Below are positions 1 through 34,387 of a DNA stretch of 34,387 bases, one piece after another. The stretch covers positions 1-34,387 of the forward strand of contig JASFGH010000001.1 in assembly GCA_050123865.1 (NCBI GenBank), in the 5' to 3' direction. The DNA is from Desulfobacterales bacterium (GTDB lineage: Bacteria > Desulfobacterota > Desulfobacteria > Desulfobacterales > JAHEIW01). Positions within the stretch are counted from its first letter, which is position 1. Each line of letters starts with the position of its first letter. Position numbers and translations under genes: made by a program. Under the pieces are notes generated by a model, which searched no databases, was not told where the DNA came from, and saw nothing but the letters and a program-made list of their open reading frames with translations.

Positions 1-252
1 GACATTTATGCCCAAAATTCCGAAAAAGTCGATCTGGTGGCCCTGGATATGATTATGCCGGAAATGAGCGGCAGGGCGACCTTTGAGGAGCTGAAAAGAA
101 TAAACCCCGCTGTCAGAGTGTTGTTGGTCAGTGGTTATAGCACGAACAAACAAACCGAAGAGTTATTTGAATTGGGCTGTAAGGGATTTATTCAAAAGCC
201 TTTTGATATCATCGAACTGTCTCACAAGCTAAGAGAAGTTTTGGAAAATTAA
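1..252 (+). CDS. Response-regulator receiver (REC) domain protein, C-terminal part only; 5' end lies outside the window
   Basis: Frame 1 is open from base 1 (DIYAQNSEKVDLVALDMIMPEMSG...). CheY-like motifs are present: LDMIMPEMSG, LLVSGYS and K-P (IQKPFD). TAA stop at 250-252. Confidence 0.85.
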   Translation, partial: DIYAQNSEKVDLVALDMIMPEMSGRATFEELKRINPAVRVLLVSGYSTNKQTEELFELGCKGFIQKPFDIIELSHKLREVLEN

Positions 253-290
253 CAAGAACCTATCTCAAAAATGTGTCTAACGCCCAATTA

Positions 291-370
291 CTGCGTTGCA
301 AACCGATTCAAAATGCTCGAATACTACCGTGTATGCTCCAATGGGCTCAGGATGATTTCAATCCGGCGGT
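291..370 (-). repeat. Copy A of an ~80-nt element (3' end of the OmpA-family gene plus ~33 nt downstream, hairpin-forming)
   Basis: 291-339 matches the reverse complement of 31992-32040 at 41/49 positions without gaps. Gapped similarity continues to about 370. Confidence 0.85.
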
Positions 371-1148
371 TCTGGCGCCGCCCTTCTACAGTCTTGTTTG
401 AAGCCACCGGTCGAAAGTAACTGTATCCCCGAGCGGACAAGTGTTGGGGTTGCAGTCGCCCCTTTTTATGCAGAAATCTTGCTACCGCCGCTGCCCGGGC
501 AACCGATAGTTCCCAGTTACTTGGAAATCTTACCTTCAAGGATGGGCCCAGCGGCATGCTATCCGTGTGACCTTCAACCAGAACGCATTGATCATTCTGC
601 TGCCGGATGGATTCGGCGAAAGCCAGCAGCAACGCTTTGCCCCTTTCATTTATCTTTACGCTACCCGAATCAAACAAGATCTTATCAACGAAAACCACCT
701 TAAGAGTATCCTCCGTCTCAACAAGTTCTATTTGCTGGGCGGCTATCTCATCTTTGAGGCTGGTGGCAATGGTCTTCTTGGTGTCATCCAACAGCCCGAT
801 GACCTTATTTTGGAGTTTGATAACAGATTTGTTTTTTTCAACGGCACTGCTCAGCCGCTCCACCTCCTGGGTTAGTTTCAAATTGATATTTTTAAGGGAA
901 GCGTTCTTAGCTTTCAGATCTGCCCGGTTTTGGTGATATGCCGTTTCTGCCTGGTGCAGGCGATCGAGTTCCGCATTCTGGCTTTGAATTCGCTGTTCAG
1001 CCTCATACAGTTGTATTTGAAAGTGCTTGAGCTCATTCTGCAGGAGCGCATTACGATTCTGCAGCTGTTGTTGATCGGCAACACAGGCCTGCAGCACAGA
1101 TACGAGTAATAAAAGGAGGCCAATTGATGATCGATTCCCCATTCGCAT
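324..1148 (-). CDS. OmpA/MotB-family peptidoglycan-binding lipoprotein with long N-terminal coiled coil
   Basis: 274-aa ORF with a signal/lipobox-like LLLLLVSVLQAC. About 100 aa of Q/L/E/K-rich heptad-like sequence follows. The C-terminal OmpA-like domain reads VLVEGHTDSMP...NWELSVARAAAVARFL...GRRQNRRIEIIL. Confidence 0.85.
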   Translation of the reverse strand: MRMGNRSSIGLLLLLVSVLQACVADQQQLQNRNALLQNELKHFQIQLYEAEQRIQSQNAELDRLHQAETAYHQNRADLKAKNASLKNINLKLTQEVERLSSAVEKNKSVIKLQNKVIGLLDDTKKTIATSLKDEIAAQQIELVETEDTLKVVFVDKILFDSGSVKINERGKALLLAFAESIRQQNDQCVLVEGHTDSMPLGPSLKVRFPSNWELSVARAAAVARFLHKKGRLQPQHLSARGYSYFRPVASNKTVEGRRQNRRIEIILSPLEHTR

Positions 1149-1422
1149 AATTCCAATGAGCGGTGCAGTCGATAAGTGGTTGATTCGTTATTATATTTTT
1201 ATATCAAAAATTTCTAATTTTTCATAATCTTATTTTACTTTAATGGTTAAGCCTGCACAAAATCGATTTTTTCGGGATTGATGATCAAACCGATTTCATC
1301 CTCAATACGGTCTTTCCCTACAGTGCGGCCTTTTTTCTTGATGTTTTACAGCCGATGATTACGTTGCAAACATAAAATATGTTAGAGACTTTAAGAATAT
1401 TAATGCCGATACGGTCGACTCG

Positions 1423-1860
1423 GTGAATATTGAACAGTTTATGGGCGACTGGTACGTCATTGCCATTATCCCGACGTTTATCGAAAAAGACGCCTATAAT
1501 GCCATTGAGTCCTACCATCTGGCTGAAGATGGGACCATCGCAACGACTTTTTCTTTTAACAAAGGGTCGTTTGAGGGCCCGCGCAAGGTTTACCGGCCGC
1601 GAGGATTCATCCGGGACAAACAATCCAATGCCGTCTGGGGAATGCAGTTTTCTTGGCCGTTTAAAGCCGAATATCGTATTATCTATCCGACCGAAGATTA
1701 TTCGCAAACCGTTATCGGACGCACTAAAAGAGATTATGTCTGGATTATGGCCCGCAAGCCGGTCATGCCCGAAGATGACTACAATCGCATTTTAGATTTT
1801 CTCAGGCAAGAGGGCTACGACCTCGGCAAGCTTCGAAAAGTCCCGCAGCAGGCAAAATAG
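1423..1860 (+). CDS. Lipocalin-family (Blc-like) protein, apparently without signal peptide
   Basis: GTG start at 1423 (alternative ATG at 1441). It carries the lipocalin N-terminal signature FMGDWYVIAIIP and a later TKRDYVWIMARKP motif. An in-frame TGA at 1339-1341 excludes a longer N-terminus. Confidence 0.75.
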   Translation: MNIEQFMGDWYVIAIIPTFIEKDAYNAIESYHLAEDGTIATTFSFNKGSFEGPRKVYRPRGFIRDKQSNAVWGMQFSWPFKAEYRIIYPTEDYSQTVIGRTKRDYVWIMARKPVMPEDDYNRILDFLRQEGYDLGKLRKVPQQAK

Positions 1861-1883
1861 AACGGTATCACAAGGACAAAATA

Positions 1884-2462
1884 ATGAGGGCAACTAAATT
1901 TTGGACTATACTGACATTCGCTATTCTGTGTTCGACTCTTGCAGGCGTATCCCGGGTTGAAACAGCAGAGATCGAAGGCATCAATTTTGATGATCGCTAT
2001 ACGATCGCGGACACCTCCCTAAAATTAAGAGGTGCCGGACTTCTGCGGGTGATGGTTTTTGCAAAAATATATGTCGCTGCCCTTTACCTGCCTGAAGATT
2101 ATCCTTCTAAAATGTCGCTTTCAGATGTCCCCAAACGACTGGAAGTCGAATATCTGAGATCCATTGCCGGTAAAGATTTCGGTCCGGCCACCAACAAAAA
2201 GGTATCTGAGAATGTGGATCCGCAGATCTTTGAACAACTGCAGCCCCGTCTGGAATATCACAATTCTCTTTATCAGGATGTTAGAGCGGGCGATCGCTAT
2301 GCCCTGACGTACATTCCGGGTAAAGGCACCGAGCTGACGTTAAACGGCGAGCCCAAGGGCACCGCAGAGGGGGCCGATTTTGCGGCTGCCCTGTTTTCCA
2401 TCTGGCTGGGCCCCAAACCGATCAGCGAATCTCTCAAAAAAGAACTTCTGGATTTATCGTGA
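1884..2462 (+). CDS. Chalcone-isomerase-like fold protein, secreted
   Basis: Signal peptide MRATKFWTILTFAILCSTLAGV. The segment LKLRGAGLLRVMVFAKIYVAALYLPED is typical of bacterial chalcone-isomerase-like (Chalcone_3) proteins. The stop overlaps the next start (GTGA at 2459-2462). Confidence 0.7.
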   Translation: MRATKFWTILTFAILCSTLAGVSRVETAEIEGINFDDRYTIADTSLKLRGAGLLRVMVFAKIYVAALYLPEDYPSKMSLSDVPKRLEVEYLRSIAGKDFGPATNKKVSENVDPQIFEQLQPRLEYHNSLYQDVRAGDRYALTYIPGKGTELTLNGEPKGTAEGADFAAALFSIWLGPKPISESLKKELLDLS

Positions 2463-3862
2463 AATCGAGGCGTACCGAGCATATCGCCTTACGCCAAAAA
2501 CTGGCCTATTCGGCTCCGGCCCTGGCGCTGGCAGTTGTCGGAATACCGGTTTACGTCTATATCCCCAAATTTTATACCGATGTTGTCGGGATCAACATCG
2601 CTGTCCTGGGCACGCTTTTATTCAGCGTGCGCATATTTGATGCCGTTACCGATCCTGCCATCGGCTACATCTCGGATCGGACCCGAACCCGATTTGGCAG
2701 GCGCCGACCCTATATTGCCATCGGATCGCTGTTTGTCGTGTTGAGCATGTATTTGCTGTTTAGTCCCCCGCAGGCTTCTGCCTATTTTGAAACCTGGTGG
2801 TTCGGCATCTGTATTTATGCATTGTTTTTATTCTGGACTGCCGTAACCGTCCCCTATGAATCGTTAGGGCCTGAAATCACCTTTGACTATCACGAACGCA
2901 CCTCGCTTTTTGGCATGCGCGACGGATTTCTTATCGCCGGCACCCTCATGGCTGCCAGTTCCCCGGCGCTGGTTGCATGGGTCTTTAACCTCTCAGCGGA
3001 TGCTCAGGGCGAACGCGCCAAATTTTTCTGGATTGCGGTACTGTATGCTCCGTTGTTGATCGGCTCCTGCTGGTGGTGCGTGATTGCGATTAAAGAAAAA
3101 CAGGCGGCGGGGCTATTGCGGTCAACCGGCATCTGGGAGGGATTGGGCTATGTGGCCCGTAATCGGCCGTTTATCATTTTAATCATTTCTTATACCATAG
3201 CGTCCATTGGCAGCAATCTGCCGGCAACTTTGATTTTGTACTATGTCGAATATGTGTTGCAGTCTCAACTGGCCGATACGTTTCTGCTACTCTATTTTGT
3301 TACGGGCATCCTTTTTTTGCCCGGATGGATCAAACTCTCACGGCGCATCGGCAAAAAGGCGGCCTGGTTGAGTTCCATGGCAATTAACACCGGCGCTTTT
3401 ATCGGTGTCTTTTTTCTGGGACCCGGTGATGCCCATATTTATGGCATCCTCGTTTTTTTATCCGGCATCGGCTTTGGTGCGACCCTGGCATTACCCTCAG
3501 CCATCCAGGCGGATGTCATCGATTACGATGAGCTGCTCAGCGGCCAAAGACGGGAAGGACAATACATCGGCTTGTGGTCGATTGCCAAAAAATTCGCTGC
3601 GGCGATCGGTGTCGGCGCAGGTTTATCGATACTCGGACTGGCGGGCTATACACCCAATGTGACCCAGACCGCCCAGGTGCAAATGACGCTGCGAATCCTG
3701 TACGCCCTGGTACCGTCGGTTTGCAATATTCTGGCCTTTATCATCGTGTTGGCCTACCCCATCAGCAGTCGAGTACACACGCAAATTCGCGCTGCGGTTG
3801 CCGAGCGCAGGGCCGGCCGAGCGGTGATAGATCCATTACAACCGGATCGAATCATTGCCTAA
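2459..3862 (+). CDS. MFS transporter of the GPH (glycoside-pentoside-hexuronide)/MFS_2 type
   Basis: 467 aa with a polytopic hydrophobic profile. The loop 2-3 signature is DPAIGYISDRTRTRFGRRRPYI. It is translationally coupled to the upstream gene. Confidence 0.8.
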   Translation: MKSRRTEHIALRQKLAYSAPALALAVVGIPVYVYIPKFYTDVVGINIAVLGTLLFSVRIFDAVTDPAIGYISDRTRTRFGRRRPYIAIGSLFVVLSMYLLFSPPQASAYFETWWFGICIYALFLFWTAVTVPYESLGPEITFDYHERTSLFGMRDGFLIAGTLMAASSPALVAWVFNLSADAQGERAKFFWIAVLYAPLLIGSCWWCVIAIKEKQAAGLLRSTGIWEGLGYVARNRPFIILIISYTIASIGSNLPATLILYYVEYVLQSQLADTFLLLYFVTGILFLPGWIKLSRRIGKKAAWLSSMAINTGAFIGVFFLGPGDAHIYGILVFLSGIGFGATLALPSAIQADVIDYDELLSGQRREGQYIGLWSIAKKFAAAIGVGAGLSILGLAGYTPNVTQTAQVQMTLRILYALVPSVCNILAFIIVLAYPISSRVHTQIRAAVAERRAGRAVIDPLQPDRIIA

Positions 3863-3886
3863 TTTTGAATATGAGGAGCGATTTTA

Positions 3887-4681
3887 GTGGAAAATCTATT
3901 TGCCGTTATGGGCTGGAATTTGGCGGCTGTAGGCGGCATGATGTTTTGCGGCTGGGTTCTTAGTCTGGTCAAAAAAAATGTAACTCTGGTCGACAGCCTC
4001 TGGGGGCTGGGATTCGTTTTGATTGCCTGGATGACCTTTGGCCTTACTGACGGCTATACTGGGCGCAAACTTCTGCTGGCCGGGCTCACAACTGTCTGGG
4101 GGTTGCGGCTCAGTGCGCATTTGACCTGGCGCAACTGGGGAAAAGGAGAAGACCCCCGCTATGGCGGCTGGCGCCGGGCCAGTGGTGAGCGCTTCTGGAT
4201 CATCAGTCTGTTTAAGGTATTTTTGCTGCAGGCTCTATTTCTATGGGTGATCGCGGTGGCCATCCAATACGGTCAGGCGTCGCCGCATCCGGCCCATTGG
4301 ACCCGGCTCGATTTTATGGGGATGATCGTCTGGCTAATTGGATTTGTCTTTGAATCCGTCAGCGATTGGCAACTGGCACGTTTCAAGGCCGATTCCGCCA
4401 ACCGAGGCAAGGTGATGGACCGCGGTCTATGGTATTATTCGCGACACCCCAATTATTTCGGGGAGAGTTTAATCTGGTGGGGATTGTTCCTGATCGCGTT
4501 GTCCACGCCCTACAGCTGGTGGACGGTAATCAGCCCATTGATCATCACTGCAGTTTTGCTAAAGATGACCGGTATCCCTCTAATGGAAAAAACCATTGTC
4601 GATACTCGACCGGGCTATGCTGATTATATCCTGCGCACCCCGGCATTTTTCCCCTGGTTTCCCAGAAAGGAGGACTTATGA
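3887..4681 (+). CDS. DUF1295 / steroid-5-alpha-reductase-ICMT-like integral membrane protein
   Basis: GTG start preceded by GAGGAG (3873-3878). Multi-TM protein with the C-terminal motif [26 protein letters not shown] overlap with the next gene at 4678-4681. Confidence 0.75.
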
Positions 4682-5709
4682 GCATATTGACCGAGCTGGC
4701 CGAGCGCAGATGGTTGCCGGATCCATTGATTCGGTACGGCATTCGACTTCTGGATAAACAGCGTCTGCAAATGGAAGACAAAGGCGATGTCGAAGCCCAA
4801 CGAGCCGCTTTGGCGCAGTTTATCGCCGATATGCGTCAAAGCCCCATTGCGGTTCAAATTGAAAAACCCAAAGAACAACACTACGAAGTTCCGCCGGCCT
4901 TTTTCAAACGGGTGCTCGGTCAACATCTAAAATACAGCGGCTGTCTCTGGGATGCGGACACACAAACGTTGGATGAAGCCGAAGCCCGGATGCTGGCCAT
5001 TACAGCGGACCGCGCCCAGCTGGCAGATGGGATGAACATCCTGGAACTGGGTTGTGGTTGGGGTTCACTTTCGTTGTGGATGGCTGAAAATTATCCTGCC
5101 AGCCAAATCATTACCGTCTCTAATGCCAAGCCCCAGGCGGAATTCATCCGAGCGGTCTGCCGGCAAAGGCAGCTTACCAATTTAAAGGTCATCACCGCTG
5201 ATATGAACGACTTTGATACAAATGTAACATTTGATCGCGTTGTTTCGGTGGAAATGTTTGAGCACATGCGCAACTGGCCAAGGCTCCTCGAGCGGATCTC
5301 GAACTGGTTGCATGCGAATGGCAAATGCTTCATCCATATTTTCACCCATCGCCGATTTGCCTACACCTTTGAAGAAAATAGTCAAAGCTGGATGGGCGAT
5401 CATTTTTTTACCGGCGGCATGATCCCTTCAGACGATTTGTTGCTCTATCTGCAGGATCATCTGCAGGTTAAGGCCCACTGGCGGGTAAACGGCACCCATT
5501 ACAGTAACCCGGCTGAGGCCTGGCTGAACAATCTGGATAAAGGTCGGAAAAAAATAATGCCGATTCTAGAAAAAACCTATGGGCCAGATAGAGCTAAACG
5601 CTGGCTACAGCGCTGGCGCATATTTTTCATGGCCTGCGCTGAGCTGTGGGGCTATCGCAGTGGACAGGAATGGATTGTATCTCATTACCTATTGAAGAAA
5701 AGATATTAA
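4678..5709 (+). CDS. SAM-dependent methyltransferase of the cyclopropane-fatty-acyl-phospholipid/mycolic-acid synthase (CMAS) family, short form
   Basis: 343 aa with SD GAAAGGAGGA upstream. Motifs: [12 protein letters not shown] motif [15 protein letters not shown], and [10 protein letters not shown]. Confidence 0.85.
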
Positions 5710-5753
5710 TTTGACGATTAGCTTAAACTAATCAAGCGCTTGGGTAAATAAGA

Positions 5754-6230
5754 TTATATGCGCTTATTCCGCAGGGCGGCTACCGCAGCGACGGCAGGTT
5801 TAAGTGTAATGTAAAGTATCAAGATCAGAAACGGACAGATGACCGCCCATGAGAAAATCGCATAAAGCGTTAGATTCCATAGGCTGGTCATGCTGCCCCA
5901 GAAGTCATTTTTTAACATAAGGATTAAGTTATCAGCGCTGACCAGAAGACTACCCTGATCAAAAAGCCAGCTGCCAGCACTGTAGAAAGGCGCCAGTAAA
6001 ATCAGCTGAGCCGGATAGACCACAAAATTGACGATTTGGATGGCTGGTAGATTCAGCCGTAAAAAATATGCTGCTAACGTACACAGCAGGGTTGTCATTC
6101 CCAGCACTGGAAAAATACCCAGTGTCACCCCCACCGATAGGCATAAAGCAATCTTACGCCGACTCATCCCATCTTTCAGCATTGAGCTGATTATGGTGAA
6201 GCTCTTAGTTTTTATTCGGCTGATCATCAT
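5754..6230 (-). CDS. Small polytopic membrane protein, DUF2062-like
   Basis: 158 aa with 3-4 predicted TM helices. The segment SRRKIALCLSVGVTLGIFPVLGMTTLL resembles DUF2062. Confidence 0.55.
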   Translation of the reverse strand: MMISRIKTKSFTIISSMLKDGMSRRKIALCLSVGVTLGIFPVLGMTTLLCTLAAYFLRLNLPAIQIVNFVVYPAQLILLAPFYSAGSWLFDQGSLLVSADNLILMLKNDFWGSMTSLWNLTLYAIFSWAVICPFLILILYITLKPAVAAVAALRNKRI

Positions 6231-6270
6231 TTACTTAGCAAATATTGACATTAAAGTTACATTTTCAAGT

Positions 6271-6878
6271 TTAGTTATCCAAAGCGGCTTGAATACGGAT
6301 ATACTCGCCAAGATTGTTTATGGTCAATAGGCCGACCAAACGCTTGTCACGTGTTACCGGCAAGATGTGACAGTTACACTCCTTTAATTTACTAAATGCG
6401 GTTTCCAGTATATTGTAGGCGTCGACTGTCGTAAAATGATGTTGCATCGCTTCAGATACTGGCGACCGCTGACCATTTCTTGATAAAGCCGCAAGTAAGT
6501 CAGACTGGGTTAAAACGCCCTCAACCGAACCGTTGTCCATAACAGGAAAGTCCTTTTGCGTTCCGGCCGATGTCAGCTCAACGACCTGCTGAAGCGTTTG
6601 ATTGCGGGTTAACGTTTCAAAATTGGTTAACATCGCGTTGGTTACGGGAATGCCAGAGATGGCTGATTTCATCTGCGTCCCGCCAGAGCCACCCATAATT
6701 TTTGACTGGGCTTATCCGGCATCTTTTCCAGACGCGCGACACCGCCGATGGGCAGCAAAATGATGTCACGGGTTTTAATCCCGTATTTTTTGGCTTTTAA
6801 TGCGTGCCCGAGCTCATGCAGGACAACGCAAGCAAATATGACCAGAATAAACGCAACACCCGCTACGGCAATTGTCCA
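6271..6878 (-). pseudogene. Remnant of a CBS-domain M50 site-2 protease: N-terminal HExxH fragment plus C-terminal CBS pair, membrane core deleted
   Basis: One minus-strand frame (6878-6669) reads [69 protein letters not shown]-stop. A second frame (6696-6271) carries a complete CBS pair (FPVMDNGSVEGVLTQSDLL...ILPVTRDKRLVGLLTINNLGEY). The first ~30 residues and the whole TM core with the second zinc-ligand motif are missing. Confidence 0.8.
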
Positions 6879-7347
6879 TCAGATGCTTGATGATGTACGC
6901 TTTGATCCAAAATGAGGCGTAGTATGAAAGTTTAACATTTTTTTCCGGGTTAAATTTTTCAACCGCCCTGATAAGTCCAAGGTTTCCTTCCTGAATCAAG
7001 TTGAGCAGATTTTGCATCCAAAGACTGCTGTAATCCATAGCAATCTTAACGACTAACCTGAGGTTTGACGTCACCAGCGTTTGAGCCGCCTGCTTGTCAC
7101 CAAGCTCCTTTACCTGCTTGAACAACGCCTGCTCTTCGCTTCTGGTCAGCAGCTGATATTTGCTGATCCCGATCAGGTAGCGTTGAAATGTATCCGTGTC
7201 ACCAGAAGCCTTTTTCACGCCGCCTTTCGGAGCAGAATTAAAGGATGGAGCAGGTTCTAAACGTTCTGAATTAAGCGATTTATCCTGCGATGTATCATCA
7301 TAAGTCTTCGACATTCCACCGGATTCTACTTGCATCTCGTTGAACAT
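6814..7347 (-). pseudogene. Truncated sigma-70-family (group 3, RpoH/SigB-like) factor: regions 1.2 and 2 only, fused out of frame to the M50 remnant
   Basis: ATG at 7347 is preceded by AAGGAAG. Region 1.2 reads FQRYLIGISKYQLLTRSEEQALF. Region 2 reads LVTSNLRLVVKIAMDY...[43 protein letters not shown]. Homology stops at about 6865 and the ORF ends in out-of-frame M50 sequence ([18 protein letters not shown]-stop). Regions 3 and 4 are absent. Confidence 0.8.
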
Positions 7348-7497
7348 GCCAACTTCCTTTTTAGGTTGCAGCTCGAAACAATTAATGTTGCCTTCAAGAC
7401 AGTAAGGTAGTTGTATTACATTAAAGAGATGATATTGATTGCCCGTCAAAGGGACGGGCAATACTTCGAGCGAGGCAGAAAAGTTCGGCCTACCATA

Positions 7498-7809
7498 CTA
7501 ACCTTTCTGGTTATGATCGTAACTTTTGCCGACGCCATGCATTTTCGGAAAAGTATTCCATTCACTTTCGCTGATGGAGCCGTCATTATCCATATCCAGG
7601 GCATTGAAGCTCCAGCGCAACTGCTCAGAATGGTATGCTGAGTATTCCTCAAACGAGACCATTCCATCTTTGTTACTGTCCATATCGCCTAGACCGGCGT
7701 TAAACATCGAATAACCGTGATGACCTGCGTTGACGGTTGTAGCCGCGCCGATTAGCGGGGCGATAGCTGAAAGAATGGCAAATGCAGGTATGATCAATGC
7801 GATATTCAT
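7498..7809 (-). CDS. Secreted two-EF-hand calcium-binding mini-protein
   Basis: 103 aa with signal peptide MNIALIIPAFAILSAIAPLIGAA. Two canonical 12-residue EF loops are present: DSNKDGMVSFEE and DMDNDGSISESE. Confidence 0.8.
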   Translation of the reverse strand: MNIALIIPAFAILSAIAPLIGAATTVNAGHHGYSMFNAGLGDMDSNKDGMVSFEEYSAYHSEQLRWSFNALDMDNDGSISESEWNTFPKMHGVGKSYDHNQKG

Positions 7810-7849
7810 AATTATCTCATATATTTAAGTAATCAAATGGATTTTTTGC

Positions 7850-7870
7850 TTATATTTTGTTTATATTTTG
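7850..7870. repeat. Tandem direct repeat ttatattttg (x2, 11-nt period) in the divergent promoter region
   Basis: 7850-7859 and 7861-7870 are identical. The repeat lies 41-61 nt upstream of the EF-hand gene start. Confidence 0.5.
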
Positions 7871-8089
7871 ATTAGATTCTTAGATCTGCCCGCACCGGCC
7901 CGGCGCGGTCAATAAGATGCGAGAGATGGAGCTTCAAATTAAAACTTGCGCAGAATTAGCAATATATGTGTTGCGGCAGGATAAATGGAAGGCCTGGACG
8001 TCTGGATGAGGACTGGTTGATTTTGCTGAGGAGAGAATTAATATAAGAACAGTTATCGATGAAGCCACTTGGAGTTTTGGATATTCGCA

Positions 8090-8959
8090 ATGATTTCAAA
8101 ACGCATTTTGAGGAAATCGGCATTATGCGCCCTGAGTCTGGGCGTGATATATACCCTCGCCTGCACATATTTGTGGGCGCGGCAGGGCCATTTTATCTTT
8201 GAGCCCCGACGAGAGATAAAAAAAACGCCGGCTATTCACCAACTTCCTTACGAAGATATATACGTGGCCGTAACGGATGGGAACGGAAACCCGGAACATA
8301 TTCATGGATGGTGGATCCCGGCTGACCCGCCTGAGGCCAAAGTGCTGCTGTACCTTCACGGCAGTGCTCTCAATGTCGGTGCCAATGTTGATGCGGCCCG
8401 GCGATTCAATGAGATCGGATATTCGATTTTTCTGGTATCCTATCGCGGATATGGCCTTAGTGATGGAGAATTCCCAACCGAAGAGCAAATGTACAGCGAT
8501 GCCTACGCGGCCTGGAATTATCTGGTCCATCAAAAAAGTATCTCCCCCGCAAGGATTTTCATTTACGGCCATTCAATCGGGGGTGCCATTGCCATTGATC
8601 TTGCCGTAGGTCACCCGGAAGCGGCCGGATTGATTGTGGAGGCATCGATGACGTCCATTATCGATGTGGCACGTCTTCAAAATACCTATCGATTTTTTCC
8701 GCTGGAACTCATTGTCGATCAAAAATTTGATTCCCTCTCGAAGGTCGGGCAATTAGAGCTGCCGGTATTGTTTATCCATGGCACGCAAGACACACGGGTT
8801 CCGCCTGAAATGAGCAGCCGTCTGTATGAAAATACGTTGTCACCGAAACGCATAAAATTCATCGATGGCGGCGGCCACAATAATTGCGGTACGGTGGGTG
8901 GCGAAGACTATGTGCGCACCATCATGGAATTCGAGACGCTTGTCAGCCAGTTTTCATAG
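8090..8959 (+). CDS. Alpha/beta-fold hydrolase (BEM46/S9-like), N-terminal membrane anchor
   Basis: ATG at 8090 (the track ORF starts at an upstream TTG, 8069). Nucleophile elbow GHSIGG; HGSALN oxyanion region; C-terminal IHGTQDTRVP and GGGHNN (Asp/His of the triad). Confidence 0.8.
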   Translation: MISKRILRKSALCALSLGVIYTLACTYLWARQGHFIFEPRREIKKTPAIHQLPYEDIYVAVTDGNGNPEHIHGWWIPADPPEAKVLLYLHGSALNVGANVDAARRFNEIGYSIFLVSYRGYGLSDGEFPTEEQMYSDAYAAWNYLVHQKSISPARIFIYGHSIGGAIAIDLAVGHPEAAGLIVEASMTSIIDVARLQNTYRFFPLELIVDQKFDSLSKVGQLELPVLFIHGTQDTRVPPEMSSRLYENTLSPKRIKFIDGGGHNNCGTVGGEDYVRTIMEFETLVSQFS

Positions 8960-9069
8960 ACACCATCTGCCGGCAGGACGCCCTTCCTTATATCTCGTGA
9001 ACGATCTCGTTTAATCGCCTTTTTTCACGACAATTCTTTCAGCTGAAAACAAATCTGGAAGTTCTCCAT

Positions 9070-9477
9070 TCAGACAAGCCACCTGGCAATAAAATAACCA
9101 GCAATGGCAACGGCCGTGCAAAGCGCCATCCCCCAGATGATATCGACCACCACGATGTTCAGGGGCCAGTCTTTGAGCAGGGCTAAATTGGTGAGCTCAT
9201 AGGTCATGTATGTGAAGAATCCAAAAAGCGCGCCGTACAGCATCGCGTGCTGCCATGAATCTCTGGTCACCGCGGGTATAGTGGCAAATATGAGAATCCC
9301 GGCAATGTAGAGGAGATAAAAAAGGATAGCAGCCGGCCAATTGACATTCGGGCTTAAAATATAGCCTAAATTTCTCTGATAAAACCCCTTGGCAATAACG
9401 CCCAGCCAAATCAGGTCAATAATGAAAAATACCGGTACGGTCAGAACATAGAGTTTTAAATAGAATAAGACGTTCAT
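9070..9477 (-). CDS. DUF2177-like polytopic membrane protein
   Basis: 135 aa with 4 TM helices. Resembles DUF2177 through IIDLIWLGVIAKGFYQRNLG...FGFFTYMTYELTNLALLKDWP. Confidence 0.6.
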   Translation of the reverse strand: MNVLFYLKLYVLTVPVFFIIDLIWLGVIAKGFYQRNLGYILSPNVNWPAAILFYLLYIAGILIFATIPAVTRDSWQHAMLYGALFGFFTYMTYELTNLALLKDWPLNIVVVDIIWGMALCTAVAIAGYFIARWLV

Positions 9478-9528
9478 GTAAACCTCATCAAAAGGGCTGT
9501 TGTATCAATTATAAAACCCATGGGATGA

Positions 9529-9975
9529 CTATTTTGCCGGGTTATCAAATGCCGAGCGCAAGCGCTCCACGCGTCGCCGGTTGACGCCAAAATCGTAATA
9601 GCCCGACCGCGATGCGGATCTCACATGGATGATGGGCTGCTGGGCAGAAAAGTAAAATTCGACATCATCGACAAACCGAAAGATCAGCGAGCGAAATTCG
9701 GCATGGAGAATTTTTTTTTCGACTGATACCAGGCGCACGCCCCGGGACTTCTTCAGGATGTCGATTAGCTTTTGCCGGGCATTTTCAAAGCTCCCCCTAT
9801 ACACAAAGGGTTTGATGAAATGCTGATCATCATTGCTCAGCGAAGAAACGCAGTTTGGGGAGTTCGGGCAGGGCTGCAATTTATCAGCATTGGTCACTGT
9901 GTCCGCTGCAACATGCGTGGTTCCGAATAGAACACACATGAAGATTGAAACATCTTTTAAGATCACGTTTTTCAT
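9529..9975 (-). CDS. DUF1499-like secreted protein
   Basis: The preferred start is ATG 9975 (MKNVILKDVSIFMCVLFGT..., a signal peptide), which overlaps the USP stop as ATGA. The motif CPNSPNCVSS...DDQHFIKPF is typical of DUF1499. Confidence 0.6.
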   Translation of the reverse strand: MKNVILKDVSIFMCVLFGTTHVAADTVTNADKLQPCPNSPNCVSSLSNDDQHFIKPFVYRGSFENARQKLIDILKKSRGVRLVSVEKKILHAEFRSLIFRFVDDVEFYFSAQQPIIHVRSASRSGYYDFGVNRRRVERLRSAFDNPAK

Positions 9976-10409
9976 ACGGGTATAATCAAGGTGGGAATTT
10001 CGGTGCATTTTATCACGCGGTCAGCAACACTGCCAAAGTCAAAATGTGCTTCGCTGCCCCGGCTGGCCATAACGACCATGTCGATGTTTTCTGTTTCAAT
10101 TAATTTGAGGATCTCTTTGGCAGGGTCACCGACACTGATGTGGCGAAAATAAAGCGGACACGCGTTTAAGAATTTCTCACAAATCTCATCCAGCCGCCCT
10201 TCAGCAGTCTGCTTTTCCCATTGCTTCATTTTTTCGATATCTTCAGGATCATTGTGACCGTAAGAGGCCCCGACGGCGGGGTAGTCTTTGAGCACATAGA
10301 GAATATGAATCTCTGCGATATATTTTTCAGCCAAGGATGTGACCACAGGCAGTGCTTTAGCAGCATTTTCAGAAAAATCTGTTGGCCACAAGATCTTTTT
10401 TATTTCCAT
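9972..10409 (-). CDS. Universal stress protein (UspA family)
   Basis: 145 aa; KKILWPTDFSENAAKAL...DMVVMASRGSEAHFDFGSVADRVIKCTEIPTLIIP; SD GGAGGAG upstream. Confidence 0.85.
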   Translation of the reverse strand: MEIKKILWPTDFSENAAKALPVVTSLAEKYIAEIHILYVLKDYPAVGASYGHNDPEDIEKMKQWEKQTAEGRLDEICEKFLNACPLYFRHISVGDPAKEILKLIETENIDMVVMASRGSEAHFDFGSVADRVIKCTEIPTLIIPV

Positions 10410-10652
10410 CGTTTTGATCTCCTCCGTTTTATTAAATGTCAGCTAATTTTCACAGTTTAATCAGAAACATAAATGCCGTTTGCTAAATTAATAACATGTT
10501 GGGGTTTAGCTTTGATAAGTCATAATAAGCATTTCTCTGCTTACCACCAAATAGAATTTTTACGATAGTGTTCAGCCGCAGTGAAATATCAAAAGATCAA
10601 TCTTTTCTGGATACGCCAGGATGTGTAATCGGTTCGGGTGAGAATTGAGGTT

Positions 10653-10726
10653 TGTGGTGGTCCAGCGGCATTCACTCAGCCAAGGAAAGGAGGTAAACTT
10701 AACTGAAACTGAACCACCACCACAAC
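10653..10726. other. Imperfect long hairpin built on (GGT)n/(ACC)n arms inside a 555-bp ORF-free spacer
   Basis: Arm tgtggtggtccag (10653-10665) pairs with ctgaaccaccaccaca (10709-10724), giving 11 of 12 bp. The 43-nt loop carries AAGGAAAGGAGGT (SD-like on +, anti-SD-like on -). The function is unknown and the stem is not statistically exceptional. Confidence 0.3.
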
Positions 10727-10964
10727 GGAGGCTTATGACATCTATACAGAGATGCAAGCGCATTAAAAGTTACATTTATTGCCAAATTAGGTGCAATATT
10801 CTGAGCTCGCCGCTGTCTCGTTACTTTCGGTCATTTTTGTAAATAAATCCCTGATATCGATCAGAAAAGCCATGCAGTGGGCGCCAAACCACCAGATTTC
10901 GACCAGTATTTGCAGCAGATCGGTATCCAAACAGTCATCGATAGGTTCTTCTTTCCATCAAAAT

Positions 10965-12251
10965 TTATCTTGCGGCTAAATCAGGGATCAACGACTCCCG
11001 CCGGCACATGGGTTTGGTAAACAGCATCTGCACATCGCCAATGTAGCACTCCGCGAAACCCGCTTCGCAATAGCTGAGATAAAAATCCCACATGCGAATA
11101 AACGCCTCTGAATAGTCCAGCCCTTTGACATCATCAATGTTTTTAAAGAATTGCTCCCGCCAGCAGGCCAGGGTTTTGGCATAATGCGGCGTGATATCTT
11201 CCAGATGAAAAAGACGCAGGTCGGTCACTCTGGCAATCGAAGATGCAATCGCTGCGATGGACGGAATGCAGCTGCCCGGAAAGATATAGCGCTTGATGAA
11301 GTCAACCGAGTGCTTGTGGCGCTCATACACCTGATCGGCGATGGTAATGGCTTGCAGCAGCATCATGCCGTCCGGTTTGAGCAGCCGACTGCAGGATTTG
11401 AAATAGACATCTAAATATTGATGCCCGACAGCCTCGATCATTTCGATCGAAACCAGTTTACTGTATTTCCCCTTCAAATCCCGGTAGTCTTTCTTCACCA
11501 GCTCAATGCGATCGGCAACGCCGGAATCGGCAATGCGCTTTTTGGCCAGTTCGAATTGCTGGTCGGAAATTGTCGTGGTGGTAACGCGGCAGCCGAAATT
11601 TTGAGCCGCATAAATGGCAAAACCGCCCCAGCCGGAGCCAATTTCGATTATGTCATCATGGGGGCCGAGTTTAAGCTTGCAGCAGATGCGGTCGTATTTG
11701 GCAAGCGAGGCGTCTTGCATACTGCTGTCGTCGCTTTCAAAAATGCCGCAGGAATAGGTTAGGGTTTCGTCTAAGAACAATCGATAAAAATCATTGCCCA
11801 AATCATAATGAGCCACGATGTTTTTACGACTGCCGCCACGAGTATTTTTTCGCAAAAAATACCAGATTTTATGAAAGGGAGTTGATATCTTCGACCAGCC
11901 CTTATCCAGGCGTTCAAAACTATCGTGATTTAAGGCCATAATCCGCAGTGCAGTTGTCAGATCGTCTGCCGACCACAAACCGCTCATGTAAGCTTGTGCC
12001 GTGCCGATGCTGCCCCCGAGGATGGCTTTGCTGTAAAATCGCGGATGATAAACGTTAATGACCGCCTCTAATGGAAAAGCAGTGCTGGTTCGACCAAAAA
12101 CATAACGCTGCGGGCCTTCAAAGATGGTGATTTGACCCCGCTTTAGTTTGCGCAGAATGCCAAAAAGAAGTTTGCGCGCCAGCCCGTCCGTCGGACGCGT
12201 CTGGAGGTTTTCCAATGCCAGTGCATCTGATGGCATAATTGATGTCGTCAT
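10965..12251 (-). CDS. Cyclopropane-fatty-acyl-phospholipid-synthase-like (CMAS family) enzyme, long form
   Basis: 428 aa. Motifs: HYDLGNDFYRLFLD, SAM motif IIEIGSGWGGFAIYAAQNFGCRVTTTTIS, LVSIEMIEAVGHQY. The start overlaps the DUF1365 stop (ATGA at 12248-12251). Confidence 0.9.
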   Translation of the reverse strand: MTTSIMPSDALALENLQTRPTDGLARKLLFGILRKLKRGQITIFEGPQRYVFGRTSTAFPLEAVINVYHPRFYSKAILGGSIGTAQAYMSGLWSADDLTTALRIMALNHDSFERLDKGWSKISTPFHKIWYFLRKNTRGGSRKNIVAHYDLGNDFYRLFLDETLTYSCGIFESDDSSMQDASLAKYDRICCKLKLGPHDDIIEIGSGWGGFAIYAAQNFGCRVTTTTISDQQFELAKKRIADSGVADRIELVKKDYRDLKGKYSKLVSIEMIEAVGHQYLDVYFKSCSRLLKPDGMMLLQAITIADQVYERHKHSVDFIKRYIFPGSCIPSIAAIASSIARVTDLRLFHLEDITPHYAKTLACWREQFFKNIDDVKGLDYSEAFIRMWDFYLSYCEAGFAECYIGDVQMLFTKPMCRRESLIPDLAAR

Positions 12252-13030
12252 CGTTGATACCTTCCTCCTGCATAATGTCGTTTCTTGGGATGAACAAACA
12301 CAGGGGTCTTTTTGAGCAATAACCGCAGCGCCTGCCAGTAGATCATGGTGGTGACCTTGGCCGTCATCAACGGATATTTAAGCAGTACATCGGTCAGAGC
12401 CCATTGACTGATCTCACGACGTTTCAAAGCCAGACTGGCATCAAATAGCAATTGTTCTTTCTCATAGTCGATCATATGGACGCGGATCGATGTATCGGGT
12501 TCGCGAAAGCGCCAATCATAATCGATATTCATATCGATAAACGGCGAAACGTGAAAAATCTTAGCAAAACGATGCCGCCGCCAGTTTTTGACCGGATGTT
12601 CGCTATCCTCGCGGTCTAAAACGTAGCAGTGAACTTCACCCCAGGGCGTGTTGTGTATTTCAACAATTATGGTTTCAACACTTGAATCGGTTTTATCGTA
12701 GCAGTAGTAAAAACTGGCCGGGTTGAAGCAATAACCGAAATAGCGTAAGTGGGTCAGCATCCGAATCGGCCCCCCGGGTGTACGCCCGGTCTTTTCGGCA
12801 ACCAGACCTCGAACCGCCACGTCGATCGGCTGCTGCGGATCGCCAAAATGATCTTTACGTCTAAAATAGGCGATGTTCGGCCGCTGATATGACCAGAGCG
12901 GATGGCCATCAAACACATGGGGCAATTCTGCCAGATCTAAATACATAAAAAACAGGCGGTACCGGAACATATTCGGCCTTGGCCTGGAACGGCGATGCCG
13001 AACAGAGCCCTCGTAAATGCAACTATGCAT
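12248..13030 (-). CDS. DUF1365 family protein
   Basis: 260 aa. YEGSVRHRRSRPRPNMFRYRLFFMYLDLAEL and HLRYFGYCFNPASFYYCY are characteristic DUF1365 motifs. SD AAGGA upstream. Confidence 0.85.
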   Translation of the reverse strand: MHSCIYEGSVRHRRSRPRPNMFRYRLFFMYLDLAELPHVFDGHPLWSYQRPNIAYFRRKDHFGDPQQPIDVAVRGLVAEKTGRTPGGPIRMLTHLRYFGYCFNPASFYYCYDKTDSSVETIIVEIHNTPWGEVHCYVLDREDSEHPVKNWRRHRFAKIFHVSPFIDMNIDYDWRFREPDTSIRVHMIDYEKEQLLFDASLALKRREISQWALTDVLLKYPLMTAKVTTMIYWQALRLLLKKTPVFVHPKKRHYAGGRYQR

Positions 13031-13185
13031 GCGTCATCCTTGCAAACATACCGCTTTTGCAGCTAAACTCTACAAAAATAAGCACAAAATGAATTTCGTC
13101 AGCAGGGTGATAGATTTTATTGCCGGACAAGCAGGATTCACAGTAGCCCGGCCAGTATCTGAATCAACTTCATTTAGAACTGATA

Positions 13186-14430
13186 TTAGAGAGATTTTCC
13201 GAAATGTTTTCCAACTACCAACGCACTATTGACCCCATCCTCGTGAAATCCATATCCCCAGTAAGCGCCGCAGAAATAGGTTCGCATGACACCGTTGATC
13301 TCCTCATGGCGATTTCTGGCAGCCAGGCTTTTGGGGTTATACACCGGATGATGGTAATGCATTTCTTTGATTTTCTTGGTCGGATCAACGGTGTTCGGCA
13401 AATTAAGGCTAACACAGTATTCGACCGGCGCCCCCAGGCTTTGCAAAATATTCATATCGTAAGTAAGGGCCACCCGTCCGGTCTCGGCTCGTGGAATATG
13501 GTAATTCCAGCTGGCCCAGGCCGCCTTTTTACTGGGTAAAACCGACTCGTCTGAATGCAGGACTGCATGATTGTCTTGATAGGGAATGGCTCCCAGGATT
13601 TCCTTTTCATTATCTGACGGATCTTCCAGCATAGCCAGCGCTTGATCACTATGGGAGGCAATGACCACCTGATCAAAGCGCTCTGGCTGACCATTTGCAG
13701 TCTGCACGCTAACATGGTCCGCATGGCGCCGGATGGATTTTACCGGGCAATTCAGACGGATGTGGTCGGCAAAAGACCGGGTCAATGGCCTTACGTATTG
13801 TTTTGAGCCCCCTTTGATAACCAGCCATTGAGGTTGGTTGCGCACATTTAAAAAACCATGGTTTTTAAAAAACTGCGCAAAATAAAGCGCCGGAAACTCA
13901 TTGAATTTAACCGGATCAGCCGACCAGATGGCCTCGCCCATGGGAATGATAAAATGCTCGATAAACAGCCGCGAAAACTTTTTGGCGGTCAAAAAATTTT
14001 CGAGTGTCAACGTGTAGTCATCGGTTTTCAAAAGGTCTTCGGATTCGCGTCGAAATTTAAAAATATCGTATATCATCCGATAAAACGCTGGCCGCAGCAG
14101 GTTCTGGCGCTGGATGAAAAGTGAATTCAAGCTGCTGGGGCTGAATTCCAATCCGGTCTTTTTACACTGCACGCTAAAGCTCATATTGGAAGGTTGCCAG
14201 GCAATACCCAGACGCTTCATTAACCGAAGAAAATTGGGATAGGTTTTCTCGTTGAATACAATGAATCCGGTGTCCACCGCATATGTTTCGCCATCTAAGC
14301 TAACATCGATGGTATGCGTGTGACCGCCGACATAGTCTTCGGCTTCAAATACAACCAGTTCATGCTCATCACTGAGCAGGTAGGCAGCCACCATGCCGGC
14401 TATACCAGTTCCGACAATAGCGATTCGCAT
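13186..14430 (-). CDS. FAD-dependent amine-oxidase-like oxidoreductase (COG2907 type; UfaD-like fatty-acyl desaturase candidate)
   Basis: 414 aa. N-terminal dinucleotide fold MRIAIVGTGIAGMVAAYLL...VVFEAEDYVGGH; C-terminal FCGAYWGYGFHEDG. Confidence 0.85.
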   Translation of the reverse strand: MRIAIVGTGIAGMVAAYLLSDEHELVVFEAEDYVGGHTHTIDVSLDGETYAVDTGFIVFNEKTYPNFLRLMKRLGIAWQPSNMSFSVQCKKTGLEFSPSSLNSLFIQRQNLLRPAFYRMIYDIFKFRRESEDLLKTDDYTLTLENFLTAKKFSRLFIEHFIIPMGEAIWSADPVKFNEFPALYFAQFFKNHGFLNVRNQPQWLVIKGGSKQYVRPLTRSFADHIRLNCPVKSIRRHADHVSVQTANGQPERFDQVVIASHSDQALAMLEDPSDNEKEILGAIPYQDNHAVLHSDESVLPSKKAAWASWNYHIPRAETGRVALTYDMNILQSLGAPVEYCVSLNLPNTVDPTKKIKEMHYHHPVYNPKSLAARNRHEEINGVMRTYFCGAYWGYGFHEDGVNSALVVGKHFGKSL

Positions 14431-14467
14431 TTAGGCCTCTCTTTGATAAATTCGCATTATTGAGAAG

Positions 14468-15455
14468 TTAACCCGTGCCGGCAACCACCCTATTTCGGTT
14501 CCGCAAGCCTTCCGGCAAGCCCCGCAGATCCCAGACAATGCCCATCCATGAGAAGATCTTGAGGAAATAGTAGGTGATATCAATTTCCCACCAGTAAAAC
14601 CCCTGGCGCACGGTGATGGCATAATGATGGTGATTGTTATGCCATCCTTCACCCAATGTAATCAGCGCTAACAGGGCATTATTGCGACTGGTATCCTGGG
14701 TATTATAGCGTCGGCTGCCGAACATGTGATCAAAGGAGTTAATGGTCACTGTGCCGTGAAAAAGCGCCACTGAAGAAATAAAAAAGCCCCAGATGAGCAA
14801 CTGCAGGCCGTTGGTTCCCAGTTGAGGCGTATAAATCTTAAGAAGATGGCCGCCGACAAACAAGGCGACCGCCAAAAGAATGGGGATGACAATGTCAAAA
14901 CGATTGATCCAGCGCAGCTCCGGAAACCGGGCCCAATCTTTGACATATTGCATTTTGGTTGGAAAATTCGCCGGGGACGTCAACCACCCGATGTGGCTCC
15001 AGATAAATCCATGCTGGCGGGGCGAATGGATATCTTTTTCTGTATCTGCGAAGCGGTGGTGATGGCGATGATGCGCTGCCCACCACAGCGGCCCGCGCTG
15101 GACGGAAGAATTGCCAGAACCGATTGGTTTTAAACGTGTTATGGGAAAAATAACGATGGTAGAATCCGGTGATGGCAAACATGCGAATAAAATAAAGCAC
15201 CACTGCCGTTACAACGGCAAACCAGCTCCATCCTACCCAGATGACGCCCAGGCACATCAGGTGCATGATGACAAACGGCAGGATGCGAAACCAATCGACT
15301 TGTTTGAGGTCGGTGCTGGAGGTTACTTCGGCCGCTGCCTCGGTATCGAACCAGCGCCAGAGGGCCAGCGGAAGAGTAGATTTTTTTTCAGAATGCTTTT
15401 CAGTGCGCATATCTAAAACTTTTGTAAAGTAAAAGCCGACAACACATTTAAACAT
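14468..15455 (-). pseudogene. Membrane acyl-CoA/acyl-lipid (delta-9-type) desaturase disrupted by a short out-of-frame deletion
   Basis: The N-part frame (15455 or 15410 down to about 15114) ends ...GFYHRYFSHNTFKTNRFWQF. The C-part frame (from about 15115) starts GNSSVQRGPLWWAAHHRHHHRF... and runs to GEGWHNNHHHY. All three His boxes are intact. The two frames share the same nucleotides at 15113-15120, and about 5-8 residues of the usual spacer are missing. Confidence 0.8.
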
Positions 15456-15611
15456 TGGAAGCTATTTCAGGAAGGGTATCGCACATAGTTAATTAATTTT
15501 CACGAAAATAACAACACTTAATACAGGTTGACATGAAGAGGAGAATCAAACCAGGTTCAGCGATCAGAATGGCACCGCAAGAAGATTTGAATTCAATTTT
15601 TGTCGTGCGTA

Positions 15612-16207
15612 TTACCTGAAAGTCCTTACAGCGCTCATACCTCCATCAACATGAATGATCTGACCGGTCATCCAGGCACTGGCCTCCGACAGCAAATGGA
15701 CGGCGACCTGAGCAATTTCTTGCGGTGTTCCGATGCGCTTTGCCGGATGACGCTCTGCGGAAGCCTTGCGTTTTTCTTCACTGGACAATAGGCCCTGTGC
15801 CAGAGGTGTATCCGTTAGTGAAGGCGCAATCGCATTCACACGAATACGGGGTGCAAATTCAGCCGCCAAAGAGCGGGTCAAGCCCTCCACCGCCGCCTTG
15901 GCGCCGGCGACGGAAGCATGGAAAGGCATGCCTATTTTGACAGCCACGGTGCTGAACAGAACAATAGCAGCTCCGGTTGTCGATTTTTTTAAGCAACGAT
16001 GCCATCCAACACGTCCGGCAGCCCTTCGAAATTAAGCGAATCCGCCTGCACATCGAGCGTTAGATGATGCAAACCGTCCAGATGGGTTAAGGCATCATTG
16101 GAACGCGACCCCACATAAACGGTGCTATTTTTTTTGTGGAGCGCTTTGGTAATCTCCAGACCGATACCGGAGCTGCCGCCAACGATATAAAAATTTTTTG
16201 TGTCCAT
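15612..16207 (-). pseudogene. Short-chain dehydrogenase/reductase (SDR) with an internal ~100-nt out-of-frame deletion
   Basis: ATG at 16207 is preceded by GAGGAGGG. The N-part MDTKNFYIVGGSSGIGLEI...LPDVLDGIVA hits TAA at 15989-15991. A second frame resumes directly with LKKSTTGAAIVLFSTVAVKIGMPFHASVAGAKAAVEGLTRSLAAEF...HVDGG. About 35 residues between the LDGxV(Y) strand and the substrate-serine strand are absent. Confidence 0.75.
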
Positions 16208-16299
16208 GTGCTCCCTCCTCAAATGATCGGCCAGCGATGGTCAAGTGGCGACGGAAAATTGAGTGATGACAAACCGATCTGTGATTATAAATTTCGCGT

Positions 16300-16767
16300 T
16301 TATTGATTTTTTTTGCGCATCTCATTTTGGCGCATGGACATCGAATCGATCAATTCAAAAACGTCTGTCAAATTGACCCGATTGTGACGCTTTAGCTTTA
16401 CGATCCCATCTTTGCCCACCAGAATCAGGGTGAATGAACGTTGCGGTACGGCAAAATGATCTCGAATCGAATTCTCCGTCTGCCGGTCTAACGGCGTAGT
16501 GTTCATTCGAGATGGACCCTGCTCAAGAATCTCAAAAATTACCAGATCGCGATCTTCAACTTCAAAAGGTTGATTTGCGATTTCGCTCTGCAATCTATTA
16601 AAAAGTGAATTGCTCGCATCCGGCGTAAACAGAAAGAGCAATCGATTCTTCCACTGGAATGGTTTTAAATCCATTGGCAACGCATCCTTGCGATCATGAA
16701 TCAATAGGGCTGACGACATGATACCAGCAACTATCAGCACCCTCGTATATTGAGTGAATCTTTCCAT
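16300..16767 (-). CDS. DUF4174 family protein (secreted)
   Basis: 155 aa with an N-terminal hydrophobic segment. Motifs FQWKNRLLFLFTP...ILVGKDGIVKLKRHNRVNLTDVFELIDSMSMRQNEM match the DUF4174 pattern (IDxMPMRQxEM-like). Confidence 0.7.
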   Translation of the reverse strand: MERFTQYTRVLIVAGIMSSALLIHDRKDALPMDLKPFQWKNRLLFLFTPDASNSLFNRLQSEIANQPFEVEDRDLVIFEILEQGPSRMNTTPLDRQTENSIRDHFAVPQRSFTLILVGKDGIVKLKRHNRVNLTDVFELIDSMSMRQNEMRKKNQ

Positions 16768-16886
16768 CTTTTAAAATCCATTTGCAAATTTGGGTTTACT
16801 GCCCATAATTGGGTATACGATAAGTCAATGCGTGGCATTGTAAAGTTTTATAGATCAAATCACCTTACGGAACAGTCCGCAGGAAT

Positions 16887-17894
16887 ATGTTAAATCCTAT
16901 GAAAAAAATCACCATTGGGTTTTCGATTCATCGACCGGAAATCATCGGCCTGACTGCAGATTTAATGCAGGCTCACGAGGCCCTTTTTTTGGAAGAGCCG
17001 CCCCAGGCAGGCTTTCAGCAGATGCTGGCAGGAGCCCTTTCGGTTGAAGAATATCTATTGCCGGTGGATATTGAATATCCGGTGTTCAGCCGCCAAATGT
17101 GTCGGCTTTTGCGTAAAATGCATGCTGAGGGGAAAAAGATCTTTCAAGTGGAGCCGTTTTTACAGCACCTGCTAACTGTTCATGAGTTTTTCGCCCAGGG
17201 ACATCGTCCAGAGGAATTAGCAGCGGGTTCGCCAGAAGAACAGGTATATACAGCCGAAAGGGATGCCACCAGGGCCCTGTTGGACTATTACCAGATTGTC
17301 ATTAAGGGTACATTCGAAGAGACCATCGAGGCGGTCATGCGCTTTGCCCGCGCCGATGCCGCCCGCTTCCGCTTGCGTGATGTTCTGCGCGCCCGGGCCC
17401 TGGCCGAAGCCATCACCCGGTATGCATCCGCGTTCATCGAAGCCGGGTCGATTCATTACGGTCTATATCTGCAGCTCAAAAAAAAGCTGACCAAGCATGT
17501 CCATATCAAACCCGTATTTATCGCCCACAAAGCGCTGCAAACCATCGGCGAGCGCGGCCATTTGTATGGACCGGGCGATCAGTTAACGCTGAGCTACATC
17601 CTGCATGCCAACAGCAAGGACACTCAAGCCGACGCATTGCTGGCAGCCCGCTCGTTGGTTTATTCAAAGCTTGTCCAAAAAGAGGAGCTGTCAGCTGATT
17701 TGGAAACATTTCCGCACATTCGCAACGAACTTGCTTGTATTCAAACCGTCCAGCGATTGACTTTGGGGGATTGCAAGCGTTTATTTCCATTGCTCCGTCG
17801 CACAAAAAGCGTTAACGTCCGACATGTGGTCGAAGATTATCTGGTGCGCTTCAAAAAACAGTTGCTGCCTACAATAATTGACTTGTCCAATTAA
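16887..17894 (+). CDS. Hypothetical protein, 335 aa, no recognisable domain (orphan operon gene 1)
   Basis: Long ORF with no competing frame and a weak SD (GCAGGAAT). No TM segment or signal peptide. Helix-rich, Arg/Ala/Leu-rich central part. Followed after 27 nt by the next gene, which has SD AAGGAGA. Confidence 0.6.
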   Translation: MLNPMKKITIGFSIHRPEIIGLTADLMQAHEALFLEEPPQAGFQQMLAGALSVEEYLLPVDIEYPVFSRQMCRLLRKMHAEGKKIFQVEPFLQHLLTVHEFFAQGHRPEELAAGSPEEQVYTAERDATRALLDYYQIVIKGTFEETIEAVMRFARADAARFRLRDVLRARALAEAITRYASAFIEAGSIHYGLYLQLKKKLTKHVHIKPVFIAHKALQTIGERGHLYGPGDQLTLSYILHANSKDTQADALLAARSLVYSKLVQKEELSADLETFPHIRNELACIQTVQRLTLGDCKRLFPLLRRTKSVNVRHVVEDYLVRFKKQLLPTIIDLSN

Positions 17895-17921
17895 TCCAGC
17901 GCCAAGGAGAATATCGTAAAT

Positions 17922-18338
17922 ATGAAACCGATACCGTTTAATCCCCAAAAAGACCTTGCGCCCATGGTATTTAGCTCCCATATTTGTCAATTGGCACAAG
18001 AGATTAAAAGTCTGGGAATCGATTGGCAGCCGCACGTAGGATGTTTTGTATGGGACCCGGAGAACACGATCGAGGTCGATTCGCCTTTCCCGCATCGCAT
18101 CTATTTTATCTTAAGCATTCCGCGATTTATCGACATCTTCGTCAGCCGGGAAGCCATTGTTGAAAAGCTGGTGTGGCTGCCGACTTGGCATCAGGCCCGC
18201 TTGCTTTGCCAGCAGCTGAACGTACCGGATGATGACGTAACCCATATCTGGCAAAGCCAGACATCTCTTTCAGCGGGTGAAGAGCTGCATAAAATCTATG
18301 AACTGATTATCAATGCCCTGAAAAAGGGGCAAAGGTGA
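17922..18338 (+). CDS. Hypothetical protein, 138 aa (orphan operon gene 2)
   Basis: ATG preceded by AAGGAGA. The stop overlaps the next start (GTGA at 18335-18338). No recognisable motif. Confidence 0.6.
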   Translation: MKPIPFNPQKDLAPMVFSSHICQLAQEIKSLGIDWQPHVGCFVWDPENTIEVDSPFPHRIYFILSIPRFIDIFVSREAIVEKLVWLPTWHQARLLCQQLNVPDDDVTHIWQSQTSLSAGEELHKIYELIINALKKGQR

Positions 18339-18730
18339 CTGGAGGGATAAGGGCTGTGCCAACATCACAATTGAATACGCGAATCGAACAACTGTGTGAA
18401 GACCTCATTGCTGAACAACGGGGTGATCCGGCTGCCTTTCCGGCTGAACTCAACCAGGTGGTATTTCGTGTTTATCGAACATTTATTGCTGGCTATCTTA
18501 TCTTTGTACGGCAAAACGAGTCCAAACCGGTAGACTGGTTACCCGAAAAGCTTGTTATTGATTGGGAGCTGGTTGACGGCATGCGCCATTTTTTCTCTGA
18601 CTATCAGCATATCATCAGATCTTTTTTAAACTTAAACCGGCAACTTAACCCGCTTCGTAACATAGACAGAGACAAACAGCCTGGATTGTACCGGGACCTG
18701 GTTTCCGAAATAATTGCCAGCACGGCTTAG
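18335..18730 (+). CDS. Hypothetical protein, 131 aa (orphan operon gene 3)
   Basis: GTG start overlapping the upstream stop. No recognisable motif, TM segment or signal peptide. Confidence 0.5.
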   Translation: MTGGIRAVPTSQLNTRIEQLCEDLIAEQRGDPAAFPAELNQVVFRVYRTFIAGYLIFVRQNESKPVDWLPEKLVIDWELVDGMRHFFSDYQHIIRSFLNLNRQLNPLRNIDRDKQPGLYRDLVSEIIASTA

Positions 18731-18752
18731 AGAACATGTCGATCATCTGCGC

Positions 18753-19913
18753 TTAAAGCGGATCGCGCAGTGCTTCGGCGTAACCCGTCAATTCTGCGTA
18801 CCCGTCCGCCTTTAGAGGTTTTTTTGCGGCCGTACCGGTTGCCGCTACGCTACCTTCCCAGTAAATAATGCCCGTGCTTGCCGTTGTGACCATTTCCTGA
18901 TCGAGTAAATTGGCAGCAATGTTCAGTTCAATCGCAAGCGGCGCGATATTCAGCCGCCAGGCCACCGGATAAACCGCGCCGGATCGGGGGCTTTTCCACT
19001 GGTCCAGGACAGTAACCCTAAAGTCTTTTCCGGTTAGATGCCGGGCAACCCCCCATCGATCAATAAAGGTTCCACTGGATGCCGGGTTTAACTGCCCGTT
19101 CTGGTCTCTGAGCATGTACAGCATGAGCTCGGTTTGATCGGACAGCTGCAAGCTAAACCAGTCCCAGCCGACAATGTCCGCCTCTAATGATGCCGTACTG
19201 TATTCATGGTCCATCCAGCTCAGGCCTTCAACGGAAAATGTCTTGTCGTCGATCCTCAAAATTCCATTGGTTATCAGGCGCGTCAGCGAATAATAACAGC
19301 TTGCCCTTTCGGCAGTCGACCCCTTGCGGCTGTACCCCGCCTGCCCGTGTAAGGCGGGCGGCTTGGCCGGCTGCAACCTCAGCTCGAATGCAAAATCCGC
19401 CGTGCGCGCTTTTAGCGTGTGGCTGTCAGCACCGATGGTGGCCGACCAATCTTTGATAAATACAGTCGTTTCAAATGCTGTTTGAGCGATGCCTGCCATA
19501 TCCAAAGCACCTCTGGCCATTTGTTCGGTATGGCGGTGCTTTTTTTTATTCAGATCTGATATGGCGGCATGCCCGGCATAAATCTGCTGGGTGCGCCAGG
19601 CAGACGATGGCCGCGGCCAATCCTGAATGCTGTCGCTTGGGCTCATCTGGTTGCGAAAAAACGTTAACTGGAAACCATAACGCTCGCCTGATTCAGTTTG
19701 TAAATTGCCGGTATAATACCACCATTCGATGCGGTACCCCGGATGGGGTCCATGGTCTTTTGGGAATGTTAAATGACAGGGCTCGGTGACCGCTAAAAAG
19801 CCCTCCTCCTCTGCAGCCATCACTTGATGGCCGGTTACGGCAGTCATCAGAAAAAGACACGCAAGCGCAAAGGCAATTTTTACAGATCTTTGCTTCATCT
19901 TTTTTATGATCAT
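18753..19913 (-). CDS. AttH-like / CrtC (hydroxyneurosporene synthase)-fold lipocalin-like secreted protein
   Basis: 386 aa with signal peptide KIAFALACLFLMTAVTGHQVMA. The N-terminal motif FPKDHGPHPGYRIEWWYYTGNL...YGFQLTFFR is typical of AttH/CrtC-family proteins. It lies downstream of a FtsX-type ABC transporter. Confidence 0.8.
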   Translation of the reverse strand: MIIKKMKQRSVKIAFALACLFLMTAVTGHQVMAAEEEGFLAVTEPCHLTFPKDHGPHPGYRIEWWYYTGNLQTESGERYGFQLTFFRNQMSPSDSIQDWPRPSSAWRTQQIYAGHAAISDLNKKKHRHTEQMARGALDMAGIAQTAFETTVFIKDWSATIGADSHTLKARTADFAFELRLQPAKPPALHGQAGYSRKGSTAERASCYYSLTRLITNGILRIDDKTFSVEGLSWMDHEYSTASLEADIVGWDWFSLQLSDQTELMLYMLRDQNGQLNPASSGTFIDRWGVARHLTGKDFRVTVLDQWKSPRSGAVYPVAWRLNIAPLAIELNIAANLLDQEMVTTASTGIIYWEGSVAATGTAAKKPLKADGYAELTGYAEALRDPL

Positions 19914-20046
19914 CTAACCTTAATTATTCACTACATGTTGCGGCTTTTTAATGCAATTATTGTCCTTCTGCACAATCGCACCAGCATCAGCGGTTCAATG
20001 TAAAATAAAAAGTCTGCTCTGGTCTGCGTACGTCTGCGGTTAATTT

Positions 20047-22635
20047 TCATCGCTCACGCAAAAGTGTCGCCGGCGGTTTGCGGAAAACCATATTGACCGC
20101 CGGCAGGGCCGCAGCCAGAGCCGTCATAATAATTAACGGAATCGACAACACCAGAGCGTTCCAATCCACGCTGTAGATAAATGTCCAGCCAAATGATTGA
20201 CGATTTACCACATAGACCAGCAAATAAGACAAGATAAATCCACAAAAAATGCCGGCCAACTCCCCGATGACAACCAAAAAAGCGGCTTCCCAAAATATCA
20301 TGCGTCGAATCTGCCGAAAACTGGCGCCAACGGCAAACAGGGTGTTTAGCTGACGGGACCGTTCCAGCACCAGAACGGTTAGGGTGGTGGCAATGCCCAG
20401 GGCGGCAATCACCAATGCAATCAGCAGTAAAACCGTTGTCACCGCAAATGTTTCGTCAAAAATTCGCAGTACCGCACCGCGCAGTCCCTTACCGCTGTAC
20501 ATATCGACTTTATCACCCATGCGGTCAATAATATCGTTGCGGAGCTTGGCAACCGCTTTATCTAAATCCTGCGCTCGGTCTTTGAAGAAAAAGCGCAATC
20601 CGCCCACATACTCCTGGTGATACCGGTCGTTAAATTGCGCAATGGAGTAAAAAACTACACCACCCTGAGTGCGATAATCACGCACGATGCCCAAAATGGG
20701 CAGTTTTACACGGGATTTTTCGATCTGAGCCTCGAAGACATCGCCAATGGTCAATCCGGTGCGATTTGAGAATACCTCTGACACAACAACGCCCTCACCC
20801 CGCTTGAGCATCGGACGAATGGTTTCCGGATCCCCTTTCAACCAGAAAAAAGATGCATAGCGCATAAATCGCTGCATATCCAACAGCTCAAACTCATAGG
20901 GAAACTTGCCGTAGCTTAAAAAAAACCGTCGATTGGGTAAAATGTCCACTTCAGATTTATAGTTCCGCAGATAATCCATAACCTGATGGTGGACCGGAAA
21001 ACGAAAACGATTTATTTCCCCCATTTTGGATGTTAAAAATAAATCCCCTTTGATGGTCTCATAGGTCCAATATTCCACTGTCTGACGAAAGCTGAAAATC
21101 ATGATAACCAGCGCCGCAAATAAGGCCACCGCTGTGATCAAGGCGCCTACCGAGACCGCCGTGCGCGCCCCGCTGTCACGAACATAGCGACTGGCAAGAT
21201 AGGCCGGTATACCGATCCGCTTGAACAGCAAAGATGATAGGCTTTGGCTGACCCTTTGCAAAGTCCATGGCGCCAGGAGCGCAAAACCGACAAACAGCAG
21301 AAAAATAGCCAAATATCCGGGTAGCGGCATATCCAGTACTGCGGGAAGCCGGGATAAAGGCACTACCAGCAGGATACAGACTAGCCCCCCGAAGGCAAGC
21401 TGACGGGGAGATGATCGTGACCGCACACCCAGTTGTGAAATCTCCAATGCTTCTTTGGGGGGCACCTGCCTGGCCTCCCGAGCGGGCTGATAGGCCGCTA
21501 GAATCGAAATGCCAACGGTAACAACAAAACTAAAAACAACTTCAGCCACACTCAACGAAAGGGCATCTACTTGCACACGCACAAAAAGGGTGGAAATGGT
21601 TTGACTGACGCCGTGCAGCAGATACTTGATTAAAAAATTGCTGAGGGGAATGGCCAGCAGCCAGCCCGCGATTCCCAGAAACGCGCCCTCGGCTAAAAAA
21701 ATGAAAAAAACGTGATGGGCCGAAGCGCCCGTGGCCCGCAGAACTGCCAGTTCATGCCGACGGGAAGCCGCATTCAGGGCCACCAGGCTATACACCAGAA
21801 ACATCCCCACAAACAGAGAAGCAAAGCTCAGGATAGAAAGATTGAGCTGATAAGACCTGATCATCGCCTGCCCGCTTTCGCGCGCGGCAGTCGGCGGATT
21901 CAGCAGAACACCTTCAGGTAAAAGTTGTTCAACAGCCGCCAGGTCCCTTGAATGGGCAGATGGCGCCAGCCGCAGATCGATTCGATCGACTTTGCCAAAC
22001 AACCCGGTAAATTCCTGAAAGGTGGCAATGTCAGTTATGGCAATCCGGCCGCCTTCAGCCAGCGACAGCCCGCTGGATTCCAGCATCCCTAAAATCCCAA
22101 AGCGTGCTTTTTGGCGTGCATGCTCTAGAACGAGCGTGTCACCGGAGGTGCGCTTTAATTGACGGACCAATGGTTTACCCAAGATAAGCGTATAAGGCTC
22201 TCTTAATAAGTCCAACCAGACAGCACCCTGTTGACCGTTCGGATCATCAATGCGCCATTGACGCATGGGCTGATCCAAGATCGGATCAAAACCGATCAGC
22301 AAAAACGGCTCTGCGCCTTCCTGAGCAACGCGCGTATAGGTTGATAGCACCGGTGAGGCACTTTGGATCATCGGGTGGTTTAAGAGTTCAGCAATCAGGT
22401 TGTCAGGGACATAGCCGCCCGGCCGGGTGAGCACTTGGTCCGCCTGCCCGGCAATCAAATCAATGCTTTTGGTGAAAGAATCCAGCGAGGCGTTCACCGA
22501 AAGGCGCACGCTTGCAAAAACAGCCGCGCCCAGCGCAATTCCGAAAAGTACCGTCACAGCCCGTCCCATATGTTTGCGCATATGTCGCAGACTGAACCAG
22601 ATGAAGAGGCGGAAAAAAAACAGAATATTTCTCAT
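20047..22635 (-). CDS. ABC transporter permease with duplicated FtsX/MacB-type modules (fused AttF/AttG-like)
   Basis: 862 aa. Two 4-TM FtsX-like modules, each preceded by a large extracytoplasmic domain. The start overlaps the ATPase stop (ATGA at 22632-22635). Confidence 0.85.
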   Translation of the reverse strand: MRNILFFFRLFIWFSLRHMRKHMGRAVTVLFGIALGAAVFASVRLSVNASLDSFTKSIDLIAGQADQVLTRPGGYVPDNLIAELLNHPMIQSASPVLSTYTRVAQEGAEPFLLIGFDPILDQPMRQWRIDDPNGQQGAVWLDLLREPYTLILGKPLVRQLKRTSGDTLVLEHARQKARFGILGMLESSGLSLAEGGRIAITDIATFQEFTGLFGKVDRIDLRLAPSAHSRDLAAVEQLLPEGVLLNPPTAARESGQAMIRSYQLNLSILSFASLFVGMFLVYSLVALNAASRRHELAVLRATGASAHHVFFIFLAEGAFLGIAGWLLAIPLSNFLIKYLLHGVSQTISTLFVRVQVDALSLSVAEVVFSFVVTVGISILAAYQPAREARQVPPKEALEISQLGVRSRSSPRQLAFGGLVCILLVVPLSRLPAVLDMPLPGYLAIFLLFVGFALLAPWTLQRVSQSLSSLLFKRIGIPAYLASRYVRDSGARTAVSVGALITAVALFAALVIMIFSFRQTVEYWTYETIKGDLFLTSKMGEINRFRFPVHHQVMDYLRNYKSEVDILPNRRFFLSYGKFPYEFELLDMQRFMRYASFFWLKGDPETIRPMLKRGEGVVVSEVFSNRTGLTIGDVFEAQIEKSRVKLPILGIVRDYRTQGGVVFYSIAQFNDRYHQEYVGGLRFFFKDRAQDLDKAVAKLRNDIIDRMGDKVDMYSGKGLRGAVLRIFDETFAVTTVLLLIALVIAALGIATTLTVLVLERSRQLNTLFAVGASFRQIRRMIFWEAAFLVVIGELAGIFCGFILSYLLVYVVNRQSFGWTFIYSVDWNALVLSIPLIIMTALAAALPAVNMVFRKPPATLLRER

Positions 22636-23339
22636 GGAAGGCCCGTAATCATACCGTCTTTTAGACCAATCTTGACCGACGCCATTTCATCAGCAAGTGT
22701 GCTGTGGGTCGCAATCAAAACAGTGCGTTTCCATTTTTGATTCAGTTCTGCCAGCAGATCCATAACAATTTGTCCGTTATGACTGTCAAGATTTCCAGTG
22801 GGCTCATCGGCCAGGATAATGGCAGGATCATTTATGAGGGCTCTGGCAATGGCGGTGCGTTGCATCTCGCCGCCGGAAAGTTGGGCTGGAAGGTGATTTA
22901 AACGGCTTTCAAGCCCTAACCATTGAAGCAGCTCCATGCCTTTGGGGTGGCTTTCGGCCACCGATTTGCCGGCCAGAAGCGCCGGCAGACAGATATTTTC
23001 GAGGACATTTAGCGTTGGCAGCAGATTAAAAGACTGAAAAACCATGCCGACGACCTGCCGGCGAAAGTGGGTCAACTGGCTGTCGGTTGAATTGTTTAAA
23101 TCATGCCGGGCGACTTTCAACTCGCCGGCGGAAGGCCGATCAAGGCCCGCCAATAAAGAAAGAAGTGTACTTTTCCCGGAACCACTGTTGCCTTTAAGCA
23201 CCACTAGCTCGCCAGCAGCTATCTCTAAATCGACCTGGCTGATCCCGACGACCTCGCTGTTACCCAGTTTGTAGATGCGGGTGAGGCCTTTGGCCGAGAT
23301 TACAGTTTGAGGTTTTTCATGGGTCATGGTGGATTTCAA
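22632..23339 (-). CDS. ABC transporter ATP-binding protein (LolD/MacB-type, AttE-like)
   Basis: Walker [10 protein letters not shown], signature LSGGEMQR, Walker [13 protein letters not shown]-loop ATHS. Confidence 0.9.
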
Positions 23340-23345
23340 AAAAAG

Positions 23346-24002
23346 TTATTTAGCCAGAAAGCCCTGTTGAACGGCATCATCAATGAGGCTTGAAACATAT
23401 TCCCATAATAGGTGTGAGCCGTCGCTAACCGGCTGCATTCGCGCAATGACCTGATTTTTTTGGATACCGTATTTTTGCCAGGTGTGGCCGCGGGTAAAAT
23501 AATTATGTAAAAATGGCTGCACTCGATCCAGGGCGTTGGCGAATTTCGATTCCGGTGTATCTTTGGCCTCATATTCATCCCATAGAGCCCGCAACGCATT
23601 GGCCTGATCTTGCGGCAGGATGTTAAAGATGCGCTCAGCCGCTTTATTTTCGCGCTTTTGTTGATCCCGGCCGCCGACTTCATCATAGCAGTATGTGTCG
23701 CCGGCGTCGATTTCAACCAGATCGTGTATCAGCAACAATTTGATCACCTGCAGGAGATCCAAATTCTCATCTTCGGCATATTCTGAAAATATGAGCACCA
23801 GCAGTGCGATGTGCCAAGAGTGCTCGGCCGAATTTTCCTGGCGGGAAACATCCAGCAGAGTGGTTCTACGATCAACTTTTTTAAGCCGATCCGCTTCCAG
23901 TATAAATTCGATCTGGCGTTTGAGACGCTTACTACCCACAGACCGGGTTTTACTTAGTGGTGTTTCAACACCGATTTGGCTTTCACCGCCTGCTTTCAAC
24001 AT
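23346..24002 (-). CDS. HD-domain phosphohydrolase (YfbR-like 5'-nucleotidase fold)
   Basis: The H...HD...D metal motif reads ENSAEHSWHIALL...LLLIHDLVEIDAGD. The gene sits 6 nt upstream of the ABC ATPase gene. Confidence 0.75.
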   Translation of the reverse strand: MLKAGGESQIGVETPLSKTRSVGSKRLKRQIEFILEADRLKKVDRRTTLLDVSRQENSAEHSWHIALLVLIFSEYAEDENLDLLQVIKLLLIHDLVEIDAGDTYCYDEVGGRDQQKRENKAAERIFNILPQDQANALRALWDEYEAKDTPESKFANALDRVQPFLHNYFTRGHTWQKYGIQKNQVIARMQPVSDGSHLLWEYVSSLIDDAVQQGFLAK

Positions 24003-24040
24003 AAGCCAACTCCTGATTTCTCAATGATCGTCGTTAGTTG

Positions 24041-25255
24041 TTATTTTTCGCGGGTATATCCCCATACGGCGTACACCGGATCGGAAAACAGCATTTGCGA
24101 GGCGTACTTATCATTAGCCGGTCGCGGCAGCCCGCGCATGGAATAAGTTTGTAGATTAGCATATTGACCGGATTTTAGGAAGAATTCAAGTACCAAACCC
24201 AAACGCTCAAATTCGTGTAACTCAGACCAGATGCGTATGGCTTTGGGTGGAAACCAGCGGTTGGAGAACGTGACGCTAAAAATACCACCCGGCTTAAGAA
24301 CACGATTGATTTCTTCGAAAACTTCAAATGGATGAACCAAATATTCAACCGAAACCGTGCAGATCGCCGCATCGAAAGCGTTATCATCAAAAGGCAGTTG
24401 CGGATTGTCGTTCAGGTCGTGAACACAAAAATCGGACAACCGATTGTTGGCCTGCAGTTCTTCTTTATTCATTCCAAGGCCGGTGACGGATTCTATAGGG
24501 AGGTCCTCAGGAAGATGAGACACCCAGCTGCTCATCAAATCCAGGACTTTGCTTTCGGGCTGCACTAGTATGCCGTAAAGCCGACTGATGGTACCAATGG
24601 CCGTATCATCGATGTGTTGCACCAGGCGAGGCTGGTCATAAAACTTTTCGTCGGGGCTTTCGTCCGCCCTTCGGAAGGGATCATCAGCAAAAAAATTGGT
24701 GGACCTGCCGTTTATGCGAGACTGCATCCCCGGCCCGCTGAGAGTGGTCTCGGCCCAGTCAATACTGGTACCGCCGTGTTCTTCAAATTTCTCGCGTACG
24801 TCTTTGATGGCCGCCATAAATGTAAGGCTTTTATCCGAAAGGGGATGATTCGCATCTGCCTTGATGCCCTCACCATTGGTAGTTACACAGCGAAAAGGGG
24901 TCATGTTATTCGGATAGACACCCGCTACTTTGGTGAGAATCCCCAGTGGATAAAATCGGCCGAATCTCGGCTGGATCGGCTCTGTCTGAGGTGAAAGGGG
25001 TGTAATCTGACGTTGATGGAATGCATAAATGCTGCGTTCGTCTCTGGCCGCCACTAAAGTGCCCGGTTTGGCCTCCATTGCAACCTGATCACCGGTTTGT
25101 TTACCGTGCAATTCATCGAGTAATTGTGGAGGCAGGAAATCCCGCCATATGTTAACTCTCTGACCGTAGTAACGGTCGGTATGCTGAATGCCGTTGTGCG
25201 TAAAAGACGCGCTAAATTCGACACTGGCCAGGACATCTTCAGATATTTTTTCCAT
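24041..25255 (-). CDS. Two-domain protein: N-terminal ~200 aa of unknown (possibly FKBP-like) fold fused to a class I SAM-dependent methyltransferase
   Basis: 404 aa. The C-terminal half has KVLDLMSSW..., FDAAICTVSVEYLVHP and VLKPGGIFSVTFSNRWFP (Methyltransf_11-like). The N-terminal half (VEFSASF...RVNIWRDFLPPQLLDELHGKQTGDQV) only loosely resembles SlyD/FKBP. Confidence 0.7.
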   Translation of the reverse strand: MEKISEDVLASVEFSASFTHNGIQHTDRYYGQRVNIWRDFLPPQLLDELHGKQTGDQVAMEAKPGTLVAARDERSIYAFHQRQITPLSPQTEPIQPRFGRFYPLGILTKVAGVYPNNMTPFRCVTTNGEGIKADANHPLSDKSLTFMAAIKDVREKFEEHGGTSIDWAETTLSGPGMQSRINGRSTNFFADDPFRRADESPDEKFYDQPRLVQHIDDTAIGTISRLYGILVQPESKVLDLMSSWVSHLPEDLPIESVTGLGMNKEELQANNRLSDFCVHDLNDNPQLPFDDNAFDAAICTVSVEYLVHPFEVFEEINRVLKPGGIFSVTFSNRWFPPKAIRIWSELHEFERLGLVLEFFLKSGQYANLQTYSMRGLPRPANDKYASQMLFSDPVYAVWGYTREK

Positions 25256-25421
25256 TACATTTTCCTTTTTCCATATGTGGTCATATAATGTTTTTAAGGC
25301 GTAATCATTTTACGATAATGATTAATTCGACAAGTGCAATTCGGAAATTCATAAACGGGTCATTTAGTGAGGGGTAAAAGCAGGGTGATAAAATCGAACA
25401 CTGAAGTGCGCTTGCAAGTCT

Positions 25422-26794
25422 TTAGAGCCGGTTTAAATCTTGTTTGTAGGATTGCGCCTGTTTTAGAATGCGCCGCTGATCTTTTGGATTTTTGCGATGC
25501 CAGGTTCGGTACATCATGCCGATACGGGGATTATTTTGCAAGTTATCATGATGCCGGGCAAAGAAATCCCAGAACAGACAGTTAAACGGACAGGTCGACT
25601 CTCCGTATGCTTTGGTACGATCGTAGCTGCACTGACTGCAGTAGTCGCTCATTTTGTTGATGTAGTTTGCTGATGACACATAGGGTTTTGTGGCAACCCG
25701 ACCTCCGTCCGCCCACTGGCTCATTGCCCGAGTATTGGGCATCTCTACCCATTGGATGGCATCGATGTATACACCCAGATACCATTCTTCGACCTGGTCG
25801 GGATGCACGCCGGCCAGCAGCGCGAAATTTCCGGTGACCATCAGACGTTGAATATGATGGGCATAAGCATGCTCTAATGATTGACCAATAGCAGTCTGCA
25901 TGCATTTCATTTTCGTCTGGGCAGTCCAGTAAAAATCGGGCAAGTCAGCCTTGTGCTTGAAAAAATTCATGTCTCCCAATTTCGGCATCAACGTCCAATA
26001 GACACCGCGCATGTATTCACGCCATCCTAAAATCTGGCGCACGAAGCCTTCAATCTGTTGAATCTTGATGGTGCGTTTTTGCTTTTCCCAGGTTCGAATG
26101 GCCGCTTTGATGACTTCCAGCGGATGCAGCATTTTCGTGTTGAGCGCAAATGAAATGCGGGCATGGAATAGCGCCCAGCTTTTGGTGGTCATGGAATCCT
26201 GATAGGTTCCGAATTCTTTGAGCCCATCTTTCAAAAAGGCATTCAACAGCGCCCTGGCCTGGGATCGGTTGATCGGCCAGATCAGATTTTGTGGATTAAT
26301 GGCACCAAAGTTTTGACACCATCGTTTTGGATCATTTGATGGAGATTGCGGACGTCGTTTCGAAACAGCTTGGGCTTTGGAATCGGAACTCGGCCATCAT
26401 AGCGTCTGCGGTTTTCAACATCAAAGTTCCAGCGCCCGCCCTGCGGCTTGTCGCCATCCATTAAAATATCGTGCCTTTTGCGCATCTGGCGATAAAAGGA
26501 TTCCATCAGGTAGCGCTTTTTGCCGGCAAAAAAATTCTTGAAATCCTGGCGCCGGGTCAAAAAATGCTCGGTATCAACCGCCTCCCCGGGAACCGAAAGC
26601 GATTTGACCAGCTTGCGCAGCTCAACATCCAGGCGGTATTCATCGGGCAGCAAATACTCGAAACGTTCAAACTGCTGTTTTTTGAGCAGCTGTTTAATGT
26701 TGCCCGCGATGGTTTGTTGATTTTTGGGATCATCCAGCCGCAGATAAATAACCGTGTGCCCTTTTTCTTCTAGTTTTTCTGCAAAAGCGCGCAT
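25422..26794 (-). pseudogene. FeS-BCP / (6-4)-photolyase-type cryptochrome-photolyase (PhrB/CryB family, COG3046), 5'-truncated and frameshifted
   Basis: The N-part (26794-26282) starts at MRAFAEKLEEKGHTVIYLRLDD, which normally lies ~55 residues into the family. The C-part (open frame from about 26313 to 25422) contains GTYQDSM, IEGFVRQILGWREYMRGVYW, HAYAHHIQRLMVTGNFALL and the four Fe-S cysteines (MKCMQ, DYCSQCSYD, STCPFN). The frames are joined by a 1-nt shift in an A4 run (plus-strand T run 26311-26314). Confidence 0.8.
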
Positions 26795-26803
26795 GGCGGC
26801 ATG

Positions 26804-28192
26804 TTATTTCCTGCTTTGTCTTGCCAGAGCATCCACCTTTTTGACATAGGCCTGAATATCACATTTACGCTCCAGCCCGGAGGCTGCCATATACCGGATT
26901 TTGCCGAAAATCGGCCGCTCGAACCAGGCCCGATCGTGAACCCCGAAGACCCAGGCTACACCGGTATAAGAATTGGCGTCGCGGCCGTCCAGAAAATATT
27001 TGTTGTTGATGGCCTGGGTTGTTTTAAAGGCCTGCTCCGGGGATGGAGACCATTCCAGGATTTTTTTACCCCAGTACATGCGCATGTAATTGTGCATAAA
27101 GCCGGTAGCGGTCATCTCGCGCATGGCCGCATTCCAATAATCATCGTGGGTTTGAGCATTTTCCAGCTGCCGGCGGGTGTAAGTGTGCTCGCGCTTGTCT
27201 TTTTTATGCTCGCTCAACGTCTTTTGGGCCCAGTTCGGCAGGCACCGGTATGAATCATAGTTTGGGTTATAGAAAACAAAATTCATGGCCAGCTCACGGC
27301 GCACGATCAATTCCTCTATAAACGCTTCCCGGGCTGCCTTAAAACGTTTGTCGGTGCCTTGCACCTTCAACGCCAGATACAAGGGAGAAATCTGGCCAAA
27401 ATGCAAATATTTGCTCACGTGGGAAACATCATCGGTCTGGGGCTGGTTGCGGTTGTCGACATAGTTTTTAAGCCGATGCCGTAAAAAATCGGCAAAAATC
27501 TTACATACCTGAGCGGTGCCGCCTTTAAAAAATTGGCTGACCGGCGCAATACTTCTATTCAGCGACATTTTCTTTAAAACAGCGTTGATATCGCTCAGAT
27601 CGATTCCTTCGACCCGGAACTGCAGAGAAGATTTTTTTATTTTCGTTGGTTTGAGTTTAATGAGGTAATCTTTGAGATGCTTGTGTATTTTTGGCCGTAT
27701 GGTGCGAGCCGCATATTCGGCTTTGTTTGAAACCACTTCCAAAGGCACCACCACATCACTTTCGACCTGGACCACCCGACAATCGGCGTCTTTGGCGACC
27801 TTTTTGCGCCACTGCTTTTGATGCCGGAGATAACCGCGGTCGCACACAATTAGGGACGCTTTTTGGCCGGTGGCAAGGGCCACATCAGCCGGATCACCTT
27901 TTTGAACGACCATTTTGATGCTGCGCTTGCCCAGTGCCGCCTGGGTTTCCTGAAGCCCTTCCAGCATGAAGGTGTAATGGCGCAAATTGGCTTCCGGATA
28001 ATCATCCATCAGCCCGAAAACCACTAATACGCCCTGCCCCATTTGGTTGGCCTGCTGCACCGCGTATTCCAGGGCATGGTTATATTCGGCCCGCTGGGAT
28101 TGCTGCATCCAATAGAGCACAAAATTACCCCGACGTAGATCAAGATCGTTTAAAAACTGAATCCGCGTATCCTGTATGTCGTTAGATGCCAT
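26804..28192 (-). CDS. phr: Class II CPD deoxyribodipyrimidine photolyase
   Basis: 462 aa. Motifs: FVLYWMQQSQRAEYNHAL, YLHFGQISP, FMHNYMRMYWGKKILEW, DGRDANSYTGVAWVFGVHDRAW. Confidence 0.9.
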   Translation of the reverse strand: MASNDIQDTRIQFLNDLDLRRGNFVLYWMQQSQRAEYNHALEYAVQQANQMGQGVLVVFGLMDDYPEANLRHYTFMLEGLQETQAALGKRSIKMVVQKGDPADVALATGQKASLIVCDRGYLRHQKQWRKKVAKDADCRVVQVESDVVVPLEVVSNKAEYAARTIRPKIHKHLKDYLIKLKPTKIKKSSLQFRVEGIDLSDINAVLKKMSLNRSIAPVSQFFKGGTAQVCKIFADFLRHRLKNYVDNRNQPQTDDVSHVSKYLHFGQISPLYLALKVQGTDKRFKAAREAFIEELIVRRELAMNFVFYNPNYDSYRCLPNWAQKTLSEHKKDKREHTYTRRQLENAQTHDDYWNAAMREMTATGFMHNYMRMYWGKKILEWSPSPEQAFKTTQAINNKYFLDGRDANSYTGVAWVFGVHDRAWFERPIFGKIRYMAASGLERKCDIQAYVKKVDALARQSRK

Positions 28193-28221
28193 GCGTTCAC
28201 CGATGATTGCCCCGAGTTGGC

Positions 28222-29721
28222 CTATTCTTGGGATGCTGCATCAAGTTTGTTTTGCAGCTCCAACCAGTCGTTGAGCTCCAATATCGTTTGCGATAGTTGA
28301 TAGCGGCCTCCGGCAAACACACCGTAATCTCCCCCGCCGGCCATGGAGGAAGCGAAACGGATGGTATTCGAGTAAAACAGCCAGGTTGTGCTCCATTTTT
28401 TTTCAATGGCTTCGTCATAGGGGTTGTCCTGGCTCTCGGCCAGGCCGAGCTTCCAGACGTCCTGCATGATGCGGGTGGCGGTCAGCGTCTGGGCATTGGT
28501 TTCTTTGATGGTGTTTTCAAAGCGCTGCCAGTGACCGTTAACCCAGGAAGCATCATGGCAATTCAGACAGGCCGCCTGCATGGCCTGCTTGCGAACCGCC
28601 ATTTCCTTTTGATCGATTAAATACTTGGTTGCAAAGCCGCCATTATAATCGGTTGGCAGGGGCAATCCGTCTTTATTGCGGATAATGCTGGTATCGGGTT
28701 CTAGGGGATGTGGGTGGGCATAAATTAATCCCAGAATACGCCACGGCAGCCGATTGTTCATCTGATGGGTTCTTTCAACCACGACCTCTTCATCGGTGTT
28801 GACCAGCAGGCTGATATGACAGGTAGCGCAGGTAGGGGCCGTAAAATCTTTGCCGATGGTCCAGGGCACGGCTTTAAAATCCCAGGTGGCATGTTTGCTT
28901 GAAAAAATGTTGCCATGTTTGCTGGCGGCATAGACCTTGTATGCCGGCACATCGGGCCCCACATGGCATTCCTTGCAGGTATAGGGTTTGCGTGCCACTT
29001 CAATGGAGAAGGTATGACGGGTATGGCAGGCTGAGCATGATCCCATGCTGCCGTCCAGATTAATGCGCCCCACCCCCTGATTGGGCCAGCCTTTGATAAT
29101 CGGTAATTCCAACTCGCCAGCAGCCTCGGTATCGCGGGTTTCATAGCCGGCCAGGGCCAGTTTTGTACCATGGCAGTAAAGGCACGCCTCTGCCCGTGTG
29201 GCATCATTGGCAGGCGTCCGCGTTATTTTGCCGTTCTTGTATTTCGTCTCTGCCAGAATGGCATGCTCATGTTTTTGATGCAGTTTATTGTTAGCCAGAT
29301 TTCCGTAGGCATGGGCCATAATATTTTTGGCGTATTGCTTTCTTTCGGTTGCATGACAGGTCTTGCAGTCGTCGGGGCTGACGACTACATGAACCTCATA
29401 GCCGTTGTGCTCAAATGTATCGGCGTGCGCCTTAGGTCTGAGGGTGTGGCACTCGGCACATCCCACCACAACATTTTGCAGGTTTTCAGGAACCGTCTGG
29501 CTGGATACTTTACGGGCAACCCCTTCCACCGTCATTGCATTTTGGGGGGTGATCAGCGCGTGGCGGCTTTTTTGCCAACCACTGACAATACCCGGATGAA
29601 TCGATGCGTGGCAGTCGATGCATTCGGCACTGGCTTCGCTGAGCGGTATATCATCCGCCAGAACGATATTATGGATCAGCAGGCACATGCAGACAGTCAA
29701 AATGAGCAAAAACGATTTCAT
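28222..29721 (-). CDS. Periplasmic octahaem c-type cytochrome of the hydroxylamine-oxidoreductase (HAO) family
   Basis: Sec signal MKSFLLILTVCMCLLIHNIVLA. Eight CxxCH motifs: CIDCH, CAECH, CKTCH, CLYCH, CSACH, CKECH, CATCH, CLNCH. HAO-like core GWPNQGVGRINLDGSMGSCSACHTRHTFS...CKECHVGPD...YAASKHG. Strong SD AAGGAG 7 nt upstream. Confidence 0.8.
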   Translation of the reverse strand: MKSFLLILTVCMCLLIHNIVLADDIPLSEASAECIDCHASIHPGIVSGWQKSRHALITPQNAMTVEGVARKVSSQTVPENLQNVVVGCAECHTLRPKAHADTFEHNGYEVHVVVSPDDCKTCHATERKQYAKNIMAHAYGNLANNKLHQKHEHAILAETKYKNGKITRTPANDATRAEACLYCHGTKLALAGYETRDTEAAGELELPIIKGWPNQGVGRINLDGSMGSCSACHTRHTFSIEVARKPYTCKECHVGPDVPAYKVYAASKHGNIFSSKHATWDFKAVPWTIGKDFTAPTCATCHISLLVNTDEEVVVERTHQMNNRLPWRILGLIYAHPHPLEPDTSIIRNKDGLPLPTDYNGGFATKYLIDQKEMAVRKQAMQAACLNCHDASWVNGHWQRFENTIKETNAQTLTATRIMQDVWKLGLAESQDNPYDEAIEKKWSTTWLFYSNTIRFASSMAGGGDYGVFAGGRYQLSQTILELNDWLELQNKLDAASQE

Positions 29722-29762
29722 ATAACGCTCCTTATGAATGTATCAGAAAGGTTTCATGGGGG

Positions 29763-30227
29763 TTAGCGGCGGTTTTCAAAAATAGTCTCAAGTGCTGTTT
29801 GCCGGTAATCAAATATGTCGTTCAGCTTGGAGCGTATTACCATATTGTGCAGGATTTGTCCAAGCCATCCATATTTTATAGCATAATGAACTGTGTCAAG
29901 CATCTCGATACCTGTTGTGGTTTCGATAAATCGGTGCTGATGGTACCAGAAACGATACGGACCAACGCGCATTTCATCGACGAAAAAATAAGGTTCGTTA
30001 ACATGGGTAATTTCGGTGATCCAAGTGGTGGGTAATTGAAAAAAGGGTCTGAGTCGGTAGCTGATGATCATTCCGGGGTACATTTTGCCGGGAATGGTAT
30101 CGGTTATCCTAAAATCAAGCCAAACCGGGGTGAGCTGCTGAAGATTATGGGGATCGGAAAAGAATGCCCACGCCGTTTCAAGGGATATAGGCAATAATTG
30201 ACGGAGTTCAAGCCGATAAAGTTTCAT
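29763..30227 (-). CDS. SRPBCC (START/polyketide-cyclase-like) ligand-binding protein, COG4276 type
   Basis: The preferred start is ATG 30227 (MKLYRLELRQLLPISLETAWAFFSDPHNL...). The longer track ORF would overlap the upstream gene end. Motif FVDEMRVGPYRFWYHQHRF. Confidence 0.7.
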   Translation of the reverse strand: MKLYRLELRQLLPISLETAWAFFSDPHNLQQLTPVWLDFRITDTIPGKMYPGMIISYRLRPFFQLPTTWITEITHVNEPYFFVDEMRVGPYRFWYHQHRFIETTTGIEMLDTVHYAIKYGWLGQILHNMVIRSKLNDIFDYRQTALETIFENRR

Positions 30228-30300
30228 ACAATTCAAAAAAGTGATTAAGTTACCCGAAATGCCGTGCTGGCATCCACCTGCCAGGTCATAGATGTTAGGA

Positions 30301-31839
30301 TCATATTTGTCTTGTTGGCAACGTGCAACTGTCATGCAGCTTGGGCGTGAATCGTGTTGGTCCCTGCTCAAGGGCTTTGCCGGACAATTTGGCTATGGAT
30401 TTAAGCATGCCGGCAAAAACCCATTGATGAAACGGATAAAACGCATACCAGTAAATAAAGCCACTCAGCCCTCTGGGCATAAATCGTGAAATCAGCTCCA
30501 GCTCGGATCGCTCCTCATCCATGGCGTTGATTTGAAATTCCAGGATGGCATCGCCGGGTGCTTTCATTTCAGAAAGCAACACCAGCCGCTGGGGGGGCTC
30601 CATAGCAAGAACCCGCCAGAAATCAACTGCTTCACCCACTTTTCGCCCTGCCCGGTTTGAACTTCCGCGGCCGAGACCCGGGCCACCTGCCAGCCGATCG
30701 ATCCAGCCACGCAGTCGCCAGAGCGTATCACCAAAATAATAGCCTCGATGGCCGCCGATTCTATGAATCAGATCCCAGAGTACTTCGACAGAGGCATTCA
30801 ATTTAGCGCGGTAGCCGCATTTTAAAATTGTGCCGCCCGCCCAGTCCGCATCACCGCAATGGGCCCATTCGGGCTCTATCAGCTCACCGGCATCCGCCCA
30901 GCAACTGTCCACCTGCTGTTGTTTGACCCGCTCCAGCGCCAATCGAATGGCTTCGCGGCAGCTTAACAGCTTCTGAGGAATGATCGTCTGAATGCGATTT
31001 TCAGTGCACACTGCCGCACTGGTCAAGCCTTCGGTCAACGGAAGAGCAATCGAAGCCGGAACCGGGCTGATCAGGTGAATCCAGTAAGCGCTCAGGGTTG
31101 GTGTAAGAACCGGCACCGGTATAATCAAGCGTTTGCGCAAATTGGCCTCCTCAGCATAGATATCCAGCAGTTTGCGGTAGGTTAGGACATCCGGCCCGCC
31201 GATGTCATACGTTTGCCCGATAGTTTCATCGTGCGCCAGACACTCCACCAAATAGTGAACCACATTGCGGATGGCAATGGGTTGGTTGAGCGAAAACACC
31301 CAGCGTGGTGTGGTCATCACCGGCAGATGCTCGACCAGATAGCGCAAAATCTCAAAAGAAGCGCTGCCGGATCCTAAAATCATCGGCGCCCGCAAATCCG
31401 TGGTGGGCACCGGCCCTGCCTGGAGGATATCAGCCACCTCGATACGGGATTGTAAATGTTTGCTGAGTGTGGTGTCTTGCGCTTCGGCCAGGCCGCCCAA
31501 GTATATGATTCTTTCCAAGCCTTCTGATGCGGCAGCGTCGACCATGTTGCGAGCGGCCGCACGATCAGCTTCAGCAAATTTGTCCTTCTGGGCAATCATG
31601 GAGTGCACCAGGTAATAGGCTGCCCGGCAGCCTGTGGCTGTTTTTTTCAGGGAGGCCTTGTCCAGTACATCACCCTGAACCAGTTCAATCTGTTCGTGCT
31701 GTGCCCAGGGACGGCAGGCGAGTTTATCTATGGAGCGGCCCATGGCCCTTACGCGATAACCGGCCTCAAACAGCGCCGGAATCAGCCGTCCCCCGACATA
31801 ACCCGTTGCACCGGTCACAAGGATAGGTTGGGAAGTCAT
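30301..31839 (-). CDS. NAD(P)H-binding NmrA/atypical-SDR domain fused to DUF2867
   Basis: ATG at 31839 (TTG 31854 in the track). Rossmann motif ILVTGATGYVGGRLIPAL. The C-terminal ~170 aa (RGYYFGDTLWRLRGWIDRLAGGPGLGRG...) is DUF2867-like. Confidence 0.75.
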   Translation of the reverse strand: MTSQPILVTGATGYVGGRLIPALFEAGYRVRAMGRSIDKLACRPWAQHEQIELVQGDVLDKASLKKTATGCRAAYYLVHSMIAQKDKFAEADRAAARNMVDAAASEGLERIIYLGGLAEAQDTTLSKHLQSRIEVADILQAGPVPTTDLRAPMILGSGSASFEILRYLVEHLPVMTTPRWVFSLNQPIAIRNVVHYLVECLAHDETIGQTYDIGGPDVLTYRKLLDIYAEEANLRKRLIIPVPVLTPTLSAYWIHLISPVPASIALPLTEGLTSAAVCTENRIQTIIPQKLLSCREAIRLALERVKQQQVDSCWADAGELIEPEWAHCGDADWAGGTILKCGYRAKLNASVEVLWDLIHRIGGHRGYYFGDTLWRLRGWIDRLAGGPGLGRGSSNRAGRKVGEAVDFWRVLAMEPPQRLVLLSEMKAPGDAILEFQINAMDEERSELELISRFMPRGLSGFIYWYAFYPFHQWVFAGMLKSIAKLSGKALEQGPTRFTPKLHDSCTLPTRQI

Positions 31840-31909
31840 CTTTCGGCCTTTCAATTATTAAATTGGTAAAATTTAGCTTGCATGGGTTTTAAAATGTCAG
31901 AATTTGCCC

Positions 31910-31936
31910 GAGGGCCCCGCCAGCAGGCGGGACCTC
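31910..31936. other. GC-rich stem-loop in intergenic spacer
   Basis: gagggc-cccgcc-agca-ggcggg-a-cctc: a 6-bp G/C stem with a 4-nt loop, extended by 4 bp after a small internal loop. No U-tract follows on either strand. Confidence 0.5.
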
Positions 31937-31959
31937 ACATCTGGTCTAAATTATGGCTG

Positions 31960-32040
31960 TGTTCAGCAAGGCGCCGATTCAATTTAAAAGCGGAGCGTAC
32001 ACGGTAGTACGTGAGCATTTTGAATTGATTCGCAATGCAG
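31960..32040 (+). repeat. Copy B of the same element: orphan relic of an OmpA-type gene 3' end (RRFNLKAERTR-TAG) with nested hairpin
   Basis: See copy A. The plus-strand frame 31972-32007 ends CGG-TAG exactly as the intact gene does. Outer stem ttcaatttaaaa (31978-31989) / ttttgaattga (32018-32028); inner stem cgtac/gtacg (31996-32000 / 32007-32011). Confidence 0.8.
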
Positions 32041-32074
32041 CCATCGGGTAAAAGATGGTCGGTTTAAAACCCAT

Positions 32075-33025
32075 TCAGACGTGGGTTCTAAGCTTTAACT
32101 CCACCGGATGCGGATTCAAATATGTTTGCAATTTTAGATATTGCTGATCGTATTTGCGCACAAAATGATTAATCAATGTAATCGGTACAACCAGCGGCAC
32201 AAATTCCTGGTGGTACTGCTCAAATAATTCAAGCAGCTCCTGCTTTTCATCGCGGGAGAGCTGTTTTTTGAAATATCCCATCAAATGCTGCAGCACATTC
32301 ATATTCTTTTTCGGTGTGGTCTTGAGCGCCAGTGCTTCCATTAGCAAGGCCTCATATTGAGCATACAACGCTTCCATCGGCATCTGTTTGCCGGCAGCCA
32401 CCAGTTTGCCCATCAAGCGCGAATGTTTCTGACTGTGTGAGAGAATTAAAAGCTTGTTGCGGGTTTGAAAATCCACCAGGTTACCCATATTTTTGCCGAT
32501 GGATATGGTCTGCCGCCAGCGTTGCAGAGCAAAGATGCGTTCGATGAAATTTTCTCTGATCTTGGGATCATGCAGTCGCCCATCATCTTCGGCGGGGATC
32601 AGCGGAAAATGGGCCATAAATTCTCTGGCAAACATGCCCACCCCTTTTTTAACCGGCATTCCTTTTTCGGTATAGACCTTTACCCGGATCATGCCGCTGC
32701 TCGGCGAGTCACTTTTAAAGATGAAACCATGCAGATCTTCTTTTTCCAGTTCTTCGACCCGTCTGCGGGCCCATTTGAGCATTTGATTGGTTTTATCCGT
32801 TTTGGTCTTAAAGGTGATCAGGCGCGGATTATCCGGATCGCCCACCAGACGCATCGATTCCCGGGGAACGCCAAAACCGGCTTCGACTTCCGGGCAGACC
32901 GGAACATAATCCACAAATTGGCCCAGCGTGCGGGTCAGGTAGCGGTCCATTTTGTGACCGCTATTCCAGCGAACCGCATTGCCCAGCAGACAGGAGCTGA
33001 TACCTAGCCGAACGCGTTCATTCAT
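32075..33025 (-). CDS. DUF523-DUF1722 fusion protein (YbbK/YbgA-like; DUF1722 is the photolyase-linked YbgA domain)
   Basis: 316 aa. N-terminal LGISSCLLGNAVRWNSGHK...VPVCPEVEAGFGVPRE (DUF523); C-terminal helical half LLILSHSQKHSRLMGKLVA... (DUF1722). Confidence 0.75.
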   Translation of the reverse strand: MNERVRLGISSCLLGNAVRWNSGHKMDRYLTRTLGQFVDYVPVCPEVEAGFGVPRESMRLVGDPDNPRLITFKTKTDKTNQMLKWARRRVEELEKEDLHGFIFKSDSPSSGMIRVKVYTEKGMPVKKGVGMFAREFMAHFPLIPAEDDGRLHDPKIRENFIERIFALQRWRQTISIGKNMGNLVDFQTRNKLLILSHSQKHSRLMGKLVAAGKQMPMEALYAQYEALLMEALALKTTPKKNMNVLQHLMGYFKKQLSRDEKQELLELFEQYHQEFVPLVVPITLINHFVRKYDQQYLKLQTYLNPHPVELKLRTHV

Positions 33026-33150
33026 TGTGTGCCTCCATGATTTTTTATAGGGGTCGAATGGTTTTTAAAATTTTACATTTTCTTAGTACAGTAGATATGA
33101 TACCCAATAATATCAAGAAATAACCAGCACTGAATTTAGAGGACGAGTCT

Positions 33151-33576
33151 ATGCTCACTGAGATGAAAGCCCTTGCCAAACAGAAAAATATGTGTGTGTT
33201 GGCCACTGTTGCCGGCCAAAAACCATACTGTTCTCTGATGGCCTATGTCACCGATGACAATTGCGAAAAAATATACATGGTCACTCACAAAAACAGCACC
33301 AAGTATAAAAACCTGCTGCAAAATCCGGCAGTCAGCCTGCTGATCGATACCCGTGAAAAATCTCTCCGCTCCGAGGCCAAAGCGCTGACGGTGGAGGGTG
33401 TCTTCTGTAAAATTGAAAAGGCGGAGAAACGCAGACAAGTGGCCGCCAAACTACTGCAGGCGCACCCCCACCTGGAAACCTTTATGCAGCATCCCGAGGC
33501 TGATGTTTTTTGCATCAAGATCAGCTCTTTTCTTTTGCTTGACGGGGTACAGAATGCCCATTTCGAAACCGTCTGA
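33151..33576 (+). CDS. Pyridoxamine-5'-phosphate-oxidase-like FMN-binding split-barrel protein
   Basis: 141 aa. MCVLATVAGQKPYCSLMAYV...IYMVTHKNSTKYKNLLQNPAVSLLID is typical of the PNPOx-like/general-stress-26 family. Confidence 0.7.
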   Translation: MLTEMKALAKQKNMCVLATVAGQKPYCSLMAYVTDDNCEKIYMVTHKNSTKYKNLLQNPAVSLLIDTREKSLRSEAKALTVEGVFCKIEKAEKRRQVAAKLLQAHPHLETFMQHPEADVFCIKISSFLLLDGVQNAHFETV

Positions 33577-33583
33577 AATGACC

Positions 33584-34387
33584 TTACAGCTCTGAGGAGC
33601 CGATGGTGACAATTCCCAGATAACCATCAACGGTGACTTCATCGCCATTTTGGATAAGAGCTGTGGCATCAGGGATGCCGGTTACGCAAGGCAAACCATA
33701 CTCTCTGGCAATGATGGCACCGTGAATGAGCATACCGCCCCGGCGTTCCACAACACCGGCTGCCAGCGGCACCACAAAGGTCATATTCGGATCCACAGCA
33801 TCACAAATCAAAATTTCACCATATTTAAATTCGGCCAGATCGGCTGTTTGCTGGATTACCCGGGCGGGCCCTTTGGCCAGACCCGGTCCGGCGGGCTGGC
33901 CGATCAGCTGCCGCGCCTGTATGATAAAACCGTCTTTGGGTTTTTGCTTGTAAGGCGGCTGAAATTGCGGCTGGTGATCCAGGCTTTCAACCACGTTAAG
34001 CAGTTCAGCGGCAATGCTTTTGTTCAACCCGCCATGAAGGTGCTCATCAATCCTCTGTCTGGCCTCGCGCATAGCCGCCAGCAGCTGGGCCTCTATTCTG
34101 CCCAGGTAAATATTGTCATCATCGCGCAACTGGTAGCTGCTGCGGGCAAGATCCAATAGCTCAACAGCCGTTTTTTTCTGTTCACCTTCAAATGAATTCA
34201 GAAATTTTTCTTGCAGGGTATTCTTATTTTTTAACGGTTGCCGATCGGCTGCGGCAGGCAGATGCGTCGCCATCTCAAGCAAAATCTTGTAAAGGGCATC
34301 CGGCACCTGTTCACACTGGGTGCCGCCTGTCACCGCACAGGTCAGATCACCAAATTTTTCAACAAACCGATTCACCGCCGCGACAAA
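33584..34387 (-). CDS. PEP-utilising enzyme (PpsA/rifampin-phosphotransferase-like), C-terminal mobile phosphohistidine domain; 5' end outside the window
   Basis: The frame stays open to the window edge. The C-terminal swivel domain reads GPARVI...GEILICDAVDPNMTFVVPLAAGVVERRGGMLIHGAIIAREYGLPCVTGI. Confidence 0.8.
   Translation of the reverse strand, partial: FVAAVNRFVEKFGDLTCAVTGGTQCEQVPDALYKILLEMATHLPAAADRQPLKNKNTLQEKFLNSFEGEQKKTAVELLDLARSSYQLRDDDNIYLGRIEAQLLAAMREARQRIDEHLHGGLNKSIAAELLNVVESLDHQPQFQPPYKQKPKDGFIIQARQLIGQPAGPGLAKGPARVIQQTADLAEFKYGEILICDAVDPNMTFVVPLAAGVVERRGGMLIHGAIIAREYGLPCVTGIPDATALIQNGDEVTVDGYLGIVTIGSSEL

Follow-up and report, generated by a model that had tools for sequence, protein, structure and literature searches.

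Deletion alleles in a natural Desulfobacterales population probably reflect ordinary decay of accessory genes

In this study, we found that five genes are broken by six lesions in one entire 34,387-bp contig (hereafter, the window) of a metagenome-assembled genome (MAG) from an uncultured, sulfate-reducer-like member of the Desulfobacterales in sediment. Lesions 1, 2, 4, 5 and 6 are real alleles. We consider it likely that the broken genes represent genuine deletion alleles of a natural, uncultured Desulfobacterales population and reflect ordinary deletion-biased decay of accessory genes. No new mechanism or gene family is involved. The window thus offers a snapshot of ongoing gene loss in a free-living sediment bacterium, with shared lesions, one probably polymorphic lesion and second hits.

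Lesions were sized by aligning the window, with MAFFT or BLAST, to orthologous loci that are intact in related Desulfobacterales MAGs and metagenome contigs. Intact syntenic orthologues were found in close relatives for all five broken genes. The alignments bore out the initial annotation of this DNA, which had described six lesions and clean deletions; all six lie within a few bases of the positions it gave. The broken genes and lesions were as follows.

6271..6866 (-), M50 (site-2 protease type) remnant with CBS pair (Pfam Peptidase_M50 and CBS; alignment to L002)
6678..6679 (-), lesion 2, internal M50 junction; 355 nt missing, frame shifted
6866..6870 (-), lesion 1, sigma-M50 junction; GACAATTG followed directly by CCGTAGC (alignment to L002 and L009)
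6866..7347 (-), RpoH-type sigma-70 remnant (Pfam Sigma70_r2; alignment to intact orthologue)
14468..15455 (-), membrane fatty-acid desaturase, broken (Pfam FA_desaturase PF00487, 69.7 bits; alignments)
15111..15120 (-), lesion 3, 23-nt deletion, junction between about 15116 and 15115 (alignment to L169)
15612..16207 (-), SDR gene, broken, positioned as RSP1087 in the Rhodobacter operon (Pfam adh_short_C2; alignments)
15994..15995 (-), lesion 4 junction; 118 nt missing relative to orthologues
25422..26801 (-), FeS-BCP/CryPro (6-4) photolyase remnant (PDB sequence search; Pfam DPRP)
26310..26311 (-), lesion 6, 1-nt deletion (AAAAC-TTTGG); photolyase frame shifted
26801..26802 (-), lesion 5 junction; about 230-250 nt missing (about 245), covering the intergenic spacer and the photolyase 5' end

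The four deletions measured exactly (355, 23, 118 and 1 nt) all shift the reading frame. The parts lost include sigma regions 3-4, the M50 PMDGG motif, about 39 core residues of the SDR and the photolyase N-terminus. With frames broken or essential parts removed, the five genes are, as judged from their sequences, pseudogenes. The remaining coding sequence is still protein-like, which supports the earlier proposal of fairly recent inactivation by clean deletions. The accompanying claim that catalytic motifs are intact held in part: HELGH, all three His boxes of the desaturase and the Fe-S cysteines of the photolyase remain, and the M50 motif that carries the third zinc ligand has been lost to deletion. 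Within the window sequence for which relatives provide coverage, a reciprocal tblastn scan found no additional broken genes. The tight couplings described among neighbouring genes were confirmed as 4-nt overlaps.

Relative to both L002 and L009, lesion 1 removed about 680 nt, from sigma regions 3-4 through the intergenic spacer into the M50 gene, of which about 41 codons are gone. As the join is out of frame, the sigma remnant, in which Pfam recognised region 2 only and which falls short of a full RpoH-type factor, reads out of frame into the M50 gene and stops at 6814. The intact sigma orthologue in L002 reached 261 bits, above the 241-bit cutoff of NF005143, an NCBIfam sigma-32 subfamily. 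The M50 remnant retains HELGH and has lost its first 41 or so codons and the central 355 nt. The stretch deleted by lesion 2 includes the FNMIPAFPMDGGR motif present in L002, and the window gene does not combine HExxH with a downstream PxDGG third-zinc-ligand motif. The same pair, an RpoH-type sigma factor with an adjacent M50-CBS protease, is intact in L002 and L009 and is present in some relatives only, whereas the window copy is doubly deleted. The adjacency of the two genes suggests a functional link between them.

In the SDR gene, the deletion measured 118 nt; the initial annotation had detected it correctly and estimated about 100 nt. The SDR is intact in syntenic L001-L010 and was hit independently in L082. 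Lesion 3 sits 0.9 kb downstream of lesion 4 in the same gene string. The desaturase keeps all three of its His boxes (HRYFSH, HHRHHH and HNNHHH), which together with the Pfam FA_desaturase match place it in that family, and its frame is broken in the window. Its deletion had been estimated at about 20-25 nt, in agreement with the 23 nt measured. The intact allele of the same population carries TGGCAGTTTTGGTTTGTTGTACT between two TGGCA repeats, and this is absent from the window. L169 differs from window positions 16001-14407 by one mismatch and the 23-nt gap. An intact 336-aa desaturase was found in two other assemblies of the same population (P0179 and P0182) and the gene is intact in syntenic L001-L010; the broken fragment occurs on the window contig only. 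Lesion 3 could therefore be a private or polymorphic variant, and on a single contig it may be a minor allele or an error.

The photolyase remnant is missing about 54 N-terminal codons, and the frameshift at lesion 6 divides it into 170-aa and 274-aa ORFs. A PDB sequence search gave strong matches, over the photolyase-related N-terminal and catalytic domains, to 7ykn (E=1.4e-143) and PhrB (4dja, E=3.5e-121, chain residues 54-496). The gene thus resembles the FeS-BCP/CryPro photolyases PhrB of Agrobacterium (4dja), CryB of Rhodobacter (3zxs) and 7ykn, with the match starting at PhrB residue 54; compared with these proteins it lacks the first 54 or so residues and is split by a frameshift, while the Fe-S cysteines are conserved. 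KCMQ, YCSQC and TCPFNC in the repaired translation supply four [4Fe-4S] cysteines, which we take to be the cluster ligands from the alignment to 7ykn and from prior knowledge. Owing to the 5' truncation and the 1-nt frameshift there is no complete photolyase ORF in the window, and the gene is predicted to be a family remnant that cannot give a full-length enzyme. Intact orthologues were found in syntenic L082-L098 and in L173. A TGCC microhomology at lesion 5 was seen in relatives.

We examined whether the lesions recur in other assemblies. As replicates we used contigs from four JGI metagenomes (3300035141, 3300035142, 3300035186 and 3300042731), two Logan assemblies and three ENA assemblies (ERZ accessions); because the JGI samples and Logan runs could be identical or related, part of the replication is between assemblers and not between sites. 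Gap-free contigs from other samples, 99.8-100% identical to the window, cross lesions 1, 2, 4, 5 and 6. Lesions 1 and 2 were spanned without gaps by L163, L164 and L165, lesion 4 by L167 and the ENA contig L170, and lesions 5 and 6 by L161, L162 and the ENA contigs L171 and L172. Contigs of JGI 3300042731 encode fragments of the same lengths as in the window (211+141, 72+105 and 170+274 aa), with lesion 2 matched by gene lengths and lesion 4 present as the 72- and 105-aa fragments. Fragment proteins of the window were also found on other contigs, and the five lesions are common to every assembly of the population that covers them. Since they recur gap-free in independent assemblies, assembly collapse and sequencing error are excluded for these five. 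The suggestion of a systematic assembly collapse thus fails for five of the six lesions, whose junctions were the same in other samples and pipelines, and lesion 6, previously regarded as a typical sequencing error, is no such error, as the same 1-nt loss occurs in independent assemblies. Full-length alleles, which had been named as evidence against the pattern, were found for the desaturase in the same population and for the SDR in a near relative, L176, as an allele with a 5' half like that of the window. These full-length alleles indicate polymorphism and not artefact. Clean multi-gene deletions on a MAG contig, and even a single-base frameshift, can be validated in this way: no reads are needed once other public assemblies, made independently, are seen to share the junctions.

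Along the window, the six lesions fall into three closely spaced pairs, a clustering with P of about 0.002 if lesions were placed uniformly. Manual curation of flags from the reciprocal tblastn scan, with enrichment judged against orthologous regions only, gave about 5 disrupted genes in about 270 kb of orthologous sequence in 19 relatives, compared with 5 in the 34 kb of the window. L082, L087, L009 and L005 carry independent deletions of their own in this region, and the 17.6-kb island that carries lesions 1-4 is absent in L092-L099. Most relatives from similar sediments have all five genes intact. The initial annotation had described the lesions as confined to stress modules, a statement of little force when about 20 of about 34 window genes were judged to lie in such modules. 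Relaxed selection across an O2/light-defence island was likewise not seen, since intact copies remain of the UfaD/UfaO-like genes, both CFA-synthase-like genes, the class II photolyase and YbgA, and a MAG contig whose close relatives come from sediment metagenomes gives no indication of a host-associated or long-cultured strain. The main intact neighbours were as follows.

10965-12251 (-), CFA-synthase-like (Pfam CMAS)
12248-13030 (-), DUF1365, UfaO-like (Pfam)
13186-14430 (-), FAD amine-oxidase-like, UfaD-like (Pfam Amino_oxidase)
26804..28192 (-), class II CPD photolyase, intact (NCBIfam phr2, 531 bits, slightly below the curated cutoff of 550; Pfam DNA_photolyase)

The string from 10965 to 14430 (-), with the UfaD-like, UfaO-like and CFA-synthase-like genes, is intact and not decaying. 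The class II photolyase lies directly upstream of the broken FeS-BCP gene, and both CFA-synthase-like genes of the window are intact. Private substitutions showed no excess in the intact neighbours and at most a mild excess in the broken genes, in a low-power test that cannot serve as proof that the remnants evolve neutrally. The decay is patchy, not module-wide: from the light/oxygen-defence gene set accessory parts are shed and the core is kept.

Bacterial deletion-biased decay proceeds by deletions without mobile elements and by second hits, and leaves coding-like remnants when recent. The window has all of these features, and it differs from the general case in that the organism is free-living in sediment and not host-restricted, genes have decayed patchily inside a single accessory region, and one lesion is probably polymorphic. 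As the initial annotation had stated, there is no IS element or long repeat at the junctions, and microhomology is limited to 4-7 nt at two junctions; a search of the window found no tRNA, IS element or long repeat at the junctions, and no long repeats anywhere in the window. Microhomology of 4-7 nt or none suggests that the spontaneous deletions, between 1 and about 680 nt long, arose through illegitimate end-joining or slippage during replication. They would have inactivated five accessory genes: the RpoH-type sigma factor, the adjacent M50 protease, the SDR, the membrane desaturase and the FeS-BCP photolyase. Once dead, genes may take further hits, as in the M50 and photolyase genes with two lesions each. 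Individually dispensable genes would thus decay in a region with fluid gene content throughout the clade, and the core would be retained under constraint. We consider it extremely unlikely that the apparent deletions stem from assembly collapse or sequencing error. The source is metagenome-assembled, lesion 3 occurs here only with two other assemblies intact, and the low-coverage ENA contigs are visibly mosaic; however, the other five lesions recur across the JGI, Logan and ENA pipelines, junction homology of at most 4-7 nt is far below the k-mer of any assembler, and the single 1-nt indel in 34 kb is recurrent too. Scars of homology-facilitated illegitimate recombination with foreign DNA, in place of simple slippage, are also very unlikely. 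The region is mosaic among relatives (over the window, identity to L082 ranges between 74 and 90%), and the sequence of L176 changes from window-like to L009-like precisely where the SDR junction lies. Nevertheless, the closest-relative ranking is unchanged across any junction, L170, L171 and L176 have about 1x coverage and may be strain chimeras, and the 23-nt deletion between direct repeats is what slippage predicts.

We also considered whether the broken genes were lost in a concerted way. Loss of the sigma/M50 pair might have silenced the SDR, desaturase and FeS-BCP genes as its targets, followed by neutral decay. This is consistent with the regulator pair and several nearby stress-type genes being broken together, with the clustering of the lesions, and with the presence of the pair only in some relatives (L002 and L009). 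On the other hand, the amine-oxidase-like, DUF1365 and CFA synthase genes in the SDR/desaturase string are intact and constrained, and L005 has an intact SDR and desaturase without the sigma-M50 block; a promoter scan found no RpoH-type promoters upstream of the broken genes. We therefore regard such regulon decay as unlikely, and it is improbable that the decayed set is a former regulon of the lost pair and not random. If it were, this population would serve as a natural knockout that reveals which light/oxygen-defence genes need that regulator in Desulfobacterales, and the UfaD/UfaO core and class II photolyase would be independently controlled. That inactivation was instead selected in dark anoxic sediment, for example by saving cost or removing a harmful activity, is decidedly improbable. 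Five lesions are present in all covering assemblies and the SDR was hit independently in L082, but neutral decay accounts better for second hits and for a polymorphic lesion, all five genes are retained intact in most relatives from similar sediments, and no signal separates selection from drift.

The UfaD-like gene, the adjacent DUF1365 gene and a SAM-dependent methylase together make up a furan fatty acid (UfaD/UfaO) cluster in the window. From these genes, the organism is a putative producer of furan fatty acids. The family assignment follows the operon RSP1091-1087 of the singlet-oxygen response in Rhodobacter sphaeroides (PMC7380195). As in that operon, UfaD-like, UfaO-like, CFA-synthase-like methyltransferase and SDR genes occur in one string. 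The order differs, with the SDR upstream and the membrane desaturase, DUF4174 and DUF1295 as extras, and an RpoH-type sigma factor lies nearby in place of a ChrR/ECF sigma pair, which is absent from the window. In Rhodobacter, the SDR RSP1087 is dispensable for furan fatty acid synthesis (PMC7380195); in the window, the SDR is dead and the UfaD/UfaO-like genes survive.

The six lesions were sized by aligning the window to syntenic loci with intact genes. The coordinates and sizes in the initial annotation proved accurate in this alignment.

Lesions in the window
6866-6870: lesion 1, about 680 nt lost (sigma regions 3-4, the spacer and about 41 M50 codons), with an out-of-frame join
6679/6678: lesion 2, 355 nt lost inside the M50 gene, including the segment FNMIPAFPMDGGR
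about 15115: lesion 3, 23 nt lost from the desaturase gene, between His boxes 1 and 2
15995/15994: lesion 4, 118 nt lost from the SDR gene
26802/26801: lesion 5, about 230-250 nt lost (the spacer that follows the stop codon of the class II photolyase gene, plus the first ~54 FeS-BCP codons)
26311/26310: lesion 6, one base lost from the FeS-BCP photolyase gene

The M50 catalytic site had been read as intact. It is not, as the segment FNMIPAFPMDGGR falls within the 355-nt deletion. Reciprocal tblastn revealed no further broken genes in the part of the window covered by relatives. Public annotations give the gene fragments as separate proteins (15989-16207, 15612-15929, 14468-15178, 25422-26246 and 26282-26794), for example 'hypothetical protein PVF29_00105', a 236-aa 'acyl-CoA desaturase' and a 170-aa 'cryptochrome/photolyase family protein'.

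Exact-sequence look-ups identified the window as one complete 34,387-bp contig of a MAG that NCBI annotates as 'Desulfobacterales bacterium' (proteins MGD9172513-43, locus tags PVF29_000xx), and it is present in JGI/IMG too. An ORF map with Pfam/NCBIfam scans showed a gene-dense, Desulfobacterales-type bacterial stretch. The scans identified an extended fatty-acid-modifying cluster (lipocalin, chalcone-isomerase-like, MFS, DUF1295, two CFA-synthase-like, DUF1365, FAD amine-oxidase-like, desaturase, SDR and DUF4174 genes), an RpoH-type sigma gene adjoining an M50/CBS protease gene, an ABC exporter, and a photolyase group (class II CPD photolyase, FeS-BCP photolyase and YbgA). The nearest relatives, which share about 80-85% nucleotide identity with the window, were uncultured MAGs and metagenome contigs from sediment or estuary; a scan of species-representative genomes gave only relatives of at most 92% identity.

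Protein look-ups recovered the odd-sized fragment proteins of the window on other contigs, which were then compared with the lesion junctions.

Contigs from other assemblies that cross the lesions without gaps
L163 (JGI 3300035186): lesions 1 and 2; window 4085-12053, 9 mismatches
L164 (JGI 3300035141): lesions 1 and 2; window 3986-10206
L165 (Logan SRR11700060): lesions 1 and 2; 100% identical
L167 (Logan SRR11697745): lesion 4; 100% identical
L170 (ENA ERZ650196): lesion 4; identical stretch over the junction
L161 (JGI 3300035142): lesions 5 and 6; window 24971-27173, 4 mismatches
L162 (JGI 3300035141): lesions 5 and 6; 100% identical
L171 (ENA ERZ650205): lesions 5 and 6; identical stretch over both junctions
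L172 (ENA ERZ27294438): lesions 5 and 6; 2 mismatches

Two contigs of JGI 3300042731 carry the same fragments as the window (211+141, 72+105 and 170+274 aa), as judged from gene-call lengths alone. Homology at the junctions was 4-7 nt at most, and the window contains no long repeat, IS element or tRNA; the joins therefore could not have been made by an assembler. A search of the window for a mediator of the deletions (tRNA, Rfam family or long repeat) found none. Assembly collapse, the alternative raised in the initial annotation, is refuted by the gap-free recurrence of lesions 1, 2, 4, 5 and 6 in other samples and assemblies, and the single-base loss is not the sequencing error that it had been taken for, since it recurs in four of these contigs (L161, L162, L171 and L172). 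Five of the six, the single-base frameshift among them, are thus true alleles of a natural population, and an artefactual origin is essentially excluded for these five. Three ENA contigs of ~1x coverage (L170, L171 and L176) were mosaic, with window-identical stretches abutting stretches 10-17% divergent; L171 passes from an identical stretch to one of 17% divergence. Either low-coverage assembly joined different strains in them or they are natural recombinants.

The exception was the desaturase. Its 186-aa fragment was found by protein look-ups in the window contig only. A second contig of JGI 3300035186 (L169) differed from window 16001-14407 by one mismatch and a 23-nt insertion and encodes an intact 336-aa desaturase, and an intact 336-aa desaturase (P0182) also lies on a JGI 3300042731 contig. 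This makes lesion 3 a polymorphic or private variant; an error of the window contig is less likely. In the intact allele, the 23-nt unit TGGCAGTTTTGGTTTGTTGTACT is flanked by two TGGCA repeats. A unit between direct repeats is a classic slippage substrate.

In the low-coverage contig L176, the SDR 5' half is 99% window-like and runs into the intact 118 nt, so a very close relative does have an intact SDR allele. Downstream of this point, however, L176 becomes mosaic, with the switch exactly at the SDR deletion junction. Between SDR and desaturase, five contigs (L003, L005, L006, L170 and L176) have an extra gene of about 0.95 kb encoding an NAD-binding (NmrA/epimerase-like) protein, which is missing from the window (15456-15611) and from L001, L002, L004 and L007. 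An intact photolyase allele from the same population was also sought. The 513-aa members of its 90% cluster were relatives of about 90% identity, and L173, which encodes the cluster representative, has only about 80% DNA identity to the window.

The age of the lesions was examined by counting amino-acid changes private to the window at positions that do not vary among the relatives.

Private changes per invariant sites
Broken genes: desaturase, 5/212; SDR, 2/129; FeS-BCP photolyase, 16/325
Intact genes: amine-oxidase-like, 3/295; DUF1365, 3/168; CFA synthase, 6/266; class II photolyase, 10/304; FtsX, 8/539

The excess of private substitutions in the broken genes was mild at most and non-significant. 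This dates the inactivations as recent against the 15-20% that separates the window from its relatives, although they predate the spread of the population over the sampled metagenomes. The lesions form three tight pairs (P ~0.002 under uniform placement): the M50 and photolyase genes were each hit twice, and the polymorphic hit in the desaturase gene is a short way downstream of the fixed one in the SDR gene. This pattern has the look of neutral second hits in genes already dead.

The initial annotation had described the lesions as confined to photo-oxidative-stress modules. About 20 of the ~34 window genes belong to such modules, as judged from annotations, and the confinement therefore carries little statistical weight. 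In Rhodobacter sphaeroides, RSP1091-1089 belong to a singlet-oxygen-induced furan fatty acid operon, and furan fatty acid synthesis does not require the SDR of that operon, RSP1087 (PMC7380195). The window counterparts of RSP1091-1089, the UfaD-like (FAD amine-oxidase-like), UfaO-like (DUF1365) and CFA-synthase-like genes, are intact and constrained, and the member dispensable in Rhodobacter, the SDR, is the one dead here. With the class II photolyase, YbgA and the second CFA-synthase-like gene intact as well, the decay is not module-wide. The proposal of relaxed selection on a light- and oxygen-defence island in a host-associated or cultured strain was only partly right.

Gene content in this region is fluid throughout the clade. 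Lesions 1-4 all lie in a 17.6-kb stretch (about 1150-18750) that loci L092-L099 lack. In six more distant relatives (L092-L095, L098 and L099), about 0.5 kb separates the OmpA-like gene (window 324-1148) from the AttH/CrtC-like gene (18753-19913), which makes the intervening 17.6 kb a variable island; its edges showed no tRNA, integrase or flanking repeat. L005, aligned with window 6185-9118 and 18325-18741, lacks the sigma-M50-EF-hand-hydrolase block and one small gene, and L009 has an M50 gene without the CBS pair (L009 locus 17803-18507). Three independent large deletions of about 844, 620 and 425 nt were found in L082 (ENA OVOC01 NODE-17; window 15906-16908, 17960-18778 and 23330-23806), removing the SDR 5' half with DUF4174, two small genes, and most of an HD-domain gene. 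This is decay of the same region in another lineage. L087 has a frameshifting deletion of about 62 nt in the NAD-binding/DUF2867 gene (window 31557-31623). After manual curation of tblastn flags, about 5 disrupted genes per ~270 kb of orthologous sequence were counted in 19 relatives versus 5 per 34 kb in the window. The window is locally enriched in broken genes, yet the process is common to the clade.

These lesions represent validated but ordinary pseudogene formation. They most likely reflect deletion-biased decay in a free-living sediment population, affecting accessory genes that are individually dispensable, with deletions arising by slippage or illegitimate joining. This mechanism is shown at lesion 3 and suggested at lesion 5 by TGCC microhomology; we infer it at the other junctions. 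Decay of a regulon after loss of its sigma factor is an attractive explanation but a weak one: neighbouring genes of the string have stayed intact, the SDR and desaturase genes are intact in L005 although it has no sigma-M50 block, and a motif scan found no RpoH-type promoter motif upstream of the broken genes. The view that the deletions are recombination scars is not supported, as the ranking of closest relatives is unchanged across the junctions. Adaptive loss is not distinguishable from drift in these data.

Two other features were observed. About 310 nt downstream of a CFA-synthase-like gene (10652-10964) are ~83% conserved with relatives and contain a 47-aa ORF called by JGI at 10787-10930 (-); the stretch might encode a small protein or act as a regulatory element. 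A 57-nt inverted repeat pair (283-339 and 31992-32048; 81% complementary), with both copies intergenic, had no copies among the 176 fetched loci. For one of its copies, folding was far better than for shuffled sequence (z = -4.3); for the other it was not.

Follow-up and report, generated by a model that had tools for sequence, protein, structure and literature searches.

An IhOCC-type octahaem cytochrome c shares an operon with a class II photolyase in Desulfobacterales

Octahaem cytochromes c of the HAO clade include oxidative enzymes, in which a Tyr is cross-linked to haem, and cross-link-free HAOs, which act as reductases of nitrite, NO, and NH2OH and show no oxidative activity (PMC8042395). 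The latter include Kuenenia stuttgartiensis HAOr (Kustc0458, 6H5L) and epsilon-Hao, both reductive towards nitrite, NO, and NH2OH (PMC8042395), as well as IhOCC (Igni_0955, 4QO5) of the vent hyperthermophile Ignicoccus hospitalis, an octahaem nitrite reductase without P460 (PMC9250108). The IhOCC subtype has so far been characterised only in vitro, from this one archaeon. A second group of described systems is formed by the RpoE-ChrR and RpoE2-ChrR light/singlet-oxygen regulons of Proteobacteria, which combine a cytoplasmic protein set with a single antioxidant enzyme in the periplasm (PMC4336711, PMC6852236); the Shewanella RpoE2-ChrR regulon, for instance, joins a ybgA-phrB-cfa operon to a periplasmic glutathione peroxidase (PMC4336711). 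Here, we analyzed a stretch of 34,387 nt from a Desulfobacterales bacterium (hereafter the window), in which an octahaem cytochrome c gene of the IhOCC subtype of the HAO clade (28222–29721, minus strand) lies directly upstream of a class II photolyase gene.

The cytochrome gene encodes a 499-aa protein in which all eight of the CxxCH motifs originally predicted were located (C34, C88, C119, C180, C229, C249, C298, and C385 in the ORF translation). The HAO-type core proposed around haems 5–6 is likewise real: PF13447 matched residues 228–308, covering haems 5–7, at 69.7 bits against a cut-off of 21.9, in an alignment limited to profile positions 97–179. Among solved structures, the best match was 4QO5 (E 2e-111 by sequence, 8e-130 by profile), followed by 6H5L (E 8e-17). 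An AF2 model built from a 102-sequence alignment reached a pLDDT of 92.5 (a first set of 14 close sequences gave a pLDDT of 39 and was discarded), and Foldseek aligned this model to 4QO5 with a TM score of 0.89, to Nitrosomonas europaea HAO with 0.61, and to HAO, HOX, HAOr, and HDH overall with 0.53–0.61 (E 1e-9 to 1e-44). Fold matches to NrfA and ONR were insignificant (E > 0.01), OTR was absent from the Foldseek list, and the window contains no CxxCK, the motif of the Lys-ligated catalytic haem that marks NrfA and ONR. Membership of the HAO family is thus upheld by sequence, profile, and fold, and can be narrowed: the protein belongs to the IhOCC subfamily, as a full-length 4QO5 homolog with eight CxxCH in the same order, a Phe at the HAO cross-link position, and the Asp-Val motif ‘PDVPA’. 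Sequence similarity to HAOr and epsilon-Hao, which share with it the HAO clade and the missing Tyr cross-link, is restricted to the haem 5–7 core.

Unlike IhOCC, the window protein is bacterial, has a predicted cleavable Sec signal peptide, and shows no sign of a membrane anchor. Its N-terminus (MKSFLLILTVCMCLLIHNIVLA, followed by DD) reads as a signal peptide of residues 1–22 (29656–29721, minus strand), with predicted cleavage between VLA and DD, so that the mature protein would be exported and periplasmic. In the AF2 model, residues 2–17 form a helix and confidence is low at 19–22, and no canonical lipobox could be read from the N-terminal sequence.

The active site was compared with canonical HAO through the protein encoded on the Ruegeria pomeroyi megaplasmid, whose haem motifs align column for column with those of the window protein. 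Other routes to a canonical reference were less productive: a word-index search started from 83 residues of N. europaea HAO yielded just four short pieces, none of them a full-length HAO, and a representative-library search gave the family size, with canonical HAOs absent from its best 150 matches. By its position in the HAO-family alignment, the haem-4 motif CLYCH (C180–H184; 29170–29184, minus strand) is the presumed catalytic haem, and by homology with HAO and IhOCC (PMC9250108) it is probably five-coordinate. Within the family alignment, H184 is invariant and C180 is kept in 101 of the 102 members. The clade pattern is seven bis-His haems and one five-coordinate catalytic haem in a homotrimer; the non-motif histidines H54, H236, H269, and H319, which are invariant in the clade alignment, lend its haem part indirect support. 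The equivalent of the HAO distal Asp-His is D257-V258 (28948–28953, minus strand; motif GPDVPA), as seen in alignments with 1FGJ/4FAS (‘GVDH’), 6H5L (‘GPDH’), and 4QO5 (‘DPDVPA’). The distal Asp is strictly kept and Val258 is found in 79/80 close relatives, with Val or Ala in 71/75 members of the wider family and His in none. Finally, F469 (28315–28317, minus strand) aligns with Y489 of R. pomeroyi HAO, i.e., NeHAO Y467 (offset 22), in a sequence alignment at ~25% identity anchored by G472 and W447. A check for the cross-linking Tyr had been called for at the outset, and the residue is absent: among 80 close relatives, position 469 is occupied by Phe in 66 and by Tyr in 14, indicating no constraint to Tyr, and the wider family has Phe in 72/75 members. 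Residues 473–474 read R-Y in this protein; IhOCC has W-Y there, and most members of the wider family have W-W.

Because Phe469 replaces the cross-link Tyr and Val258 the distal His, the protein is predicted to be a reductase rather than an oxidase. Its likeness to oxidative HAO and HDH (1FGJ, Kuenenia HOX 4N4J, HDH 6HIF) covers the fold, the haem-motif order, and the distal Asp, whereas the cross-linking Tyr, the distal His, and the haoB neighbour are all missing, so that a P460 cofactor and oxidative chemistry are not expected. R. pomeroyi has a haoB-like gene directly downstream of hao, and none was found in the window. Alternatively, the protein could be a non-catalytic carrier or store that shuttles or buffers periplasmic electrons, e.g., from hydrogenase as proposed for Igni_0955. 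Native hydrogenase does reduce Igni_0955, whose in vivo role is regarded as open (PMC4429474), and a missing distal His, the absence of a dedicated partner gene from the window, and an RNA contig depth that is the highest in the array would all fit such a role. We nevertheless consider it improbable, as the strict conservation of both the haem-4 motif and the distal Asp is what an active site would lead one to expect, and all characterised clade members are catalytically active (PMC9250108, PMC8042395).

The gene context was largely, though not entirely, as originally described. Pfam and TIGR00591 confirmed an array, all on the minus strand, of a YbgA-like gene with a 2-thiouracil desulfurase domain and DUF1722 (32075–33025), a gene with an NmrA-like NAD(P)-binding domain and DUF2867 (30301–31854), an SRPBCC-fold gene (29763–30227; a weak PF03364, Polyketide_cyc/SRPBCC, match of 23.1 bits), the octahaem gene, and the class II CPD photolyase (phr; 26804–28192; TIGR00591 E 2.7e-159, PF00875). 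The start of the SRPBCC gene is most likely 30227, and not an overlapping TTG at 30371; members of its homolog cluster have a median of 154 aa. By contrast, the last member, an FeS-BCP/(6-4) photolyase-related gene (25422–26794, minus strand), is not intact: PF04244 matches its first piece only, and DNA alignment with the intact copies of loci L003, L004, and L006 revealed a ~244 nt 5′ deletion and a net −1 frameshift, while 14 related loci carry an intact ORF of ~513 aa. Further downstream, conserved genes for a methyltransferase, an HD_3 phosphohydrolase, an ABC ATPase, a MacB-type permease, and a CrtC-like lipocalin (18753–25255, minus strand; Pfam) follow; among loci with ≥7 kb of downstream sequence, such genes were found downstream of the cytochrome in 18/24 photolyase-positive vs 8/22 photolyase-negative cases. 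An Rfam scan returned nothing at gathering score.

No further CxxCH or CxxCK was detected in any stop-to-stop segment of ≥50 aa in all frames of the window, and Pfam scans of the remaining window ORFs identified neither NapC/NrfH nor ccm/ccs genes, bearing out the view that the window holds no quinol dehydrogenase, second cytochrome, or haem-lyase gene. In this respect, the locus resembles IhOCC, which also has no adjacent quinol dehydrogenase, and differs from HAOr and epsilon-Hao, which have partner cytochromes (the dihaem Kustc0457 or a NapC/NirT-type protein) and keep the distal Asp-His (‘GPDH’). The adjacent NapC/NirT tetrahaem quinol dehydrogenase of the epsilon-Hao type was seen at a Desulfosarcina ovata plasmid locus and is absent from the window. 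These observations bear on whether the cytochrome is an energy-conserving respiratory nitrite/hydroxylamine reductase (DNRA-type) that lies near repair genes by chance. IhOCC has been grouped with dissimilatory nitrite-reducing multihaem enzymes (PMC9250108), and Tyr-less ‘hao’ genes are very abundant in mats (PMC8940962). However, a NapC/NirT/NrfH-type quinol dehydrogenase is lacking both in the window and in seven other contexts, the epsilon-Hao-like paralog of D. ovata is accompanied by such an enzyme as well as by NorR and qNor, and the local gene context of the octahaem gene contains no respiratory genes, which makes a respiratory function quite improbable.

Next, we evaluated whether the cytochrome and photolyase genes are transcribed together. 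Both spacers have the lengths originally noted and separate genes on the same strand: 41 nt from the SRPBCC stop to the octahaem ATG (29722–29762), and 29 nt between cytochrome and photolyase (28193–28221, minus strand), the latter without a terminator-like site. The cytochrome gene has its own strong Shine-Dalgarno sequence, as proposed (AAGGAG, 6 nt 5′ of the ATG; 29728–29733, minus strand). Co-transcription with phr was confirmed in a close relative, L003/L081, where metatranscriptome contigs of two runs bridge the cytochrome–photolyase junction (L003:2276–2540, L003:2329–2521, and L081:5911–6175). These RNA contigs are 99–100% identical to L003/L081, a relative with 88% protein identity and not the window organism itself; against the window at 90% likeness, metatranscriptome RNA gave fragmentary coverage and no bridging contig. 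Two contigs of 860 nt (X25) and 657 nt (X26) share a 5′ start at L003:744/L081:4379, equivalent to position 29816 of the window (minus strand), 95 nt upstream of the ATG; this is a contig end and not a mapped transcription start. RNA depth was zero over ~670 nt upstream of this shared start, and the zero or lower depth of the upstream genes argues against DNA carry-over. Taken together, the same strand, the short spacer without terminator, and the bridging RNA in L003/L081 mark the cytochrome and the class II photolyase as one operon.

A promoter-like element, TGGACA-N17-TAATAC with TG at −15/−14, is located within the 3′-terminal part of the SRPBCC gene (29834–29862, minus strand) and is identical in L003. 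With 11–12 of 12 matching positions, this element occurs upstream of the cytochrome in 11/80 genome loci, four of which (L015, L023, L038, and L045) have unrelated genes upstream, and only 4 matches were found in the other 2.2 Mb scanned. From its sequence, it looks like an ordinary, constitutive promoter of the extended −10 sigma-70 type. This RNA and promoter evidence suggests a separate transcription unit in which the cytochrome comes first and the photolyase follows, rather than a cytochrome that is the passive middle of a long operon. A consensus promoter/terminator scan found no site in either spacer flanking the cytochrome; its overall counts were close to those obtained from shuffled sequence.

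We found neither a regulator nor an operator that would respond to light or oxidants. The ECF11 RpoE-ChrR promoter TGATC-N15–18-CGTA had 0 matches in the window, and Pfam scans recovered no ECF sigma/ChrR pair, the only sigma factor fragment being a truncated sigma-70 region-2 ORF (6814–7461). Sequence blocks upstream of the YbgA-like gene, conserved in 49 loci, correspond to the −35/−10 hexamers of the predicted promoter of a divergent PNPOx-like gene, and were not adopted as an operator.

To place the locus in a broader context, we surveyed synteny across genomes and metagenomes. A class II photolyase adjoins the cytochrome in 40/71 informative species-level Desulfobacterales genomes and in 32 metagenome loci, so that the linkage does recur, as the original prediction had asked. 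The spacer between the two genes has a median of 29 nt over 65 loci, the linkage is kept despite altered gene order in L054, L060, and L070, and several deep-lying clades of the family tree show the adjacency. Cytochrome and photolyase protein identities co-vary (rho 0.94, 59 loci), and the two genes have been passed on as a pair within Desulfobacterales while their proteins diverged by ≥40%. Conversely, the cytochrome is photolyase-free in the other 31/71 informative genomes (44%), where HD nucleotidase and PNPOx-like genes are the remaining partners, and YbgA-NmrA-photolyase operons without cytochrome are common (23 loci). No photolyase was found near family members in seven contexts outside Desulfobacterales; the cytochrome of Poribacteria carries a fused redoxin domain, and its gene adjoins those for ferritin, a rubrerythrin-like protein, cytochrome P460, and a NOX-like reductase. 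The linkage is thus specific to Desulfobacterales and facultative there, and our literature search found no paper connecting the two gene families.

One explanation raised originally, a one-off recent insertion or horizontal acquisition of the cytochrome into a photolyase operon, is contradicted by these data. The existence of cytochrome-free YbgA-NmrA-photolyase operons does mean that insertion or loss must have happened at some time, but the gene has an ordinary base composition (GC 0.52, GC3 0.60) and a codon usage inside the range of its neighbours, and together with the co-divergence of the pair and its presence in several deep clades this renders a recent event extremely improbable. We give more weight to a linkage without shared function, in which the photolyase cassette rides the strong promoter of the cytochrome, or the two simply persist in a slowly rearranging neighbourhood, and the job of the cytochrome is unrelated to light or DNA damage. 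The ordinary promoter without recognisable operator, the frequency with which either partner occurs alone, and the orphan status of the family in unrelated contexts outside Desulfobacterales are all consistent with this; in addition, one order holds all linked cases, and shared descent therefore explains much of the recurrence. On the other hand, the two genes lie on one strand with a short median gap and a common transcript, and the pair survives both extensive sequence divergence and three local gene orders. Moreover, the HD nucleotidase and PNPOx-like partners, as well as the ferritin, rubrerythrin, and P460 genes in Poribacteria, also suggest stress or damage control. On this evidence, a linkage without shared function is a possibility to be taken seriously, although an unlikely one.

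The reading we favor, and consider probable by a modest measure, is that the cytochrome is a Sec-exported IhOCC-type octahaem reductase that serves, with its co-transcribed photolyase, as the periplasmic arm of a light/oxidant defence. The whole window is a photo-oxidative-stress island, containing two photolyases, YbgA/TudS-like, NmrA-DUF2867, and cyclopropane/furan fatty-acid synthesis-like genes, lipocalins, and an HD nucleotidase. It shares YbgA, photolyases, SDR/NmrA-like, CFA-synthase/DUF1365/amine-oxidase, lipocalin, and DUF1295 genes with the RpoE-ChrR/RpoE2-ChrR regulons, as well as the layout of a cytoplasmic set plus one periplasmic enzyme. Unlike these regulons, it includes neither an rpoE-chrR pair nor their promoter, its periplasmic part is an octahaem cytochrome instead of the thiol peroxidase (PgpD) of Shewanella, and its host is a strict anaerobe. 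It likewise differs from the IhOCC of I. hospitalis in that the window-type gene is, in the relative, co-transcribed with a photolyase.

In such a defence, the octahaem enzyme would reduce a small periplasmic oxidant, namely nitrite, hydroxylamine, or NO, in line with the activities described for IhOCC, epsilon-Hao, and Kuenenia HAOr (PMC9250108, PMC8042395), or possibly H2O2 or O2. Electrons may be drawn from the general periplasmic cytochrome c3/hydrogenase/formate-dehydrogenase pool and not from a dedicated quinol dehydrogenase. The cytochrome would thereby form the periplasmic arm of the response of anaerobes to light and oxidants at sediment and mat surfaces. Gene context and the published activities of relatives suggest a possible co-regulated detoxification of reactive N/O species, the other explanation offered originally, with the constitutive-looking promoter, the negative search for a responsive regulator, and the distal Asp-Val, as opposed to the Asp-His of the characterised nitrite-reducing HAOr and epsilon-Hao, counting against it. 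A bolder proposal, which we regard as rather unlikely, is that the cytochrome acts pre-emptively, outside the cytoplasm, as one arm of a DNA-protection operon, clearing mutagenic periplasmic N species before they reach the chromosome. Its targets would be hydroxylamine, nitrite (nitrous acid), and NO, and products of nitrite/nitrate photolysis by sunlight or of daytime nitrification in surface sediments, and the two photolyases, the thiouracil desulfurase-like YbgA, and the HD 5′-nucleotidase would repair or sanitise what passes. If true, this would give a physiological role to cross-link-free ‘hao’ genes, and connect the detoxification of nitrogen oxides by sulfate reducers with their exposure to light.

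In anoxic sediments and mats, HAO-family genes without the cross-link are both abundant and widely distributed, and in microbial mats they rank among the most abundant nitrogen-cycle genes. The ‘hydroxylamine dehydrogenase/oxidase’ labels borne by several of the matches to this protein are not evidence for nitrification. The light/oxidant-defence reading would add a multihaem enzyme to the known bacterial photoprotection gene sets. Overall, the conserved, co-transcribed pairing with a photolyase provides a first handle on the role of these abundant orphan ‘hao’ genes, and offers a testable physiological context for them, i.e., sediment surfaces where light and oxidants reach the cells.

The product of the octahaem cytochrome gene (28222-29721, minus strand) is 499 residues long and carries eight CxxCH motifs (first Cys at 34, 88, 119, 180, 229, 249, 298, and 385), and its N-terminus, MKSFLLILTVCMCLLIHNIVLA followed by DD, looks like a Sec signal peptide in which a canonical lipobox is absent. 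A Shine-Dalgarno sequence of its own (AAGGAG, 29728-29733, minus strand) lies 6 nt before the ATG, and spacers of 41 nt and 29 nt separate the gene from the SRPBCC stop and the photolyase ATG, respectively; the eight motifs, the Shine-Dalgarno sequence, and both spacers of the original prediction were thereby reconfirmed on the window sequence. Domain matches bore out its named neighbors as well, namely a YbgA-like gene (2-thiouracil desulfurase and DUF1722 domains, Pfam), a gene with the NmrA and DUF2867 domain pair, an SRPBCC gene (weak match only, with a probable start at 30227), and the class II CPD photolyase (26804-28192, minus strand; TIGR00591, E 3e-159). The FeS-BCP or (6-4) photolyase-related gene proposed as a further array member is indeed present directly after the photolyase stop (25422-26794, minus strand), although the window copy is broken: comparison with three intact relatives (loci L003, L004, and L006) reveals ~244 nt missing at its 5′ end and a net -1 frameshift near 26290, so that this copy is a pseudogene or else was misassembled. 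In agreement with the reported absence of a quinol dehydrogenase, a second cytochrome, and a haem-lyase gene, neither CxxCH nor CxxCK was found elsewhere in the six frames of the window (stop-to-stop segments of ≥50 aa), and Pfam scans of all larger window ORFs detected no NapC/NrfH-type protein or cytochrome maturation gene.

By far the best solved relative of the cytochrome is PDB 4QO5, which matches over nearly the full length (E 2e-111 with the single sequence and 8e-130 with the family profile), while similarity to canonical HAO, HOX, HAOr, and HDH is confined to the haem 5-7 core (E 1e-10 to 1e-21). PDB 4QO5 is the structure of IhOCC, a P460-free octahaem nitrite reductase from Ignicoccus hospitalis that belongs to one clade with HAO and HDH (PMC9250108). 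A model built on 14 close sequences was of no use (pLDDT 39), and prediction from 102 sequences, down to ~40% identity, reached a pLDDT of 92.5 and a pTM of 0.87. When the latter model was compared to the PDB with Foldseek, IhOCC again ranked first (TM 0.89, E 5e-44), followed by significant matches to Nitrosomonas europaea HAO (TM 0.61) and to Kuenenia HOX, HAOr, and HDH (TM 0.53-0.58), with low TM scores and E >0.01 for NrfA and ONR. Based on the sequence match and this ranking of the predicted fold, the cytochrome is assigned to the IhOCC subtype of the HAO clade, and the proposed HAO-family membership holds against a placement in another multihaem family.

Oxidative enzymes of this clade are defined by a haem-cross-linking Tyr (PMC8042395). 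As a reference for the proposed alignment of this residue, we used a canonical HAO from a Ruegeria pomeroyi megaplasmid, with haoB directly downstream, in which Y489 corresponds to N. europaea Y467 (an offset of 22 residues, derived from the haem-8 motif; the sole Tyr nearby). In a 12-sequence alignment, Phe469 of the window cytochrome takes the place of this Tyr, 3 residues before the near-invariant G472. Among 80 close relatives, 66 have Phe and 14 have Tyr at position 469, while Phe also occupies it in 72/75 wider-family members and in IhOCC; this free Phe/Tyr variation indicates that the residue is not a conserved cross-linker. The distal pair also differs, with Asp257-Val258 (‘GPDVPA’) where HAO (‘GVDH’) and HAOr (‘GPDH’) carry Asp-His; IhOCC shares the Asp-Val (‘DPDVPA’), Val258 is found in 79/80 close relatives, and none of 102 sequences has His at this position. 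Since both the cross-linking Tyr and the distal His are absent, the cytochrome is predicted from sequence alignment to be a reductive enzyme, its distal pocket being unlike that of the characterized nitrite-reducing HAOr and epsilon-Hao. Haem 4 would be five-coordinate. A non-catalytic electron carrier appears improbable to us, and a respiratory nitrite reductase slightly less probable still. On a mobilizable Desulfosarcina ovata plasmid (NZ_AP021877.1, 27518-41760), another HAO-family paralog, of 466 aa and with a ‘GPDH’ motif, adjoins a NapC/NirT cytochrome, NorR, a nitric-oxide reductase large subunit, and a hemerythrin-domain gene. That locus is a nitrosative-stress module with a NapC/NirT partner, whereas the window cytochrome is partner-less.

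We then evaluated the linkage to the photolyase across one genome per GTDB species. Among the best 80 of 249 cytochrome relatives (61-92% identity), nearly all from Desulfobacterales MAGs, the photolyase lay directly downstream on the same strand within <400 nt in 37 loci and elsewhere in the flank in 3, while 31 loci lacked it over at least 1.5 kb of downstream sequence and 9 contigs were too short, i.e., the two genes were linked in 40/71 informative species. The pair was kept despite a different local order in three loci: L054 (HD-photolyase-x-cytochrome-NmrA-x-YbgA), L060 (cytochrome-methyltransferase-photolyase), and L070 (photolyase-cytochrome). In the reverse search, which started from the photolyase, the cytochrome was immediately upstream in 32 of 80 metagenome loci, including all 24 informative loci with a photolyase ≥75% identical to that of the window; 23 informative loci with photolyases 66-73% identical displayed a YbgA-NmrA-photolyase array without it. 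In the 65 loci whose gene ends were complete, the median spacer was 29 nt (≤50 nt in 45/65), and the identities of both proteins to the window copies co-varied (Spearman 0.94, n=59). GC (0.52), GC3 (0.60), and codon usage of the cytochrome gene were inside the range of its neighbors, and in a rough neighbor-joining tree linked cytochromes occupied several deep clades, interleaved with unlinked ones. The synteny survey and composition comparison thus did not bear out the suggested recent insertion: recurrence, co-divergence, ordinary composition, and deep-clade spread exclude a recent one-off event, to which we give almost no weight. These patterns fit an old adjacency followed by losses or by module shuffling.

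The cytochrome family itself is large: among 50%-identity cluster representatives, 146 match at E ≤1e-30 and 1021 at E ≤1e-3. A search from a 44%-identical member recovered sequences labeled Nitrospirota, Aminicenantes, KSB1, and Poribacteria. No photolyase was found in seven contexts from this set, outside Desulfobacterales, where neighbors were mostly unrelated, and on this basis the linkage is specific to the order. One MAG (JARRJQ01) carries two distinct cytochrome-photolyase pairs (L015 and L016; 72-73% and 73-79% identical to the window proteins), from either a duplication or a two-strain bin. Desulfobacterales-type cytochromes 67-71% identical to the window's also occur in MAGs labeled Gammaproteobacteria and Nitrospinaceae (L024 and L027, the latter also with a YbgA-NmrA array), which suggests mis-binning or island transfer.

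Transcription was assessed in a close relative, represented by loci L003 and L081, in which gene order is as in the window and the cytochrome is 88% identical. Two wetland metatranscriptome runs (X25 and X26) contained contigs 99-100% identical to these loci, and in both runs a contig bridged the cytochrome 3′ end, spacer, and photolyase 5′ end (L003:2276-2540 in X25, L003:2329-2521 in X26, and L081:5911-6175), with other contigs extending to the photolyase end and then into the FeS-BCP gene. The predicted co-transcription is thus observed in assembled contigs from two runs, although in the RNA of this relative rather than of the window organism. The longest contigs of the two runs (860 and 657 nt) began at an identical position, 95 nt before the cytochrome start codon and inside the SRPBCC 3′ end (equivalent to window 29816), these being contig ends and not mapped 5′ ends. 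RNA depth was zero over ~670 nt upstream of this boundary, some RNA covered YbgA and NmrA further upstream, and contig depth peaked at the cytochrome (12.1 and 8.7 vs 2-6 for the photolyase); such uneven coverage argues against DNA carry-over.

Neither spacer flanking the cytochrome gene contained a terminator-like or consensus promoter site. A promoter-like TGGACA-N17-TAATAC with TG at -15/-14 (29862-29834, minus strand), identical in L003, is found 18 nt upstream of the RNA boundary. This motif (11-12/12 matches) occurs in the 200 nt that precede the cytochrome gene in 11/80 genome loci, with just 4 matches in the other 2.2 Mb on both strands; in four of the 11 (L015, L023, L038, and L045) the upstream sequence is unrelated, and in 3 of those four an HD gene, not the photolyase, comes after the cytochrome. 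Given this recurrence, including next to unrelated upstream sequence, the cytochrome appears to have its own conserved sigma-70-type promoter, from which the photolyase is also transcribed. The two genes might be adjacent without any shared function, the photolyase merely using a strong promoter, an explanation that we consider less likely than a joint role. No operator-like element or ECF11 (RpoE-ChrR) promoter was found. Separately, the YbgA-NmrA spacer holds a ~40-nt hairpin-forming element (31986-32025; -15.1 kcal/mol, z = -3) with many different flanks and a DNA depth ~30-fold above its surroundings in the source metagenome (336 vs ~10). It is abundant in RNA contigs, recurs in the same spacer of four relatives (L011, L083, L098, and L099) and at another location in L110, and looks like a REP-like repeat or small transcribed element.

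Taken as a whole, the window forms an island of genes of the kinds that characterize bacterial responses to light and singlet oxygen. Besides two photolyase-family genes, YbgA, NmrA-DUF2867, and SRPBCC, it encodes an amine-oxidase-like flavoprotein (13186-14430), DUF1365 (12248-13030), and a CFA-synthase-like methyltransferase (10965-12251), all on the minus strand and resembling furan/cyclopropane fatty-acid genes of singlet-oxygen regulons; a Blc-type lipocalin, a chalcone-isomerase-like protein, an MFS transporter (MFS_2), DUF1295, and a second CMAS-like gene (1423-5709, plus strand); and a fatty-acid desaturase, DUF4174, DUF2177, DUF1499, and a universal stress protein. Related gene sets in Proteobacteria are controlled by RpoE-ChrR and include furan fatty-acid synthesis (PMC6852236, PMC7380195), and the Shewanella RpoE2 regulon joins a ybgA-phrB-cfa operon to a periplasmic glutathione peroxidase (PMC4336711), so the presence of a single periplasmic antioxidant enzyme among genes of this kind has a precedent. 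For a strict anaerobe, a complete set of photo-oxidative-stress genes is noteworthy in its own right. An HD_3 phosphohydrolase, ABC ATPase, MacB-type permease, and CrtC-like double lipocalin (18753-24002, minus strand) come after the photolyase cassette, and directly after the cytochrome in several photolyase-free loci (e.g., L012, L023, and L032). Directly followed by a CBS-domain gene, ORF 6814-7461 (minus strand) combines sigma-70 region 2 alone (residues 129-197 of 215) with an unrelated Cys-rich tail, and probably represents a sigma-factor gene altered by truncation or frameshift.

Several Poribacteria proteins of 853-859 aa combine an IhOCC-like cytochrome with an AhpC/TSA-type thioredoxin-fold domain and a weak FMN_bind domain in one chain. 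One of these (L166; WJIO01000421.1, gene 8001-10562) neighbors a SoxA/TsdA-like cytochrome, a NOX-like ferric reductase, cytochrome P460, an FMN reductase, ferritin, and a rubrerythrin-like protein. This context and that of the window point to stress defense rather than to a particular substrate. Overall, we somewhat favor a periplasmic reductase of small oxidants that is co-expressed with the photolyase as a surface-exposure response: the candidate substrates of the cytochrome are nitrite, hydroxylamine, or NO (activities reported for IhOCC, epsilon-Hao, and HAOr), possibly also peroxide or O2, its electrons would come from the general pool of periplasmic cytochromes in sulfate reducers, and both proteins would be expressed jointly upon exposure at the sediment or mat surface. 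The cytochrome family and the photoprotection gene set are each already known, and no description of their conserved, co-transcribed pairing was found in the literature searched. While not mechanistically startling, this pairing makes the role of cross-link-free ‘hao’ genes in anoxic, light-exposed sediments directly testable.
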